A DNA stretch of 64,000 nt. Source: Nitrospirales bacterium (GTDB lineage Bacteria; Nitrospirota; Nitrospiria; Nitrospirales; UBA8639). Under the pieces are notes generated by a model. It was not told the origin of the DNA. It made no database searches and saw only the letters and a program-made list of their open reading frames with translations. Positions 1 through 64,000 of this stretch are shown here, piece by piece. Made by a program: the position numbers and the translations under genes. The DNA is taken from assembly GCA_965223295.1 (NCBI GenBank), contig CBDCWC010000002.1:768001-832000 (forward strand). Direction: 5' to 3'. Within the stretch, counting starts at the first letter, position 1; the number at the start of each line of letters is the position of its first letter.

Positions 1-797
1 ATCCCGCCCATGACACCCCAAAGAATAGGATTAGGCATCCCCAATAAATACATCGAAAACCCTATAGCTGCCCCAAGGCCGACATTGATACATGTCACGG
101 TCACCAGGTGCGTGGAAATGCTCTTCTCAATATCACGAACGATTTCAACGGCTCGTCTTTTGTCAGAGAACGTAGGTAGGACCTTTACCAGCTTTTCAAG
201 GAATAAATCCCCAGAAGCCAAAAGAAAGTAAAGAAGAATCATAGTGGCAATCAAGCTCCAAAGAAATTCAGTCGTAACTCCTATCAATGTCCCACCAAGA
301 CTTGGCGCCTTGAGTTCAACCAGGCGTCGCTTGGGTGCTCCATCCTCAAGAGTCGTAAACTTTTCTATGAATTCAGTAGCCTGGTTCAGTTGCAATACAG
401 AATCTTTGACAGCTTGCAATTTTCGTTCGACGGCGTCTAAGGCATCAGGTGCTTTAGACAACCAATCGACAGCGGGATCTGCGAGTTGGGAAATGCTATA
501 AGCAACAATTCCCCCGACGACCATCAGCACAAGGGCCGCACCAAGTGCTTCTGGTATCCACATTTTCGTCAGAAGTCTGATAAATGGAGCCAACAGAAAA
601 CTAAAAACGAGTGCGATGGCAATCGGCAAAAACACAGCTTGCGCCACGGTCAAGACATACACCGTCGCAATGATGAATAAGCCTGTTAAGGCTAAAGACC
701 GGACGTCAATCGGACCTCTTATAAATTCAGAAAGCTTAGAAATATCTGGCTTCAGGGGCGTGGAAGAAGACGTCTCTTGAGGATCAACATTACTCAT
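1..797 (-). CDS. AI-2E family transporter (3' end outside window)
   Basis: Not in the ORF track. Manual translation from ATG 797 gives MSNVDPQ...ALTGLFIIATVYVLTVAQAVFLPIAIALVFSFLLAPFIRLL..., a typical AI-2E/PerM N-terminus. GGGAG lies upstream. Confidence 0.8.
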   Translation of the reverse strand, partial: MSNVDPQETSSSTPLKPDISKLSEFIRGPIDVRSLALTGLFIIATVYVLTVAQAVFLPIAIALVFSFLLAPFIRLLTKMWIPEALGAALVLMVVGGIVAYSISQLADPAVDWLSKAPDALDAVERKLQAVKDSVLQLNQATEFIEKFTTLEDGAPKRRLVELKAPSLGGTLIGVTTEFLWSLIATMILLYFLLASGDLFLEKLVKVLPTFSDKRRAVEIVRDIEKSISTHLVTVTCINVGLGAAIGFSMYLLGMPNPILWGVMGG

Positions 798-987
798 TGA
801 TCACTCCCAAGGATTCATGAGAAATCTTCCTATCATGAGTGGATTACAGCGACTAGAGGAAAAATGATCCGTGTTGAGGCTCTCAGATAATTTCCGTAGC
901 GTGTCAACGCCTTTAACATCAAACCTGGAAGTAGGCATAACCATTTATGATGATATACAGCCATGTGTTGAAAAGCCTCAGACTTTT

Positions 988-1173
988 TTAGTTAGCAGCA
1001 TCTTGCACGGATTCACCCGCCTCTTCTAACTTCTTGCCTACGTTTTCCGTAGCTTCATCAACAGCCTCGCCCGCCTGTTCGGCTGGACCTTCTTGTTCAC
1101 AACCAGGAAGTATGGGCACAAGGAACATGAAGCTCAGAAGAAGTGTTATGGCCAATGGCATTAGCGTCTTCAC
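988..1173 (-). CDS. Small lipoprotein (C-EQEGPAEQAGEAVD type, stress-cluster associated)
   Basis: GGAGG RBS then GTG at 1173, hydrophobic signal peptide, PGC lipobox-like site, Ala/Glu-rich tail. Confidence 0.7.
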   Translation of the reverse strand: MKTLMPLAITLLLSFMFLVPILPGCEQEGPAEQAGEAVDEATENVGKKLEEAGESVQDAAN

Positions 1174-1555
1174 AGTGTATCCTCCAGTTCTATGATGGCA
1201 GAAATCAAACGTGTAAGTGTCTAGTTCAGTGCTTTGCGCGAGGATAGTGCGAGTAAATTTCCCCACTCTTCCGCAGAGTTCCCATGCTCAAATCAGTTGA
1301 GACGTAACGGAGACCCTCTCACAAAAAAAGACCAATTGACATCTGGAAATCACCAGTATAGGATCAATTGCAAGTTCTCAATTTTAATATATTTTCCTAA
1401 TTCACTTAAGTTATATCACCTAATATGAACCTATAATGGGAGCAAGTGATCGGAATATTAGAATTAGGTCAAAAACTATGGGCGGATCCCAGTACATCAA
1501 AAAGGCCTAAGTCATTCACAAGCATATCCCCTTCTTGTAAGGATGTTTAAAGTTT

Positions 1556-1975
1556 ATGCATTCCCACGCTACACAAACTCATCGAATTCTAGGCCTAATA
1601 ACCATTATGTTCCTCATGCTGTGGGCGGTTCCCTCTAAGAGTCAGGGCACGTTCATACTAAATGCAGATGACACTCAAGCCAAAAAATGGATGGAACTCC
1701 AGCCGGATATCCGTTCATCTTTTGTCCTGGGATTTCTAGCGGGCCTCGATTATGTGTATAACTCCACGGGGCTTACGGTCACATTAAACCGTGCACTATC
1801 GGCAAAAGAACTTTCTGCGCATGTCTACAAAAGCCTATTGGACCAGCCTGAGTTGCGGGCAGGCCCAATAGACGAAATCATTCTTAATGCGCTTGACCAT
1901 GTGCTCACGATAACCGATAAATCTGGCATACAAGTGAACCCAGGACTAAAAGAAGTCGATCTCACGACCCGCTAA
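1556..1975 (+). CDS. Secreted hypothetical protein
   Basis: 139 aa ORF with a signal-peptide-like N-terminus. Confidence 0.55.
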   Translation: MHSHATQTHRILGLITIMFLMLWAVPSKSQGTFILNADDTQAKKWMELQPDIRSSFVLGFLAGLDYVYNSTGLTVTLNRALSAKELSAHVYKSLLDQPELRAGPIDEIILNALDHVLTITDKSGIQVNPGLKEVDLTTR

Positions 1976-2019
1976 GACCAACCTTCTGTTTTCATCAGGG
2001 TTCATGCTCATTCACCTGA

Positions 2020-2313
2020 CTAGTCGTGTTCGATTTTACGAGCACTTCCGGTTTGGGCATCAATGTAGACTTCCTTCGTGCCTCCTTGATCACTAATTAT
2101 TTCCACTTCAAACACCGTGCGGTCATCTTCTTTGTCTATGTAAGCTTCCACAGCTTTTCCAGGAACCGCTTGAACAGCAGCATCAATAGCTTCCGCCATG
2201 GTCAGCTTAGCTGAATTGACAAGTTCTTTCTTCGAATCGAATAAGGCCAAAGCCGTACCCACACTACCACACATGAAATATATGAGAACTACTAATGATA
2301 ATCGTTTCATCAT
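2020..2313 (-). CDS. PepSY-domain secreted protein
   Basis: AKLTMAEAIDAA..VPGKAVEA...VFEVEI...EVYIDAQTG pattern. Confidence 0.85.
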   Translation of the reverse strand: MMKRLSLVVLIYFMCGSVGTALALFDSKKELVNSAKLTMAEAIDAAVQAVPGKAVEAYIDKEDDRTVFEVEIISDQGGTKEVYIDAQTGSARKIEHD

Positions 2314-2392
2314 AACGCTCCTCTTTTTTAGTTTTAGACCAGTTACCTCTCAGTACCCAATGTATTCAAAGTGTTGCGTTTAACTGATGGTT

Positions 2393-2782
2393 CTATGGGC
2401 TTGTAGGGAAGTTGGGGCTACTTGATTGTGTTTCGTAGGTATGCCGCTCAAACCACTTATCAGTCCACGCCTTGAGTTCTTCTTTGCGGTCTCCATAGCG
2501 CTCTTGCATTTTTCCTTCGAACTTATCCATTTTCCCTTCGATCTGTAGTAGATCATCATCTGTAAACTCGCCCCATTCCTTTTTTAACTCTCCCATAAAT
2601 TGCTTCCATGCCCCAGCAAATTGATCTTGATTCAGGATAAACACGACAAAGGTATCAGCTAAGCCAGATTGTTGTGAAAGTGGGGCGAGAGCCTTCCAGC
2701 TATCTGACCAAGTTGTACTAGCCGCTCCTAGAATCAAGGTACAAACTAGACAAAGTGAGACGACTCTACGTTCCGTCTTCAT
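2393..2782 (-). CDS. CsbD-like protein with N-terminal signal peptide
   Basis: NQDQFAGAWKQFMGELKKEWGEFTDDDL...GKMQERYG follows a signal sequence. Confidence 0.8.
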   Translation of the reverse strand: MKTERRVVSLCLVCTLILGAASTTWSDSWKALAPLSQQSGLADTFVVFILNQDQFAGAWKQFMGELKKEWGEFTDDDLLQIEGKMDKFEGKMQERYGDRKEELKAWTDKWFERHTYETQSSSPNFPTSP

Positions 2783-2808
2783 AATAATTCCAAGCTCCGT
2801 CCTACTAC

Positions 2809-3108
2809 TTAGTCATCTTTTTCCATATTCACGACTTTTCCTGTTTCTGCATCAACATAGATAGTCCGTGTTGTATTTTTAGAATCAACTACCTCAATCC
2901 AATAAACGGTCCGGTCATCTTCTTCACCAATTTGAGCTTCCACGGCTTTACCTGGGGCCATTTCCGTAGCCGTTTTAACAGCTTTCGACAGCGTGATTTT
3001 TGCTGACTTTGCGAGTTCTTTATTCGTCTCGAACAAGGCCCAGGCTGAACCTCCAAATCCGATGAGAAGACATGTGGCGATCGTTAAAATTTTTCTCGTG
3101 CTCTTCAT
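2809..3108 (-). CDS. PepSY-domain secreted protein (paralog of 2020..2313)
   Basis: AKITLSKAVKTA..APGKAVEA...IYVDAETG. Start set at MKSTRK after a GGAGG RBS. Confidence 0.85.
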   Translation of the reverse strand: MKSTRKILTIATCLLIGFGGSAWALFETNKELAKSAKITLSKAVKTATEMAPGKAVEAQIGEEDDRTVYWIEVVDSKNTTRTIYVDAETGKVVNMEKDD

Positions 3109-3165
3109 AGTGTCCTCCAGTTCCATTACTAGCCGATATAATTGCATTGCTCTACTCAAAATATC

Positions 3166-3384
3166 TTATGGATTTCTCTTGTGCCAATTCTCTGCCCAAT
3201 CATTTACGGCTTCCTTCTGATCACCATACCGTTCTTGCACTTTTCCTTGAAACTTATCATAATCCCCTTCAATTTCTTTTAAGTCGTCATCTGTCAATTT
3301 CCCATACTGTTGTTTCACCTCTCCCTTAAACTGATTCCATTTCCCTTTAAATTGCTCTTTGTTCATGATGATGTCCTCCTGCAT
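3166..3384 (-). CDS. csbD: CsbD/YjbJ family general stress protein
   Basis: MNKEQFKGKWNQFKGEVKQQYGKLTDDDL...GKVQERYG. The likely start is 3366-3372. Confidence 0.9.
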   Translation of the reverse strand: MQEDIIMNKEQFKGKWNQFKGEVKQQYGKLTDDDLKEIEGDYDKFQGKVQERYGDQKEAVNDWAENWHKRNP

Positions 3385-3455
3385 TAAATGTGTGATTAGA
3401 AAAACATGTAGTTAACTTGTCTTTAGTAATACTTGAATGCCATGACGGCACTCAA

Positions 3456-3491
3456 TAGACAAAAATTGGTGACTTGCTGGGTAAATGTCTA
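3456..3491 (-). promoter_or_regulatory. 36-bp box upstream of the csbD-PepSY operon
   Basis: + strand TAGACA-N24-TGTCTA. Confidence 0.7.
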
Positions 3492-3603
3492 GTACTCAAG
3501 TATCTCGATTCAATAAACACTTTTCACCCAAGCACGAGATTAAGAAAGAGAACTGGATGTTTTTTAGAACCGTAAAAATAAGGAAGGCTACATAGTGGAA
3601 AAA

Positions 3604-4482
3604 CTATGCTGTTGCAGTTTTGTTTTGAGCAGCATTTTCAAGCACGACGTCTACCTCGCCACCAATAAGCAAGACTAATCCACTCATGTACAGCCACAAC
3701 ATAAGCACGATGACTCCCGCGAGTGAACCATAGGCGGCATTGTACGTTCCAAAATTGGCGACATAATATTTGAAGGCTAGAGAAGACAAGAGCCAAAGCA
3801 TCACGGCCACCACTGAACCGGGTGTGATAACACGCCATGAGTGATTAACATTTGGCGCCATATAGTAAATCATACTCACAGCTAACAGCATGAACATGAC
3901 CACAAGCGGCCACTGTACTAAAGACCAACTTATCGTAAAGACGGCGCCGTAGCCTATGGCATTGGCAATCCATTGACTCATATAGCCACCAGCAAGGATA
4001 AGAAATATGGAGAGAATAACGAAAAGAGTGCAAACGATCGTCATAATCATGGCAATGCCTCGGGCTTTCCACAACGGTCGAAAATCCTCGACATTGTAGA
4101 CCGTATTCAGGGTATCAATGATCGCAGCCATTCCTGTGGAGACGGCCCAGAACGTGCCCAGAAAGCTCAAAGATAAAATACCTGCTCCACTCCCTGCCAC
4201 CACTTGATTCAAGTAGGTTTCGATTAACGGCATCGAATCAACTGGAAGAACGGTTTCGAGGTAAGACAATACCTTGGGAAGCATGGATTGAGTGGGCAAC
4301 AATCCGATGAACGCGGTGAGGAACATGAGCGCGGGGAACAGGGCAAGTTGAAAATAAAAGCCCAATTGCGCGGCTCTTCCAAATAGATCATCTTGTTGAA
4401 TTTCTTCCCAAACCTGCTGGAGGAGTTCTATCCAAGATAGACCTTGTAAATTCCAGGTTGATTTTTGCGGCATGGGTTTCAA
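3604..4482 (-). CDS. YihY/BrkB family membrane protein
   Basis: AAQLGFY..LALFPAL and YNAAYGSLAGVIVLMLWLY...GGE motifs. Confidence 0.9.
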   Translation of the reverse strand: MKPMPQKSTWNLQGLSWIELLQQVWEEIQQDDLFGRAAQLGFYFQLALFPALMFLTAFIGLLPTQSMLPKVLSYLETVLPVDSMPLIETYLNQVVAGSGAGILSLSFLGTFWAVSTGMAAIIDTLNTVYNVEDFRPLWKARGIAMIMTIVCTLFVILSIFLILAGGYMSQWIANAIGYGAVFTISWSLVQWPLVVMFMLLAVSMIYYMAPNVNHSWRVITPGSVVAVMLWLLSSLAFKYYVANFGTYNAAYGSLAGVIVLMLWLYMSGLVLLIGGEVDVVLENAAQNKTATA

Positions 4483-4582
4483 ATGAACAATGTAAGGAGA
4501 TGAGATAATACCGTGAATAGTCTAAACGCTCTCAAATTCTTGATTTTAAGACATTGAATTAATATCACCAATACTTGGGAAT

Positions 4583-4611
4583 CTGCCTCGAGTCACTATG
4601 ACTCGAGGCAG
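4583..4611 (-). terminator. Stem-loop downstream of the BON gene, possible terminator
   Basis: CTGCCTCGAGTCA-cta-TGACTCGAGGCAG perfect 13-bp stem. The U-tract is weak. Confidence 0.55.
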
Positions 4612-4628
4612 GTAACCAAACCACACAG

Positions 4629-4940
4629 TCAGTTCGATTCTATTTGGAGATTATTGTTCACTCTTTTAACGCCATCGACTTGCCCGGCCAGTTGCTCCGC
4701 TTGCTTTTTCGCAGCTTCAGTTTCCACGACACCATTGAGGGTAACAATACCTCTGTCAGTATCCACATCAATCCGTGTTAGCGATGCCATGCTGTCTCCA
4801 GCAAGTTTTGTTTTTACCGAGGACGTAATCATTGTATCATCGATATTCGTACCGGCAGTTTTTCCGGTCATCGCTTGACAGCCCGTCATCATAACTAACG
4901 ATAAGATGATCACACCCAAATAAGTCATCACTCGGTTCAT
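4629..4940 (-). CDS. BON-domain (OsmY-like) lipoprotein
   Basis: Lipobox MTGC; DDTMITSSVKTKL...IDVDTDRGIVTLNG...VDGVKRVNNNL. Confidence 0.9.
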   Translation of the reverse strand: MNRVMTYLGVIILSLVMMTGCQAMTGKTAGTNIDDTMITSSVKTKLAGDSMASLTRIDVDTDRGIVTLNGVVETEAAKKQAEQLAGQVDGVKRVNNNLQIESN

Positions 4941-4985
4941 AGTCTTTCTCCTTAATAAGATTATTAATGATTGGAACGAATGGAA

Positions 4986-5288
4986 TTAATCCAGATTTCT
5001 GTTTGCACCTCTCACTGACTCCTTAGCCTCTGACCGTCCCACTTCGAATGCTTGTTTAGCTTCCTGAATCGCTTCTTCTGCAACTTCTAAAACCTCCTTT
5101 CCTTGTGCCTTGACCAAATCGACAGTTTCCTCAACCGTACTTTTCGCTCTTTGGGCGCCGCGATTAAGATCTCTGCGAAGTTGTCGTCCAGATTTTGGCG
5201 ACAATACTAGTGCAAGCCCCACCCCTAAAAGAAATCCAACAAGTAATGGGATAACGGAAGAACGTTTATCATGTTCATATGTTGTCAT
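4986..5288 (-). CDS. YtxH-like protein
   Basis: GFLLGVGLALVLSPKSGRQLR motif followed by a helical tail. Confidence 0.85.
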   Translation of the reverse strand: MTTYEHDKRSSVIPLLVGFLLGVGLALVLSPKSGRQLRRDLNRGAQRAKSTVEETVDLVKAQGKEVLEVAEEAIQEAKQAFEVGRSEAKESVRGANRNLD

Positions 5289-5340
5289 AAGTTCAGTCCT
5301 CCTAAATTTATGGACACGTCAATAGCGTGAGTCCAGCGAT

Positions 5341-5970
5341 CTAATGAGTATTGGTTAAACGAGCATCCACCGCCTTCCAATCAATATTGGCAAAAAAGGC
5401 TTCGATGTACTTTTGCCGATCAGAAGGAGCATAGTCGATGAGGTAGGCATGTTCCCACACATCTAGCACAAGAATAGGGATAAATCCGGCGACGTTGCCG
5501 CTCTCATGTAGACTAATCCAATGATTAGACAGTCGCCCGTTTTGGGGATTCTGATAACAGATGGCCCACCCCACCCCACGCAGATTCGCTACTCCCACAA
5601 AATCAGCTTTCCAGACCTCATAATCTCCAAAACTTGCATCGACTGTTTTTCGAAAGAGAGATTCTGGTTCAGGATCTTCACGGCCCTCCTTCGTGAGGTT
5701 TTCAAAATAGTATTCGTGCAGGACCATGCCGTTATATTCGAAACCAAGACGCCGCGTGAGTTCCGAATACGCCGGCTTCTCTTCTTGATCAATGTGGCCA
5801 TCTCTTAAGAATTCATTGATTTGATCCATCAGGGAGTTTGTTTGACTGACATATCCTTCATAGAGATTAAAATGCATTTCCAGGCTCTGATTTGAAATAC
5901 CCTTCAATCCGTTAAGATGGAATGATTTCACTGTGTAAGGTGCTGGCTTGATCATCGCTGCTCTCCTCAA
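5341..5970 (-). CDS. sod: Fe/Mn superoxide dismutase family protein
   Basis: H..LYEGYV, NGMVLHEYYF and DVWEHAY signatures. Confidence 0.9.
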   Translation of the reverse strand: MRRAAMIKPAPYTVKSFHLNGLKGISNQSLEMHFNLYEGYVSQTNSLMDQINEFLRDGHIDQEEKPAYSELTRRLGFEYNGMVLHEYYFENLTKEGREDPEPESLFRKTVDASFGDYEVWKADFVGVANLRGVGWAICYQNPQNGRLSNHWISLHESGNVAGFIPILVLDVWEHAYLIDYAPSDRQKYIEAFFANIDWKAVDARLTNTH

Positions 5971-6099
5971 TATTTAGTTGGGTTCATGCCAGAATATTCT
6001 TAGCATTGCCTTTTTGTTCTTCGTGATATGTGACTGCCCGGCACACGTTAGCAATCGACTAATGTCTAGTTATAAATGAAACAACTCCCACTTTCACAA

Positions 6100-6135
6100 T
6101 AGATTTTTTTCCTATTTTCGCAGTCAAAATGTCTA
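6100..6135 (-). promoter_or_regulatory. Degenerate box upstream of the sod-ytxH-BON operon
   Basis: TAGATT-N24-TGTCTA. Confidence 0.5.
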
Positions 6136-6233
6136 TCTCATGCCATGCCCGCAAGATTTATCAACTTGCCTGATACGAAAAAAGTAGCATTTTCCTATAA
6201 ATACTCAGATACTCATCGCACCAATAGCATCAC

Positions 6234-6269
6234 TGAACATTTTGTTCATGTCACAGTTGTTTTAGTCCA
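6234..6269 (+). promoter_or_regulatory. Degenerate box upstream of 6360
   Basis: TGAACATTT...TTTAGTCCA, N24. Confidence 0.5.
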
Positions 6270-6359
6270 TTTCACGCATCCCATGCATTTGGTATTTCAT
6301 AATCAAATGGCTTTCGTTCATTTTCTCAAATAATCTTGGCCTAATTTAAGGAGGCATTT

Positions 6360-6599
6360 ATGAGACAAGCGCTTTCACAACCGACACAGCACTTCAGTCA
6401 CATGACTGAGAAGGATCAAGTCTTTGAAAATTATTATCGGTGCGGAGGGATGTTAGTAGACGATCGGTGCTACGACCTTACAAGCAGTGGAATCTTCAAG
6501 ATTGCGACCAAACGGTGCATTCAATGCGGAGATGTGATTGACCCCGTGATTCTTCAACATCGACGTCACTCAAGATTGAGTGAAGCCTACGCAAGTTAG
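6360..6599 (+). CDS. Small Cys-rich zinc-ribbon-like protein
   Basis: AGGAGG RBS; RCGG...RCIQCGDVIDPVIL..R. The first expected Cys reads Tyr. Confidence 0.6.
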   Translation: MRQALSQPTQHFSHMTEKDQVFENYYRCGGMLVDDRCYDLTSSGIFKIATKRCIQCGDVIDPVILQHRRHSRLSEAYAS

Positions 6600-6649
6600 A
6601 ATATTTTTACGGGAAAGGCAGCACAAAAAATCTTGCTAGACAAATTCGA

Positions 6650-7843
6650 TTAACGAGCAGGAAGCATGTCCATATTGACGTTTAACTTTTCAACGATATT
6701 TCCGGAACGCAAGCTACCAATGAACTCTTTGGGGTCCACTGGCTCTGGAAGTGGCAAATCCACGTTATACCAATTATCCTTGGGCTTCCCTCTTTTGACT
6801 CGGATCTCATCGAAAAACCCATTAACCTTATCGTCGTCAATGTCTTTCTTAAAGCGTACTTGAACATGACGCGTCACGACTGATGTCGTAATAATTTCGA
6901 TATCGCTTCTCTTCGACAAAGGTTTTAGAATTTTATCTGGTGATTCTGAGTTGGGAACGCTCATATTAAAGGAATACCACCCACCCATCTGCGCATGATC
7001 TTGGGCGGACACATCTTTAAAGAATTTTTCTATCCCCGTAGGCTTCGTTCCTTTTTTGAATCGTACCCACACCGGACGACTTTCCAGAATTCCACTTTTG
7101 AAAGTTTCGGCTTTCTTCTCTAGTAATGTGTTGCCAGTGTCCTGACTCTGCTCACTTCGGCTGACAACTTGAGTTCCTAATGTCTGCTGTTCCCCATCTG
7201 TGCCACTATTTACCGCCATAACCGAGGTCTGATCCAGTCGCTTCTGAATCGCGGTCAGTTGTTGGAGCACTTCCTGAAGCTGATGATCCTTGGAAGCCAC
7301 AAGTGAGCCTCCGTCATTCGAGCGAGTGGAAGTTTGTGCAAATCGGTCAATAACTAGGAACACTACCCCTGCAGCTAAAATGATTTGAGCCGCGAGAGCA
7401 AGCATGGACCATGAACTCGGTTCATTTTTGCCATCTTGTTGCTTTTGCTCGCTTGATTCACTCACTGAGGGCTCTGATGGGATAGCCAGTAGGTTTTTCG
7501 ATGTCAGTTGAACGACACTCTTGTCTTCCTCACGCTGAAGATCGAGTTCAAACACATAATTTCCAGCCTGCAATTCTGCCTCTGCGGACTTCTGACCCTC
7601 AGACGAAAGAGAACCCACTGGAAGCCCGGAAGACGACCGAAGTTCTATAAGACTCGGAGAAGGGCCGACTTGAAAAGTTTTTGTGGCGATAGCTTGAGGA
7701 TGACATTCTAGGGTACCAACGCTCTTGTTATCCACAAAGATTTGAATTGATTCTAGTGATTCAGTTTCTCTTCGGTAGCGTTGATCCCACAATGCCTGAA
7801 TGAGGTATTCCTCGTATGCTTTGAGCTCTTCCTTAGCTTCCAT
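6650..7843 (-). CDS. Single-pass membrane protein with two tandem C-terminal repeats (anti-sigma/sensor-like architecture)
   Basis: Central TM segment (MLALAAQIILAAGVVFLVI). Two repeats: VWVRFKKG..GIEKFFKDV..GWYSF and VQVRFKKD..KVNGFFDEI..NWYNV. Overlaps the upstream gene. Confidence 0.65.
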   Translation of the reverse strand: MEAKEELKAYEEYLIQALWDQRYRRETESLESIQIFVDNKSVGTLECHPQAIATKTFQVGPSPSLIELRSSSGLPVGSLSSEGQKSAEAELQAGNYVFELDLQREEDKSVVQLTSKNLLAIPSEPSVSESSEQKQQDGKNEPSSWSMLALAAQIILAAGVVFLVIDRFAQTSTRSNDGGSLVASKDHQLQEVLQQLTAIQKRLDQTSVMAVNSGTDGEQQTLGTQVVSRSEQSQDTGNTLLEKKAETFKSGILESRPVWVRFKKGTKPTGIEKFFKDVSAQDHAQMGGWYSFNMSVPNSESPDKILKPLSKRSDIEIITTSVVTRHVQVRFKKDIDDDKVNGFFDEIRVKRGKPKDNWYNVDLPLPEPVDPKEFIGSLRSGNIVEKLNVNMDMLPAR

Positions 7844-8720
7844 GCTGTTGTACTCCCGAAAAGTTACCCTGCAATATTTTTGATGTTGGGCTTGCCAGTT
7901 GAAGCTGCAATTTCAATTCTAGTGATTCTTCACTTTGAGCACCCTGGACCGTAGACTTGTAGACCATATCGAGACAGGGATAGCACATTGCCAGATGCCA
8001 AATGCGATAATCTTGCCCATAACCATCCGAGAACATCTCTTCCCATTTCTCTTGTGTTTGGCATGGGTAATGCTCTGGTTCACTTTTTCTGTAATGAGAC
8101 TGCACCTCTATCAACAATTTCTGAGCTTCGGGATTAACGATATGAGGTTTGACTTCCAGCTGCTGCTCTAAACTGGCAATCTGTGAAATATCGAGACCAA
8201 TTTCTTGCATGGTTCTATGCCATCCAGATTGTCGCCAACGAGTGAAATTTTTGTAAATCCGCTGACTTTGTTCCTCGGCTAGGCCAAGTAGCTTAATCAC
8301 CTGCGAAGGAGTAAAACTATAAAAATGCGTAAATTGAGCAATGAGGGCATCTCGACTGATTACGGCCCTCGAAGTCAATCCATCAATAAATTTTTCAAGA
8401 GGTGAGTGCGGCGTAGGATGGTAAATAAATGAGTTTGGCTGGCTAAAGTGCTTTGCGACAAAGCTATCCAACAGAAGAACTGGTCGACAAGGAACTTCAT
8501 TGCGGGCATAGACAAGAAAACGTTCAACCAATTCATAGGCTAACCGTAGCGCCAATTTTTCATGGTTCACGTTTTCAGACCAACTATTCGTCTCCTTCAA
8601 TAATTTTTTCGTGTAACTACTTGCTCGGCTTAAAAGTAGAGACATAGACTCTTCCGCGAACTGATCGTACTCGGCTTTAGTCCGGACGATTGTGTCTGAA
8701 ATGACGGGTTGAGTATCCAT
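7833..8720 (-). CDS. Putative transcription regulator with a sigma region-4/HTH-like segment and C-terminal HxxxCxxC
   Basis: SRDALIAQFTHFYSFTPSQVIKLLGLAEEQSQRIYKNF is HTH-like; WHLAMCYPC is the HxxxCxxC motif. Start placed at MDTQPV after AGAGGGA; the ORF track extends to 8837. Confidence 0.55.
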   Translation of the reverse strand: MDTQPVISDTIVRTKAEYDQFAEESMSLLLSRASSYTKKLLKETNSWSENVNHEKLALRLAYELVERFLVYARNEVPCRPVLLLDSFVAKHFSQPNSFIYHPTPHSPLEKFIDGLTSRAVISRDALIAQFTHFYSFTPSQVIKLLGLAEEQSQRIYKNFTRWRQSGWHRTMQEIGLDISQIASLEQQLEVKPHIVNPEAQKLLIEVQSHYRKSEPEHYPCQTQEKWEEMFSDGYGQDYRIWHLAMCYPCLDMVYKSTVQGAQSEESLELKLQLQLASPTSKILQGNFSGVQQHGS

Positions 8721-8874
8721 TCCCTCTGATAATGTTGAATTTTTTTTTATGCGGAATGGAAGCAGTGTACCCAGAACATGAGTACATGGCAACCTGTCAG
8801 GAGTCGAATCCGTCCAGGGAGGAAAGGTTGAGTTCATAATAAATTCCCCAGGATTTACGGACTTTTAAAGTCTA

Positions 8875-9394
8875 TCAGTTCACGGTCTTGGTCGGCTGAG
8901 CTTCTAAGGAAGATGACTTGAGGCATTTGAGAATTTGACGTTCGGCTTCTAGCCAGTCCTCCCATTCTCGACCAGGATCGCATCCCCTCTCTTCAAAGAG
9001 CCTGTACGCCAAGCTTTGGATGTCCTGGTGAAAAAAAGAGCGAATTGCGGCATCAATCGGTCCTCCCAGAAACGGTTCTTCATTTCCTCTCGGCCCGCCG
9101 ACAACTTGGTCAGCTCCCAAACGAAGCACTTCGGGAACAGCATTCCTGACGGAAGCCCCAGCCACGATAAGAATCTTTCCCATGAATCCCTGCTGACGTA
9201 GATTCTCCACAATCTTCAGAGCGTTAGGATCCACTATATATAAGTCCAATACAACAACATGGGGATCAGTCTCTAGCACCAAATGTGCACACTTCCTGAC
9301 TATGGGGAGAGACGACGACTTCATAACCTTGCTGACTGAGAAACTCTGTGAGTTGGTTTCGGAGCGATTTATGGTCTGTCGCTACGACAATCAT
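8875..9394 (-). pseudogene. Atypical receiver (REC) + DUF2934 fusion, frameshifted near 9290
   Basis: Frame A from ATG 9394 reads MIVVATDHKSLRNQLTEFLSQQGYEVVVSPHSQEV. Frame B continues AHLVLETDPHVVVLDLY...IQSLAYRLFEERG..GREWEDWLEAERQI (DUF2934). One extra base separates them; this could be a sequencing error. Confidence 0.75.
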
Positions 9395-9514
9395 GAGCTT
9401 TCTCACCCCAAGATACGTGGCACCATCGAAAACAATTTTCTACTCTTAAGACTGCACCAAACTTATCTTTTCCGTTTAGTCGGTAACTTAGCTACAGAAT
9501 AAAGAATTATTCAA

Positions 9515-9550
9515 TGGACAAACCTGTCTACCCCATTTGCAAAATGTCCA
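9515..9550 (-). promoter_or_regulatory. Box upstream of the candidate regulator operon
   Basis: TGGACA-N24-TGTCCA; TAAGTT lies 24 nt downstream on the - strand. Confidence 0.75.
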
Positions 9551-9579
9551 GCTCTAGGCTGAATCCGTCACGAAAATGA

Positions 9580-9615
9580 TGGACATTAGGTAAATCGTGA
9601 ATCCAGATTTGTCCA
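9580..9615 (+). promoter_or_regulatory. Box upstream of the Pro-rich ORF
   Basis: TGGACA-N24-TGTCCA. Confidence 0.7.
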
Positions 9616-9642
9616 TTGAGTTAAGTTGACCTAAAACAGAAA

Positions 9643-9924
9643 ATGAAGGAAAGAAAAGGTAACCATCGAGCAATGACGGATGAGAGGGGAAATATGGGAA
9701 AAAACAACCCAGCCAAGGAACCTCAAAAACTCAAGCGGGACGATCCACCCATACAAGAGCCACCGAATGAGCCGAAAAAGTCTCCAGTGGAGCCTCCTAA
9801 GCGCACACCTCAAAAACCACCCGTTGAGCAACCACCCACGCCCTCGCCACCTAATGAACCACCATCGAAAGACCCTCAACCCATCGGAGATCCACCACCT
9901 ACGAGTCAACCAGTCATGACGTAA
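9643..9924 (+). CDS. Small Pro-rich disordered protein
   Basis: Repeats of PP(I/V)(Q/E)(E/Q)PP. Preceded by a regulatory box. The start may be a downstream Met. Confidence 0.5.
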   Translation: MKERKGNHRAMTDERGNMGKNNPAKEPQKLKRDDPPIQEPPNEPKKSPVEPPKRTPQKPPVEQPPTPSPPNEPPSKDPQPIGDPPPTSQPVMT

Positions 9925-10079
9925 ACGTTTTTGGTGATGTTTGTATTGTTATGAAAATATAGAAAACGTTTATTGAATTAAGGAACTCTGTCGGAAGGGG
10001 CATGTCAAAACTTTGGATATATCCAAGTGAAAGTCCTGAGTTACTTGTTCATCTAGGAGTTCGTAATACTTTTCAATGC

Positions 10080-11210
10080 CTAGCTCTCCTCGGCCCAGCG
10101 CTTCAGCCGTATCAACAGAACTTCTTCAAAGAGGATCTTGATGCACACGGTCAGTGGAATAGCTAAGATCAATCCATAAAGCCCTCCGACAGCTCCACCG
10201 ATAAACACAACAATTAGGATGGTGACCGCACTAAGTTCGATTGACTGACTCTGAACCCAAGGTGTTAAGACCCATCCCTCTAAGATTTGGACCACCCCAA
10301 AAACGACTGAAGGCCACAACAAGATCGCTGCCCAGACAAAACCTGAACTTCCAGAACCGGTGGTCATATCCAAATACTTGAGAAAGACTGCCAATGGCCA
10401 ACCTAAAATTGCTCCATAAGGAATGATGCTCAACAGCCCTGTTCCGATCCCAAGCAGGAACCAATAGGGCACATCGACGATCCACCAGCCAATTGACAGC
10501 ATTGCCCCCATGAGTAAGGCAATGACCAGGCGTCCTCGAAAAAAACTACCGACAGCTTGATCCATACGTTCAACAATGGCCACAATTCGATCTTTACGAC
10601 TGGATGGCAGATACTCTTGGACTGTGTGTATCATCGAGGGAAAGGTCCAAGCAAAAAAGAAGAAATACACTGGGATCAGGACAAAGGAAATTAAAAAATA
10701 CGTCGTCGCACTCACAACATTACCTACAAAACCAAAGGCATGGCTCGTTCCTGTTAATGCCGCCTTAATGAGCGACATCGCATTCATTTTTAGCGTGGAT
10801 GCAACATCTTGAAAGTGCTCGCGTGGATTTTCCAAATCAACATTGTACTGTTGACCCAGGCTTTCCAAGTAGGTAGGGACCTTCTCCGTGAGCGTCACGA
10901 TTTGCTCTTCGACTATTGGTCCGAGCCAACCGCCCAATCCTGCTCCAATTCCAACCAGGACCACAAATAACAGAGTAATGCTCAGAGGGCGAGGGAAACG
11001 CCAATGTTCCTGGGCATACGTTATGGATGGACTAAAAAGGTAGGCCAAGAGCAACCCGATGAGAACTGGGGTAAAAATACCTCTGAGTGAATATCCAGCC
11101 CATAGAATGAACAGGAAAAACCCAATCCAGAAGAGATCACGGACGGCCGCAATCTGCCAAAGGTGTCTGTCCACTATAGGGCGGCGTGTACTCGAATCGC
11201 CTTCAACCAT
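10080..11210 (-). CDS. AI-2E family transporter
   Basis: FFRGRL, LSIIPYGA, QILEGWVLTP and GLILAIPL motifs. Confidence 0.9.
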   Translation of the reverse strand: MVEGDSSTRRPIVDRHLWQIAAVRDLFWIGFFLFILWAGYSLRGIFTPVLIGLLLAYLFSPSITYAQEHWRFPRPLSITLLFVVLVGIGAGLGGWLGPIVEEQIVTLTEKVPTYLESLGQQYNVDLENPREHFQDVASTLKMNAMSLIKAALTGTSHAFGFVGNVVSATTYFLISFVLIPVYFFFFAWTFPSMIHTVQEYLPSSRKDRIVAIVERMDQAVGSFFRGRLVIALLMGAMLSIGWWIVDVPYWFLLGIGTGLLSIIPYGAILGWPLAVFLKYLDMTTGSGSSGFVWAAILLWPSVVFGVVQILEGWVLTPWVQSQSIELSAVTILIVVFIGGAVGGLYGLILAIPLTVCIKILFEEVLLIRLKRWAEES

Positions 11211-11422
11211 AAAATCGCCTCATCTTCAAATAGGAAATAACTAGACTGGATATCTGCTAACCTGGGGCAGATTCTGTACTTGATACTGAAAGAAAGCGCT
11301 TAATCTTCTGATTACAGACCAAACGTACCTCAAATATTTAATCAAGATCCCGTTCACAAATTTAGAGAACACACCATAGCGTATTGTACGCTACTTTTAA
11401 ATGAACTAACTCAACAGAATGA

Positions 11423-11458
11423 CAGACATTTCGTGCCTCCAGGGTAGCGATTTGTCCA
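11423..11458 (+). promoter_or_regulatory. Box upstream of 11517
   Basis: CAGACATTT...TTTGTCCA, N24; TACGAT 25 nt downstream. Confidence 0.7.
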
Positions 11459-11516
11459 CTAGCCAAAATTTGGAGATCTCATTTACGATTAGGCGTTTAC
11501 ATCTGATGAGGAGAAA

Positions 11517-11813
11517 ATGACTAATCCACAAAAGGCAAACTTGATCAAGCCATGGATTAATCCTGCGGAACGAATTACGGTGGACTTTACAGATATCCGA
11601 GGGTTAACTGCGCAAGTGCTCGGATGCACGGAGAATGTGGTGCATTTAGCTTTTCCTGAAACATTTCCTCACATGAAAGATCGAGTCACGATTCCCTTAC
11701 GGAAGGTGCATGTAGGAGAAGATCGTAGCCATTACACTCGAGATCCACAGTCTCCCATTCAATGGGGGCGACTTCGTTTGCGGATCGAACAAAAGCATCC
11801 CGATGCTCTCTAA
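11517..11813 (+). CDS. Hypothetical protein
   Basis: GAGGAG RBS, 98 aa, preceded by a box. Confidence 0.6.
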   Translation: MTNPQKANLIKPWINPAERITVDFTDIRGLTAQVLGCTENVVHLAFPETFPHMKDRVTIPLRKVHVGEDRSHYTRDPQSPIQWGRLRLRIEQKHPDAL

Positions 11814-11938
11814 CGCCTCCCCAACGCCTCAATAATACACCATGGTGCATAGCCGTGTTCTCAGTCCTTGGACAATTCTCCCCTATTCTCTGTTCTTCTA
11901 GCCAGAAAGCAGGATGTAGCCGGTTAAAGACTTAGCGT

Positions 11939-11974
11939 TGTACATCCTGACAACTTTCTCAGGGTATTTGTCCA
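11939..11974 (+). promoter_or_regulatory. Box upstream of the DUF948 gene
   Basis: TGTACA-N24-TGTCCA; TACACT 23 nt downstream. Confidence 0.65.
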
Positions 11975-12098
11975 TAATTAACCGATTTTCATTTTGCTAC
12001 ACTCAATCACTTGCCTATTCGTTAAGACAAATTTGCTTCAGCTCTAACGACTTGACATGCTGTGGCTCATGAAGGTGCACGAATAAATAACATTTCAT

Positions 12099-12575
12099 AT
12101 GGATGGAGAAATAGATTTGCTGTTTGAACTCACATTGGCGAGCATGATGGTTGCATTCATTATATTAGCTATTTGTTTGGCAGTGACCGTAATCCAAATT
12201 AAAAAAACGTTCATCCAGGCTGAGCGATTCTTCTCTCAACTCAACACGGATATACCGAAAGTGCTCAATAATTTTCACGTCACGAGCGAAAATATTCGCC
12301 TCATGACCCAGCAGACGCGGGACGGAGTTGGCCATGCTTCGGTTCTTTTCCATGCTGTCGGAGAAATTGGAACGACTGTGAATCAAGTACATGCAGCTTT
12401 GCGTGAAGGAGGGAAAAGACTAATGAACAGCTTCGACGTCATAAAGGCTAGAATCGTGGCCACAGTAACCTACAAACGACAACGATGCAGTGATTTCCAT
12501 AGATCTCCCATAACAAAGCCAACATATATTCCTCAGCCAGACAGAAGAGTAAAGCAGGCATTGACAGGGCACTGA
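12099..12575 (+). CDS. DUF948 (YoxC-like) general stress membrane protein
   Basis: N-terminal TM plus coiled coil; VLFHAVGEIGTTVNQVH. Confidence 0.65.
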   Translation: MDGEIDLLFELTLASMMVAFIILAICLAVTVIQIKKTFIQAERFFSQLNTDIPKVLNNFHVTSENIRLMTQQTRDGVGHASVLFHAVGEIGTTVNQVHAALREGGKRLMNSFDVIKARIVATVTYKRQRCSDFHRSPITKPTYIPQPDRRVKQALTGH

Positions 12576-12967
12576 TCGGAAACCATGTCACAACCGTTAT
12601 TCTTTGCTCCTCAGCTTAGTCGAGAACTCGGATATATAGCCTGTTACCGACCGTCTAGCGTGAAGATAGTTTAATTATCAGGATGACGTTGCCCTATCAC
12701 TCAACCGTATCAAGTTCTGTGCTAGAACAAAACACGAAGCAGCGCATTCTTCACGTGGGATGAAACTTGTCACGAAGAAAAATGCTTGATCTTTTAGAAC
12801 TACAGCAAAGTTTTTCATCTGAAGTTCACGTTAAACACCAACTTTTTTCGTGGGACCTTGAAATGTCTGGTAATCCTATATTGATAAGCCACCTCATACC
12901 TCACTTAAATAAGTGACATTTTGTGTCAGAGCTCTTAGATTTATCCCTTTCACACCCAAGAGAATAA

Positions 12968-13570
12968 ATGAAATGGGCCTCTGCTACAATCCGTGCATCA
13001 CTGTTCTGTGAACTGGAAAAAGCGAGAGACACGACCCTGAATGCGATTATGAGAATAGACTTTTTGACTTCTTGGTTAGTTGTCCTAGCATTTCTTTCGG
13101 TGCAGTCATTTTTACCTGGCTGTACGAGCGTTACGACCCAGCCCGAGGTTCTTACTCCGGAAAAGGAGTCCAGGACTTTGTCTAGGGAACCAGTGGACCT
13201 ATCTGGAATTTGGGAGTATCAAGATAAAGATGCTGCCTATCCTTTGACACTAGATGAAGAAGGAAATGGTAGATACAATTGGCAGGGCGGTCATTTTGTG
13301 ACAATTAGTATAGTTGACGATCGGTGGCAAGGAAAGTGGCGCCAGACAGCAAATGATCGTGAAGGCGGGTTCGCTCTCAGGTTATCATCGGACGGAAACT
13401 ACGCAGAAGGTCGATGGTGGTATACCAGAATAGAGGACAATGATTCTCCCACTGAACCGGGAGGCAGTTTTACGTTGTTAAGAAATCCATCTTCTTCCCA
13501 AATTGATACGGGTAGCTGCGCTGATCCGTTTGGAGAATTAGAGGAAGTTTTCAGCAGTCGTGAATGTTGA
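12968..13570 (+). CDS. Hypothetical lipoprotein
   Basis: LPGC lipobox-like site and a Trp/Gly-rich beta domain (LSGIWEY, WQGKWRQ). The real start is probably downstream. Confidence 0.6.
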   Translation: MKWASATIRASLFCELEKARDTTLNAIMRIDFLTSWLVVLAFLSVQSFLPGCTSVTTQPEVLTPEKESRTLSREPVDLSGIWEYQDKDAAYPLTLDEEGNGRYNWQGGHFVTISIVDDRWQGKWRQTANDREGGFALRLSSDGNYAEGRWWYTRIEDNDSPTEPGGSFTLLRNPSSSQIDTGSCADPFGELEEVFSSREC

Positions 13571-13754
13571 TCACTCGCAATCGTTTTTTCCTTATCCCAC
13601 CAGCAACCTAAACCTGGTCATTGTATCTTCAGGTTGGATATGTATGGAAGCCTGATCTTGTGAATTGACTCCATCTTCATAATCATGAAGAATGGGTTAG
13701 TCGCGTTTATATAGGAGTGTTCTTCGTTTCCCAATATCGATCATATGGAAAACC

Positions 13755-15251
13755 ATGTCCAAACAATCAAGATGGTCATGGGATAACTGTCTACTCATTA
13801 TTCTGTACACTTCTTTGAAAATCTCTTTTAGTTCGCCTTCAAGAGTAACCTCCCAACCTATGCAATCCAGATCAACTCCTTGCTTTGTCGTCATGTGCAT
13901 TCTGGCGCTTTTGACCATCCAGGCTACACTGATTTGGTCTCAAGAGCCTCCGGCTATTAATGAGGCTCCATCTGAAGTCTTACCTCAAGATCCTGCACAA
14001 GAAATTTCTGTTGGACCAGATAAAGTCGAAGATGCGTTAATAGAAAACCGTCTTGCCGATGTCTATCGGCATATACCTGAACTTGCTCATATCAAAATCG
14101 ACGTGAAGGCCGGGGTAGCTAGGCTCGCAGGAAACACCCTTTCGAAAGAATCCCATCAAAAGGCACTTGAGCTCGCCCAACGGACGGAAGGGGTCGTGAG
14201 TGTGACGGACGATATCACACAAAAACGTGATATTCGTAATCGACTGTCAGTCGTTCAGGAAAAATTGATGACTCAGATCAACGAGTTTTTCTCGTATATT
14301 CCACTCCTGATCATCGCCTTGATCGCTTTTCTTGCTTTTTGGTTCCTCGCATCATTTTTATCTCGTTGGCAGGCTCCCTATAGAAAACTCACGTCCAATG
14401 TATTTTTGCAGTCTTTACTCAGACAGACCGTCAGAGGAGTAATTCTCTTTATAGGCTTTATCGTCATGCTAGAAATCTTGGATGCGACAGCCTTATTAGG
14501 CACCATCGTTGGAGTAGCCGGCGTGATGGGCCTCGCCGTAGGATTTGCCCTTCGAGATACTGTTGAAAACTATATTGCCAGCATCTTACTCAGCCTTCGA
14601 CAACCCTTTCGGCCAAAAGACCATATTGTGCTTGAAAATTACGAAGGACTGGTCATGAAGCTCACATCTAGAGCGACTATTCTCATGACGCTCGATGGAA
14701 ACCATGTGCGAATACCCAATGCCACAGTTTATAAAGGTATTATCCTGAACTACTCCCGTAATCCAAAACGTCGCTTTACCTTTGAAGTAGGGATTGATAC
14801 GGCCGTCGCCATTGAAGCCGCTCGCCAACTTGCCATTAAGACGTTACGACAAACCCCAGGTGTGATTCCCGACCCGCCAGTTCGATGCTTGGTAGAAAAA
14901 CTCGGTGATTCAAATGTGGTGCTCAAGATGCTGGCGTGGACAACGCAAGATCAATTTGATTTCTTAAAAGTGAAAAGTGCGGCCATTCGAGATGTCAAAG
15001 AAGCGTTTGATCTCGCAAATTATGAAATGCCAGAACCCATCTATCGCCTCAAGGTACAAGGGGTATCGCAACTGGATTTCCAAGCCGATTTAGAACAAGA
15101 TCAACCTAAGCAGAAGATTGCACATCCGCCAATCACCCAACCGAAGCACGATGCTGACGTGTCCAAAGACAGCCACATTGCTGAACAAATTTCGATGGAA
15201 AAAGAAAGTCAGCAAGATGAAGAGGTAGATTTATTAGATTCTGGAAAATAA
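13755..15251 (+). CDS. mscS: BON-domain mechanosensitive channel (MscS family)
   Basis: N-terminal BON (VKAGVARLAG, EGVVSVTD), then GLAVGFALRDTVENYIAS, PFRPKDHI and VRIPN. Confidence 0.9.
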   Translation: MSKQSRWSWDNCLLIILYTSLKISFSSPSRVTSQPMQSRSTPCFVVMCILALLTIQATLIWSQEPPAINEAPSEVLPQDPAQEISVGPDKVEDALIENRLADVYRHIPELAHIKIDVKAGVARLAGNTLSKESHQKALELAQRTEGVVSVTDDITQKRDIRNRLSVVQEKLMTQINEFFSYIPLLIIALIAFLAFWFLASFLSRWQAPYRKLTSNVFLQSLLRQTVRGVILFIGFIVMLEILDATALLGTIVGVAGVMGLAVGFALRDTVENYIASILLSLRQPFRPKDHIVLENYEGLVMKLTSRATILMTLDGNHVRIPNATVYKGIILNYSRNPKRRFTFEVGIDTAVAIEAARQLAIKTLRQTPGVIPDPPVRCLVEKLGDSNVVLKMLAWTTQDQFDFLKVKSAAIRDVKEAFDLANYEMPEPIYRLKVQGVSQLDFQADLEQDQPKQKIAHPPITQPKHDADVSKDSHIAEQISMEKESQQDEEVDLLDSGK

Positions 15252-15257
15252 TCCTCG

Positions 15258-16746
15258 GTGCAGATTTTTCCCCAACGTGTGACCTTTCTCGTCGATGCAA
15301 GATCAGCTTTAACTTTCCTTACTCGTGCTCCAGCGCTATTGGTTAGACGACAGAAGGTGCGTCGAACAATCGCTACATGCTGCTTTCTGCTTATTTTGTT
15401 TGGCGCCCCTTCTCTTTCAACATCATCTGAAGCCTCTCCGGAATCTGGTGAACGATCCTTCACTGATTATTGGAATGACTTCCAAACATACATGAACGAC
15501 AAAGGTGTGATTCTCCAGACCATCAACACACTAGATTTTCTAGGAAATACATCAGGAGGTTTACGTCGAAAAACCGCAGTTGCTGGTGACCTGGATTTAT
15601 TGCTGATCCTCGATGGCGAAAGATTTTCTAGGTTGGAATGACGCTACACTTTTTCTGTATGGACTCGGTGTGTATGGTGACGATCCGAGTCAAAACATCG
15701 GAGATGCTCAGGCAGTCAGCAATATCGCCGCGCCTAATGAATGGAGACTCTTTGAAGCCTGGTATCAGCAAAATTTCTTTCAGGGTCGTATGTCACTGTT
15801 AGCCGGCCTGTATGATGTGACTTCCGAATTCGATGTCATCAGATCATCGTCAGAGGTTTTTTTGAACGGTTCATTTGGAACAGGTCCTGAATTCGCTTCA
15901 AGCGGTAAAAATGGTCCATCAACCTTTCCAGTGACATCTTTGGCGTTTCGAGCCCAAGCAATCCTGAGCGATAACATCATGGTCCGCGCGGTTATTGCTG
16001 ATGGTGTTCCAGGTAATCCCAAGGATCCTGGCGGCACTCAAGTCATAGTGCGTAAAGCAGATGGGGCATTTATTGGAACAGAGCTTACTTTTTATCAACA
16101 CCGAAAAAAAAAGAAGAGAGATGCACAAGAAATTCTCAAACAACGCCCATTTCGTCTCGCCTTTCAACGGGTGGGACGAGCGGCTCCCATCGAGTATCAG
16201 GGGAAATATGCTCTCGGACTATGGGGTTATACTACAGACTTCAATGATCTCAGCGATGTCGATGCGACTGGCTTACCCCTGAAACGAGAGGCGACCTACG
16301 GTATATATGGATTAGCTGAAACAATAGTTTATCATGAATCTCAGGATAGAGAACAGAATCTGACCTTATTTGCCCGAGTTGGATTTGCTGATCCAAGAGT
16401 CAATCGCTTCTCGCAGTATTATGGAGGAGGTTTTGTCTATCGAGGTCTGCTTCCGAACCGTAATGATGATCAGATTGGGATTGGCGTCGCTGCCGCATTG
16501 AACGGAAGTCATTTTAAGCAAGCACAGCGAGATGCAGGAGACGCGGTAGATGATGCAGAAATTGCTCTAGAAATGACGTATGCCATCAATGTAAGCCCAG
16601 AACTCGTTATTCAACCGAATGTGCAATACATCATTAATCCAGATACGAATCCAGCCATCAAAAATGCCTTCGTCATCGGTGCAAGGTTGCAGCTGAACCT
16701 GAATTGGTTCGAAGGGCCAACTACATCTGTAGAGATTCAAAAATAG
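15258..16746 (+). pseudogene. oprB: OprB-family carbohydrate porin, split by a +1 frameshift
   Basis: Removing one T from TTTT at 15624-15627 gives LDGERFLGWNDATL. RLFEAWYQQ and IQPNVQYIINP motifs are present. Confidence 0.8.
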
Positions 16747-16810
16747 ATGCCAAATCTCTTCCCCTTTCAAAGAAAACAATATGAATTGCAGATAGTTCTC
16801 TCCTTCGTAT

Positions 16811-17662
16811 TTAATTCAGTTCTTTTGTGGGATAGGAAATGCCCACAACCTTATCATGCCGATCGATTAATAGGGTCACATCCATTCCTTTAGAAAGTTT
16901 GTTTAAATCGTCCTTCACGAAATCCCATATGAGAAATGAGATCGTTTGATCGTCTTTTTTGATGGTCAAGTCTTGGTCACTTGGCTCCTCATGTACGGTT
17001 CCTTCCACGTGACGATAGACATTGAAAGCAGTGGATCGCGCCCAATCTCTTTCTGCGACGACATCCTTCGTGAGTGTGGCGCTTGCGATTTTATTAGTTT
17101 CGTCCAGTAAGAACAGCCCTTGGGTATCGAATGGAAGGGCGGCGACCTCGCTACGCGCAAGCGGACGTATGGAAAATGTTTTGACCGATCCATCTGACAT
17201 TTTAATCATGGCATGCTCGTGCCCGACTGGTAAGGGTTGGGCGAGAAAGCCTTTCATCACTTTGTGATGGCTGTCGATTTTCTTATCCAACAGATGGTAA
17301 TCCACAACATGGTTTTTCGCGTTCACGATAATTTGAACCTTGTCTTCATCCTTAAGAATAAACCCTTTCTCTCTTGCACGCTCTAAAGACAGATACCGTG
17401 GGCTTATTTCCCCCGTATCACCGGAATTGACTTTTGCATGGTCTTCCGCCACACCCTCTACCGTACCAGTGATGATCCTGTGATTTGGGATAAGTGAGTT
17501 GTGCTTCTGTTGATCGTTTCCGATCTGTCTCGGTTGAGCATGAGGTGTGGTTGAAGTTGGTTCTTCGTTACCAGCAGCCAGGCTGATGGAAATCAGAGAC
17601 AAGATAATATAAGGAATTGCCACGAAATTTAAGAATTTTCTTGTTGGGCGAAGCCTGAACAT
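16811..17662 (-). CDS. Secreted hypothetical protein with repeated OB-fold-like segments
   Basis: Signal peptide and AGGAG RBS; ITGTVEG and VEGTVHE segments. Confidence 0.6.
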   Translation of the reverse strand: MFRLRPTRKFLNFVAIPYIILSLISISLAAGNEEPTSTTPHAQPRQIGNDQQKHNSLIPNHRIITGTVEGVAEDHAKVNSGDTGEISPRYLSLERAREKGFILKDEDKVQIIVNAKNHVVDYHLLDKKIDSHHKVMKGFLAQPLPVGHEHAMIKMSDGSVKTFSIRPLARSEVAALPFDTQGLFLLDETNKIASATLTKDVVAERDWARSTAFNVYRHVEGTVHEEPSDQDLTIKKDDQTISFLIWDFVKDDLNKLSKGMDVTLLIDRHDKVVGISYPTKELN

Positions 17663-17692
17663 GGGATCTCTCCTTTAAATTTAAACCATTCA

Positions 17693-17726
17693 TTCGCCAG
17701 CCTCCCGTTATCAGGGGGCTGGCGAA
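17693..17726. terminator. GC-rich stem-loop between 17784..18311 and 16811..17662
   Basis: TTCGCCAGCCTCC...GGGGGCTGGCGAA inverted repeat. Confidence 0.5.
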
Positions 17727-17783
17727 GGCCTGGCAACCAATCTCTCTAGCAAGTTAAAGTATACAGTCGATTTGTATCTATGC

Positions 17784-18311
17784 TTACTTCCGTTGTTCAA
17801 CAGGCATACCTGAATCGACTGCATCAAGGGCAGATCCACCAGAGATTGCACTCATGGCTCGATCACGTTCTTGACGGATATTTGATGTTTCTTGTTGAAG
17901 AGCATCTCGCTCTTTCAAATACTGATCCCGCTCTTTAACTAATTGTTTAGTTTCTTGGTTTCCGTTTTCGTTAGCGCTCTTAGCCTGAATAGATCCGCCC
18001 TTACTAGCGCTGGCCTGAGCCTGTTGCGCTTCATCACGTTCCTTTTTGGCTTGATCACGTTCCTTTTCAGCCTGTTCTTTGCTTTTCTTAGCTTCATCTC
18101 GTTCTCGAATTAGCTGATCGCTCCATGTTGCGCCAAACTTTGCACTAGGATGTTTCTTAACGTCAGACATGCCACTAGCTGACGAGGGTGACGTGGAAGA
18201 ACCGACCGACTTGTCCATGGCCACAGCTAATTGCACCGCTCCTGATGCGACAAATAATCCACACATTGCTAACGCGAAAATTGGAGATTTACCCTTTTTC
18301 ATGATGACCAC
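17784..18311 (-). CDS. Secreted hydrophilic coiled-coil protein with ERD repeats
   Basis: Signal peptide and repeated (K/R/Q)ERD(E/Q/A/R). Confidence 0.65.
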   Translation of the reverse strand: MVIMKKGKSPIFALAMCGLFVASGAVQLAVAMDKSVGSSTSPSSASGMSDVKKHPSAKFGATWSDQLIRERDEAKKSKEQAEKERDQAKKERDEAQQAQASASKGGSIQAKSANENGNQETKQLVKERDQYLKERDALQQETSNIRQERDRAMSAISGGSALDAVDSGMPVEQRK

Positions 18312-18595
18312 CTTTCAATAGAAAATGACTGTTATTGGAGTTCATTGAATACTACTCACAAGTATTTATTCTAATTTGTGATCGTTTAATTTAAGTAACC
18401 TCCTTTCTTAACTTAAACGAGATAATTAACGGCTTAACGGTCAAGTTGCATACACTAAGGAAATTTGTCTTATGCAGATTTCTTCACCATCCAAACTCAC
18501 CATCATATTTTGATTAATTCGCAAGGAACACGACTACACAACATGTATGAATGAGTCATTAACTCATTCTAGCAAGATAAAAATGCGTCACTTAA

Positions 18596-18631
18596 TGGAC
18601 AAAAATGGGAATATACGTTCAAAGATGTCCA
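18596..18631 (-). promoter_or_regulatory. Box upstream of 18311
   Basis: TGGACA-N24-TGTCCA; TAGAAT 24 nt downstream. Confidence 0.75.
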
Positions 18632-19008
18632 ACGTTACCAGGCGTCTAAGGTGAGATCAGGCTGCCTCAACTCTCGACTGTACTGGGTTTTATCTCTATT
18701 TAAAGGAATGAAAATGTAAAGTATAAAGATGGTTGTACTCGTGCTGCAGGCAAGGAAAAGCTAGCACCTTTTAAAGGATTGATTCCTCAAAGGAGGTGAG
18801 GTGACTACATTCGAGAACCTTGGGAGGTTGAGAATGACTCAAGGACCTTGTATCTCTTCACAAGAAAGTTGAGAGGGGCAAGGCGAACTTTTAGGCAATT
18901 TCAGAATATAATCAGAAAGAATCGAGGGAAATACGCGGCACACGACCTGCCATAAAAAAAGAGAAGAAGGTTCGCAAGCAAAAAGATAAAAAGATTGGAG
19001 AGCCTACT

Positions 19009-20358
19009 ATGATAAATTCTAGCCTGGAAACGTTGGTCGAACAAAAAGACTGGAGTACGCTAAAAACCCATCTTTCAACAATGCCGCCTCCAGAAGCGGC
19101 AGAAATTCTTATGCATTTAGCAAGAGCTGATAGAGTGCTCTTGTTTCACATGATCCCTCCTTCTCAATCGGTTGAAATTTTTTCTTATATCAAACCAGAT
19201 ATTCAGGAATCATTGTTAACAGAGCTAACCGACGAGGAAACTCAACAGCTTTTAGCGGTACTTCGACCCGATGACCGAACAGTCTTATTAGGAGGTCTGC
19301 CTCGAGAAACAGTTCCTCGACTTCTTAATCTTCTCAGTCCTGAAAATCGTCGTAAAGCTCGCCAGCTGTTGGGATATCCTGAAGAAAGCGTTGGAAGACT
19401 GATGACCCCGGACTATGTGGCGGTACTTCCCGAATGGACCATTGAGCAATCATTACGTCAAGTTCGAGAACGAGGCAAGGATAGTGAAACGATCAGCATC
19501 ATTTATGTGACTGATGCATCCTGGAAGCTATTAGATGCTCTCGATCTTGGGGTATTCGTCTTGGCCAATCCATCTGACAGGGTTGAGCAGATCATGGACC
19601 ACTCTTTTATTTCATTGTCCGTATTAGACGATCGGGAAGATGCGGTTCGAACAATGCAGAAATACGATCTTATCGCACTGCCTGTCATCAATAACTCTGG
19701 AATTCTTCTCGGTCTGGTTACTGCCGATGACGTACTGGATGTGGCTGAAGAGGAAGCGACGGAAGATATCCAAAAGGGAGCGGCTATTGAGCCGTTGAAG
19801 AGCAGTTATCGAGAATCTAGCATTGGAGCCTTATTTCAAAAACGAATTCCTTGGCTTGGAACCTTGCTATTGGTGAATTTGGTAGCGTCTGGAGTCATCG
19901 TCATGTTTGAAGATACGTTGTCTTCGGTTTTAGCACTAGCTTTTTTCATCCCACTTCTGATGGGAAGTGGAGGTAATACTGGAGCTCAGTCAGCCACCCT
20001 GATGGTTCGCGCATTGGCCACAGGAGATGTGAAGGTATCGGAATGGATCCGGGTAGTCGTCAAGGAAATTGCGGTTGGTTGTTCACTTGGTATTACGATG
20101 GGAATCGTTGTTGGCCTCATTGGAGTGTGGCGTGGTGACTATCTCATTGGATTAGTCGTTGGGTTTGCGATGACGGCGATTGTATTGGTGTCGAATCTTC
20201 TCGGTGTGTTATTTCCGGTTGTGCTGACGAAACTCCGTGTTGATCCTGCGGTGGCCAGTAGTCCGATGGTTACGTCCACGGCCGACGTCACGAGTCTTAT
20301 ATTGTACTTTTCCATTGCCACATGGATTTTACAAGGAGCTGATGGAATTGGCCTCTGA
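19009..20358 (+). CDS. mgtE: Magnesium transporter MgtE
   Basis: YPEESVGRLMT, CBS pair, GGNTGAQS and DPAVASSP...D. Confidence 0.95.
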   Translation: MINSSLETLVEQKDWSTLKTHLSTMPPPEAAEILMHLARADRVLLFHMIPPSQSVEIFSYIKPDIQESLLTELTDEETQQLLAVLRPDDRTVLLGGLPRETVPRLLNLLSPENRRKARQLLGYPEESVGRLMTPDYVAVLPEWTIEQSLRQVRERGKDSETISIIYVTDASWKLLDALDLGVFVLANPSDRVEQIMDHSFISLSVLDDREDAVRTMQKYDLIALPVINNSGILLGLVTADDVLDVAEEEATEDIQKGAAIEPLKSSYRESSIGALFQKRIPWLGTLLLVNLVASGVIVMFEDTLSSVLALAFFIPLLMGSGGNTGAQSATLMVRALATGDVKVSEWIRVVVKEIAVGCSLGITMGIVVGLIGVWRGDYLIGLVVGFAMTAIVLVSNLLGVLFPVVLTKLRVDPAVASSPMVTSTADVTSLILYFSIATWILQGADGIGL

Positions 20359-20414
20359 AGGTGAAGCGAGATTTCGTGCGTGACTTTCAATTCGGAAATA
20401 TTCGATCAAACTCT

Positions 20415-20715
20415 CAATCCACTGAAAGTGGCCACTCAGTGACGCGATGATGGACCAGGTAATGGCGAAGGGACATTAAAGATACGACAATCCACAATGC
20501 AACGTGTGCACGGTCCACATTATCAACGAGTCAGATTTAAACGAGTTATAAATTTCCTTAATCAAGTTGAGTTGAGCAAGGACGAGCAACAACAAAAAGA
20601 CTGTAGGCAATAGACTATAGTGAGGGATTCCGATTAACCCGACCGTGATCGTGATGTACATCACGCCCACTGCAGTAAATCGTGCCCAGTATTCCTTTGC
20701 TTTGTCTTTGCCCAT
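20415..20715 (-). pseudogene. Small membrane protein paralog A with internal TAA
   Basis: Aligns with 22165..22467 through and beyond the stop at 20476-20478 (IIASLSGHFQW). Confidence 0.55.
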
Positions 20716-21010
20716 GCAGGGCAGGGCCCTTTCTTCAGGTCTTGGCGCGTCCCCTCTTCGACTCTCAACAATACTTGTTTTAATACTCGTACAACGAGAG
20801 AAAATTCTATGTATTCTCTTAGCAAGCATTTTGATTTGAAATCTCAATCCCAGTCCAACTTCCCAACTACTCATAAACTGGGGGCAACTTTGGTCTCTGC
20901 ACACCAAACTATCGGTTACTGGAGGTCTTTATCAAAGAAGACCATAGACATATCTAGTCGAAGTTAAACGAGTTCAGCCGGCCACTTACTCTCCCGCGCT
21001 GGAAAATCAG

Positions 21011-22099
21011 CTAGATGCCAGCCGTGGCAGGAGAATGCGACGATGCTGTTCGAATAAGATTGTGGGTAAATCGTAACTTCTCGACGACTGGAGGAAGGAG
21101 AATTTCTGGCATCAAATCAATTAATCCCATTTCACGATTCATTTCGTTTAGTACAAGCCCCAGGCTTTGATAGGATTGAATCATTTTTTTCATCTGAGCT
21201 TTGGTCGGATCGACAGCATTTTTCAGGAAATTATGCCTTGCTGTATCTAAGACACTCACCATGGCAAGATATTTGGCAAACGTTTCGGCAAAATCTTCCC
21301 ATGGGTGCATCGTGGCATACGCACTGATGAAATTAGAATGCCAATTTGGTGGTGGTCCCTCTTTATAGTGTCGTTCCAGAGCGTGCGTATAGGTCGGGTT
21401 TTGATAGTCCCCAAATATCTGAATAAATTGAGCCTCTTGCTGATCTTGTATCAACAGTTCCCAATAATAATGTGCAATCTCATGTCGGAAGTGACCAATA
21501 ATGGTCCGATGGGCTTCTCCAAACGAAACACGTAATTTTTCACGTTCTACATCTTCAGCCTCTCGAAGGTTAATCGTAATTTTTCCGTGAAGATGACCCG
21601 TATGAACCTGCTCATGATCGCCCATTGTCTTCCACTGATTACCAGAGAAATGATTATCGGCCTTGAAGTCAAATGATAGAGGGAGGTGAAAGCCGTCTTC
21701 AGCATTACCGTAAGGGAGTTTTAACAAATCCAAGGTATACAACAGACGCCTCTTCGCGGTTTCTAGGCGATACCAACGTTCTCGGTTTCCTTCTACAGAC
21801 AGATCTGGAATCGTTTCATTGTAACGGCAATAATCACACAGTCTGGTGCCGGATACTTCATTGGGATTAGCCAACAGACACCGATTGCATACGTGTTCAA
21901 CGTGATAATTATGGCATTTAACGAGTGGTGAATGACAATCTCCAAATCCACATTGAAAGGTTCCATCCGCACGGTCGAGCAACCCGTTCAGCCGCTGGCA
22001 TACCGGGCACCAACCAACCTGAGAACCACAAGCCACACACTGCGTATTTTCGAAAAATAAAACATTGCTGCAATGGCAGACAAATCTATTCATATACAT
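21011..22099 (-). CDS. Zinc-ribbon plus putative zinc-binding metallopeptidase
   Basis: Cys-rich N-terminus, GHFRHEIAHYYW (HExxH) and YATMHPWEDFAETFA. Confidence 0.85.
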   Translation of the reverse strand: MYMNRFVCHCSNVLFFENTQCVACGSQVGWCPVCQRLNGLLDRADGTFQCGFGDCHSPLVKCHNYHVEHVCNRCLLANPNEVSGTRLCDYCRYNETIPDLSVEGNRERWYRLETAKRRLLYTLDLLKLPYGNAEDGFHLPLSFDFKADNHFSGNQWKTMGDHEQVHTGHLHGKITINLREAEDVEREKLRVSFGEAHRTIIGHFRHEIAHYYWELLIQDQQEAQFIQIFGDYQNPTYTHALERHYKEGPPPNWHSNFISAYATMHPWEDFAETFAKYLAMVSVLDTARHNFLKNAVDPTKAQMKKMIQSYQSLGLVLNEMNREMGLIDLMPEILLPPVVEKLRFTHNLIRTASSHSPATAGI

Positions 22100-22164
22100 C
22101 TATCCTTTCTTTCAACGAGTGAGTTCTACCGTGCAACTCATAGGTTCCAAGTAGAAAATACACA

Positions 22165-22467
22165 CTACACCCATTGGAAGTGACCGCTCAGTGAAGCGAT
22201 GACGCCCCAAACAATGGCCACAAGACCCAGGAGCTACGGCAAGCCATAGCGCACAACTTGACGAGTCTGGATCATCTTTGTGTTCGGTTCAAATGGATTG
22301 TATAGTTCTTTAATCGAATACAGTTGACTACACACAAATAACAGTAAAAAGCCCGCTCCCCATCGGTTGTAGTTAAGTGGGCCCACCAACCCTACCGTGA
22401 TCGTGAGATACATCGTTCCCACAGAGTTAAATCGAGAGCACCACTCTTTTGCTTCATCTTTGTCCAT
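22165..22467 (-). pseudogene. Small membrane protein paralog B with internal TAG
   Basis: TAG at 22234-22236; the frame continues LLGLVAIVWGVIASLSGHFQWV*. Confidence 0.55.
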
Positions 22468-22542
22468 ATGAGTGCAACGTGTAACTTTTAGAGCATACTA
22501 CCAGGACACATTCAACATACTATGGATAGACAAACGATTTTT

Positions 22543-24045
22543 TTAACGTCTACTGAATACACTCATAAACGGACTCAAGATCAGCACAAGCACCGCTAAA
22601 ATTTCGAGCCGTCCCATCCACATCAGCAGCATCAACGTGGTCTTTGCCATACCTGACAGATCAGTGCTCGTGATACCTACACTCAGACCAACCCCCCAAT
22701 GCCGACGTAGCCTCGAATAAAATTTCATATAAGCTATATCGATCGCCGAGCACAACAAAAAGGATGAGTGTGCCGGTGACCAACGTCACCATGTAGAGGC
22801 ATGCCAACAAGGCAGCGGAGCCCACGCGACGCATCGCGACAGCCTCTTCCACCTCTTCCCCATCGTAGAAATACTGTTCTTCATGCTCGTCTTTGATCCA
22901 AAAGCTTCGGAGCCTCCAAAGCATGGCTTTATATAACCACGTCACTCGGCTCACTTTTAGCCCATCAGTTGTGGAACCGGCCATTCCCCCGATAAACATC
23001 CCGGGCGTGAGAATGAACAGTGCGGGTTGGGACCACATGGCAATCTCCACAGAGCTAAATCCGCAAGTGCCTAGTGCGGAGGTCCATTGAAAGAGCTGAT
23101 CAATGACTGACTCTTGGACATTTCCTACAAATTGCATCGTCAGTAAAACAAGCAGTCCAGAGACAAATAACACAAGAAATGCTCGCAATTGAGATTGTTG
23201 AATCACAAATCGTAGATCACCTCGTAAGAGTAATGCATGATGAATCGGAAAGCTTATGGCTCCAAGCATCATGATGAGGATGGCCGCAGATTTGACGACA
23301 TCGTCATGAGCCCAAAAACTGTGTGAGGTGATGGTGAATCCTCCAGTGGCAATGCCGGTCATCCCATGGTTAACAGATTCCCACCATGGCATACCTGCAA
23401 AATAGAACATTCCGATGGCTAGGAGCGTATACCCAACAAATAGCCCCCAGATTCTTCGAGCTGACTCTTTGATGCTGTCACCTAATTGTGAAGACCGTGT
23501 TTCAGCGGAGTACAGGGCATAGTTATCTTCAGACGGTTCGATTAATGCCAAGGCCAAGACAATGACCCCCACGCCACCTACCCATTCATTCACACTACGC
23601 CACCACTGAAGGCTCATCGGCAACTCACTTGGATCCTTGGTCATGATCAGACCCGTGCTCGTGAATCCAGACATTGATTCAAACAAGGCGTTCAATGGGT
23701 GACTGAAGGCACGGGTGGTCTCACTCAGTTCATTGCCCATATGTGCAGCCATAAAGAACGGAAATGCACTGAAAATGCGATCAAGAGCCAGCCCAGTGCT
23801 ACGACAATCATGGGCTGAGATGAGGGGCTTGGGCCACCTTGAGGACAACAGCGATAGAGGAGTTGTCCGCCACCAAGGCCCAGCAGCACCGAAATCAGAA
23901 ACCCTGGCAGCGTAAACCATTCTTCAGATCCTATGACGATGAAAATGTTGACAAGCGCCATCGCACCAGGGATCGGCAATAATAGACCTAGATCATGGCC
24001 AATCGCCGTCAACGAAAGTGGATCATTATCGTGTTTCATATGCAT
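22543..24045 (-). pseudogene. trkH: TrkH potassium uptake membrane protein, two frameshifts
   Basis: FESMSGFTSTG, IATGGF, SALGTCGFS and MWMGRLEI are spread over three ORFs. Shifts fall at homopolymers 23772-23775 and 22692-22697. Confidence 0.85.
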
Positions 24046-24135
24046 TCATGAGGGTTCAACGAGGAATTCACTGGGAGGGAGAAGTATGCTCCTACAAAGC
24101 TGTTGTATTATGCTTGATACTTCCTAAATCTGTAC

Positions 24136-24171
24136 TGGACATTTCAGAAGATGCGTTCTGTCTTTTGTCCA
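24136..24171 (+). promoter_or_regulatory. Box upstream of hemerythrin 1 and FNT
   Basis: TGGACATTTCAGAAGATGCGTTCTGTCTTTTGTCCA. Confidence 0.75.
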
Positions 24172-24265
24172 TATCTCGTGCAAGCACCTCTATGTTGTAC
24201 TGAGAATTAATCGAGCTTCATTATTTCCTAACTATCTCAATCACAATTACTTCAAGGAGTAACAC

Positions 24266-24694
24266 ATGGACATCTTCCAAACGCTGAAAGTTGATCACCA
24301 GGAAGCTAAAAAGTTATTTGAGGATCTCGAACAGACTTCAGACAAGGACGATAAGACTCGCGACAAGCTTTTTGGGGAACTCAAAGATGCACTCGAAGCC
24401 CATAGCAAGGCGGAAGAACAAGTGTTCTACACACCGCTCAAGCAGCAGGAAGAGACAAAAGGAAAAATCCAACATGCCAACAAAGAGCATGAAAAAGTCG
24501 CGAAGACACTAGAAGACCTGGAAAACATGGATAAGGATGATAAACAATGGCTTAAGGATGTAACCCAATTGAAGGAAGACGTACAGCACCATGTCAAGGA
24601 AGAGGAAAACGAAATTTTTCCCAAAGCCCAGAAGATCTTTTCTGAGCAACAAGCTAAAGAAATGGCGATACAATTTAAAAAAGCTAAGAATTAA
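24266..24694 (+). CDS. Hemerythrin (HHE) domain protein
   Basis: LKVDH, AHSKAEE..FY, EH and HHVKEEE..IF. Confidence 0.9.
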   Translation: MDIFQTLKVDHQEAKKLFEDLEQTSDKDDKTRDKLFGELKDALEAHSKAEEQVFYTPLKQQEETKGKIQHANKEHEKVAKTLEDLENMDKDDKQWLKDVTQLKEDVQHHVKEEENEIFPKAQKIFSEQQAKEMAIQFKKAKN

Positions 24695-25567
24695 ATCGTA
24701 CTAAACACGTAATCTGAAACGCTGTGGTTACAATGTAAAGGTGGCATACTCAGCCTTCAAATAAATGATGTGTGTATAGAACGTGGAAACTTTAAAGAAA
24801 GAAGATGGCTCCTGACGATCTTGACAAGCAGGAGCAAAACACCTTAACCGATCCGTCCAGGCAGGCGCCTACCGAAGGCAAAGCTGTTGAGGACTTTTTC
24901 GGCTCCGACGAGATTTTTCTGCGGGTCCTGGCTACCGCTCACCACGAGCTGCACCAGCCCATCCACACGTTTGCTTGGGGAGCTTTAGCCGCAGGTTTGT
25001 TCATTGGTTTTTCCTTTCTTGCCAGAGTCATGCTTACCACGGGACTGCCTGACGGCAGGGTCTACGAATTGCTCGGTAGCCTGCTCTATCCTGTAGGATT
25101 TATCTTCGTCATCTTAGGTCGTTACCCCCTTTTTACTGAAAATACATTAACGCCCGTGACCCTAGTTCTCACTCGTTTTGCCAGCCTGCCAGATCTTTTT
25201 AGAGTATGGGGCCTAGCGTTAACACTCAATTTGGTCGGCGGCCTTCTGTTCGCGCTATTCCTTGCGACCACAGATGTTTTCTCTCATGAGGCTGCTGAGA
25301 TTGCTAAGAAATTTGGTGAGCATCTCTTCAAAGCAACGTGGACCATCGCTTTTTTTAAAGGGGTGTTAGCAGGTTGGCTTCTCGCAGGCCTAGTGTGGTT
25401 AGTGCATGCTGCCAGAGATACCCTTGCGCGTCTGTTGTTGATCTGGATGGTTATCTACTTCCAAGTCTCGGCCGATCTATTTCATTGCATTGCGGGATCT
25501 GTCGAAGCACTGTATGTCGTGTTTTCTGGTGACGCAAGTCTAGGCAGTTATTTTGTAAGCTTCCCCG

Positions 25568-26344
25568 TCAAGCGGACAGGTCATAACTAGAGTGTTCTGG
25601 TGTTGGTTGATAATAGGCACAGGGCGGTGTTCCCCGTAGCGCGTCATGTGGGCGGTGTTCATTGTAGATGGTCATCCACTCGGACGTGAGTTCCCGCACT
25701 TCCTCTAAACTCCGAAACAGATAGAGATTCAGCACTTCATTCCGATAGGTGCGATTGAATCGTTCAATAAATGCATTCTGTGTGGGACAACCGGGTTGAA
25801 TGTGATAGATCAACACGCGATTGGCTTTTCCCCAATCTTTTAGTGCCTGTGAGAGAAATTCTGGTCCGTTATCAACCCGAATCATGTGAGGTAACTCCCG
25901 CTCAGTCTTCAAGCGGTCCAACACGCGGATAATCCGTTCAGCTCTTAGAGAGGTATCAATCTCAATCGCCAAGACCTCCCGATTGAAGTCATCGAGGATA
26001 TTGAAGGTGCGAAACCGCGTGCCGTGATACAAGGTATCGCTCATGAAGTCGGCTGACCACACCTCATTGGGACCTTCTGGCACAAACACCGGCCAGGAAG
26101 GACGCTTGGGCAGCTGGCGTCTGGTGCGACGAGGCTGATTGTGTCCTAACTGCCGATAGACGCGGTACACCCGTTTGTGATTCCAGACATGTCCGAGGAC
26201 TCGCAATCGCCGGATATATTTCCAGATGCCCCAGCGCGGGTACTGCTCCACTAACTGATTCAGGGCCTCAATAATTTCCTGATCACGGATCTGCCAATCA
26301 ACGGGCGCTTGGTAATACGCCGACCGAGAAAATTTGAGAGCCAC
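25568..26344 (-). CDS. IS3 transposase OrfB (DDE), likely reached by -1 frameshift
   Basis: WSADF, DNGPEF and QNAFIERFNRT motifs. Confidence 0.95.
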   Translation of the reverse strand: MALKFSRSAYYQAPVDWQIRDQEIIEALNQLVEQYPRWGIWKYIRRLRVLGHVWNHKRVYRVYRQLGHNQPRRTRRQLPKRPSWPVFVPEGPNEVWSADFMSDTLYHGTRFRTFNILDDFNREVLAIEIDTSLRAERIIRVLDRLKTERELPHMIRVDNGPEFLSQALKDWGKANRVLIYHIQPGCPTQNAFIERFNRTYRNEVLNLYLFRSLEEVRELTSEWMTIYNEHRPHDALRGTPPCAYYQPTPEHSSYDLSA

Positions 26345-26415
26345 ACACCCTCGTGTGATCGAGACGCCATGTGTCTCTTGTAGGGACTGAATGGCCTCCC
26401 GTTTCTCCGCCGGCG

Positions 26416-26682
26416 TTAGAGCTTTTTTTCGATCAAATCCTTCAGCGCCCGATTCTCTAAGGCCAGATCCGCATACATCCGTTTAAGCTTCGAGAGTTCG
26501 CCTTCTGTTTCTTTGAGGCGTTTCAGATCCGAGGCTTCTAAGCCCCCGTACTTCGCTTTCCAATTGTAATAGGTCGCATCACTGATGCCATGCTCCCGGC
26601 ACAAGTCTTTGATCTTGATGCCGGCGTCACCTTGTTTCAAGATGGCGACGATTTGGGTTTCGCTGAATCGACTCGTTTTCAT
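26416..26682 (-). CDS. IS3 transposase OrfA
   Basis: MKTSRFSETQI HTH; ends in a slippery A7G tract. Confidence 0.95.
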   Translation of the reverse strand: MKTSRFSETQIVAILKQGDAGIKIKDLCREHGISDATYYNWKAKYGGLEASDLKRLKETEGELSKLKRMYADLALENRALKDLIEKKL

Positions 26683-27216
26683 GAGAACCTCCTGGGATCA
26701 TTCTGCCAGAACGCTCTACTTTTGGTCTGTTCGGATTTAGGGGAAGCTTACAATTTCATTCGCTTTTTGGTACCAGTCACGTTGGGCAACACCGTCGGCG
26801 GCGTAGTATTTGTGGCAATTTTGAACTACGCGCGGGTCAGTGCCGACAAAGGGGATCACGGCGAACGACTATCGTGGCGCGAGTGGGTAGTTGGACGAAC
26901 ATAAAATCCTTTCCATAATTTCTCAAATAACTTTCTAAAGTGGAATCGATGAACGAGAGTTATCCTCGAACTAGATCGATACAAAGATGTAATATTTGTT
27001 TAATATTTAGCATATAACAATACCTGAGAAGCATAGGACCTCTATCATGGTAGCTATCCTCGTGACCTTGCGATGATAAGAACACTAAAGAGCATCAAAG
27101 CCCTGTATTTAGCAGTTGCAGGCCAAGGTCATGGCTTATGACCTTACTATAAAAAAGCCAACATTAATACATTCTAGAATTGCCTTTTGTTGATTAAAAA
27201 ACCTTATAAAAAACAC

Positions 27217-27251
27217 TAGACATTTTTAAGCTTATAGTTACGATTTGTCCA
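27217..27251 (+). promoter_or_regulatory. Box upstream of hemerythrin 2
   Basis: TAGACA-N23-TGTCCA. Confidence 0.65.
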
Positions 27252-27342
27252 TAAAGCATAAGCTCATGAATATGCTGGAATATCACTTTGATAAATTGGG
27301 GCGACTGCTCTCTACCGTCATCATTTATTCAAGGAGGAAGAC

Positions 27343-27771
27343 ATGGACATCTACCAAGCGCTGAAAGAAGATCATCAAAAAGCCAAGAAACTTTTCGATA
27401 AACTTGAGCAACCACCACATATGAACGGGGATTCTCGAGATAAGTTATTTAGAAAGCTCAAAACTGCACTTGAAGCTCACAGTGATGCTGAAGAAGCCGT
27501 GTTCTACGCCAAGTTAAGACAACACGGAGAAACAGAAGAAAAAATTGAACATGCAATTAAGGAGCATGACAACGTCGCGAAAATCCTTGAAGAACTTGAG
27601 AGTCAAGATAGAAATAGTAGTAAATGGCTGAACAGATTGATGTATTTACATGATGATGTCCAGCACCATATCTATGAGGAAGAGGGAGCAATCTTCAACA
27701 AAGCGCAAGGCATTTTTTCTAAGCAACAAGCGGAAGAAATGGGACAAGAATTCCAAAAGGCAAAGCCATAA
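27343..27771 (+). CDS. Hemerythrin (HHE) domain protein, paralog of 24266..24694
   Basis: Same length (142 aa), same motifs and a similar 5' leader (TTCAAGGAG..ACATGGACATCT). Confidence 0.9.
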   Translation: MDIYQALKEDHQKAKKLFDKLEQPPHMNGDSRDKLFRKLKTALEAHSDAEEAVFYAKLRQHGETEEKIEHAIKEHDNVAKILEELESQDRNSSKWLNRLMYLHDDVQHHIYEEEGAIFNKAQGIFSKQQAEEMGQEFQKAKP

Positions 27772-28275
27772 CAGACCTTAAAAATTGAGGTAAAAGTTTA
27801 TTGTTGAGTTAAATGTGGCACAAAGGTCTTATTTTTCGTCTAGACCGCCTTTCGTGAGAATGATGGAACTCGACCCTACATGAATGAACAATAACGACGC
27901 TTGTGCGAAGAACATGTGTTATTTAAGGTGTCTCAACGATGTTATTTGATTGCACGCCCAAGCCTACTGGGACGACTTCACACATCGAGGCATTGATGTA
28001 CGTTTCGAAGGCAATCATGCATGCGAATGACCTTGACACTAATCTCTTGCGCCCAGTTGATTTCATGCTGCATCCTGAAGTCCATTCTGATATGACCGAG
28101 CGTGGGTTCGATCAGAACGATTGGCCAGAATTAGGCAATAATTTTTGAACGCTGCCACTTTGATCACCAAAAATCCAGCCCACCGGTTGATATATATACT
28201 CTGATAGACCAACGATAGCGCTACCACAAATGGGGAAGTCAATTGGGTATATGAATGTCCTCTAGCAAATATGAT

Positions 28276-28311
28276 TAGACTTTCTTCATTGAAATATGGA
28301 TTTTTTGTCCA
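28276..28311 (+). promoter_or_regulatory. Box upstream of PRC-barrel and katA
   Basis: TAGACT-N24-TGTCCA; TATGGT 25 nt downstream. Confidence 0.7.
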
Positions 28312-28407
28312 TTGATAGCACCTCCCTTCATTGCGATATGGTAACAAGACGTCCCTTCAATTCTTACTAATTAGCATTAAAAATACACGATTTTTTCAGG
28401 AGGATTT

Positions 28408-29175
28408 ATGCTACGTACTACCAAAGCTGTGATGGGTTATACGATCAGAGCTACCGATAAAGACCTTGGATCCGTCAAAGATTTTTATTTTGATGATCAT
28501 GCGTGGATTATTCGATATCTCATCGCGGACACGGGGAATTGGCTTCCCGGACGACAAGTCCTGATAGGCACAGAAGCCTTGGGCCAACCCGACTGGGCTG
28601 AAGAAGTATTTCCAGTTCGACTGACAGCCGAGCAAATTGAAGAGAGTCCTGATATTGCAGACGATTCTCCAGTTTCCCTTCAGCAGGAGGAAAAACTTCG
28701 TGCCTATTTTTCCTGGCAAGAATATTGGGGAGATAAACCCTTTATTCAACCAGCCGCAGGAGCAACATTTGGCCTGGTTGGCGTCACACACGCACCAGAA
28801 GCCGTACCCGTAGATGTAGAAGCTACTCTTCATGTTCCCTCTGGAGACCCCCATCTTCGTAGTATTAATGAAGTCTGTGGGTATTCGATAGAGGTGCTTG
28901 ATGGCAACATAGGCCAGGTTGAGGATTTTGTCATAGACGATACCAACTGGAAGCTCCATTACATAATCGTAGACACTGGAAACTGGCTTCCAGGAAAGAA
29001 AGTTCTGATTTCTCCTGAGTGGATCAAACAGGTGAGTTGGGCCGACAGAACTGTTGCTCTCGATCTGACACAGGAAGGTGTCAAAAGCAGTCCCGAATTT
29101 GATCCTTCGCTCCCAATCAACCGCGAATATGAAGCTCGACTCTATGATTATTATGGACGGCCAAAGTATTGGTGA
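28408..29175 (+). CDS. Double PRC-barrel protein
   Basis: Two repeats of G.V.DF..DD..W...Y...DTGNWLPG..VLI. Confidence 0.9.
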   Translation: MLRTTKAVMGYTIRATDKDLGSVKDFYFDDHAWIIRYLIADTGNWLPGRQVLIGTEALGQPDWAEEVFPVRLTAEQIEESPDIADDSPVSLQQEEKLRAYFSWQEYWGDKPFIQPAAGATFGLVGVTHAPEAVPVDVEATLHVPSGDPHLRSINEVCGYSIEVLDGNIGQVEDFVIDDTNWKLHYIIVDTGNWLPGKKVLISPEWIKQVSWADRTVALDLTQEGVKSSPEFDPSLPINREYEARLYDYYGRPKYW

Positions 29176-29241
29176 TCGAGCAATTTGAATGGGATTTTGG
29201 ATTTAGGAATTCAATCATAATATTCTCAAGTAGGAGGAAAC

Positions 29242-30723
29242 ATGGATCGATATAAGACCCTGACGACGAAGGCGGGATGCCCTATTTCCAACAATCAACA
29301 TTCCATGACCGCCGGGCCTCGTGGTCCAGTGCTCATGCAAGATGTTCATTTGATCGAGAAGATGGCCCATTTTAATCGCGAGCGAATCCCAGAACGAGTC
29401 GTTCATGCAAAAGGCTACGGGGCTTATGGGACATTTACGGTGACTCAGGACATCACACAATTTTGCAAGGCAAAGATTTTCTCAGAGGTTGGAAAGCAGA
29501 CAGAATGCTTTTTTCGATTTTCTACTGTGGGAGGTGAGTCAGGCTCAGCCGATTCCGTCCGTGACCCTCGGGGGTTTGCGATGAAATTTTATACGGAAGA
29601 GGGTAATTGGGATCTGGTGGGCAACAATACTCCAATCTTTTTTATCCGTGATCCTCTCAAATTTTCTGACTTTATTCACACGCAGAAACGTGAACCTGGG
29701 TCCCATCTAAAACCGAATTGGATGAAATGGGATTACTGGTCGCTCAGTCCTGAGGCCCTTCATCAAGTTCTTTTTCTATTTAGTGATCGAGGAACCCCTA
29801 AATCAGCTCGGTACATGAATGGCTACGGCAGTCATACATATAGTTTAATCAATCAAGAGGGCGAACGATATTGGGTCAAATTTCACGTGAAAACAATGCA
29901 AGGCATACAAAACTTCACGGCTGACGAGGCCACGCGTATCGCAGGGGAAGATCCAGACTATTCCACACGAGATTTACGAGAAGCTATTAGTAACGACGAT
30001 TTTCCCAAATGGAAAATGTCGGTTCAGATTATGCCAGAGGCGGAGGCTGAGACCTATCGATGGCACCCCTTCGATTTAACGAAGGTCTGGCCCCATGGGG
30101 ATTATCCATTACAGGAAGTGGGTATTGTCGAGTTAAATCGTAATCCGGAAAATTACTTTGCCGAAGTCGAACAGGCAGCATTTGAGCCAAATAATAAAGT
30201 ACCAGGCATTAGCTTTTCACCCGATAAAGTTTTGCAAAATCGGGTACTGTCCTATGGCGACGCACATAGGTATCGACTTGGAGTGAATTATGATCAGATA
30301 CCAGTGAACCAAGCCAAACATGCCAAGGCGCGAACGTACCATCGGGATGGATCTATGCGAGTCGATGGCAATCATGGCAACGATGTGAACTATGAACCTA
30401 ATACCTTTGGTGGGCCGATGGAAGACCCTGCCTATGATGAGCCACCATTAAAAATTGAGGGAGATGCCTCTCGCTATAACAGTTATCCATGTGACGATCA
30501 CGATTATTATGAACAGCCACGAATGTTCTATCAAAACACTTTAGATGATCAAGGTCGAAAACATCTCATCCAAAATCTTGCTAAGAGCATGGAAGATGTG
30601 CCGAACAACATCAAATGTCGACAGGTGTATCATTTCTATAAAGTCGACAAAGAATTCGGAGAACGCGTGGCAAAATCAATAAATGTCACAATCGAGGACG
30701 CACTCAAAGTGTGGAATTCCTAG
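29242..30723 (+). CDS. katA: Monofunctional small-subunit heme catalase
   Basis: [23 protein letters not shown] and [14 protein letters not shown]. Confidence 0.95.
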
Positions 30724-30805
30724 GCTCGCCTAAATTTGGAGCTTGCCCCCCCACAAGCGTCAATCAAAAACTCGCCAGCTAGGTTCTCGCAGAACAGTTA
30801 TTTCG

Positions 30806-31798
30806 TTAGGGATTGGTCCAACGAGCAGGCGTGCCTCGTACATCCACATGAACGAATGGTCCGCGATGACTCCTTGGACCGTAAATGCCTAACCCACCAA
30901 TAAATGGGCGATACCAAACTTCTTTTGACTTACTCAAGATGATATTGGCCAGGGTTTTCGCATCCGCTAGGGAAACCTTTCCATCACCATTCATGTCGTC
31001 CATCATATTATTGTGATCCTTATCGATAAATATGTCAGCCGCGTCTCCATACAAGTGACGGCTATACCGAGTTGGATTGCCAATAGCTTTGTTATAGAAA
31101 GGAGTCCGAAAGCCACTCATGACGTGAAGAGTTGAAAGCTTGTGTCCTTTCTTCTTCACAGCTTCAAGAATCATTTCCAACTTTAACAGGAGCCGCTCTT
31201 GAAGGGCCACATATTTGGGGTATCCACTCTTTTGTTTAGAGACAAACTGTCCTAACGTGAAATTCGGCGAGATACGCTGGTGACGATTGTGATCTGTGAT
31301 TTCAATGAGCCCGGCAGGTGGCTTGTAAGCTGGATTATTTTTCAACGGTTTCTGCTGATACTGTCCGATGCGATATCCGTTAAGCTTATCGTTGCGAGCC
31401 TGAAACGGTACCATGACAAAGGCTTGTAATATCATGGATGTTCGGCTCTGATTCTCAGTTATCGTTAGTGGAAACATCTCATGGTTCAAAGGTGCCTTCC
31501 AGGTCCATCGTTCTTTTGAGACTGTCTGAAGTGTTCCGCTTGGTGCTGAGATCTTGAAAGTATTGTTGGAATCTGTGAATACGCATTCAATTTCTATTTG
31601 CTCGCCAGGCATGAGATAGATCCCGAGTATTCGATAGGGATTAATCTCATCTTTAACTTTAACAGAAAAATTCACCTTTTCCCGATTCGATAGACCTGCT
31701 TCCTGAGCACCAGCATATGTGCCTGTCATAGAGATGAGTATGCTCGCGATAACGAACAGTCGTATTGTATTCTTAAAGCATGTTTTTACGATGATCAT
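30806..31798 (-). CDS. Peptidase M15A-like secreted protein
   Basis: SGFRTPFYN, SRHLYGDAADI and FVHVDVRG. Confidence 0.85.
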   Translation of the reverse strand: MIIVKTCFKNTIRLFVIASILISMTGTYAGAQEAGLSNREKVNFSVKVKDEINPYRILGIYLMPGEQIEIECVFTDSNNTFKISAPSGTLQTVSKERWTWKAPLNHEMFPLTITENQSRTSMILQAFVMVPFQARNDKLNGYRIGQYQQKPLKNNPAYKPPAGLIEITDHNRHQRISPNFTLGQFVSKQKSGYPKYVALQERLLLKLEMILEAVKKKGHKLSTLHVMSGFRTPFYNKAIGNPTRYSRHLYGDAADIFIDKDHNNMMDDMNGDGKVSLADAKTLANIILSKSKEVWYRPFIGGLGIYGPRSHRGPFVHVDVRGTPARWTNP

Positions 31799-31920
31799 TA
31801 CTCCTTTGCCAAAGCGAAAGGTGAATCTGGCACAGGTCCTTCATTCATCACACCATAAATCCACTGCCCTGTCTTCTGAGGTCGAGTAACTGTATCGGAG
31901 AGGACTGGCTTCAAGGCTTC

Positions 31921-33537
31921 TCACAATCGAGTATCATGACCATAGATGTCTTCACGAAAATTGACTAATCCATCAGCATCTACCCATGTCGTAAAGTACA
32001 CAATGTAGACTGGAACAGATTGAGGCATGTCCACAACTTCACGTTCTGAAGTCGCAAATATTTCATCAATTTTTTCAGGCGTCCAGACTCCTTCCAATAA
32101 CAATTCAGCAAACGCTTTCGGGTCCTGCAAGCGGATGCAGCCGTGACTAAAATCTCGTTCCGATTCCTCGAAGAGATAATCAGCAGGTGTATCATGTAAA
32201 TATACCGCATGATCATTGGGAAACATAAATTTCACGAGGCCGAGCGCATTGGAGGGGCCGGGTTTTTGTCGGACTCGCACTGAGCCTTCTTCCAAGTTTT
32301 CTTCAGTCAGTAGATCCATTTCTAGGATCTGCTCATCCCAATCGACTAGTTGGTAATTTTTTGAGACTAGATACGTGGGGTCTTCGAGGAATTTTGGAAG
32401 GATTTCTTCGGCTACGATACTTCGCGGCACGTTCCAATAGGGATTAAATACCACATACTCAATAGAGTCACTGAAAATAGGCGTTTGACTCATTGGTTTT
32501 CCCACGATCACTCGCATCTCCATCCGCTTTTCATTCTGTAAATAGGCAGTTAATTTAAAGTCAGGAATATTCACATACACGTGATTAGCCCCCAATTCAC
32601 GTGGCATCCAGCGCCGCCTCTCCAGGTTGAGTAAGATCTGTTTAATTCGCATTTCAATTGAAACATTCAGTTCAGTGAGGGTTAGTGGGCCAACTAATCC
32701 ATCCTCAGTGAGACCATGACGTCGTTGAAATTGGCGGACAGCCTTCTCTACATCCTGATCATAGACCTTCATATCAAAACCAACATCTAAGTCGCCTGTC
32801 GAACCCAAACGATGTCGGAGGGTTGCTACCCGATTCCCCTGAGACCCCCGTTTAAGCAACGGTCCATCGGATATAGATAGCCAACCGTTACGTTCCTGGG
32901 CCTCACGGTATACTGTTAAGGCCTTCAGAAGTGGTTCATAGCCATCATGGTCACTAGCCACAGACCTCAAAGTGAAGGAAACTCCATCTTCATGTGCCTT
33001 CGAAAGTATTGTTTTTGCCGATCGACGTTGATCTTTCAGAAACCATTTTCCGTTGATTGTCTTGGGATTCACACGCCCACCCGTGAGATGGTCCACAAAC
33101 CGAAAAAAGTTTTTTGTTAGGGCTATTTCTAATTCTCCTAATAGTTCTATTCTAGCAATGCGATCATCCCCTGGAAGAAGATTAACGGTTCGATTCAACC
33201 ACTGAACTTTATCAACTTCATAATCATCGGGCTCGAGTCCTTGCTGTGCTGCGTTGGATAATTCCTTCAGGAGCTCCCTACCAGAATTATTGACTTGATA
33301 ATCTTGAACCCAGATAGGGCTATGCGCTCTTTCTGAATAGATGGAAGCGAGAGCATCTGTAGAAGGACTTTCTAAATTATCCATATGTTGCTGTATTTGA
33401 TCGGAGATAGACCATGATGTTTCTGCCAAGGCATGTATGTGGAAAAATCCTAAAAAATTAACACTGATAATAAAAATAATGAGACCTTCGGTAAAATTAG
33501 GAAACCATCGTTTCATATGTTGATGATGAACAAGCAT
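31921..33537 (-). CDS. L,D-transpeptidase (YcbB/LdtD-like) with peptidoglycan-binding domain
   Basis: FQRRHGL..DG, VNIP, NPYWNVP, VYLHDTP and SHGCIR. Confidence 0.9.
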   Translation of the reverse strand: MLVHHQHMKRWFPNFTEGLIIFIISVNFLGFFHIHALAETSWSISDQIQQHMDNLESPSTDALASIYSERAHSPIWVQDYQVNNSGRELLKELSNAAQQGLEPDDYEVDKVQWLNRTVNLLPGDDRIARIELLGELEIALTKNFFRFVDHLTGGRVNPKTINGKWFLKDQRRSAKTILSKAHEDGVSFTLRSVASDHDGYEPLLKALTVYREAQERNGWLSISDGPLLKRGSQGNRVATLRHRLGSTGDLDVGFDMKVYDQDVEKAVRQFQRRHGLTEDGLVGPLTLTELNVSIEMRIKQILLNLERRRWMPRELGANHVYVNIPDFKLTAYLQNEKRMEMRVIVGKPMSQTPIFSDSIEYVVFNPYWNVPRSIVAEEILPKFLEDPTYLVSKNYQLVDWDEQILEMDLLTEENLEEGSVRVRQKPGPSNALGLVKFMFPNDHAVYLHDTPADYLFEESERDFSHGCIRLQDPKAFAELLLEGVWTPEKIDEIFATSEREVVDMPQSVPVYIVYFTTWVDADGLVNFREDIYGHDTRL

Positions 33538-33786
33538 AATGTCCTTTGAGTCATGTAAGATTCTTTAGCCAGATACGAAAATCAATCAGGTCATTTATTC
33601 GGATAGCCGTAATTCATCTCGGGAACATACATCAAACAAAATTCGCCAATTATTCAGTGAGTATAAACATGACACAATCTACAACGGCAAAAGAAATCGG
33701 GACAGTTGGACCTGCCCCGATTTCTATCACCCTACTCTGGGTCTGCACGATTACCTATAGCAAGAAGGTCAATAATCAAAGTCATC

Positions 33787-34938
33787 TTAGTACCGGCCCA
33801 GAACACCATCTCCTCTCAAATACGGCCGAGAATAATATCGTTTAGAATTCCTACTTTGAGTGCGAATTCTCTTTCGTTCACGATCTTTGTTCGCAAGCCT
33901 ATCCTGCGGGCTGTAAAACCGCTCACGCGTGGACATTTCTTCGTCATCTTCATCGAGATCCCAATTTTTCCGAACGTGGGCCAAGGCACTCTCATCTTCT
34001 TTCAGCATAGGAAGCCCCGCTATTTGCTTATCTGATACGTCCAGTGTAGCTGTTTTTCCGTCAGATGACGTGTCTAAAGCCTCCCAAGGAACCGAAATCA
34101 TTTGACCTTCTTTTTTCTTAATGATGGCGTACGCAGGATTCCCTTCTGAGTCGTTCAAGACTTTGGTGACATTTCCTACCTGCTCGCCTTCCTTAGTTTT
34201 AACAGGAAACGCATCTTCATAAGTTTTGGGATTCAGACTTCCTAATGCTCCAGCGGGCAACACCGTATATTGAGTCGAACGCCCGAAATCACGGCCTGAT
34301 CCAGATCGAGACATAGATTGGCTACTTCCTTCCCGCCGTTTCATATAGCGAACGAACTGAGCATTTCCTCTATGATCGATACGTGCTTTGATTCGATCGC
34401 CCGTTTGAAAATTACAATCGCCAAATTGGAATCCTGCCCGTTGCGATTGTTTTTTGGAAGACATAGCAGAGCTTGAAGAATCTTTCCCTTTCGTAGGAGA
34501 CATGGTGCTGGATGATCCAGAAGCATCAGACCCCGTTGAGGCAGATTGACTCTTGGATCGACAAACCATATTCGTATCCTCAGAAACCTGAATTTGCATT
34601 CGCTCACCATCACGTGTACGAACCGTGAATTCATTCTCCTGAATACCAATAATTTTCCCTTTCACGACTTCACTATCTTCTTCGTAACGCATAGATCTCT
34701 TGTCGTCGACTGTGTCTAGGTCGCCATACTGATTAGTGTAATAGTCACGTTTATTGCCTCGACGATCTCCAGATCTATGGTAAAAATCATCACTGGCTCG
34801 GCGACCATCATCATGGGAACGGTAGTAGCGACCTCCATCATCATAGTTACGAGGGCTGGCGAACGTTCCACTGGCAAGCACGGGCAACGACAACATTATC
34901 ACGCCCAAACTTGCGGCAGTTTTTTTAAAAGCTGGCAT
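33787..34938 (-). CDS. Secreted low-complexity protein with a PRC-barrel-like domain
   Basis: Signal peptide; VKTKEGEQVGNV...YAII...VPWEAL. Confidence 0.7.
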   Translation of the reverse strand: MPAFKKTAASLGVIMLSLPVLASGTFASPRNYDDGGRYYRSHDDGRRASDDFYHRSGDRRGNKRDYYTNQYGDLDTVDDKRSMRYEEDSEVVKGKIIGIQENEFTVRTRDGERMQIQVSEDTNMVCRSKSQSASTGSDASGSSSTMSPTKGKDSSSSAMSSKKQSQRAGFQFGDCNFQTGDRIKARIDHRGNAQFVRYMKRREGSSQSMSRSGSGRDFGRSTQYTVLPAGALGSLNPKTYEDAFPVKTKEGEQVGNVTKVLNDSEGNPAYAIIKKKEGQMISVPWEALDTSSDGKTATLDVSDKQIAGLPMLKEDESALAHVRKNWDLDEDDEEMSTRERFYSPQDRLANKDRERKRIRTQSRNSKRYYSRPYLRGDGVLGRY

Positions 34939-35071
34939 TGGAAACCTCCTTGAATTTTTAAAAATTTTTTATCGGTGAGAGATTACTCTTTTTGAGAGCT
35001 TGCTATTAACAGAGTTTGTCTTTCACCCTTCGTAGGAAATTATTCTATCCGCTCTAATTTCCTTTTCGTGA

Positions 35072-35107
35072 TGGACAAATTCGTAATCTTGTTTCGGAAA
35101 TTGTCCC
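35072..35107 (-). promoter_or_regulatory. Box upstream of 34938
   Basis: TGGACA-N24-TGTCCC; TAGAAT 24 nt downstream. Confidence 0.7.
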
Positions 35108-35171
35108 GCTCCTTCGTTAGCTATCCTCATCACCTTTGACTTGTGCGCATAGATTTCATGACTAAATACGC

Positions 35172-35207
35172 TAGACATTTTTGGTTAAAATTCTGATCTT
35201 TTGTCCA
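35172..35207 (+). promoter_or_regulatory. Box upstream of double-BON 35330
   Basis: TAGACATTTTTGGTTAAAATTCTGATCTTTTGTCCA. Confidence 0.75.
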
Positions 35208-35329
35208 TTTGTTAGCGCAACGAGCTCTGATATGAATATAGGGGTAAAAAGTAGAAATGGAATTTTTTGTTAGATCTTTCTACTTAACAACCTATCCACA
35301 CATAATATTAATATTCACAGGAGGTTCCC

Positions 35330-36094
35330 ATGCTGCCAAAATCAACCGAACGCTCTCTTTCACTAGCACTGACATTTAGCGCCCTCGCACTCACCTTCCC
35401 TCATACAGCTCTGAGTGCTTCTACTGATTCATTAGAATCACTAGAATCGTTACCACCTGGAACCTACGATCTCACAGTGATTAAAGACGCTGATGAGAAT
35501 TCCAGGAATCACAAGGCGAACAATCGTGATTACTACACGAATCAATACGGAGATTTGGATACGATTGACAATAAACGAAAGAGCCGCTCTGGAAGATCGG
35601 AGGCAAAGATGCACCGAAGGAATAATATATACACTGGTGTAGCCGGCAGAACCAATCTCTATCAAGAAGAACTACGACAACTTGATCGTAACTTACGAGA
35701 GGACATCCGTGAGGAACTCACTTATAGTCCCTTCGTCGACGAAGAGAAGATTCACGTGAAGGTGCGACGTGGCGTGGCAACTTTAACGGGTACGGTCGAA
35801 GATCGGGATGCTATGATAGCAGCGGTTGAAAATGCCTACGAAGGAGGAGCACGAAAGGTGAAAAATCGGCTTCTGGTAAGCCGTTATGAAGAAAGGCCCT
35901 GGGTTGATATGAGTGATGGCCGATTAGAAAAGGAAATCTACAGTGACCTTGAAAATGGCATTTCAGTCGATGTACTTGACGGAGTGGCTACCTTAACTGG
36001 AACTGTTAGAGAGCGATCCGCCATTGCTGATGCTGTTGAAATTGCCTACGAAGCAGGGGCGAGACGCGTGGTGAATAGATTACGACTCTACTGA
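35330..36094 (+). CDS. Secreted double-BON protein
   Basis: GVATLTGTV...A.E.AYE.GA..V.N.L occurs twice. Confidence 0.85.
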   Translation: MLPKSTERSLSLALTFSALALTFPHTALSASTDSLESLESLPPGTYDLTVIKDADENSRNHKANNRDYYTNQYGDLDTIDNKRKSRSGRSEAKMHRRNNIYTGVAGRTNLYQEELRQLDRNLREDIREELTYSPFVDEEKIHVKVRRGVATLTGTVEDRDAMIAAVENAYEGGARKVKNRLLVSRYEERPWVDMSDGRLEKEIYSDLENGISVDVLDGVATLTGTVRERSAIADAVEIAYEAGARRVVNRLRLY

Positions 36095-36566
36095 CGTTTT
36101 ATAAATACAACGAGAAAAATTTTGCTGCACAATGGCCTGTAAAAACCTAGACTTTCTATCACTGAAAGAGTGAGTCAAGGGCTAACCTAAGGAGGAAGGT
36201 ATGAAGCATCTCGTTGTCAAACCAGCAGTCTGTGGCGGGTTTCCATCATCAGGACCAGCAAAGAGTGTTTGGATGGATTCCCGTCGATTGCTTGAGGCAA
36301 TGACAGAAGAGTGAAACACTTCTCCATCTTTCAACAGGTCACTTGTCAGGGTAGGACATGGCGAAGTCTAGCTTCTACGCTTAAGCGAAGGTATCACGAA
36401 TGATATTCGTTCGTCCTCATTACTTTTTTCTACGCATCCCCCTTATCTCTCTCACCATTTTCTCTTTTCTAAGCTTCCTGGAAGACACGTCCTGATCCCT
36501 TATAATAATCTCTCAATAGGCAGCTAAGAGAGCCATGATTGTTTCTTCATGAGAAAAGTTTTCTCA

Positions 36567-36602
36567 TAGACATTTCACTTTGCCAACCATGCAATTTGTC
36601 CG
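36567..36602 (+). promoter_or_regulatory. Box upstream of PRC-barrel 36725
   Basis: TAGACA-N24-TGTCCG; TACGTT 24 nt downstream. Confidence 0.7.
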
Positions 36603-36724
36603 TAGAGAACATGCAAAACTACCTGATACGTTATTTACAAGCTTGACATATATATGTCGAAAGCTGGTTCAGGAATCGGGATTTATCTATTTAACAGTAT
36701 TATCAGTGGCACAAGGAGGTACTC

Positions 36725-37087
36725 ATGACGACCCAACAAACACGCAAAATGCTATCTGCTGATTCAATAGCAGGCTCTGCAGTTTGGAACACGACTGGAG
36801 AAAATCTTGGTGAACTTAAGGACTTGATGATAGACATCACGACGGGAAGAATAGGTTATGCTGTTCTATCATTTGGTGGGATTTTAGGAATTGGAGACAA
36901 ACTCTTTGCTATTCCTTGGCCAGCGTTCAGTATCTCACAGGAAGAAAAGGTATTTTATCTCAATGTTGCAAAGGAGAAATTAGAACAGGCACCTGGATTT
37001 GATAAGGACAATTGGCCAGACATGACTGATTATACCTGGGGTACAGCTATCCACGGTTATTATGGTTATGATCCATATTGGGAATAA
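36725..37087 (+). CDS. PRC-barrel protein
   Basis: YAVLSFGGILGIGDKLFAIPW and APGFDKDNWPDM. Confidence 0.92.
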   Translation: MTTQQTRKMLSADSIAGSAVWNTTGENLGELKDLMIDITTGRIGYAVLSFGGILGIGDKLFAIPWPAFSISQEEKVFYLNVAKEKLEQAPGFDKDNWPDMTDYTWGTAIHGYYGYDPYWE

Positions 37088-37138
37088 AATATATTCGATT
37101 CTCTAAAATTTAACTAACGTTATTATAAGGAGGGTATC

Positions 37139-37219
37139 ATGCCAATACTTTTGTGGTTACTCGGTGTGCCGTTAACGTTGGTGCTGGTGTTGTGGCTTTT
37201 CGGCATTATCGCCTTTTAG
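37139..37219 (+). CDS. 26-aa hydrophobic peptide MPILLWLLGVPLTLVLVLWLFGIIAF
   Basis: AAGGAGG RBS; single TM helix; below the ORF track cutoff. Confidence 0.7.
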   Translation: MPILLWLLGVPLTLVLVLWLFGIIAF

Positions 37220-37420
37220 GCCTCACATTTTTAAAATTGCCAAATTTCTCTCATTTGTCTTTTCAGTAAATTGACTGAAGATTGGCAAAATATATTTCAT
37301 CTGGAGAAAGCCAAGATGAAGTTTCATAAATCACGCATGATCGTGTGCTAATTACACTTCGTGACGCGATCACCATTGAACAATTTAATCTGAGTTTTAC
37401 AAGGAAGCAAGAGAAATATC

Positions 37421-37639
37421 ATGTCGAAAAAACAATGGGATTTATGTAAACGCTGCAAATGGTGGCAAATAGAACCTGACGCCACAATAGAAGACAAGAC
37501 TCTTGGTCTTTGCATCGATGAAGACTTACAACCCTATCTATTACTGGTGTCAGGGAATAGTGGCTGTAACAAGTTCATGACGGGGGAACCCGCTCGAGCC
37601 CAAGGTTCAGCTTCTCAACCACTTACGGCAAACCCTTAA
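37421..37639 (+). CDS. Small Cys-containing protein
   Basis: CKRCKWW...GLC...GCNKF; possible metal or Fe-S binding. Confidence 0.55.
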   Translation: MSKKQWDLCKRCKWWQIEPDATIEDKTLGLCIDEDLQPYLLLVSGNSGCNKFMTGEPARAQGSASQPLTANP

Positions 37640-37832
37640 CGCTAGCTCATCTTCTAAGCATGAATACGGCTTCGCAATGTGAACACTGAAATGAAGATCA
37701 CAGCCTTCATTCATGCCCAATGAGTCATACAATCTGACAAATTAAGGCATAGAAGAATGGTGCACCGCTCAACTCTAAATTTTCCAGCTGGCAAATCTGT
37801 CAAGATTTCAGATCGTATTGAGAGAGGAAAAA

Positions 37833-38213
37833 ATGAACAAAGCATATGGAGCAAAAATTTGGGCCATACCAGAAGGTTATATTCCTGATGGGAGTCATGG
37901 ACCAGAGCCCCAATTCATAAGCCATGAGACAGCATGCATACTCAATACGACAGACCAGGATGCACGTGTCACTATAACGATCTATTATTCAGACCGTGAA
38001 CCTGGTGGCCCCTATCAATTTATCGTACCAGCAAGGCGTACGAAACATGTACGGTTTAATGATCTAGCAGAACCTGAACCGATTCCTCTCGATACCGATT
38101 TTGCAAGTCTCATAGAATCGAATATTCCTATTATTGTCCAACACACTCGCTTAGATTCCCGGCAAGCCGAGAACGCACTTCTAAGCACTATAGCTTTCCC
38201 AGTTAATCTGTAA
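37833..38213 (+). CDS. Anabaena sensory rhodopsin transducer (ASRT) family protein
   Basis: WAIPEGYIP, SHETACILN, ARRTKHVRFNDL and VQHTRLDSRQ. Confidence 0.85.
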   Translation: MNKAYGAKIWAIPEGYIPDGSHGPEPQFISHETACILNTTDQDARVTITIYYSDREPGGPYQFIVPARRTKHVRFNDLAEPEPIPLDTDFASLIESNIPIIVQHTRLDSRQAENALLSTIAFPVNL

Positions 38214-38294
38214 ACCAGTTTACGTCAAAAAAACCACCTTGAGTGTAAATAACTGAGTTCATATAAATAATGATAAAGAGAGAGAATAATGTAG

Positions 38295-39155
38295 ATGTTT
38301 GATGTCGTGGTGTTCGGGGGAGGAGGAACTCGTTGCCTGTGGCAAGGCGGTTTTCTTGAAAGCGCTTCTAAACAGGTGCTATCACCAAAGCATATCGTTG
38401 CAGTCAGTGCAGGAGCCCTATCAGCCGTCGGTTACATTATAGGAAATGAAAAAAGAATTCGGGAGGAAATGAAAAATTCGTTTCAGTCAATCGCTCATAA
38501 CCTGCGCTGGTCCGCATGTTTCAATGACAAGGCCATCGCTCCTCATCTCCAAGCCTATCGTCATGCACTGACGCGTGCCTTTCACGATGAGCATATCCAA
38601 AAATTACATGATGGACCTGAATTGCATGTTTTGCTTACTCGGCCCCCGAATTTTCTCCCTCGACAAGTGTCTTCAATGTTAGGAGTTTGTGCCTACCAAT
38701 TAGACCTTCTTGTGAGAGGGACCCCACACAGTGTGCTAGCTGGTAAATAAGGGTTTTGTCCAATATCGGTAAAAGCCTGTGATATTAAATCTGCTTCGGA
38801 CTTATGTGACCTTCTCATCGCCGCGGGGTGTATCCCCCCGATCATCCCACTCTAAACATGGCGCCAGGAACCTTCACTCGACGGGGGATTAATCGATAAT
38901 GCTCCAATTGAAGCATGGGAAACTCAACAGACTCCTAGCAAACAGGCACTCATCTTTGTAACACGCCGGTATAGGCAATTGCCGAATCATGCAAACCGTG
39001 TATACATACAGCCATCAAGACCCATTCCAGCATCGAAACTTGATTTTACCGACCCCGATCAGATTGAGGCTGCTTACGAACTAGGAAAAAAGGATGGAGA
39101 ACGATTCTGGACACGTATCCAAGATGGGGCCAAACCAAAGAAAGCGGCTCAGTAA
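38295..39155 (+). pseudogene. Patatin-like phospholipase with two in-frame TAA stops
   Basis: GGGGTRC and AVSAGA; stops at 38748-38750 and 38853-38855; then LDGGLIDNAP in the same frame. Confidence 0.85.
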
Positions 39156-39195
39156 ATAGCATATCTTTTTGCTAAATTAAGGAGGGTACTAAACC

Positions 39196-39354
39196 ATGGA
39201 TATTCTTCGTATACTATTTTCGATTCTCATTCCACCCCTTGGAGTGTTTCTTCAGGTGGGTATCGGAGCACAATTTTGGATTAATATCCTCTTGACCTTG
39301 CTTGGGTATATCCCCGGCATTGTCCACGCCGTATGGATCATAGCCAAACGATAG
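39196..39354 (+). CDS. yqaE: YqaE/Pmp3 family membrane proteolipid
   Basis: MDILRILFSILIPPLGVFLQVG...NILLTLLGYIPGIVHAVWII with a GGAGG RBS. Confidence 0.92.
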   Translation: MDILRILFSILIPPLGVFLQVGIGAQFWINILLTLLGYIPGIVHAVWIIAKR

Positions 39355-39481
39355 TACGACGATTGAAAAACCCTATTGTTGTCGTTTGACGGATCGATCG
39401 GAAGATGTAGAAGGAAAGGGAGCCCACGGATGAACCATTGTCAAAAAATGGGCACCACCCTCAAAAGACTTTTGTCAAGAG

Positions 39482-40558
39482 ATGACTATTGATTTCTTCC
39501 TGACATTTTGTGGGATTGTGATCACCGTCGTCACTGTTCTTCCCTTCTGTCGTGTAGGATTGTGGTGGATAAGAATTTTTGACTTTCCCTGTGCCCAGTT
39601 TGCCTTTTTGGGCGCGATGATCGTGGCCGCTTGGCTCTTTTTCTACCTCCAAGAAGAAAATCTCCATTTAAGCACAAGAATGATTCCTTTTCTCCTGGGA
39701 AGCTTGTTGATCCAGGGATACCGAATTTACCCGTATACCGTATTGCCTAGCAAAGAAAGCCCTCCTTCCACTGGCGAAGATGATCCTGATCGAACTATCA
39801 GTATTCTCGCCGCTAATGTGTTAATGGAGAATCGCAATTCTGACAGCCTCATGCAATTTATTGGAAAGTATGATCCCGATCTTATCTTGCTCACAGAAGC
39901 AAACCGTTGGTGGGAACAAGCCATGAAATCTCTAGAAACAAAGTATGATTTTACCCTCAAGAAGCCCCTTGAAAATACGTACGGAATGCTCTTGTATTCT
40001 CGCGTTTCATTAATAGATAGTGAAATTACCTTTTTAGTCGAGGATGACGTCCCATCCATCCACACCACTCTTAGACTCGTATCAGGAGAAACCGTAGACT
40101 TTTATGGCCTTCATCCCCGCCCTCCTCGGTTTAACCAAGATGTCCACGAGCGAGACGCAGAACTACTGATCGTTGGTCAATCAATTGCCAAACGACCCCG
40201 GCCAGCAATCGTTGCAGGCGATTTAAACGATGTCGCCTGGTCGCACTCGACCAGATTGTTTCGTCGGTTAAGTGGGTTATTAGATCCTCGCATCGGACGT
40301 GGATTTTTTAATACCTTTCCGACTCACCTACCCTTCTTCAGATTTCCAATGGATCACATCTTCCATTCACGGCATCTGCGCTTGAATCGGCTCCAAGTAC
40401 TGGAAGCGTTTGGATCAGACCATTATCCTATTTATGCTAATCTGTATTTTAATAGTGATGAACAATACTCATCTGCTACCAACAAGGAAATTCGTAATGA
40501 AGCCCGAGAAAAGATTGCTGAAGGGCTTAAGCATGCTCACAACAAACCTTCGACATGA
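39482..40558 (+). CDS. Membrane-anchored endonuclease/exonuclease/phosphatase family protein
   Basis: ANVLMEN, AGDLND, DHIF and GSDHYP. Confidence 0.9.
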   Translation: MTIDFFLTFCGIVITVVTVLPFCRVGLWWIRIFDFPCAQFAFLGAMIVAAWLFFYLQEENLHLSTRMIPFLLGSLLIQGYRIYPYTVLPSKESPPSTGEDDPDRTISILAANVLMENRNSDSLMQFIGKYDPDLILLTEANRWWEQAMKSLETKYDFTLKKPLENTYGMLLYSRVSLIDSEITFLVEDDVPSIHTTLRLVSGETVDFYGLHPRPPRFNQDVHERDAELLIVGQSIAKRPRPAIVAGDLNDVAWSHSTRLFRRLSGLLDPRIGRGFFNTFPTHLPFFRFPMDHIFHSRHLRLNRLQVLEAFGSDHYPIYANLYFNSDEQYSSATNKEIRNEAREKIAEGLKHAHNKPST

Positions 40559-40836
40559 TGTTAGGAAAGGCACGAGAGTTGTGATCCTTTTCGTGATTAG
40601 GAGTTCAATTTCCTCTTTCATAAGCCCATCATTGATTAAATTTAGAGCCATGGGAACCCATCCCCCTACACAAACTCCTAAAGAGCCTTAGGTAAGAAGG
40701 CCGCACATCAGCCAACTGCCGATTGAATGACAGACTACGCCGTCGAAATGACCATACGGCTAGACGGTTTGAAACTTCAGTGGCTAGCACCTAGATGAGA
40801 AACCTTCTTTCTAGACTTCAATCAACACTTCTTAGC

Positions 40837-40872
40837 TAGACATTTACGTTCTTGAGAAGCTGAATTTGTACT
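40837..40872 (+). promoter_or_regulatory. Box upstream of 41051
   Basis: TAGACATTT...TTTGTACT, N24; TATCTT 24 nt downstream. Confidence 0.55.
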
Positions 40873-41050
40873 TTGCTGGGAGATAAAAAACCATATTATC
40901 TTTATCAAGGTTATCACCCACCATTTCAATGGATGTGCTTGAAATATATAAAAACAATCAAGATACGACTAATGAAAAACATACACTAGTAAAATATGGC
41001 CCTGACTTTCTGTCGGGATAACCTTTCGGAACGATCATGAAGCAAGTCTC

Positions 41051-41839
41051 GTGTATCCTAATAAAAACTATACTTCACCAACCCTTCACACATATGCATT
41101 CATAGGAGGCCTTCACATGAAAGATTTTAGCGTTCGTCAGGTAGCGATCATAATTTCAGGTATCATAGCTATGCTACTGCCTATTTCGACTCTTACATTT
41201 GGACGTACTCTCAACACAAACTATTACCATTCTCCCTTCCTCATTCTGGCCGAGCTCACTTCTCAAGACAAGCTTCAACAATATAAGGAAGACATACAAC
41301 AACAATTCAAAAAAGCTCACGACCTTATACAAGAATTAGAGAACAAAATTGACACAAGATCCCAGGGAAATCAGGATACGTTAAGAAGAAACATGATGGA
41401 ACTCAATAAAGAACTTGAACATGCCCAGCGGATGTATAGAAACTTTGACACAATTGACCCAAAAAATTGGCTGAGAGAAAAAAGAGAAGTCGATGCGGTC
41501 ATGGCCAGTTTAGATGAAGCGTACGATGACATTCTTCCAAACTTACATGATAAAACCCGCTATCTTCAAGAAGCTGTTCATCATGCAAAACTTGCGAAGA
41601 ATTTTGCTGAGGAAGAAAGAAATGACTTATTCCTGAAAAATTCGGAAAAGGCAAAAGAGCATGCTTCCCTAGCACAACAAGCAGGGATAGACTCAGAATT
41701 CGTGGCCGAGGGAATTTCTGAACTCAAGGACGCAATCTATCACATCAATGAAGATAAAGTTGGCGCCGCAACGACCTTGATTGGAGGAGCCTATCTTCAA
41801 TTGCATTCAGCATTCAAGCAACACATGGATAGGCAATAA
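41051..41839 (+). CDS. Secreted coiled-coil protein with SmbP-like C-terminus
   Basis: The likely start is MKDFS after GGAGG. C-terminal EAVHHA...AKEHA...GISELKDAI.H helical pattern. Confidence 0.55.
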   Translation: MYPNKNYTSPTLHTYAFIGGLHMKDFSVRQVAIIISGIIAMLLPISTLTFGRTLNTNYYHSPFLILAELTSQDKLQQYKEDIQQQFKKAHDLIQELENKIDTRSQGNQDTLRRNMMELNKELEHAQRMYRNFDTIDPKNWLREKREVDAVMASLDEAYDDILPNLHDKTRYLQEAVHHAKLAKNFAEEERNDLFLKNSEKAKEHASLAQQAGIDSEFVAEGISELKDAIYHINEDKVGAATTLIGGAYLQLHSAFKQHMDRQ

Positions 41840-42178
41840 ATCGACTTGTTAAAGATCATTTTGTGAACACCAAGAATTGATAAGACGCACAAAACCAAAG
41901 ATAAGAAAAACTGAGCAACAAGCTCACCTCTTAAGGAAAGAGGATTGCGAAAGAACGGATCAATCAAGGACACTCATAAATGGGTTTGAGCCACATAAAA
42001 CGCTGCTGATGATCTTTTCATTGGTTTTCTTTGTCAGGCATCTATTCCTCACGATTGTTTATTCCGAGACATTATTACAAAATGAAAACCTTAAAACGAC
42101 TCTCAAATTCACTAGAATATTACTCCCTGAATTGAGACCAGCCTGAATAGGAAGAGATCATCTCATGAATGTTGCTTC

Positions 42179-43918
42179 TTAGTTCAATAAATCTTGAAAT
42201 GTTCTCGGGAGTTCGTCAATGAGATAGGGTTTTTGAATAAAGTAGAAATCTTGTCCTTCTAACCGCTTCTTCGCTTCTTCCTCAGAGTGCCCGCTTGAAA
42301 CTACTATCTTGGTATCCTGACGAATACTACGAATTTGGCGAAACACTTCTTCTCCATTAAGCTGCGGCATCGTCAAGTCAAGGAGGACTCCCGCTATCTC
42401 ACTAGCCTGTGCTTGAAACAGCCGTATGCCTAGATTGCCATCAGATGCTACCAGAACTCTGTACCCTGCATGTTCTAAGATCAATTGGGCTGCGGTTTGA
42501 ATATCTTCTTCATCGTCAATAATGAGAATAAGTGCACCAGGTTGACGACCGGATGCGCTATTCACAGGTGCAGACTGCACGGTGCCTTCTGCTGAATGCG
42601 GAAAAGAAGCAATGGGAAATATTAAACGAAAGGTAGTTCCTTGTCCTACTTCACTGGTGACAGCAATGCCCCCTCCGTGCGCTCTTACGATTCCTAAAAG
42701 TGCCGCGAGTCCCAACCCACGCCCCGTAAATTTTGTCGTAAAGAACGGATCGAATATTTTGGGTATTTCGCTTTGGTGCATACCAACTCCCGAATCCGTC
42801 ACCTCAAGACAGACAACGTCTCCCGGAACTATATTTTCCGCTAACACGCATTCATTCAAAAGGTTTTGCGTAACCTTTATCTTTTTTGTGCTGATTCGGA
42901 TCACTCCATGTTTTTCTTCGAGCGATTCTGATGCATTGGTGGTTAAATTGACCAAAATCTGACGAATTTGAGATGGATCCGCAATGATACGAGGCAGGTC
43001 TTCATCCAGCTCGTACTGCAATACGCCTTTCTGTGAGATTGGCACCTGCATGAGATGTGACATTTCTCGGATCAGTTCGGAAAGATCCAATGATTCCATT
43101 GTGACTTTGCTGTGTCCTGCGTACGCCAAGAGTTGGTGTGCCAATTCACCACCTCTCAATGCAGCTTTTTCAATGGTTTTCAAACGATCGTGCTGAAGGC
43201 TGCTTTCGGGTACATCCCGAAGGACTAACCCTGTATGAGAGGAAATCACGGCAAGAAGGTTATTGACATCATGAGCAATTCCTCCTGCCAGCACGCCCAG
43301 ACATTCGAGTTTTTGTGCATACTGAACCTGGGATTCAAGACGCTTTCTTTCGGTGATATCCAGGACCGCAGTTCGACACCACTTGACCTGATTGTTCTCG
43401 TCACGGATCGGAACGCTTTCTAGAAAAACAAATAACGACTGCCCTGAGCTTTGAAGACATGCGACCTCAACAGAAGCATGATGGAACCCGAGAAACACCT
43501 GACTCAAATGCCTGTCAAAACTTTCCCGAGAGTCTGCATGCACACAATAGACCATATTAGCGTGCTCGAGTTCATCACGATCTCGTCCCAACATTTTACA
43601 GCCAGTCAAATTTACTTTTTCGACTCGACCAGTCTGATCCAAGATAAAATATCCAATCGGAGCACTTTCAAAGAGATCGAGGTACTTCGCATGAGAGTCT
43701 TCAAGCTCACCTTGAATTTTCCAAAGACTTTCATTCTGAACGCGTAACTCTTCCTGATGGATGCGTAAATTTTCTAACGTTTGTTCAAGATGTTTTTTGG
43801 TCTGTCGGTGTTCCTGCTCTCGGTCCCGAAGAACGTTTATCTCCCCATGGAGCTTATCCATGTGGGTAGCATCAGTAGGGCCAGGATCGCTGAGGGGATC
43901 AGGAATGTCGTGTGCCAT
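42179..43918 (-). CDS. PAS hybrid sensor histidine kinase (HisKA-HATPase-REC)
   Basis: AGGIAHDVNN, NLTTNA, PFFTTK..GRGLGL; receiver LLDLTMP...KP. Confidence 0.95.
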   Translation of the reverse strand: MAHDIPDPLSDPGPTDATHMDKLHGEINVLRDREQEHRQTKKHLEQTLENLRIHQEELRVQNESLWKIQGELEDSHAKYLDLFESAPIGYFILDQTGRVEKVNLTGCKMLGRDRDELEHANMVYCVHADSRESFDRHLSQVFLGFHHASVEVACLQSSGQSLFVFLESVPIRDENNQVKWCRTAVLDITERKRLESQVQYAQKLECLGVLAGGIAHDVNNLLAVISSHTGLVLRDVPESSLQHDRLKTIEKAALRGGELAHQLLAYAGHSKVTMESLDLSELIREMSHLMQVPISQKGVLQYELDEDLPRIIADPSQIRQILVNLTTNASESLEEKHGVIRISTKKIKVTQNLLNECVLAENIVPGDVVCLEVTDSGVGMHQSEIPKIFDPFFTTKFTGRGLGLAALLGIVRAHGGGIAVTSEVGQGTTFRLIFPIASFPHSAEGTVQSAPVNSASGRQPGALILIIDDEEDIQTAAQLILEHAGYRVLVASDGNLGIRLFQAQASEIAGVLLDLTMPQLNGEEVFRQIRSIRQDTKIVVSSGHSEEEAKKRLEGQDFYFIQKPYLIDELPRTFQDLLN

Positions 43919-45656
43919 GGCTGCGTGAAAGCTGCTCTTGAATCACTTGATCAAGTTCGTGAGACAGTAACGGTTTCATCAAAAAAGCCGTGATGCCGAC
44001 GGCCTGCGCTCGTTCTGGTGTCATGACATGGCTAAAACCTGTACAAAGAATAACTGGCATTTCGGGCTTGAGTGATAACACTCGTCTCGCGAAGTCTTCA
44101 CCAGTGATTTTAGGCATGGTTTGATCGACAACGACGACATCGAATGACTCCGGATTGGCCTCAAATAACGCCAATCCCTCTGATCCACTTGTACAGGCAA
44201 CGGCGTTGTACCCCAATCGCTGCAACATTTCTACTCCCATACGAGCGAGAGGTTCCTCATCGTCGATCAAAAGGATTCTTCCTGGAATTCGAGGTGCCAG
44301 CGGCGGTGGTGTCTGAACAGGTTTGGTGGTTGGTTTATTCTTGAGGGGCAAATAGACTCCGAATCGTGATCCTTTTGGGCTACTTTCTTCAAGAATAATG
44401 ATGCCTTTATGGTGGGTCACGATACCATGTGCGACGGATAACCCCATGCCGGTGCCTTCTCCTAATTCTTTGGTTGAAAAAAATGGATCAAATATTCGTG
44501 ACTGGACTTTTGCCAAGATTCCAGAGCCTGTATCTTGCACCGTTAGGTAAACATGGGGCACCGGCTTAAGAGGAGGATGTGCTTTGGCAAACTCGGAAGA
44601 GACCTCAATGCGTGACATTTGAATGGTTAAACACCCCCCGGTTTCTCGCATCGCATATTCAGCATTCGTACACAGATTGATGATGACCTGATGAAGTTCG
44701 GTGGGATCAGCCAGCACCCACAAGCTTTCTTTCTCCACGAGATGGGTTTCAATGCGAATTGTTTTGGGAAGTGTCGCCTGCAACAATTGAATGGATTCTT
44801 GGATGAGATGTTTCGGATCCAGCAATTGTTTTGTTGGTTCGGTTTGGCGACTAAACGCTAATATTTGACGGACGAGATCCTTCGCACGAAATCCGGCGGT
44901 TAGCACTTCATCCAAATAGCGATGGATTGGACTACCCGATGGCAGGTTACTCCGGGCAAGCTCTAAATTTCCTAGCATGGCTGCCAAAATATTATTAAAG
45001 TCGTGAGCAATCCCTCCAGCGAGCGTGCCAATGGCTTCCATTTTAAAAGCTTGTCGTAACTGTCGTTCGGTATGAATAAGTATGGCCTCAGCTTTTTTCC
45101 TGTCAGAGATGTCAACCACGGTAGTGCGAAACAGTTTTTTTGTACTAGAAGGCTCGTGAATCAGCACACTCTCAAGGCGTAAGGGAATGGTTTTTCCACT
45201 CGTGTGCACACACTCAACTTCTGTCGATGAGGAGCGAATCTTCACCGAAAATTTCCTTAAATGAGCTGAAAACATTTTTCGAGCTTCATGGGTTAAATAG
45301 AGAAGAAACGGCTTACCCGAGAGGTATTCACATCCGTACCCTAAAAGTTCTGCTCCTTTTTTATTCGCCTGCTGAATGAGTCCATGCTCATCAATGATGA
45401 AATATCCGACGGGCGCCTGGTCGAATAGGTCACGATATCGCCGAGACGACTCTTCCAGATTCTCCTGCACTTGCCGCAGTTCTTCATTTTGTGTACGCAA
45501 TTCTTCTTGATGGATTGTGAGATTTTCTAAAGTACTCGACAGCTCTCGCTCAATCTGTTCCTGATATTCTTCTCGAGCTTGTAATCGAGTCACCTCTTTT
45601 TGTAATCGATCAACCTCGATCTGGAGGGCTTGGAATTTGTGTTCAGATTCAGACAT
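43899..45656 (-). CDS. PAS hybrid sensor histidine kinase (HisKA-HATPase-REC)
   Basis: AGGIAHDFNN, NLCTNA, GTGMGL; receiver VVDQTMP...KP. Confidence 0.95.
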   Translation of the reverse strand: MSESEHKFQALQIEVDRLQKEVTRLQAREEYQEQIERELSSTLENLTIHQEELRTQNEELRQVQENLEESSRRYRDLFDQAPVGYFIIDEHGLIQQANKKGAELLGYGCEYLSGKPFLLYLTHEARKMFSAHLRKFSVKIRSSSTEVECVHTSGKTIPLRLESVLIHEPSSTKKLFRTTVVDISDRKKAEAILIHTERQLRQAFKMEAIGTLAGGIAHDFNNILAAMLGNLELARSNLPSGSPIHRYLDEVLTAGFRAKDLVRQILAFSRQTEPTKQLLDPKHLIQESIQLLQATLPKTIRIETHLVEKESLWVLADPTELHQVIINLCTNAEYAMRETGGCLTIQMSRIEVSSEFAKAHPPLKPVPHVYLTVQDTGSGILAKVQSRIFDPFFSTKELGEGTGMGLSVAHGIVTHHKGIIILEESSPKGSRFGVYLPLKNKPTTKPVQTPPPLAPRIPGRILLIDDEEPLARMGVEMLQRLGYNAVACTSGSEGLALFEANPESFDVVVVDQTMPKITGEDFARRVLSLKPEMPVILCTGFSHVMTPERAQAVGITAFLMKPLLSHELDQVIQEQLSRSHGTRHS

Positions 45657-45786
45657 TCAGCATGTCACTGGGACTGGGAACGTATCGGTTTATCAAAGCC
45701 CACAACACATGCTTAGCCTATGGCCTAGACTCTGGGCTATGTTTCCTACGTATCACTCTAGAGATGTCAGGAGCATTATGGAAGAC

Positions 45787-48700
45787 TCACGGCGGATATT
45801 GTTCTTTCAAAACTTGAATGTCGACCATGAGAAAGAACAATCCCTTGACCGTTGTTTTATCATTTGCATCTTCATCAGGAACGAAAGTTATTTGAACCCA
45901 GCGTGGGCTTCCATCTTTATGAAGCAATTGAAACTCAAACGTGACATGCTCTCCCGCCAGCGCTTTAGCTATGTATGATGTAAGCTTTTCGTACGTGCCC
46001 TCTCCCAGTACGTCCTTGATATGTGCCTGCTGCACATCTTCCTGTGTCATTCCGACCCACTCTAAAAACTGATTATTCACGATCTGAATCCGATGGTCGG
46101 AATCAATCGATCCAATGAGAGCTGGACAATGATCCATCACGAGCCGACATTGGTTTTCCTGTTCTTGAATAAGACGTTTCGCTTCTTTTGTGTCTGTAAT
46201 ATCTTCAGCTAAGCAGACAAACCGCACCACTTCCCCAATTTCGCTAAGGATCGGCCAACTGCGGTCTCTAATCCACTTTGTTGAACCATCAGGCCGAAGA
46301 ATTCGATAATCGATATCTTTATATTTGACGGGTTCTGTTTCTTTCCAATACTCTTGAACGCGATTTCGGTCGCCAGGATGAATCGTGGTGATCCAGTCCA
46401 TGTCTGAATCATACAAGGTTTGACAAGGTCTCCCCCAAATTTTTTCATAAGCAGGACTCACATACTGCACATGCTTTCCGGTTGGATCTGTGATCCAAAA
46501 CACCTCAGTGATGTTCTCTGCAATTTGACGGAATCGTTCTTCACTTTCGCGAAGTGCCCGTTCGGCTTCCTTGTCTTCCGTAATATCCATGAAGGTCAAA
46601 ACAGCTCCGATTGGCTCCAAATCCTGTGAGTAGTAAGGAACACCTTGAAACAAATAGACCTTCCCATTGTTCGATAATTCTCGGACCTTTGCTCGTTTCT
46701 CACGCATCACTTCTTCGATATCGTCTCGTAAAGTCGGAAAATGCAATTTACAGGGCATCGTGCTTAAATTATGCCCGATACTTTCTTGCGTGATCGTGAA
46801 GATAAATTTAGCGGGAGGGGTAAATCGAGTCAGGTTCAATCGCTTGTCGACGACGAGCATGGCGAATCCAACGGCATGCTGGATATTCTCCAAATCTGCA
46901 TTAGCAGCACTCAACTCAGCCGTTCGCTCCTGTAATTCTTCATTCAACGTGTTAAGCTCTTCATTCGTCGACTGAAGCTCTTCATTCGCAGTTTCGAGTT
47001 CTTCGTTTGAAGATTGAAGTTCTTCATTGGCCGATTGAAGTTCTTCATTCACAGACTGGAGCTCTTCATTAGCTGTTTCAAGTTCCTCAACGGTCGTGTG
47101 TAAGTGTTCTTGAGTAACGGTCAGTTCGTTCTGTAATTCTCGAATACGCGTTTCTGTAACATCTTCCACCTGAAGAGAAGATGGGGGAGAGAGAGTCGAT
47201 GCCTGAGAGACAGCAGGCTCAAATGCCACCAGTTTACTGCCCTGACGACCATAGCCCTCAATGGGTTGAATGTAGAGATGAAAATGAGCTTGAGTCTTAT
47301 CATCCCTCAGCTTGAGCTCTCGACTGCGAACCGGCTTCATATCTTTTCCGACTTTTGTCAATAAGGCGCGTAAATCTGTTCGAATTTCTGGGCGCGCCAT
47401 TCGTAATACCTGCAAGTTTGAGTCCCCTTCCGGAAGTGATAGATAATTCTTGACATCACCTCGTACGTGAAGAACTTCATGTTGTTCATTGACAACGATC
47501 GCTGGAGGCCCATAAGCGTCTATGAGGACCCGGTTCGCCACCTCAGCCAGGGGTAGCTCGTTTGTCATGTTCGCTTGATTTGTCACGAACTTTTTCGAGA
47601 GTGCCGGCAACCTGCCCAATGTAAATTCTGGCTTCCGCCTTTTGAACTCCCCACGACACCGAAAGATCTTCGTCTTCTTATGGTCGACTGGAGAAAACAG
47701 ATCGACGTACTGTCCAACCGATTCGGACTTCCCAAGGAAAAGATACCCATTTGGTTGCAGCACGTAGTGGAATAGGGGAAGAATTTTTTGCTGAAGCGTT
47801 GCGGAGAAATAGATTAAGACATTTCTGCAGCTAATCAGATCCAGATGAGAAAATGGGGGATCTTTTACGAGATCCTGTCGAGAGAAGACGACCATTTCTC
47901 TGATTGATTTATTCACTCTGAACGAATGATCCATTCTCGAAAAGTATTTATTCAGGATTTCTTTGTTGACCGTGGTTAGCGCCGTTTCCGAATAGAGTCC
48001 TTTACGTGCTCGTGTGAGGGCTTCTGAATCAATATCTGTGGCAAATATTTGTATCGGTACGTAGATTTTAATCTCTTCCTGTACGACGCTCAGAAGAATC
48101 GCGATCGTGTAGGCTTCTTCTCCGCTGGCGCAGCCTGGTATCCATATCCGAACCGTTTCCCGACGCTTCTTGCTGGTGATGATGTGTTGGAGGACGGGCC
48201 TTAACGAGTCAATAGACTCCGGATCACGAAAAAACCCTGTCACCGAAATAAGAATGTCCTTAAACAACGCATCAAGCTCTTGCGGATTCTTTTCAAGCAA
48301 TTGAACATAATGTGAGAGATCTTGGATTTTATGAACGGTCATCCTCCGCCCTATCCGGCGAAGAATCGTATTTTGCTTGTACCCGGAAAAATCACAGCCC
48401 GTCCGATTATTCAGTAAGGACATAAGCGATTGCATCACCGTTGGGATATCCGCTCCACGAGCAAGTTTCGGAATTCGGGTAGGGTACACCAGCACTCCAA
48501 GAAGATTTTCTCCTATCTCCTGAGGGGTCATGATCAGGTCGACATGACCCGTATCGATCGCAGCTCTAGGCATTCCATCGTATTTGGCCGAATCAGGCTT
48601 TTCAGCAATGGTGATTCCGCCGTTGGCTTTCACGGCAGTCATGCCATGAGCGCCGTCGGTCCCCGTGCCCGACAGAATAATTCCCACGCTCTTTTCTCCC

Positions 48701-49173
48701 CGATCTTCTCCGAGGGTTGTTAGTAATAAATCGATAGAGGGTTTTGGACCTAAGAGAGTTGTCGGCTTGGGAAGTAGAAGACGGCCTTCAGAGACGACCA
48801 CATTGCAGTCTGGAGGGGTAATGTAGATGGTCGCCGGCTTTGGCACGATTCCGTCTTGCACTTCCTGAACAGGGAGATCTGTATGTCGACTTAACAAGGC
48901 TGTCAACATGCTGGGATGCTTTGGGTCTAAATGCTGCGCCACCACATACGTCAGATTGTCTCGGTTTGGCAAGGATGGCAACAGGGCCTGAAGAGCCTCA
49001 AGTCCACCGGCAGACGCTCCGATTGCGACGATGACCAAATCCGAACCGTCGTGAAGTTCTTTTGAAGAAGAGGTGGTCTTAACGGACTTGGAGGATGGCT
49101 GAGTTTTATTTGTCGACTGGCGTTGGGATTTTGCTGATGCGGCGGTCTTTTTGGACTTTTTTTCTCGTGTCAT
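45787..49173 (-). CDS. CheB methylesterase-CheR methyltransferase-coiled coil-PAS fusion
   Basis: GASAGG/QHL/GTDG (CheB); GCASGEEAY, ATDID, ISCRNVLIY (CheR); NEEL heptads; PAS domains; no kinase domain. Confidence 0.95.
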   Translation of the reverse strand: MTREKKSKKTAASAKSQRQSTNKTQPSSKSVKTTSSSKELHDGSDLVIVAIGASAGGLEALQALLPSLPNRDNLTYVVAQHLDPKHPSMLTALLSRHTDLPVQEVQDGIVPKPATIYITPPDCNVVVSEGRLLLPKPTTLLGPKPSIDLLLTTLGEDRGEKSVGIILSGTGTDGAHGMTAVKANGGITIAEKPDSAKYDGMPRAAIDTGHVDLIMTPQEIGENLLGVLVYPTRIPKLARGADIPTVMQSLMSLLNNRTGCDFSGYKQNTILRRIGRRMTVHKIQDLSHYVQLLEKNPQELDALFKDILISVTGFFRDPESIDSLRPVLQHIITSKKRRETVRIWIPGCASGEEAYTIAILLSVVQEEIKIYVPIQIFATDIDSEALTRARKGLYSETALTTVNKEILNKYFSRMDHSFRVNKSIREMVVFSRQDLVKDPPFSHLDLISCRNVLIYFSATLQQKILPLFHYVLQPNGYLFLGKSESVGQYVDLFSPVDHKKTKIFRCRGEFKRRKPEFTLGRLPALSKKFVTNQANMTNELPLAEVANRVLIDAYGPPAIVVNEQHEVLHVRGDVKNYLSLPEGDSNLQVLRMARPEIRTDLRALLTKVGKDMKPVRSRELKLRDDKTQAHFHLYIQPIEGYGRQGSKLVAFEPAVSQASTLSPPSSLQVEDVTETRIRELQNELTVTQEHLHTTVEELETANEELQSVNEELQSANEELQSSNEELETANEELQSTNEELNTLNEELQERTAELSAANADLENIQHAVGFAMLVVDKRLNLTRFTPPAKFIFTITQESIGHNLSTMPCKLHFPTLRDDIEEVMREKRAKVRELSNNGKVYLFQGVPYYSQDLEPIGAVLTFMDITEDKEAERALRESEERFRQIAENITEVFWITDPTGKHVQYVSPAYEKIWGRPCQTLYDSDMDWITTIHPGDRNRVQEYWKETEPVKYKDIDYRILRPDGSTKWIRDRSWPILSEIGEVVRFVCLAEDITDTKEAKRLIQEQENQCRLVMDHCPALIGSIDSDHRIQIVNNQFLEWVGMTQEDVQQAHIKDVLGEGTYEKLTSYIAKALAGEHVTFEFQLLHKDGSPRWVQITFVPDEDANDKTTVKGLFFLMVDIQVLKEQYPP

Positions 49174-49305
49174 AGGGGGAAGATGATGGTATTACAACAC
49201 TGGATAAAATGCGTCTGGAGTCTCACGATTGTCTCAGTTCACCAGGCCCACAACCTTTCCCTGTAAGGTTTAATCATTACACAGCATGATGAAATCATCG
49301 GCTAG

Positions 49306-49341
49306 TGGACAAAATTTTCCTTGAAAAATGCAATATGTCTA
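49306..49341 (-). promoter_or_regulatory. Box upstream of the cheBR-kinase operon
   Basis: TGGACA-N24-TGTCTA. Confidence 0.72.
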
Positions 49342-49557
49342 GACCCGCCCATGTCAGAGAGAAACGAACTCCTAAACTTTGACAGCGCAAATCATTCACA
49401 GTCTTTCATCAGACGTGGATCAGCACTGATGAGAATATAGCCAATTCAATAAGGTGGGCATTTTCTCGCGACTCATACATGAATCCTGAAGATATTCAGA
49501 TGGACGCGCTCAGTGGGATGGTGTTTCTAGGGGGAAAGGCCAATACCTGTCTTCATA

Positions 49558-49720
49558 GGACATTCAGGATCAACTCGGTTGGAATCTCAATATTCCCATC
49601 AATCCATCAGCGTGGCAGTCGACAATGATGTGGTTACATTGACCGGAACAGCTAGTACAAGAAACAAAGACGCACAGTTAACTGCATATGTTGCGAGCGC
49701 ACGTCTGCTCAATAGCAAGG
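49558..49720 (+). pseudogene. BON-domain relic
   Basis: DIQDQLGWN, a frameshift, then SISVAVDNDVVTLTGTA...TAYVASA; resembles 50623..51267. Confidence 0.5.
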
Positions 49721-49764
49721 ACAGTTGAAAGCTTGAAAGTAAGAAACGCTATGCGATCCCAAGC

Positions 49765-50088
49765 CTAATCAGCATCTCTTTTCTTTCTGATCGCAATTGC
49801 CTGATCCTCATTGGCCGCTGAGATATTGACTTCGTCTCCAACCTGAGCTGACTCATTAATCAAGGTATCTGGGTTGGTTGTTAAGCTTTTCTCGTCATCA
49901 GTTTTCGTTTTGAAGACATACAACGATTGTTCTTGAACAATGCGGCTCAAGGTTCCGAGGATGGTTCCATACTGGCTTAATGATTCATGCGTATTCGCAA
50001 TGGGACTTGACCCCTCGCAAAATTTACGGATTGCGATTGGTAAATCATCGTCTGATAAACGAACTTTCGCTCTGTCTCCATCCCTCAA
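49765..50088 (-). CDS. Hypothetical protein, possibly a truncated relic
   Basis: GDRAKVRL and GTLSRI...VGDEVNI resemble the OB-like segment of 33787..34938. No clear start. Confidence 0.35.
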   Translation of the reverse strand: MRDGDRAKVRLSDDDLPIAIRKFCEGSSPIANTHESLSQYGTILGTLSRIVQEQSLYVFKTKTDDEKSLTTNPDTLINESAQVGDEVNISAANEDQAIAIRKKRDAD

Positions 50089-50622
50089 GACTTTATCAAC
50101 AAGTGTTGATGAAAAGGCTTTGACTGAGTCACTTTACCATGAGAGTTTTATAATGATGTACGTGTGCCCTCTACAGAAATGATTTTCCCTAAACAAAAGG
50201 GACGATTTGGATAAACGATTGTGGTTTTTGTGATGTTGGGTATTGTATGTTGAAATTAGGTGATGAAGTTGTGGGCACAGGTGGAATCGCATCAAACGAT
50301 TGCCATTCTTTTTGACATGCCACAATCTCAAGAAAAATCATGAAATATATGAAAAGCGTGGTGTAAGTTCAAATTTGATTAGTCATTATCACCCTCCCAG
50401 GAATTTACACCCTGCATAAGAAAGCCTACCTGTCCTATTCTTCTATTTCTTTTAAAATACATGGTGATATATCAACGATTGCCCCTATGGCAAAACCTTC
50501 TTGAGGTATTGGAACAACAGACGAGCCTCATATTTAAAACTGAGTTTTTTTACGATTCAACACATTTTTTTATACTTCGATATGGAATATGTGTTTAAGC
50601 TATCCAAGCAAAAAGCAATGAA

Positions 50623-51267
50623 TCATGAATGATCAGATTCAAGCCACAATTTGCTCTTGACTCGCTTCGCGCCTGCCTCATATGCATTCTCCACAGCGTC
50701 TGCGATTTCTCCTTTATTTTCAACTCCTCCATAGAGAGTAACTACGCCATTCTTCACACTCACGCTGATTCGATCTGAATTGACATACGGACTCCACGCC
50801 AATTCTTCTTTTACCTCTTCCATCAATTCTATATCTGTCATGTCTAGCCAGACCCTCTCACCTCGGTGACGTTGGTCTAACTGATTGTGAACCTTCCAAG
50901 CCCCTGAATCATAGGCAATTTCAATAGCATCCACCATCGCGCTTCGATCTTCGACAGTGCCGAAAAGTGTGGCAACTCCATTCACGACTGAGACGTTGAT
51001 GTCTTCTCTATCCACAAACGGGCTCATGGCTAAATTCATCCTAATACGCACGCGAAGCTGGCCATCGGTGAGTATACCATCCTCATCGTATTCGGAGTCG
51101 TATCCAGAGTATGGATTATAGTTATAACCAAAGTAGTAGTGTTCATAAAAAGGACTGTCATAGAGACTTGCATCTTGATTTTGGCTTAGAGCAATTCGTG
51201 GTGTGGCGGCAATAATGATGAATCCCAGTGCTATGGCCGTTAGCTTGAATGAATGTAATAACGTCAT
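50623..51267 (-). CDS. Secreted double-BON protein (paralog of 35330..36094)
   Basis: SPFVD..I.V.V..GVATL.G.VEDR.AM..A.E.AY occurs twice. Confidence 0.88.
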   Translation of the reverse strand: MTLLHSFKLTAIALGFIIIAATPRIALSQNQDASLYDSPFYEHYYFGYNYNPYSGYDSEYDEDGILTDGQLRVRIRMNLAMSPFVDREDINVSVVNGVATLFGTVEDRSAMVDAIEIAYDSGAWKVHNQLDQRHRGERVWLDMTDIELMEEVKEELAWSPYVNSDRISVSVKNGVVTLYGGVENKGEIADAVENAYEAGAKRVKSKLWLESDHS

Positions 51268-51343
51268 GATGCATGACCTCCTTTTTTATATAAAATAGAA
51301 TTGTCACATTTGTAACGTAAGATTTTTCATAATCTCTGGAAAA

Positions 51344-51379
51344 TAGACAAAATTAGAGTCCACTCGTAAGATTTGTCTA
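51344..51379 (-). promoter_or_regulatory. Box upstream of double-BON 51267
   Basis: TAGACA-N24-TGTCTA; TACGTT 24 nt downstream. Confidence 0.75.
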
Positions 51380-51511
51380 ATCCGTGAAGCTTTTTAAAAT
51401 TTTCTCTTTTCAAGGAATTTTGAAAAAAGCTGCATACCACAGCTCATCATGCCAGCAAAGTCAAATGTCTGCAGAAAATGGAGGACAAAATGGGAAGGAG
51501 GAGGCAATATT

Positions 51512-54500
51512 CTATGAGTCAGGCGGCGGTTCAAAGTTGATTTTTCGTTTATTCATATCACTCTCGCGCGCTTTTCTTAAATTTTCGATCAAACCTTTAC
51601 ACCGTGCACTGTCATCGGCAGTCGCAAATTCTGGGAAAGGAAAGCTAGGGTCGACACTAAAGCTGGGATTCATAAACGTACCAGTCAGATGCAAAGGACC
51701 ACGTGAGCTTAAAAAAGTAAAATCCTTTGGATAAGGATTGACCGTGAGATCCAATTGCTCTTTGCGCAGATCGATTGTTCCATGGCCTTTGAATTTTGTG
51801 TCTTTGGTATCAAATATGAATGGTTTAATGGTGACAATACCACTGCGAGCTTGGAAATCTGTATAAGCACAATCAATCGGAATACCAGTATCCGTACCAA
51901 GGAATGCGGTTGCCGACTCAGCAAAATCCAATCCTGCCAACTCAACCAACAGTGAATCGACTTTTCCTCCGGTCATCGTTAAGTACAGACCACCATCTGC
52001 TGAGGCAAACCAATTCGCCAAGGATTCTCCTTTCATCCAGAGCGTGGCTCGCCCCCCAATGTTGCCAAATGAATCATCCGCCATTTCAAAAGAGGCAAGC
52101 AACTTACTCAAGTGTACTTGATCGAAGTCGGTTTTCAGCTTGGCTTGTATGGGTGACATACGCGCATTGACTTCCAGTTCCATCGCCACGGTTCCGTTGG
52201 CTACGCCAAAGTCTAAGCGGTTCATCCGCATGTATCCGTCTTGAAGTGCCATTTTGAGCAGAAAATCGTCGATCGGTAGATCGGGCGCTTGAACACGTTT
52301 TGCCCGATATTCCATATCCACATCCACATTTTGAAGTTTAGTAAAATCCATAGGCTTGTCAGGCAATAGCTTGTCTCGATCCTCAAATTTTTCAGCTTGT
52401 GCCTTTTGCTTTGCCGAAGCTGTCTCCTCTGGATCAGGGCGCGCGCCTGTTAAACCGGCAAGATCATCTAAATCTAGCTTGCGGGACTGCAACCGTGTGA
52501 ATACCATTGGCCGCTCTCCGCCAGTCGTCACGCGCACCGTACCAACTACGTCGCTGTCTCCTATCGTCCCCTCGAGATTTTCAAATATGGAAATTTGTTG
52601 ACCATCTTCTAGCTGCTTTTTTTGCCATTTAGCATGTAAATCGTAGGGAGGTAAGTGTGGCATGGGAATGTTAATCGACTCCCCAAAACGGAACAAATCT
52701 GGACCTGCCAATCGTAGGGAGGTCGTGAGACTCTCTAGCGGAAAGAGATCGCCTACGTTTCCATTGATATCTGCCGTGGTTTCTCGAATGTGCAGAGTAG
52801 CATCGACCGGTAACGCCTGATAATTCTCGATGGCCTGACGCAGAGAACCGGTAGAGAGTGAAACATCCACGGGTATCCCCTGATACTCCACTTGTCCTTC
52901 GACCCTCATTTCTGATTCGAAACTATCAGTCTTCAGGCGTAGATCAGTCTTAGCCTGTAAATCGGGATCATCATACTGCAAGCGAACTTTCTCTATAAGT
53001 AATCGGTCAAGTAGCGCGTCGACGTTTAAATTGCTTCTCATATTTTGAGTCTTGGCAGGAAGCTTCAGTGTAATACGACCGCCAACTGTACCAAGTGCAG
53101 AGGCGTCATAGGCAAAAGCGGTGAGAGCTTCGTCAAGACCAACACGCTGAATTTCAGTACGCAAATTGCCCGCCAGACCAGGGGCCTGAAGGTTCAGACT
53201 TACCCTTGTATTGATCGTTCCTCCTCCAAGAGCAATGGACAGAGGAGCAATGCGGAGCAGACCCTCGCCTACAGATGCTTTAAGGGAAACGTCTTCCAGG
53301 GTCGCTCCTGGCAATACCAGTTGGTCTACATCTACACTGACCTTTCCATTCAGATTGGTAAGCCACTGTGGACTGCTTGGTTTTATGGTTAGATTTTCAG
53401 AAAGACTCGAATCCGATTGCTGAGCATCAACTGGGGACGGCTGAAGTGAATCTTCATCTGACTCTTTGCTCGGCATTAATGCTGTCACATCTATATTTTT
53501 CGATTTCAGCACAGCCTGAAAGCGCAATTTGTCAGCAGTATCGATCATAGCAACCCCAGCCATATTGCTTTCACCAACCTGGCTTATAAACTTGGTCATT
53601 TTCCAAATATTATCTTGTTTAGAAAGTGATCCACTCAGGGCCAAATTTTCCAACGTTGGAGGTTCGACTCCAAATAGGGCAGCGATGGTTGCAGGCCTTT
53701 CGCTTTCCACAAGGAATCGGAGGTCTATTTTCGTTGGTGGCCAACTCGGCACGACCGACGCAGTAACCGAAGCGGTTGCCTCAGCCAGCTTGAGGTTAAA
53801 AGCCACGGGTTGGAAAGCTTCATCAGCGCTGGGGTTCATCAACGAATCAGGTGCAGGTATGGTTAACGACAACTCTATCGGTTCATCGTGAATCTCGCCG
53901 TCAGCTTCTATAACTATATCCCTATCTGACAGTTCTTCATTGAGACCCGCAACAATTTTCGTGTTCGAGGAAGGGTCGGTGTAGTTGACATGGAGATTCT
54001 GGATGGTGGCCGAGTTCAGCTCTAGGCGATTTGCAGGTTTTTCTCCATCAGCTGCGGCAAAGTTGTTAGCATTGATAGCTAAACGATTGGTCGTAACGTT
54101 CACGGCTAACTCAATTGTCAGGTTTCCTGGAAATCTTGGGAGCGCGGTCGTTTTTTGATCGCGTACCGTTTCTGTTCCCATCGCATTCTCAGGCGATTGA
54201 GCTGTCTCAACCCGGAACTGTATGCGACCTCCTGCCAAATCCTCATCAGCAGATATGTGTGACTCGACATTGACTTGGGTCCCGTCTATCGTCCCGAATA
54301 GAGGATCAAAGGATAAAACATTATTCTCGAACTTCATTGCGATCTCTACATCTTTAATAGGGGCTTCTTGGGTTTCAATCAGATCAGCTTCGTATTTGAT
54401 GTTGGTTTGAAACGAGGCAGTAGCAATAAAATTTAAAAGTTTGGAAATTGGAGTGGTCACTGGTTCTGAACCTTTCTGCTCAGGCATAAATCCTTGAAGC

Positions 54501-55540
54501 TGTGCTATATCCAGTCGATCGGAATGTAAGTTACCTTCAACCCGTAACGGGTCGGCGTCGGGCAGGACTCGCAAGGAACCTCTCACATCGCTATTTGTCA
54601 CAGTGGCTTTCACTTGATTAATCGACCACTTGTCATCCAAGAGCTTCACATGACCGACCAACTGGTACGAGGGCAGCTTCGGCAACGTCATCTCAAATGC
54701 TTCATTCCAACCAGAGAGATTTTGACCTTCCAAACTGATTTGCAGGTCTGCCGTCTCAGGCAAGATTGGAGCATCAACTTTCCCTTCAATAAGCAACATA
54801 GTCTCAGCAGAACTGAGACGTAATTTCAATGAGTAGCCATTCGTGTCGTTTGCTTCCAGCATTGGTGGTTGACCTGCTGACAGATTGATCTTTAGCGGTT
54901 GTCCAAAAAGTTGTCCACCACCACTGGCTACAATACGGCCTTGGGCTCTCGGTGATTGTTGATTGCTGGATTTAAATGAGAGCTCAAGCAATGTGTCATA
55001 GTTTGGGTCGACATAGGTTAGGAGTCCATCATCTACCGAGAGCGATTCAATACGAGGCAGATTAAGCGTATCACCGTCTTTACCCTGACTGACGGAAGCT
55101 TGGTCTTCAGTTGAAGAAGGGATACCACCCTTTATTTCCCAATTTGCAGTACCTTGTGCAGATCGTTCTAAGTGAACGACAGGCTCGGTTGCATTTACTT
55201 CGGTGAACACTAGATCACCACTAAACAGCTCGAACACATCAATACCAACCTCTAACACATCCACAGAAGCCAGAGAGGGTTCCGAAGCCCAAGGTGGATT
55301 AGCCACTGATGCATTCTCCGCTCGTAGGAAGATAACTGTGCCAAGATCGATATCTATCGAGTCGATTGTCACATCTTGGCCTAGCAACTCTGTAAGTTTG
55401 TCTTCGGCAATGTTAGCAACCCACGGAGGATCAAGCCTTGATATACTTATTGCTCCACCGATAATCGTCACAAGAAATAACACGACTATCGAAACGATAA
55501 TAATTCGCCTGAGAGGGCTTTTCGTTTCATGTTGATTCAT
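51512..55540 (-). CDS. Large AsmA-family protein
   Basis: N-terminal TM and LERSAQGTANW. The LP.Y.L...SDV.G..RV...L.S..LD segment is repeated internally. C-terminal IDCAY..F....G and GTF..P motifs. Confidence 0.85.
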   Translation of the reverse strand: MNQHETKSPLRRIIIVSIVVLFLVTIIGGAISISRLDPPWVANIAEDKLTELLGQDVTIDSIDIDLGTVIFLRAENASVANPPWASEPSLASVDVLEVGIDVFELFSGDLVFTEVNATEPVVHLERSAQGTANWEIKGGIPSSTEDQASVSQGKDGDTLNLPRIESLSVDDGLLTYVDPNYDTLLELSFKSSNQQSPRAQGRIVASGGGQLFGQPLKINLSAGQPPMLEANDTNGYSLKLRLSSAETMLLIEGKVDAPILPETADLQISLEGQNLSGWNEAFEMTLPKLPSYQLVGHVKLLDDKWSINQVKATVTNSDVRGSLRVLPDADPLRVEGNLHSDRLDIAQLQGFMPEQKGSEPVTTPISKLLNFIATASFQTNIKYEADLIETQEAPIKDVEIAMKFENNVLSFDPLFGTIDGTQVNVESHISADEDLAGGRIQFRVETAQSPENAMGTETVRDQKTTALPRFPGNLTIELAVNVTTNRLAINANNFAAADGEKPANRLELNSATIQNLHVNYTDPSSNTKIVAGLNEELSDRDIVIEADGEIHDEPIELSLTIPAPDSLMNPSADEAFQPVAFNLKLAEATASVTASVVPSWPPTKIDLRFLVESERPATIAALFGVEPPTLENLALSGSLSKQDNIWKMTKFISQVGESNMAGVAMIDTADKLRFQAVLKSKNIDVTALMPSKESDEDSLQPSPVDAQQSDSSLSENLTIKPSSPQWLTNLNGKVSVDVDQLVLPGATLEDVSLKASVGEGLLRIAPLSIALGGGTINTRVSLNLQAPGLAGNLRTEIQRVGLDEALTAFAYDASALGTVGGRITLKLPAKTQNMRSNLNVDALLDRLLIEKVRLQYDDPDLQAKTDLRLKTDSFESEMRVEGQVEYQGIPVDVSLSTGSLRQAIENYQALPVDATLHIRETTADINGNVGDLFPLESLTTSLRLAGPDLFRFGESINIPMPHLPPYDLHAKWQKKQLEDGQQISIFENLEGTIGDSDVVGTVRVTTGGERPMVFTRLQSRKLDLDDLAGLTGARPDPEETASAKQKAQAEKFEDRDKLLPDKPMDFTKLQNVDVDMEYRAKRVQAPDLPIDDFLLKMALQDGYMRMNRLDFGVANGTVAMELEVNARMSPIQAKLKTDFDQVHLSKLLASFEMADDSFGNIGGRATLWMKGESLANWFASADGGLYLTMTGGKVDSLLVELAGLDFAESATAFLGTDTGIPIDCAYTDFQARSGIVTIKPFIFDTKDTKFKGHGTIDLRKEQLDLTVNPYPKDFTFLSSRGPLHLTGTFMNPSFSVDPSFPFPEFATADDSARCKGLIENLRKARESDMNKRKINFEPPPDS

Positions 55541-55712
55541 GGCACCTCTTACTCAACTCCCAGAACACATCGTGAAGAAAACGTAGCGTTGGACCTTGCA
55601 CCAAGAATTTGTCAGGAAGCACAACCCAGACTACTGCCATAAGGTTAAAATGCTTCCTCTTTATCTCCACTACGCTTGAGTCGTCTATAATAGAAATATA
55701 TGAAGTATTCAG

Positions 55713-56135
55713 GTGGAACCTGCATCACAAAGTCTCTTCTTGATTCATTTTCATCATGTCAAATATATGGACAGACATACCACAATTCGTTTGATTTACC
55801 CTTGTAGGAGTGGAAATGTCTCCTACCTACTATTGGGTCATGCATGTTCATGCGTTCTGATTCTGCTATTTACACTTGCAGAATTTGGATGTGGGAATTT
55901 TCTAGGTCAAGACGCTGAGGTTATCGATGGAAATGAGCGGTTGGCTGCCCAAGTGAAAGTCGCTCTCGCCCAAGATTCCCTACTCAATGCCGCTCCTATA
56001 GACGTCAAGGCCAATAACGGAGTCGTGACCTTAGGAGGTTTCGTCGAAGATGAGTCACAACGGGAGCAAGCCAGGAAAGCCGCTCGAAGTGTGGCAGGAG
56101 TACAATCCGTTGTTAATAAGATTACAATCAAATGA
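55713..56135 (+). CDS. BON-domain lipoprotein
   Basis: FGC lipobox-like site; IDVKANNGVVTLGGFV..VAGVQSVVN. The start is uncertain. Confidence 0.8.
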   Translation: MEPASQSLFLIHFHHVKYMDRHTTIRLIYPCRSGNVSYLLLGHACSCVLILLFTLAEFGCGNFLGQDAEVIDGNERLAAQVKVALAQDSLLNAAPIDVKANNGVVTLGGFVEDESQREQARKAARSVAGVQSVVNKITIK

Positions 56136-56218
56136 CAGCCCTTGATTCAGCTATAGAAAATGAGAAATTATTCAGCATCAGAGCTATAGCAATTGATCTT
56201 CGGTGTCATACCGACAAG

Positions 56219-57187
56219 TTATGGGATTTTTCCTACCGTATCGGCTGCATAGGCTTCTCGTTCTCCGAGCGGTTCTCGTGTTCCTACCGTTGTATCTTTT
56301 TTTGTTTGTCGTTCCATTTCTGCATTTACTTCTGCTCCCAGCAGTACGATGTAGGCCGTGACAAAAAACCACATAAATAGGATGACGGCTGATCCGAGCG
56401 AGCCGTATGTTTTATTGTAATTGCCAAAATTTTCGACATAGAGTGAGAAAAGAATCGACCCAGTGATCCACAAGAATGTCGCAAGCCCTGCTCCTAAGGA
56501 GACCCATTGCCATTGAGGTTTATCACGACAGGGCGCATATCGATAGAGCACAGCTAACCCTGCCACCACGACCATAGCTAGCAGCGGCCAACGCAGAAGG
56601 GAGAGCAGAGTTTGCCCCAATTGGCCAAGACCGAAACTCTCGAGCATTGATGGAAGAAACGTGATAAAGGTAAGTGCGACGACGATAAAAATAATAGCAC
56701 CGATTGTTAACAGGAGTGCGATTCCTGTGAGTTTGAGAAATCCACGTGCTTCCTCTTCATCATAGGCAATATTCAGCGATGTAACGAGAGCTTTCATTCC
56801 TTTGGAAGCACTCCACAGCGCAAGCAAGACACCACCAATAGCACCAAGGCTCAAAGCCGACCCGGTATTCTTCGTTACCGATTTGAGCTGTCCATCGATG
56901 ATAGAATGTGCTTCTTGAGGCAGCAGGGAACTTGCCGACGTCAAATGTCGTTCAATGTCGTGAGGATCCATGATAATTCCATACAGTGAAACAAGAGCCG
57001 CCAATGCAGGAAATAACGCCAGGACGCCATAAAACGCGACTCCTGCTGCCACAATTGAAGCATTGTCCTTACTTAGTTGATCTTTGACTCTGAGTGCAAT
57101 ATCTCGCCAACCTGAGGAAGGAATCTCACTAGGACTAGTTGCGGTTCGACCTCGATTCCCCTTTTTTTCTGACGCTAAATTAGCCAT
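56219..57187 (-). CDS. YihY/BrkB family membrane protein
   Basis: AAGVAFY..LALFPAL and YNKTYGSLG...LLGAEVN. Confidence 0.92.
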   Translation of the reverse strand: MANLASEKKGNRGRTATSPSEIPSSGWRDIALRVKDQLSKDNASIVAAGVAFYGVLALFPALAALVSLYGIIMDPHDIERHLTSASSLLPQEAHSIIDGQLKSVTKNTGSALSLGAIGGVLLALWSASKGMKALVTSLNIAYDEEEARGFLKLTGIALLLTIGAIIFIVVALTFITFLPSMLESFGLGQLGQTLLSLLRWPLLAMVVVAGLAVLYRYAPCRDKPQWQWVSLGAGLATFLWITGSILFSLYVENFGNYNKTYGSLGSAVILFMWFFVTAYIVLLGAEVNAEMERQTKKDTTVGTREPLGEREAYAADTVGKIP

Positions 57188-57372
57188 GACTTAAATCTAA
57201 TCGTTTTTACAACGGAATAGTCTGATGATCATCTTTTACCCATTTCCACAAACTTATAGAAGCGTAACCTGATCACGGTCAGTTCCTTAGCTTAAAAAGG
57301 GTTAATTTTGAGATATAGAGCAAGCCGTTTATGTGTTGCTCGATTTTCTCCCACCTTTTTTTCGACTACCTC

Positions 57373-57561
57373 TTAATAAATTTTCTTACTTCTTCCAGAA
57401 CCTCCTGGCTTTTTACCACCCCCACTCATTTTATTGACCGTTGCCCAGGCGCGTTCTTTTGCTTGATCTTCTGGCAAGCCACGTTCCTGATAACCGTCTT
57501 TAATATGATTCGCTTGGCGCTTCTGCTTCTCTGTGTATTTTGATTTATCTCCCCTCGGCAT
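57373..57561 (-). CDS. Small basic stress-cluster protein
   Basis: MPRGDKSKYTEKQKRQANHI..GY..RG...A..RAWATVNK, a recognisable small-protein pattern. Confidence 0.8.
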   Translation of the reverse strand: MPRGDKSKYTEKQKRQANHIKDGYQERGLPEDQAKERAWATVNKMSGGGKKPGGSGRSKKIY

Positions 57562-57582
57562 CGTTCTTTTCCGTAAACTTCT

Positions 57583-57918
57583 TTATTGCTTGGAAACTGG
57601 CTCGTGTTCTTCTGGAACATCCACATCAATGTCCGGTACAGGAACCTCTACCGTATCTGTGCTCACATCTACATCTGGCGTTCGCACATCAACATCAGGA
57701 AGTTTGCCGCTTGTCGCATCCACGTCAACATCTGGCATCTGAGCTTCCTGAGTCTGCTTAAACTCAGGCAGCTGCCCTCCCGTTGCGTCCACATCGACAT
57801 CTGGTAGCTTGCCCTCCTTCTCGACATCCACGTCACACGCTACTAGGGCAAACATTAAACCCGCTGCACAAGCTACTATGAACCATTTGCTTAACATATG
57901 ACTTCTCCTTGTCTCCAA
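57583..57918 (-). CDS. Lipoprotein with PDVDV repeats
   Basis: LVAC lipobox; repeated (L/M/T)PDVDV. Confidence 0.75.
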   Translation of the reverse strand: METRRSHMLSKWFIVACAAGLMFALVACDVDVEKEGKLPDVDVDATGGQLPEFKQTQEAQMPDVDVDATSGKLPDVDVRTPDVDVSTDTVEVPVPDIDVDVPEEHEPVSKQ

Positions 57919-58071
57919 TTAATCGAGACACATAATCGTTGATGACTCGAATTGATATCATGTATTTCCACTATGGCCCTTATAGACAAAACAATATCGT
58001 ATCTACTAGACGAATGAGAGCTCAGTTACGCCGTTTCATAAAACCACATTAGAGCGCAAGTGTTTGTATTA

Positions 58072-59016
58072 TTAGGCTTTACTCCCATGGGCAGAAAATT
58101 CTGAAGTTAGCCCCTGTTTTTGGAGTTCTTCCTTAGCCTTTTCCGTTGCAGTTTCTTGAACCTTTTCAGTCGCCTGTACGACTTTGTCGCCTATTTCTTG
58201 TGCTTTGTTCCGTGCTTGATCCACCAGAGTATCACGGGCCTCTCCCATCCATTCGTCTTCCTGGCGGGTCCCAGGTGCGGAAAGTCCAACCGCTGCACCA
58301 ACGGCAAATGCCATCGCACCCACACCCCAAGGACTTTCCTGGAATGTTTCATCAAACCCGCGTTTGGCACGACGGGTTCGCTCTTGTACTTGATCTTTTA
58401 ATTCCCCTGCTCGATGTTGAACCTGAGTAGAGAATCCTTCAACTTGGCCCTTGACCCGTCCACTCAATTCGCTCGCACTTTGCTGGATTGTCTGAGCCGT
58501 TTCACCAACTTTGCCTTGAACTGTTTCGGCAGCGCCCTCGACCCTGGCCTTAAGGGCTTGAGCCGTTTCACCAGCTTTAATTTGTAACTCTTCTAACCTA
58601 CTTGATTCACGATCAACATAGGGATCATAGGGATTACGATAGGCAGTTGATCTACTGTATTCAGGCAAATATGCCTCATGAGATTCATCCGATTTCGCTT
58701 TCAAAAGCCATGCCAATCCCAATCCGATCAGTGCCACTGGTACTGGGTTCTGCGTAATGATATCTGTGACATTCCCGCCCCATCTCCTTGCCGTATAACG
58801 CGCTGATTGAGCCATATCTTCTACCTTTCCGACAGTCGCGTCTCGCACTTCCTGTTTGAGCCGATCGGGCGACAGCCTAGCTTGAATGTTGGTAATCGTT
58901 TCTTTGACTTCTGCTCTGGTTCGTTCCACGCGCGCGCGAAGCACATCTGTCTTTTCTGAGGGATTTTCTTCACCATCCTCAACGCGAACGTTTATCTCAT
59001 TTGTTGGGCGACCCAT
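58072..59016 (-). CDS. DUF3618-containing protein
   Basis: LRARVERTRAEVKETI..IQARLSP, NPVPVALIGLG and P.TRQED.WMG. Confidence 0.85.
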   Translation of the reverse strand: MGRPTNEINVRVEDGEENPSEKTDVLRARVERTRAEVKETITNIQARLSPDRLKQEVRDATVGKVEDMAQSARYTARRWGGNVTDIITQNPVPVALIGLGLAWLLKAKSDESHEAYLPEYSRSTAYRNPYDPYVDRESSRLEELQIKAGETAQALKARVEGAAETVQGKVGETAQTIQQSASELSGRVKGQVEGFSTQVQHRAGELKDQVQERTRRAKRGFDETFQESPWGVGAMAFAVGAAVGLSAPGTRQEDEWMGEARDTLVDQARNKAQEIGDKVVQATEKVQETATEKAKEELQKQGLTSEFSAHGSKA

Positions 59017-59384
59017 TGTGTATCCTCCTTAAGAGCATTAATGGCTTGTTCAGGAACCGGGCTCACGTGTTTAAGATCATTTAATCCTTTCTGAATCAAT
59101 CCGTAACCTATAGCCACGACCATAATGCCAACCATGAGTGCTGCTACCCAACCAGGAAAAAATTGGGCAACTAATAATACAGCCGCAGCTAATAAGACCA
59201 AGAGTCCTCCATAGGCCAACGCAGCCCCAATTCCTACAAAAAGGAGATCTTCCCCTGCACGTGAAACTTTTTGGGACATCTCGACCTTGACCAATTCTAC
59301 TTCCTGCTTGACTAAGGCCTTAGCTTCATAAACCAGTTCTCTTAGCAACTCGCTCAATGATTGTTCCTGCTCCATTCGTATCAT
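58992..59384 (-). CDS. Holin-like (YhjD/YqjE-type) membrane protein
   Basis: SLSELLREL...LVKQEVELVKVE, two TMs, then P.QAI..LKED. Confidence 0.85.
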   Translation of the reverse strand: MIRMEQEQSLSELLRELVYEAKALVKQEVELVKVEMSQKVSRAGEDLLFVGIGAALAYGGLLVLLAAAVLLVAQFFPGWVAALMVGIMVVAIGYGLIQKGLNDLKHVSPVPEQAINALKEDTQWVAQQMR

Positions 59385-59465
59385 GGTTTCCCCTTTTTTG
59401 ATGTTATTACCGTCTATGCTAAAGACAGACGTTAGGCTACGTCCGCGATCCCTGCCAAGATATCC

Positions 59466-60005
59466 TTACACTCTCATTGGTTGAGACATTGCATCTCTTT
59501 CTTTCAGCTGTCGACGGCTATTCTCGGCACTTCTCCGTTGTCGGGAGCTCTTAATAAAACGAGCCGCTATCAGGCCTAACCCGAATGTCACTCCAATGAA
59601 TAACTCCGGATTTCTCCGAGCCAATCCTTCGCCTTCCTCAATAAGTTGATCCACGTCTCGATTAGAAAGGTATCCTGATACTCTCTCTAGTTGCTGAGCA
59701 GCTTTTTCGGTGTATTGAGCAACAACATTCTGATCTCGCTGCCGGAGCTGGGCTCCAGTTTGCCGAAACGCTTGTGCAAGATTTCCTAATTCTCCAACAG
59801 CTTTTTCCTTTCCATCCCCTAGAGCTGACTTTGTCTTACGTTGGGCCTCATCAGCATAGGCTTTTACCTCGGCTTGTCCTTGTTTCACCATGGAGCCTGC
59901 CTTCTCTTGAATCGTTTCTTTTATACCCTCAGACCTTACATCCTGACCTTTGCCTTGGATTGTAGATTCTGCTTTACGTTTGGCTAACTCTTCCATAATC
60001 ATCAA
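59466..60005 (-). CDS. Helical protein with C-terminal membrane anchor (ElaB/YqjD-like tail)
   Basis: ARRNPELFIGVTFGLGLIAARF. Confidence 0.7.
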   Translation of the reverse strand: MMIMEELAKRKAESTIQGKGQDVRSEGIKETIQEKAGSMVKQGQAEVKAYADEAQRKTKSALGDGKEKAVGELGNLAQAFRQTGAQLRQRDQNVVAQYTEKAAQQLERVSGYLSNRDVDQLIEEGEGLARRNPELFIGVTFGLGLIAARFIKSSRQRRSAENSRRQLKERDAMSQPMRV

Positions 60006-60170
60006 CCTCCTTATATATAGATGTAAAAAATAATGAGATCTTCCTCAATCCCCAATTGTGAACTGTACCTAAGCCTGTCAGTCGCAAGGCACAAAGGCTT
60101 GCTGGGCTATATGGCTAGTGCGGAAATTTAATAAATAGGTAGTGTAGAGCTTAGGAAAGATTAAGAATAC

Positions 60171-60205
60171 TGGATAAATTCCAGTTTCATTCGAAAAAAT
60201 GTCCG
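60171..60205 (-). promoter_or_regulatory. Box upstream of the 60005-holin-DUF3618 operon
   Basis: TGGATA-N23-TGTCCG; TACACT 24 nt downstream. Confidence 0.6.
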
Positions 60206-60408
60206 TAGCTTACAAGATGGATGTTTGATATTTTCCCCAAAAAATAGGGAATCTTTCACAGATTCAAGGTTCAAGGCGAAATGATGCATCAAAATTTACG
60301 AAATCAACTGACTAAGCTTACAGGAAAATTCTCTGATCGATACTTCGATTGGAGAACAGAATAAAGTTAACGATGCCGTCGTGATTTCCACAGTCAAGGA
60401 GGGACTTT

Positions 60409-60876
60409 ATGAGTAAAAAAATGGCTTATCTCAGCACACATTTCATGATTTTCGTAATTTTCAGTTGTGCGGCTATCACTGTTGCCTATGCACAGCAAAG
60501 GGATTCATCAGAGGAATTGCCAGCATTTTCAGAAGTCGGCCCTTCGTTGCAAGAGTTGGGGGAAGCCCAGAGAGGTATTGATCGGTACGAGGAAGCTCAG
60601 GACGCGTTTAACGAAGGCGTTGAGGAGTTTACGGAAGATAGACTCTTTTATAAAGAGGCACAAGCCAAATTTAATCAAGCAAGAGCAACATATGCACAGG
60701 AGCGGCATAAATACAATAAAACTTTACAACAATTTGAGAAAGAGCGTGATCAATATTTAGAGGCTAAAGATAAATTTGTTGGAGCACGAAAAAGATTTCA
60801 AGAGGCAAGAAAAAACTTCTTTGGCAGTTCTATTAATAGCAACAGCTCCTCAAATTCTAGAAAAATGCGAAATTGA
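60409..60876 (+). CDS. Secreted coiled-coil protein
   Basis: Signal peptide and aromatic heptads (YEEAQDAF, FEKERDQY). Confidence 0.6.
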   Translation: MSKKMAYLSTHFMIFVIFSCAAITVAYAQQRDSSEELPAFSEVGPSLQELGEAQRGIDRYEEAQDAFNEGVEEFTEDRLFYKEAQAKFNQARATYAQERHKYNKTLQQFEKERDQYLEAKDKFVGARKRFQEARKNFFGSSINSNSSSNSRKMRN

Positions 60877-60974
60877 CGTGAGCAATCGCCTTTTTGAGAT
60901 AACAATATTAAATCTAAAGTTAGAGATTCAAATTCACAAAAATAACTAAAACATTCAAAGTAGGAGGAAGCATA

Positions 60975-62492
60975 ATGAAATCTCTTTGCCGAATGATAAT
61001 ACTTAGTGGAAGCTTGTTGGCTACGAACGCTTTATTAGGATGTGCTGGGGGCCCGCATGTAAGCTTCCCCGTCAAGCGGACAGGTCATAACTAGAGTGTT
61101 CTGGTGTTGGTTGATAATAGGCACAGGGCGGTGTTCCCCGTAGCGCGTCATGTGGGCGGTGTTCATTGTAGATGGTCATCCACTCGGACGTGAGTTCCCG
61201 CACTTCCTCTAAACTCCGAAACAGATAGAGATTCAGCACTTCATTCCGATAGGTGCGATTGAATCGTTCAATAAATGCATTCTGTGTGGGACAACCGGGT
61301 TGAATGTGATAGATCAACACGCGATTGGCTTTTCCCCAATCTTTTAGTGCCTGTGAGAGAAATTCTGGTCCGTTATCAACCCGAATCATGTGAGGTAACT
61401 CCCGCTCAGTCTTCAAGCGGTCCAACACGCGGATAATCCGTTCAGCTCTTAGAGAGGTATCAATCTCAATCGCCAAGACCTCCCGATTGAAGTCATCGAG
61501 GATATTGAAGGTGCGAAACCGCGTGCCGTGATACAAGGTATCGCTCATGAAGTCGGCTGACCACACCTCATTGGGACCTTCTGGCACAAACACCGGCCAG
61601 GAAGGACACTTGGGCAGCTGGCGTCTGGTGCGACGAGGCTGATTGTGTCCTAACTGCCGATAGACGCGGTACACCCGTTTGTGATTCCAGACATGTCCGA
61701 GGACTCGCAATCGCCGGATATATTTCCAGATGCCCCAGCGCGGGTACTGCTCCACTAACTGATTCAGGGCCTCAATAATTTCCTGATCACGGATCTGCCA
61801 ATCAACGGGCGCTTGGTAATACGCCGACCGAGAAAATTTGAGAGCCACACACCCTCGTGTGATCGAGACGCCATGTGTCTCTTGTAGGGACTGAATGGCC
61901 TCCCGTTTCTCCGCCGGCGTTAGAGCTTTTTTTCGATCAAATCCTTCAGCGCCCGATTCTCTAAGGCCAGATCCGCATACATCCGTTTAAGCTTCGAGAG
62001 TTCGCCTTCTGTTTCTTTGAGGCGTTTCAGATCCGAGGCTTCTAAGCCCCCGTACTTCGCTTTCCAATTGTAATAGGTCGCATCACTGATGCCATGCTCC
62101 CGGCACAAGTCTTTGATCTTGATGCCGGCGTCACCTTGTTTCAAGATGGCGACGATTTGGGTTTCGCTGAATCGACTCGTTTTCATGAGAACCTCCTGGG
62201 ATCATTCTGCCAGAACGCTCTACTTTTGGTCTGTTCGGATTTAGGGGAAGCTTACACGCAGTCAGCGAGTTTCGGAGAACATGTTGATGACAGTGTCATA
62301 ACGACCAAAGTCAAGACAGCATTGCTAGGTGCTTCTGATGTGTCAGCCTTTGATATTAGTGTAAGCACCTTCAAGGGTCGCGTTCAGTTGAATGGCCTCG
62401 TGGACGACGCGAATCAAATGGAAAAAGCAGGGCAACTGGCACGAGATGTGAACGGGGTCACTTCAGTAGAAAACAATTTATCTATTAAATGA
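60975..62492 (+). pseudogene. BON-domain lipoprotein interrupted by IS3 copy 2
   Basis: AGGAGG RBS. Removing the IS restores MKSLCR...LLGCAGGPQSASFGEHVDDSVITTKVK. Confidence 0.9.
61058..62256 (-). mobile_element. IS3-family element, copy 2 (1199 bp)
   Basis: Same IRs, 4-bp target duplication CGCA, orfA 61920..62186 and orfB 61072..61848. Confidence 0.95.
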
Positions 62493-62501
62493 GTTCGTGT
62501 A

Positions 62502-62861
62502 TTGATGTGTAGACTAGAGAAAGCGATAGAGCTTCATGTACAAGAGTCCAATGATAGGCAACCTGGCTTTCTTGTGGTGTCTGCAATTGTTATTGCTGGC
62601 TTGTTTGCAGGATGTGCAGGTTCATCACTTCGGGAAAGTACGGGAGAATATGTAGACGACAGTGTGATTTCTGCGAAGGTGAAAACTGATCTTCTGCGAT
62701 GCCCGATGGTTTCAGGGTTTGACATTCACGTCGAAACGTTTAAGAATCGTGTGCAATTAAATGGATTCGTGGACAATGTCAAGCAGGCTGAACAAGCGGT
62801 CAAACTCGCCAAAGAAATTGGAGGCGTAGAAGCCATTGAAAACCACCTCAGCATCAAATAG
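62502..62861 (+). CDS. BON-domain lipoprotein
   Basis: FAGC lipobox; GEYVDDSVISAKVK...VQLNGFVD. Confidence 0.88.
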   Translation: MMCRLEKAIELHVQESNDRQPGFLVVSAIVIAGLFAGCAGSSLRESTGEYVDDSVISAKVKTDLLRCPMVSGFDIHVETFKNRVQLNGFVDNVKQAEQAVKLAKEIGGVEAIENHLSIK

Positions 62862-63309
62862 GTTCAGCATCAAATTGGGTAACTATAACAGTCTAGCCTC
62901 GGTTTCACAGCAGGTGTAAGGTCTTCTCGAAACAGCCGTTACACATTCCTCCTCGATCGGCTCCCACCGTCCTCTTATAGAATGCTGACAAACCGATTAT
63001 AAAGCGTATGGCGAGTGAGCCAAAGACATTCACGATAGATGCATCAGGAGATGGGGCGATATTTTCAATGAAGTCTACAAACTCGAATACGAAAGGGAGT
63101 TGAACAAAGAGATCCCAAATGGAACATAGCCATGAGATCCACACGACTCTCAATCGAGTATCAGGCTAGTTCAGGATCATAGATGTACATCTAAGAATGA
63201 GTGTATTCCGTATGTTGAGGTAGCATCGATAGCGCGGCAGGTTGTGAGGCAATTCGGGTATCTCATTCGGCAATAACCGTACTTGCAAGTGCAACAGAGG
63301 TTGTGCTTA

Positions 63310-64000
63310 TCAGTTTACTATTTTGGGACTTGGTATGGGCACCTGAAAATGTTGAATGGCGAATTCTACACGGTCTTGAACATTCATAAGTGTGTCAGCA
63401 GATTTTTCAACCAAGTGCAACCTAGGTAATAAACCTGCGCGGTTGGCTATTTGAATATTCAGTCCTGGGCGGGCATTGACTTCCAGAAGGAGAGGCCCTC
63501 GTTCTTTATCTAAGACGATGTCCACACCTAAATACCCCAATTTAAAAATATCGTAGCATTTAGAGGCTAACTCCAGAAGGGTTTTCCACTCAGGGATCTG
63601 AATTCCGGTAACTTGGTTGGCAGTATCGGGGTGTTCGGTAACAATGTCATTGAACAACACTGCAGATAATGTCGTACCCGTGGCCAAATCAACGCCCACT
63701 CCCAAGGCGCCTTGATGCAAATTGGCTTTTCCATCAGACATTCTCGTTGGCAGACGAGCCATCGCCATCACCGGAACTCCTAAAAGGACGATGATCCGAA
63801 CGTCTGGGACCCCTTGGTAACTAATGGATTCAAAGATCGGTTCTGAATTCACGCAGTACTCGACTAGTGCTATATCAGCACCCCCACCTAGGCTGTACAT
63901 ACCGCTAAGGACATTCGAAATGTGATGTTCGAGTTTTGGTAGGGTGAGCAAGGTCCCATTGGCTTTTCGGTATTTATTTTTGACCACACCTTTAATCACG
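63310..64000 (-). CDS. Alpha-L-glutamate ligase-like ATP-grasp protein (5' end outside window)
   Basis: GVPDVRIIV, ANLHQGA, GVDIVLD and LEVNARPGL.IQ.AN. Confidence 0.85.
   Translation of the reverse strand, partial: VIKGVVKNKYRKANGTLLTLPKLEHHISNVLSGMYSLGGGADIALVEYCVNSEPIFESISYQGVPDVRIIVLLGVPVMAMARLPTRMSDGKANLHQGALGVGVDLATGTTLSAVLFNDIVTEHPDTANQVTGIQIPEWKTLLELASKCYDIFKLGYLGVDIVLDKERGPLLLEVNARPGLNIQIANRAGLLPRLHLVEKSADTLMNVQDRVEFAIQHFQVPIPSPKIVN

Follow-up and report, generated by a model that had tools for sequence, protein, structure and literature searches.

The closest described systems in gene content are the stress regulons of SigB in Bacillus, of RpoS, and of EcfG-NepR-PhyR in Alphaproteobacteria. 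Like them, the regulon described here includes genes for CsbD, BON, PRC-barrel, catalase, SOD, Dps, YtxH and DUF948 proteins, and it has receiver proteins and hybrid kinases among its own members. In contrast to those regulons, it lies on a mobile island instead of being dispersed, and its candidate regulator, p334, belongs to a Nitrospirales-only family limited to two families of that order. To our knowledge, the motif that marks it, TRGACA-N24-TGTCYA (the box), matches none of the SigB, RpoS or EcfG promoter consensus sequences.

ECF sigma factors, among them E. coli sigmaE, Streptomyces SigR with its ZAS-containing anti-sigma factor RsrA, and the ECF groups with fused C-terminal domains, read promoters with a -35 GGAAC and a -10 GTC spaced by 16-17 nt. 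p334 has a predicted fold like their regions 2 and 4, and its HxxxCxxC motif resembles zinc-binding anti-sigma domains; a membrane-protein gene (p397) lies directly downstream, a cis element stands ahead of the operon itself, and the target genes serve the oxidative and envelope stress responses. Unlike ECF systems, p334 has no Sigma70_r2 or Sigma70_r4 sequence match, the Cys/His motif lies within the sigma-like protein itself, p397 shows no anti-sigma domain, and the box elements are inverted repeats 24 nt apart, followed by what appear to be separate sigma-70-type TTG and TAnnnT elements.

At class II promoters, activators of the CRP/FNR type bind at about -41.5, and tandem class I plus class II sites exist. 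The box is similar in adjoining or overlapping the presumed -35, in its fixed register with a putative -10 hexamer, in the weak -35, and in being a palindrome that can serve divergent promoters. It differs in that its half-sites lie 30 bp apart around an unconserved 24-nt spacer, whereas class II sites are compact palindromes of 16-22 bp; its start sites are putative, and its candidate binder is sigma-like and not of the CRP fold.

Full-text searches of the literature found no published match for the box. The sole hexamer look-alike was the site of Tar (TK0271), which regulates aromatic amino acid genes in the archaeon Thermococcus kodakarensis and is reported as TGGACA-N8-TGTCCA, activating and upstream of the core promoter (PMC6737238). 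The hexamer half-sites are identical and inverted, but the spacer is 8 nt and not 24, and N8 has 0 matches in the 64,000 nucleotides analysed here; the likeness concerns the sites, not the proteins. Within that compass, the searches support an earlier note on this DNA, in which the motif did not resemble the SigB, RpoS or EcfG promoters.

A spacing-specific box ahead of stress genes

The window (the whole 64,000-nucleotide stretch analysed, from a relative of nitrite oxidisers) contains nine exact copies of the box, against 0.03 expected by chance; nine were reached in 0 of 100 shuffles. Across spacings of 0-60 nt, N24 gave nine copies, N23 one (27217), N4 one (an overlap) and all others none, and enrichment in the window is restricted to N24. 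In the whole genome there were 15 exact N24 copies and 0-3 at each other spacing. The boxes in the window are as follows (mismatches refer to the half-sites, PWM to the matrix score, and hexamer positions are counted from the box start).

3456..3491, minus strand: exact N24 box facing the csbD-PepSY-csbD-PepSY operon (3384 down to 2020); PWM 31.9
6100..6135, minus strand: weak box, two mismatches, proximal half AATCTA, facing the sod-ytxH-BON-brkB operon (5970 down to 3604); orthologous weak box at L004:12708
6234..6269, plus strand: box with two mismatches facing a 79-aa Cys-rich ORF (6360-6599); PWM 20.5; orthologous boxes at L004:12570 and L067:19221
6637..6672, minus strand: exact box overlapping the p397 3' end, target unassigned; PWM 20.6
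9515..9550, minus strand: exact box ahead of the receiver-p334-p397 operon; PWM 30.4; TAAGTT at 61
9580..9615, plus strand: exact box, divergent partner of 9515, facing a Pro-rich ORF (9643-9924); PWM 30.7
11423..11458, plus strand: box with one mismatch facing ORF 11517-11813; TACGAT at 62
11939..11974, plus strand: box with one mismatch facing a DUF948 gene (12099-12575); TACACT at 60
18596..18631, minus strand: exact box facing a 175-aa coiled-coil ORF (17784-18311); TAGAAT at 61; orthologous box at G373:C1:824359
24136..24171, plus strand: exact box facing a hemerythrin gene (24266-24694) and an IS-split FNT transporter gene
27217..27251, plus strand: exact halves with N23, facing a hemerythrin gene (27343-27771)
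28276..28311, plus strand: box with one mismatch facing PRC-barrel (28408-29175) and catalase (29242-30723) genes; TATGGT at 62
35072..35107, minus strand: box with one mismatch facing PRC (33787-34938), YkuD transpeptidase and M15 peptidase genes; TAGAAT at 61
35172..35207, plus strand: exact box facing a BON protein gene (35330-36094); PWM 31.4
36567..36602, plus strand: box with one mismatch facing a PRC-barrel gene (36725-37087); TACGTT at 61
40837..40872, plus strand: box with two mismatches facing an SMBP-like protein gene (41051-41839); TATCTT at 61
49306..49341, minus strand: exact box facing a CheB-CheR-PAS fusion gene (45787-49173) and two hybrid histidine kinase genes (down to 42179)
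51344..51379, minus strand: exact box facing a BON protein gene (50623-51267); TACGTT at 61
60171..60205, minus strand: weak box, N23, two mismatches (TGGATA...TGTCCG), facing ORF 59466-60005; TACACT in register at 61

The earlier note had listed about 18 copies, 16 with N24 and two with N23. Each of the 18 starts was recovered, either exactly or as a near copy, and the division by spacing is right (eight exact, five with one mismatch and three with two at N24; 27217 and 60171 at N23), but the exact copy at 6637 had been missed. The spacing of the two-part, 36-bp box is strict and the spacer letters differ between all copies; that note too had called the spacer unconserved. Its description of the copies as intergenic and ahead of stress genes is likewise borne out: 23 of the 25 island boxes examined lie wholly outside ORFs of at least 100 aa, which cover 72.7% of the island, and the other two overlap ORF ends only; each box faces a gene start 60-290 nt away, and Pfam confirmed the CsbD, SOD, catalase, BON, PRC and hemerythrin families among the targets. 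As a cis element the box is genuine: it is non-coding, specific in its spacing and placed ahead of stress genes.

Island distribution and the p334-p397 pair

The box is confined to one island of ~100 kb and one small chromosomal locus. The island has low GC, is flanked by a tRNA and an integrase, and is described as mobile; it holds 13 of the 15 exact genome copies and seven copies with one mismatch, whereas one-mismatch copies outside it only equal the background seen at other spacings. A PWM trained on 20 island sites, with 6234 and C3:121627 (score 29.8) outside the training set, found 27 distinct sites in the genome above the peak score of the reversed-genome control (17.8): 21 in the island, two at a second p334-p397 locus on contig C3 and four elsewhere. 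In 40 relatives, box counts were at background level only. By these scans, the general-stress regulon proposed in the earlier note is not a genome-wide one; what stands of its dedicated master stress regulator, for which that note gave no name, is that the box points to a dedicated regulator, with p334 as candidate. The island has about 22 to two dozen box promoters, with CsbD, BON, PRC, hemerythrin, SOD, catalase, Dps, AhpC and signalling genes as targets. It also carries integrases and three identical IS copies.

The candidate regulator is encoded in the operon behind the box at 9515, which occupies an autoregulatory position.

6650..7843, minus strand: p397, membrane protein with a single TM segment, without a Pfam family, always behind p334
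7833..8837, minus strand: p334, candidate regulator, with no Pfam or NCBIfam match
8875..9400, minus strand: receiver-DUF2934 gene, first behind box 9515, frameshifted here and intact in its L004 and L067 homologues

At the second p334-p397 pair of the host genome, boxes stand at C3:118399 and C3:121627, of which the latter precedes two csbD genes. A box lies upstream of the p334 homologue in 24 of 27 further Nitrospirales genomes or loci, with half-sites kept and spacers varying, and orthologous boxes likewise keep their halves while their spacers diverge; genomes without the island have a single box, ahead of p334. In one genus, a non-coding GGCACAAT is conserved at box positions 58-65, with 11- and 13-nt indels in the region behind it. 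One relative (G041) has five exact boxes on one contig around a p334 of 75% identity and another (G373) has 13, against 1 in the control, with 11 of them within 97 kb around p334; in both, the boxes precede BON, PRC, hemerythrin, PepSY and receiver genes. The box co-occurs with p334-p397 across two families. The half-sites are not strictly symmetric in every lineage; one genus pairs TRGACA with TGTCGA.

By its predicted fold, p334 resembles a sigma factor. In the model, residues 49-137 match ECF sigma region 2 (SigK, Z 7.5, rmsd 2.3, 68 aligned; also AlgU, SigR, SigC, SigH, SigW and CnrH) and residues 144-217 match region 4 (SigW, Z 5.1, rmsd 2.2, 64 aligned; sigmaE region 4 on -35 DNA, Z 4.3, 67 of 69), although, for helical folds, chance matches can also reach Z scores such as 7.5 and 5.1. 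Foldseek with p334 returned nothing below E 0.6. At the sequence level, no sigma signal was detected by Pfam in any of 32 family members (no Sigma70_r2 or r4) or by hhalign (probability 1.3%), and an exhaustive profile search with the family gave 43 clusters only, all of the family's own kind. C117, C259 and H281-x3-C285-x2-C288 are invariant.

Directionality and downstream promoter elements

The box is directional and not a plain symmetric operator; the 30-bp separation of the half-sites given in the earlier note stands. Among the 11 boxes whose flanking genes share one direction, 10 have TTT before the gene-proximal half, compared with 1 of 11 at the mirror position of the distal half (read by eye). 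TTG directly adjoins the box: of 35 sites, 28 have T at position 37, 30 have T at 38 and 21 have G at 39. In 20 of the 43 oriented sites (11 of 23 in the host genome alone), a TAnnnT hexamer begins at positions 60-62, 24 nt after the box, against a mean of 0.82 per position over -55 to 139 and no more than 3 at any position elsewhere. The exact hexamer is absent there from 23 of the 43, many of which have TAnnn followed by another base, and two relatives' boxes (L004:1443 and L068:18144) have an in-register hexamer on both sides. Judged by sequence, these elements resemble a sigma-70-type core promoter (-35 TTG, putative -10 TAnnnT) in fixed register behind the box. A generic sigma-70 scan of 23500-37500 found 18 promoter-like sites, compared with 24.7 in shuffles, and missed the post-box promoters, whose -35 is TTG only.

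Proposed mechanism and its rivals

Our best reading, to which we give an even chance, is that the box is an activator-type operator adjoining the -35, bound by p334 and defining an island-borne stress regulon. Within a composite promoter that has a direction, the box would be the part specific to the regulon; toward the gene, the order is TRGACA(TTT)-N24-(TTT)TGTCYA, TTG, a spacer of ~18 nt and TAnnnT. If TAnnnT is the -10, transcription would start ~37 nt after the box, and the half-site centres would lie near -69.5 and -39.5, about three helical turns apart. A symmetric regulator on the box, dimeric or two-headed, could touch RNA polymerase at the -35 and turn transcription on in the manner of a class II activator, presumably by activation rather than repression and in response to stress. 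The island-encoded p334 is probably that regulator and may bind directly. Its operon, from which it would be made together with p397, is box-preceded, and its predicted region-4-like helix-turn-helix would suit -35-like half-sites (T[A/G]GACA compared with TTGACA). The invariant Cys/His cluster (HxxxCxxC) suggests that p334 responds to redox state or to a metal. Against this reading stand the sites that lack an exact TAnnnT, the outcome of the generic sigma-70 scan, the modest Z scores and the Foldseek result, the negative sequence searches for a sigma relationship and the imperfect symmetry of the half-sites, all given above. In addition, the putative recognition helix is invariant even where a homologue's upstream site reads GTAC and not GGAC, and in the genus that pairs TRGACA with TGTCGA the likely start codon comes only ~10 nt after the putative -10 hexamer.

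The main rival, which we consider unlikely, takes the box itself as a -35/-10 promoter and p334 as a divergent sigma factor of the ECF type to which a ZAS-like domain is fused; region 4 would read GGACA and region 2 TGTC across an unusually long spacer, p397 would be the membrane partner, and the operon would be autoregulated, as is usual for ECF operons. The modelled fold would more naturally point to a sigma factor than to a free activator, with the region 2 and region 4 likenesses in the correct order and an HxxxCxxC motif, and the operon is box-preceded in most genomes. On the coding strand, GGAC and then GTC are oriented like ECF elements and similar to them in character, and strict spacing, an unconserved spacer and directionality would all be expected. 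However, GGACA and GTC are ~25 nt apart, against 16-17 in ECF promoters, and the modelled linker between the two p334 domains is short; 6-bp inverted repeats are not needed by two different sigma domains, the fixed-register TTG and TAnnnT are left unexplained, and the sequence searches above gave no sigma signal. A repressor operator, at which p334 or another protein blocks the -35 until stress releases it, is doubtful. The proximal half adjoins TTG, the site would span about -72 to -37, and a Cys/His sensor domain fits redox release; yet promoters that depend on an activator likewise have a -35 reduced to a remnant, here TTG, the core promoter lies downstream of the site and is not covered by it, and the strict register that unrelated promoters keep with the -10 suggests that protein and polymerase make a fixed contact.

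It is also rather improbable that an unrecognised factor encoded by the host or the island binds the box, with p334-p397 as merely its most conserved target. p334 is a candidate DNA binder only, and several of the small ORFs behind boxes belong to no family, among them the Cys-rich one at 6360-6599 that three islands have in common; against this, box and p334 co-occur across two families while the 40 relatives stay at background, and Pfam (E up to 0.001 or 0.0001) scanned over 127 ORFs of the island and its flanks, found no further helix-turn-helix protein, IS transposases aside. We give very little credence to the view that the box has no role in transcription and is a structural repeat belonging to the mobile island, such as the ends of IS or MITE elements or recombination sites. 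The integrases and IS copies would suit such a repeat, but all spacers differ, even between orthologous boxes that keep their halves; the boxes are non-coding and aimed at gene starts, and the single box of non-island genomes stands ahead of p334.

Number, spacing and placement of the box

Exact matches to TRGACA-N24-TGTCYA occur nine times in the 64-kb window against an expectation of 0.03, and none of 100 shuffled sequences reached nine. When all spacings from 0 to 60 nt were scanned in the window, N24 gave nine matches, N23 and N4 one each, and the rest none, in agreement with the preference for N24 claimed in the earlier note; the N4 match is an overlap inside box 9515 (boxes are named by their start in the window). 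With up to two mismatches allowed, 27 matches were found in the window versus 7.5 expected. Genome-wide (3.78 Mb in three contigs), there are 15 exact N24 matches, 0–3 for any other spacing and 0–4 for inverse and direct arrangements. All 18 copies listed in the earlier note are real (eight exact with N24, five with one mismatch, three with two mismatches, 27217 exact with N23, and 60171 with N23 and two mismatches), but an exact copy at 6637 had been overlooked. The view that the box is non-coding also held: on greedy ORF maps, which are not curated annotation, ORFs of at least 100 aa cover 72.7% of the island described below, and 23 of 25 boxes lie wholly outside them.

A full-text literature search found no description of the box or of a Nitrospira stress regulator. 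In the text searched no site of this kind turned up, consistent with the proposed novelty of the motif; the only hexamer look-alike found is the site of the archaeal regulator Tar, TGGACA-N8-TGTCCA (PMC6737238). The Tar-type arrangement, with its 8-nt spacer, has no match in the window and one in the genome. The general stress regulons of SigB, RpoS and EcfG match this one in gene content, but not in motif or regulator.

The island and the genes behind the boxes

A genome-wide regulon, as originally envisaged, is not what the distribution of the box describes: 13 of the 15 exact boxes lie between C2:771456 and C2:848361 (window coordinates 3456–80361), inside an island of about 100 kb on the contig that holds the window. 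Seven further boxes with one mismatch lie in the island, and the off-island remainder equals the background at other spacings. In a position weight matrix (PWM) scan, 27 distinct sites scored above the maximum of 17.8 in the reversed-genome control: 21 in the island, two at a paralogous locus on contig C3, and four elsewhere. Two identical box-like sequences (TGGCCA...TTTTGTCCA, PWM 21.2) are found at C1:21275 and C3:1675732; their identity on two separate contigs makes a repeated element their probable source. The borders of the island are as follows.

Left border, C2:760398: tRNA-Pro with an adjoining phage-integrase gene fragment
Right border, C2:860380: tRNA-Ser with an adjoining phage-integrase gene

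The region is a genomic island, with tRNA-adjacent integrases at its borders, deviant GC (44.6% versus 47.1% for the genome) and a patchy distribution. Exact boxes number 0–3 in each of 24 same-genus and 16 same-order genomes, which is background in 40 of 40, yet the cluster is found in two other relatives, G041 and G373. In G041, a single contig carries five exact boxes around a homologue 75% identical to the candidate regulator p334; G373, which belongs to another genus, has 13 (control, one), 11 of them within 97 kb around its own p334. Boxes in these two relatives precede BON, six-BON, PRC, hemerythrin, PepSY, receiver-DUF2934, receiver and entericidin genes. Between orthologous boxes the halves are kept and the spacers drift (9515 versus L004:9286; 18596 versus G373:824359).

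Pfam searches agreed with the targets named previously (CsbD, Fe/Mn SOD, catalase, BON, PRC-barrel and hemerythrin) and added YtxH, DUF948, BrkB, MscS-BON, Pmp3, a CheB-CheR-PAS fusion and two hybrid kinases. Beyond the window, the island contributes PRC, MgtC, Dps/ferritin, YfdX, a six-BON protein, AhpC, a receiver, TrkAH and a broken NhaA. The CheB-CheR-PAS fusion (1128 aa, 45787–49173) forms a box-controlled operon with PAS hybrid histidine kinases at 43899–45656 and 42179–43918, possibly a signal-input module of the regulon.

The island holds three identical insertion sequence (IS) copies, each with an rve integrase of identical Pfam score (window 25568–26344, window 61072–61848 and L003:10946–11722). 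The copy at 25568–26344 splits a formate/nitrite transporter gene into 24805–25590 and 26590–26904, directly downstream of a box-controlled hemerythrin gene. The Na+/H+ antiporter (NhaA) gene at L002:1226–2586 (C2:853226–854586) is broken into three ORFs in a row, probably the remains of an inactive gene (pseudogene). A patatin-like phospholipase is apparently split into two ORFs, at window 38295–38750 (Patatin part) and 38979–39155 (DUF6363 part). Window 37818–38213, inside the island, encodes a protein homologous to the Anabaena sensory rhodopsin transducer (ASRT, E 1e-54); no rhodopsin gene was seen nearby.

Sequence next to the box and the putative core promoter

Oriented toward the target gene, the box has the consensus T[A/G]GACATTT, about 18 unconserved nucleotides, then tTTTGTC[C/T]ATTg. 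The sites are directional: among 11 boxes with co-directional flanking genes, assessed by eye, TTT precedes the proximal half (nearer to the target gene) in 10 and occupies the mirror position at the distal half in one. A third element follows in fixed register. The 43 oriented sites comprise 23 from this genome and 20 from two relatives. TAnnnT begins at box positions 60–62, 24 nt past TGTCYA, in 20 of them, 11 of these in this genome; averaged over positions −55 to 139 the count is 0.82 per position, and it is never above three outside 60–62. Many sites without an exact TAnnnT have TAnnn followed by another base, and the weak box 60171 has TACACT at position 61. At box positions 37–39, TTG is favored (T 28, T 30 and G 21 of 35 sites). 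Read as a −35 remnant and a −10 element, TTG and TAnnnT would be separated by an 18-nt spacer, an ordinary sigma-70 geometry, and the half-box centers would lie near −69.5 and −39.5. Box sites resemble activator-dependent sigma-70-type promoters in having a putative −10 in register and a site that abuts the putative −35.

At two boxes in relatives an in-register hexamer occurs on both sides, so these two boxes would serve divergent promoters. In one genus a conserved non-coding GGCACAAT occupies box positions 58–65, followed by 11- and 13-nt indels and, later, the real start codon, so the third element is retained there too. GGAGGCACAATG, which follows the box in one genus, was considered as a ribosome-binding site plus ATG start codon and rejected: three genomes have ATA there, indels of 11 and 13 nt come after it, and a better-conserved ATG with a preceding AAGAG sits further downstream. 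A sigma-54 −24/−12 reading of TGGACA was also discarded because the conserved GC element is absent at the required distance. A generic sigma-70 promoter scan of 23500–37500 returned 18 sites versus 24.7 in shuffles.

The candidate regulator p334 and competing explanations

One box-preceded operon in the window encodes p334, our candidate regulator, and has a paralogous counterpart on contig C3.

Box 9515 operon, minus strand: a receiver-DUF2934 gene, p334 (7833–8837, 334 aa) and p397 (6650–7843, 397 aa, one membrane segment)
C3:119048–121090: paralogous p334/p397 pair, with C3:118399, one of the two off-island exact boxes, in front
C3:121627: strong box (PWM 29.8) behind the C3 pair, facing two csbD genes and mgtC

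Neither p334 nor p397 matched any Pfam or NCBIfam family. Of 401 genomes sampled across the phylum, 59 carry the p334 family. With this genome excluded, it is limited to two families, in 3 of 39 genomes of one and 55 of 76 of the other; when 1.84 billion representatives were searched exhaustively with a profile, only 43 clusters came back, none of them linking outward. In 24 of 27 further loci, a box of the form [C/T][A/G]GACA-N24/25-TGTC[C/G]A is found 70–135 nt before the point where the p334 match begins, with halves kept and spacers differing between lineages; in G373, one of the three apparent exceptions, it is farther upstream, behind a receiver gene. Apart from G041 and G373, which carry the expanded island, these genomes have little or no regulon past the p334 operon. 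The regulon of the other family looks small: under the strict pattern the box before p334 is the sole match, and a looser pattern gives 3–6 matches per genome versus 1–2 for the control.

Sequence comparison did not connect p334 to sigma factors. Pfam gave no Sigma70_r2 or Sigma70_r4 match for p334, no sigma family was hit among 32 members at E up to 10, and hhalign against eight ECF-type sigma factors of the same genome gave a probability of 1.3%. The best hit of a sequence-profile search of the PDB was unrelated (E 0.29), the ESM Atlas gave no usable match, and Foldseek against the PDB found nothing at E up to 0.001 with either AlphaFold2 model (whole p334, pLDDT 73; residues 138–300, pLDDT 82). 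VIA-align against 48,161 chains placed residues 49–137 on ECF region 2, with SigK at a score (Z 7.5, rmsd 2.3, 68 aligned) in the chance-helix range. ECF region-2 chains make up most of the top 16 rows, and AlgU, SigR, SigC, a Bartonella EcfG-type RpoE, SigH, SigG1, SigW and CnrH are also matched. Residues 144–217 were matched to ECF region 4 of SigW, likewise in the chance-helix range (Z 5.1, rmsd 2.2, 64 aligned), to region 4 of sigmaE on −35 DNA (Z 4.3, 67 of 69 aligned), and to SigL, SigK, CnrH, SigH and SigR. In the models, both predicted domains match the same family, in the order region 2 to region 4, at modest Z values. The C-terminal part carries C259 and H281-x3-C285-x2-C288, invariant in 32 of 32 aligned members; this corresponds, at motif level only, to the ZAS pattern (H-x3-C-x2-C plus an upstream Cys/His). 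The genome also has 13 canonical Sigma70_r2 genes, all of them outside the island.

We favor a composite activator-type promoter, in which a symmetric regulator would bind both inverted half-sites and, with its proximal head next to the TTG that serves as the −35 of a putative sigma-70-type core promoter, would activate transcription. That p334 would be this regulator is suggested by its co-occurrence with the box in two families and all three islands, by the box in front of p334 itself, by its being the only helix-turn-helix candidate shown by Pfam in the island, and perhaps by the half-site T[A/G]GACA, one base from the −35 hexamer TTGACA that region 4 domains read. The Cys/His cluster, together with SOD, catalase, AhpC, Dps and hemerythrin among the targets, suggests possible redox or metal gating, and signals may enter through p397, the receivers and the CheB/CheR-kinase operon. 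Start sites, direction of regulation and binder are all putative in this scheme.

The main competing view takes p334 as a true sigma factor and the box as its −35/−10 promoter. Such a role would suit both the predicted fold and autoregulation. ECF promoters combine a GGAAC-like −35 with a CGTC-like −10 about 16–17 nt away, whereas 24 nt separate the box hexamers (in a few copies 23 or 25), with no other spacing enriched; nor does a sigma-factor promoter fit the inverted symmetry of the 6-bp halves or the TTG and TAnnnT in fixed register. Less weight is given to the box being a repressor site, the target of an unrecognized factor or a structural repeat. Going further, we would suggest only tentatively, and with the balance leaning somewhat against it, that p334 represents a new, Nitrospirales-only class of sigma-70-fold proteins, acting either as a free, symmetric DNA-binding activator on −35-like hexamers paired at a distance of 30 bp or as a sigma factor whose promoter has a 24-nt spacer, and that it is the master switch, gated by redox state or metal, of a portable general-stress regulon whose 100-kb island moves between nitrite-oxidizer lineages with its own promoters.

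A dedicated regulon with an autoregulated regulator is a known kind of system. What is unusual is that the half-sites are 30 bp apart and locked to the core promoter, that the candidate regulator family, with its predicted sigma-like fold, goes unseen by profile libraries, and that the whole regulon is on a mobile island. The 36-bp box and its fixed-register core promoter constitute a testable regulatory code, and the candidate family, unrecognized by those libraries, occurs in 55 of the 76 genomes sampled from one family. Nitrospira and their relatives oxidize nitrite in the oceans, in soils and in wastewater plants; the literature search turned up no account of how their stress protection is regulated. 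A stress regulon whose promoters and candidate regulator travel together on an island would be a route for the spread of oxidative, osmotic and desiccation tolerance. Should p334 prove to be a sigma-fold protein acting as a site-specific activator, or to be a sigma factor that tolerates a much longer spacer, the known roles of sigma-like domains would be widened.

Several smaller observations concern p334 and its neighbors. Same-genus p334 homologues (42–44% identical; L010, L011 and L013–L017) have a strongly conserved block, ATCAAGGGATTTTAACAGTAC, about 110 nt upstream and ATTTGTACAA 24–25 nt after it, which may represent a variant box with GTAC halves plus another element. The aGTACg-N24/25-TGTACA upstream of these homologues would be a symmetric change of both halves; we do not rely on this covariation, which comes from a single lineage, is misfitted by two members and has no evident in-register −10. 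The receiver-DUF2934 gene behind box 9515 (about 9290–9400 and 8875–9324) is frameshifted, with its first ~37 residues in another frame relative to the intact homologues at L004 and L067, and the homologues have HH in place of the usual acidic pair near the N terminus. Convergent to p397 is a Cys-rich ORF of 79 aa without a family (6360–6599); it lies behind a box in all three islands (6234 here, L004:12570 and L067:19221) and could be a further regulatory component.

Follow-up and report, generated by a model that had tools for sequence, protein, structure and literature searches.

The window analyzed here, a stretch of 64,000 nt from a Nitrospirales bacterium taken as a whole, harbors a conserved two-gene module with its own copy of an inverted repeat in front, TGGACA-N24-TGTCCA (the box). 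The first gene of the module (gene 2 of a three-gene operon) encodes a protein for which structural modeling supports a very diverged sigma-factor ancestry, with a Cys/His domain at its C-terminus, and the second (gene 3) encodes a single-pass membrane protein predicted to bind it. The box is a real, non-chance element, and comparison of related loci supports its tie to gene 2 across genomes. Our leading explanation, which we hold tentatively, is that gene 2 encodes a sigma-derived, anti-sigma-controlled activator that would bind the box, autoregulate its own operon and drive general-stress genes.

Nitrospira and its relatives oxidize nitrite in soils, oceans and wastewater plants, and none of the papers listed by a full-text literature search describes a general-stress-response regulator of Nitrospira. 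The candidate belongs to a family that appears to be previously unnamed, restricted to the Nitrospirales and invisible to Pfam, and both its DNA site and its partner are defined. It is conceivable, if doubtful, that the two-domain sigma fold has here left the polymerase to serve as a free symmetric activator, reading inverted TGTCCA half-sites three helical turns apart at housekeeping-type promoters, controlled by an anti-sigma membrane partner and an on-board zinc/thiol switch, and that it is the general-stress master regulator of Nitrospira. A sigma fold working outside the polymerase would be a new reuse of sigma/anti-sigma modules; should gene 2 encode a true sigma factor, it would represent a new ECF-like group with an unusual promoter.

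The operon and its conserved core

A preliminary description of this DNA had placed three co-oriented genes behind a perfect box and had assigned to the overlapping downstream gene an N-terminal domain, one transmembrane span and two C-terminal repeats. Both observations hold: the open reading frames of all three genes lie on the minus strand, downstream of the perfect TGGACA-N24-TGTCCA box at 9515–9550, those of gene 2 and gene 3 overlap by 11 nt, and the domain layout of gene 3 is as described. No terminator-like site was found within the operon when the minus strand was searched. The features of the operon and its upstream region are:

6650..7843, minus strand: gene 3, single-pass membrane partner, 397 aa
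7833..8837, minus strand: gene 2, sigma-like protein, 334 aa (295 aa from the alternative start at 8720)
Domains of gene 2 (295-aa numbering): region 2-like, 4–97; region 4-like HTH, 105–178; Cys/His domain, approximately 180–260
8875..9324, minus strand: remainder of gene 1 (REC-DUF2934), 149-aa ORF
9266..9394, minus strand: N-terminal piece of the receiver, 42 codons and a stop codon, in a different frame from the remainder of gene 1
9485..9490, minus strand: putative -10-like hexamer TAAGTT, 24 nt after the proximal half-site
9515..9550: perfect box, its proximal half (9515–9520, minus-strand reading) facing the operon
9580..9615: second perfect box, oriented toward the divergent ORF listed next
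9694..9924, plus strand: divergent small proline-rich ORF without a Pfam family, starting at 9694 (76 aa) or 9643 (93 aa)

Gene 1 is frameshifted, with the first 42 codons of the receiver (ATG at 9394 to the stop at 9266) in another frame than the remainder; three runs of a single sample, which may be the source, gave contigs with an identical sequence. Its DUF2934 domain is readily matched (E 2.6e-11, 43.4 bits), whereas the Response_reg match (E 5e-4, 20.5 bits) stays below the Pfam cut-off of 30.2 bits. Four relatives carry REC-DUF2934 as a single intact frame of 165–182 aa, and in the relatives L042 and L073 both domains score above the cut-off. The gene neighbors the module, on its upstream side, in the closest relatives; of 80 related loci only 4 have it within 4 kb of the module, and none of the 17 loci that were searched with 1.5-kb flanks has it. 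The receiver, fused to DUF2934 and encoded separately from the sigma-like gene, lacks two hallmarks of phosphorylatable receivers, the acidic pair and a lysine: the pair is replaced by T-H (T-D in this genome), the lysine by G or S, and the Thr/Ser by Ala. Among the papers listed by a literature search as mentioning DUF2934, none carries the name in its title or abstract. Because REC-DUF2934 is broken here, rare beside the module and devoid of the acidic pair and lysine, the conserved core is the two-gene module of gene 2 and gene 3 with its own box in front, and gene 1 is a lineage-specific add-on. On the same grounds, a PhyR-type receiver role for it, as in the analogy drawn by the preliminary description, is not supported.

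The sigma-like protein and its membrane partner

None of the 36 aligned members of the gene 2 family, nor any of six further representatives, matches Pfam (Sigma70_r2/r4/ECF), and zf-HC2 is matched by none of the 36 at E ≤ 1. A genome scan with PF04542 (Sigma70_r2) gave 14 matches, all outside the module and the stress-gene island described below, and did not match gene 2. A sequence-profile search of the PDB returned two chance-level matches and no sigma factor, and a profile search of 1.84 billion representatives yielded 42 matches, many of them fragments and none bridging to known sigma factors. Aligning the family with five ECF sigma factors of the same genome (hhalign) gave a probability of 0.2%. 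The 22 columns aligned by hhalign correspond to the expected helix-turn-helix stretch of the family.

In contrast to these profiles, the structural model of gene 2 contains both a region 2 and a region 4 fold, extending the sigma region-4/HTH-like stretch noticed earlier in the middle protein. Residues 4–97 resemble region 2 of ECF sigma factors (SigC, Z 7.5, rmsd 2.9, 83 residues aligned; SigR, Z 6.8; SigH, 6.6; AlgU, 6.5), which alone is moderate evidence, all Z-scores of gene 2 being below 8, where values can reflect a common helical arrangement. Residues 105–178 resemble sigma region 4 (SigW, Z 4.5, rmsd 2.5, 64 residues aligned; SigL, 4.0; CnrH, 4.0; region 4 of SigR, 3.7), low values being expected for a 65-residue domain. 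Counted by eye, sigma factors occupy 13 of the top 20 rows of the region 2 search and region 4 domains 13 of the top 22 rows of the region 4 search, and the matches of both regions are collinear with the same chains. A language-model feature search, which we treat as a lead only, also placed Sigma70_r2/ECF clusters at the top (0.83–0.86). Foldseek searches of the PDB with the whole model and with the C-terminal model, however, returned nothing at E ≤ 0.001, and an Atlas search with residues 176–265, covering the Cys/His domain, gave no usable match. Within the region 4-like domain, the basic helix with Q153, R154, K157, N158, R161, and R163 is invariant in all 36 homologues and is the predicted recognition helix.

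The motif HxxxCxxC is the signature of zinc-binding anti-sigma (ZAS) factors and is usually carried by the anti-sigma factor, not by the DNA binder. The preliminary description had reported it on the sigma-like protein itself, as WHLAMCYPC, and the alignment agrees: C220, H242, C246, and C249 (C...HxxxCxxC) are invariant in 36 of 36 homologues, as is C78. In the most distant family member, P0148, a His lies near the first position of the motif. The model places the ligands at the ends of three helices, and the domain may bind zinc. Gene 2 shares with the ZAS factors RsrA, RshA, ChrR, and RsiW both HxxxCxxC and a fourth ligand approximately 21 residues upstream, but differs from them in that the motif sits on the sigma-like protein instead of the inhibitor and in that zf-HC2 goes undetected.

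Gene 3 consists of an N-terminal helix and a β-rich domain, a single hydrophobic span (approximately residues 144–166, assigned by eye), a coiled coil and two C-terminal repeats, which align with each other over 68 residues (E 6e-8). Complex prediction for gene 2 and gene 3 scored 0.83, versus 0.01 for the best of three controls; 58 of 80 solved complexes attain this mark, as against 2 of 110 mismatched pairs. Contact agreement between runs was at least 89% and the pLDDT of gene 3 at least 77. The predicted contacts of the N-terminal domain of gene 3 involve regions 2 and 4 as well as the C-terminal domain of gene 2, so that it is predicted to clamp both regions in anti-sigma fashion. By tblastn, a gene 3 homologue lies directly downstream of the gene 2 homologue in 46 of 78 loci; reading of open reading frames places one downstream in 15 of 18 loci, with 11 of these ORFs aligned. 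The paralogue of gene 2 in this genome is likewise followed by a gene 3-type ORF.

The box, its promoter context and its co-occurrence with gene 2

Besides the two boxes upstream of the operon, the window contains the following sites:

3456..3491: box of the same regulon, TAGACA...TGTCTA
6637..6672: one mismatch, overlapping the 3' end of gene 3 and facing downstream on the minus strand
11423..11458: two mismatches, core GACA-N26-TGTC retained
11939..11974: one mismatch, upstream of the DUF948 gene at 12099; fails the pattern RGACAW-N22-WTGTCY
18596..18631: perfect, between divergent genes (17784..18311, minus strand; MgtE at 19009, plus strand)
24136..24171: perfect, upstream of the hemerythrin gene at 24266
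28276..28311: two mismatches, upstream of the PRC-barrel gene at 28408; fails the pattern RGACAW-N22-WTGTCY
35072..35107: one mismatch, facing the PRC-barrel gene 33787..34938 (minus strand)
35172..35207: one mismatch, facing the plus-strand BON gene at 35330
36567..36602: two mismatches, upstream of the PRC-barrel gene at 36725
49306..49341: one mismatch, upstream of the minus-strand genes 42179..49173 (CheB-CheR-PAS and a pair of hybrid histidine kinases)
51344..51379: upstream of the minus-strand BON gene 50623..51267

Nine matches with at most one mismatch were found in the window, versus 0.16 expected from shuffled sequences. The genome holds 21 copies of RGACAW-N22-WTGTCY, 17 of which fall within an island of 80 kb (contig C2, 770–850 kb) and two of which flank the paralogous gene pair. 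The same halves at other spacers occur 2–7 times in this genome, and 0–1 times in the island. The core GACA-N26-TGTC is two-fold symmetric, with both halves invariant in 19 of 19 sites (hand-curated from 28 matches). We rejected an RNA or DNA hairpin, only the hexamers being complementary and the flanks being T-rich on the same strand in gene orientation, and also a -35/-10 pair inside the 24-nt spacer, which has no conserved positions.

In 69 of 78 related loci, the 400 nt preceding gene 2 contain a box (at most two mismatches, spacer of 24 or 25), versus 7 of 76 control windows, though the loci are kin and such counts overstate their independence. This bears out the expected co-occurrence of box and operon, with the two-gene module as the conserved partner. 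Among 61 genomes of the order, strict boxes are present in G000 (10), G023 (6), G041 (2), and G026 (1), all of which carry gene 2. More than one strict box was seen only where gene 2 is present; a single one occurs in 1 of the 41 genomes that lack the gene. In G042, the sole box match in 3.3 Mb sits upstream of gene 2. The family is also present in cultured strains, e.g., Candidatus Nitrospira defluvii (L056).

In front of the operon, TTGAAT directly abuts the proximal half-site as a putative -35. Of the 19 sites here, 10 have a -10-like hexamer 23–26 nt past the proximal half; the corresponding count for distinct related loci is 58 of 62. TTG comes immediately after the half-site in 25 of these 62 loci. 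In sequence terms, a sigma-70-type -35/-10 promoter appears to follow directly downstream of the box, and the conserved half-sites are inverted and 24–25 nt apart, unlike an asymmetric -35/-10 pair with a spacer of 16–18 nt. Many loci of Nitrospiraceae have GGAGG in front of a "-10" hexamer whose last bases are ATG; there the two could be a ribosome site and a start codon, and transcription would then begin within the box or immediately past it.

Gene 2 might instead encode a true alternative sigma factor, a member of a new, very diverged and autoregulated ECF-like group with a fused Cys/His sensor and a membrane anti-sigma factor, an alternative that we consider rather unlikely. The proximal half-site (TTTGTCCAtTG) would then be an extended -35 with TAnnnT or CAnnAT as the -10, or the two half-sites would themselves be the -35 and -10. 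The region 2 and region 4 folds in their correct order, the predicted anti-sigma-like clamp over both, the box ahead of the family's own gene in those 69 loci, and the directionality of the gene-proximal half-site with its T-rich flank in this genome would all suit a sigma factor, and sigma factors of group ECF41 recognize a -35 motif, TGTCACA. PMC8999054 describes ECF sigma factors to which zinc-finger or Cys-rich extensions are fused. A single sigma factor needs no symmetry, however, while both halves of GACA-N26-TGTC are invariant, and the distance from either half-site to the next element is 24–25 nt. Known sigma-70-family promoters have a spacing of 16–18 nt, and TAnnnT with TTG at -35 is of the housekeeping type. 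The complete lack of Sigma70 Pfam matches in the family also counts against a sigma factor, as does the connector: only some 10 residues, a constant number in the 36-sequence alignment, are left unaligned from region 2 to region 4, versus 40 in SigW, 38 in CnrH, 32 in SigK, 34 in BldN, and 43 in SigH, the ECF sigma factors aligned by both searches. In solved ECF sigma factors this connector, which passes through the polymerase, measures about 25–40 residues. We infer that the connector of gene 2 is too short to run through the polymerase cleft. We favor an activator over a canonical sigma factor because the box is two-fold symmetric, because it adjoins a sigma-70-type -35/-10, and because of the short connector.

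According to Pfam, the genes linked to the boxes encode CsbD, BON, PRC-barrel, catalase, Dps-like and DUF1328 proteins, which supports the view of the preliminary description that the regulon comprises general-stress genes; earlier readings as a magnetosome or mobile island were dropped once these families emerged. Beside the further boxes in G023 and G017 we found TPR, STAS-like domain and glycosyltransferase genes and some without a family, and no conservation of the stress-gene regulon beyond this clade was seen there. In line with the claim that gene 2 encodes the only plausible non-transposase DNA binder, the HTH_21 of IS integrases was the sole HTH family detected in 50 ORFs of the window and 13 ORFs of the next 20 kb, a set with few small ORFs, and the island yielded no further DNA-binding family. 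Several ORFs of the island (12968..13570, 16811..17662, 1556..1975, 15258..15641, and 60409..60876) belong to no family and could encode the true box binder.

It is unlikely that one of these products, or a global repressor or activator encoded elsewhere, binds the box, and that the gene 2/gene 3 pair is only a stress-induced member of the regulon. A symmetric site suits ordinary dimeric regulators, and gene 2 is a candidate for the protein that contacts the box. An unrelated binder would, however, have to be co-inherited with the module: multiple strict boxes are confined to gene-carrying genomes, the only strict matches in G042 and G017 are located at the module itself, and 19 of the 21 boxes here accompany one of the two gene 2 copies.

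Proposed mechanism and comparison with known systems

As a sigma-derived activator, the gene 2 protein would be kept inactive by the clamp of the gene 3 N-terminal domain on regions 2 and 4, and a signal would release it. This may be envelope stress, sensed by the partner's outer portion, or a change at the Cys/His site (oxidation of its thiols or loss of its metal), or a combination of the two. Two copies would then bind, through their region 4 HTH, to the two TGTCCA half-sites, 30 bp apart from center to center. The proximal half-site would occupy positions of about -42 to -37 and directly adjoin a weak -35 of sigma-70 type (TTGnnn), with TAnnnT or CAnnAT as the -10, and the protein would activate its own operon and about twenty general-stress promoters. 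Binding of the box by gene 2, activation rather than repression, the nature of the signal and the binding of zinc are the parts of this scheme that we deduce. Against it, proteins that combine both regions with a neighboring anti-sigma factor are as a rule true sigma subunits, and we know of no sigma-fold protein that acts as a dimeric activator.

The preliminary description had seen in the operon a rearranged sigma/anti-sigma-derived switch analogous to PhyR-NepR-EcfG. The sigma-derived fold, HxxxCxxC on the sigma-like protein and the anti-sigma-like partner stand, and the analogy as a whole is only partly supported. The module shares with this general stress system of Alphaproteobacteria the type of regulon (CsbD, BON, PRC-barrel, catalase, Dps-like, and DUF1328), a sigma-like fold and an anti-sigma-like partner, to which the closest relatives add a receiver protein. 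Unlike that of PhyR, the receiver here is not fused to the sigma-like domain, lacks its acidic pair and lysine, and is mostly missing across loci and broken in this genome; the module contains no separate EcfG-type sigma factor, and the PhyR-NepR-EcfG promoter, GGAAC-N16-CGTT, differs from the box. That gene 2 is a sigma mimic like the sigma-like domain of PhyR (itself among the region 2 structural matches, Z 5.6, below the limit given above), a decoy that would draw gene 3 away from a real sigma factor or regulator and make no contact with DNA, is improbable: the short connector, the loss of every Sigma70 signature from the sequence, the strength of the predicted complex with gene 3 and the REC protein encoded upstream in the closest relatives would agree with it, but the predicted recognition helix has invariant basic residues, neither the module nor the island holds a second sigma gene (the 14 Sigma70_r2 matches are all elsewhere), the receiver is absent from 76 of 80 loci, and the box would be left without a binder.

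Fusions of a comparable layout are known among ECF sigma factors. In groups ECF48, ECF52, and ECF53, a zinc-finger domain, likely of the ZAS type, and transmembrane helices are fused C-terminally (PMC8999054). These groups, the CorE-type ECF238 and OrbS (see also PMC9023288) resemble gene 2 in having a region 2 and region 4 core followed by a Cys/His extension in one polypeptide. The extended ECF sigma factors and the present module also appear alike in their membrane-anchored anti-sigma function and stress-related role. They differ in that the membrane part is here a separate, translationally coupled gene, that gene 2 escapes the Sigma70 and zf-HC2 models and has a connector of approximately 10 residues, and that the DNA site consists of symmetric half-sites 30 bp apart instead of a -35/-10 pair.

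With regard to position at the promoter, the proposed activator would resemble classical regulators, since its proximal half-site is placed directly against the weak -35 of a promoter of sigma-70 type. PhoB at pho boxes and lambda cI at OR2 bind by or over the -35 and touch sigma region 4. Unlike these, gene 2 would combine a fold of sigma origin with inverted half-sites three helical turns apart and membrane-bound, anti-sigma-like control.

The box and the stress-gene island

The 36-base site TGGACA-N24-TGTCCA (the box) is present nine times in the window at up to one mismatch, against 0.16 copies expected. Comparison of spacers from 10 to 39 across the genome (3.78 Mb, 47% G+C) gave enrichment at 24 only, with six perfect copies, and 0 or 1 perfect copies for any other spacer. 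The objective pattern RGACAW-N22-WTGTCY has 21 sites in the genome, of which 17 are located within 770–850 kb of contig C2 and two flank a second copy of the sigma-like gene and its membrane partner on contig C3. Neighbouring spacers of this pattern yield 2–7 sites in the whole genome and 0–1 in the island. The box is real and local.

Approximately 77 kb of contig C2 (771–848 kb; window positions 1–64000 together with L135, the stretch C2:832001–852000) form an almost unbroken cluster of general-stress genes.

Box-adjacent genes
CsbD, BrkB (two), BON-domain proteins (several, one with six domains)
PRC-barrel proteins, DUF948, DUF3618, Holin-X-like protein
Catalase, hemerythrins, Dps/ferritin-like protein
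AhpC, MscS-BON channel, MgtE, MgtC, TrkH
AI-2E transporters, OprB porin, YkuD transpeptidase, AsmA, YfdX

An operon at 42179–49173 (minus strand), behind a box at 49306, encodes a 1128-aa CheB-CheR-PAS protein and two PAS-HisKA-HATPase-REC hybrid kinases, possibly upstream sensors of the same response. Judged by eye, the ORF 5341..5970 resembles Fe/Mn superoxide dismutases. Amid the stress genes, positions 37818–38213 (plus strand) encode a homologue of the Anabaena sensory rhodopsin transducer (ASRT, E 1e-54); the scanned ORFs yielded no rhodopsin. The sigma-like protein had been described as the only plausible DNA-binding protein apart from transposases. Pfam identified no DNA-binding family in 50 ORFs of the window and 13 of the next 20 kb besides the HTH_21 of two IS integrases. 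These 258-aa rve-type ORFs (25568–26344 and 61072–61848, both minus strand) have identical Pfam scores and are therefore probably copies of one IS element.

Of 61 genomes of the order, 20 carry the gene for the sigma-like protein (gene 2). Four of these 20 have the strict box (10, 6, 2 and 1 copies); among the 41 that lack gene 2, a single genome has one copy. Because half-sites vary in the Nitrospiraceae (CGGACA, TGTCGA), a looser scan is needed there. With up to two mismatches and a spacer of 24 or 25 allowed, 69 of 78 loci have a box no more than 400 nt upstream of gene 2 (spacer 24 in 38, 25 in 31), compared to 7/76 in a control window. The sole match in genome G042 sits at gene 2, and both matches in G017 flank the module of gene 2 and its membrane partner. 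The three congeneric genomes that were searched contain neither gene 2 nor the box; the genus may thus have seen a gain or a loss of the island.

The three-gene operon

The arrangement given in the preliminary description, three co-oriented genes behind a perfect box, was recovered, with two perfect boxes upstream.

9580–9615: perfect box TGGACA-N24-TGTCCA, upstream of the operon
9515–9550: perfect box TGGACA-N24-TGTCCA, upstream of the operon
8875..9324, minus strand: gene 1, REC-DUF2934
7833..8837, minus strand: gene 2, sigma-like protein
6650..7843, minus strand: gene 3, single-pass membrane partner

One of these boxes faces the operon and the other a divergent small proline-rich ORF. Genes 2 and 3 share 11 nt, and no terminator-like site was found on the minus strand among the three ORFs. 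The paralogous pair on C3 (L002, 117554–121399) consists of a gene 2 copy of 281 aa (64% identity) and a gene 3 copy of 395 aa (45% identity), without a receiver gene. A gene for a DUF1328 membrane protein and a one-mismatch box precede the pair, and a further box lies approximately 0.5 kb downstream (C3:121628).

Within the 149-aa ORF of gene 1, Pfam identified DUF2934 (E 2.6e-11), together with a receiver match below the cut-off; the initial 42 receiver codons are in a different frame, which runs from 9394 and stops at 9266. Gene 1 of the four closest relatives (L041, L042, L043 and L073) is intact, in one frame of 165–182 aa, and the two scanned (L042 and L073) score above both Pfam cut-offs. 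Contigs from three runs of one sample, possibly the source, are identical over 8800–9700; the break is therefore probably real, with a confirmation that is not independent. Even the intact forms, which keep the aspartate, differ from canonical receivers: T-H stands where the acidic pair would be, G/S where the lysine and Ala where the Thr/Ser would be. In view of general receiver chemistry, canonical phosphorylation appears doubtful. Gene 1 adjoins the module in 4/80 loci when 4-kb flanks are considered, and in 0/17 with 1.5-kb flanks. Small stand-alone DUF2934 proteins (70–130 aa) are numerous in Nitrospirales, with up to seven matches per genome.

The sigma-like protein and its membrane partner

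We identified 180 homologues of gene 2, all unnamed or ‘hypothetical’, with Nitrospira or Nitrospirales as the named sources; one contig of 2 kb has been assigned to a Bdellovibrionales bin. In the genome collection we counted 199 relatives, including the N. defluvii orthologue (L056). Pfam matched none of 36 family members and none of six further representatives, and of 1.84 billion representatives searched with a profile only 42 proteins matched.

The preliminary description of a sigma/HTH-like protein is supported by structural models. In the AlphaFold model (mean pLDDT 76.8; numbering of the 295-aa form starting at 8720), residues 4–97 align to ECF region 2 of SigC (Z 7.5), SigR (6.8), SigH (6.6) and AlgU (6.5), and also to that of SigK, SigW, BldN and CnrH. 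In a second model of residues 100–295 (mean pLDDT 80), residues 105–178 align to region 4 of SigW (Z 4.5), SigL (4.0), CnrH (4.0) and SigR (3.7). These Z-scores are modest; sigma chains dominate both lists, and the region 2 and region 4 matches are collinear. Foldseek gave no match at E <= 0.001 for the models, and an independent feature search placed Sigma70_r2/ECF clusters on top (0.83–0.86).

Invariant among the 36 aligned homologues are a basic predicted recognition helix, C78, and C220, H242, C246 and C249, which form a C-x21-H-x3-C-x2-C pattern located at helix ends in the model. The HxxxCxxC motif had been taken as the zinc-binding anti-sigma (ZAS) signature; the pattern itself is present and invariant, but zf-HC2 was not detected. 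An N-terminal extension of 39 codons (8721–8837, minus strand) shows protein-level conservation in the closest homologues (P0002–P0004 and P0008) and is absent from others, so that the start is either 8837 or 8720. At one related locus (L008, G039:C142:81005–84796) the genome search gave a 778-aa open frame around the sigma-like match; read as ORFs, the membrane-partner gene is separate. The long frame may run on upstream, or may stem from a fusion or an assembly slip.

Of 18 loci read, 15 have a gene 3 homologue directly after gene 2 (11 of these ORFs were aligned), and tblastn detected one in 46/78 loci. No Pfam family was found for gene 3, and the two C-terminal repeats reported for it were confirmed. 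The predicted complex of gene 2 residues 1–275 with gene 3 residues 1–140 scored 0.83, while the highest-scoring of three controls reached 0.01; this mark of 0.83 is reached by 58/80 solved complexes and 2/110 mismatched pairs, and the score is perhaps raised by likeness to solved sigma/anti-sigma pairs. Contact agreement between runs was at least 89% and partner pLDDT at least 77. In the complex, the N-terminal helix of gene 3 is placed on region 2 (residues 26–30 and 55–70), with more contacts on region 4 (154–177) and the Cys/His domain. The modeling supports a putative role of gene 3 as an anti-sigma-like clamp on gene 2. At L011 and L018 another gene, starting MSDF(H/Y)QNGIVTVLHRLG, is found in place of the partner gene downstream of the sigma-like gene; we take it to resemble a glucosyl- or mannosyl-3-phosphoglycerate synthase, a compatible-solute enzyme.

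PMC8999054 describes ECF sigmas (ECF48/52/53, CorE and OrbS) to which zinc-finger or Cys-rich extensions are fused and whose inhibitory parts are anchored in the membrane; the Nitrospirales module is a variant of this type. Its new features are a ZAS-type motif carried by the sigma-like protein itself alongside a separate membrane partner, a Nitrospirales-confined family recognized by no model, the very short connector between regions 2 and 4, the symmetric 36-bp site and the physical clustering of the stress regulon. A literature search at title and abstract level found no published account of the module.

Promoter layout and proposed mode of action

Promoter layout was derived from 28 box matches (up to two mismatches), of which nine without the GACA...TGTC core were left out; the remaining 19 were oriented by the nearest downstream gene. 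Both cores are invariant among these 19 sites, which were retained for GACA...TGTC, and the half-site nearer to the gene has the consensus TTTGTCCAT. A TAnnnT hexamer is located 23–26 nt past the box in 10/19 sites (roughly 1.5 by chance), and TTG often directly abuts the proximal half-site. Of 62 distinct related loci, 58 have [CT]Ann[AT]T at this distance and 25 have TTG at offset 1. In many Nitrospiraceae loci GGAGG precedes the hexamer and ATG forms its end, so that it may be a start codon there. The simplest reading of these sequences is a housekeeping-type promoter (TTGnnn, 17–18 nt, TAnnnT); the half-sites would then fall near -40 and -70.

We tentatively favor a sigma-derived, anti-sigma-controlled gene 2 product, two copies of which would bind the box and activate housekeeping-type promoters. 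That gene 2, with its alignments to both sigma regions, is instead a true sigma of a new group seems rather unlikely. The two-fold symmetry of the box, the spacings of 24–25 nt and an unaligned gap of 10 residues between the region 2 and region 4 matches, compared to 32–43 in five ECF sigmas aligned in both searches, count against a canonical sigma, and for these reasons an activator is preferred. Binding of the box by an unrelated protein is unlikely. A PhyR-like decoy function of gene 2, a protein with an invariant basic predicted recognition helix, is improbable.

In five Nitrospira loci (L006, L008, L010, L012 and L013) a conserved GAAC-N17-CCGT(T/A), noted by eye, lies approximately 75 nt ahead of the box on its upstream side and resembles an ECF-type promoter.
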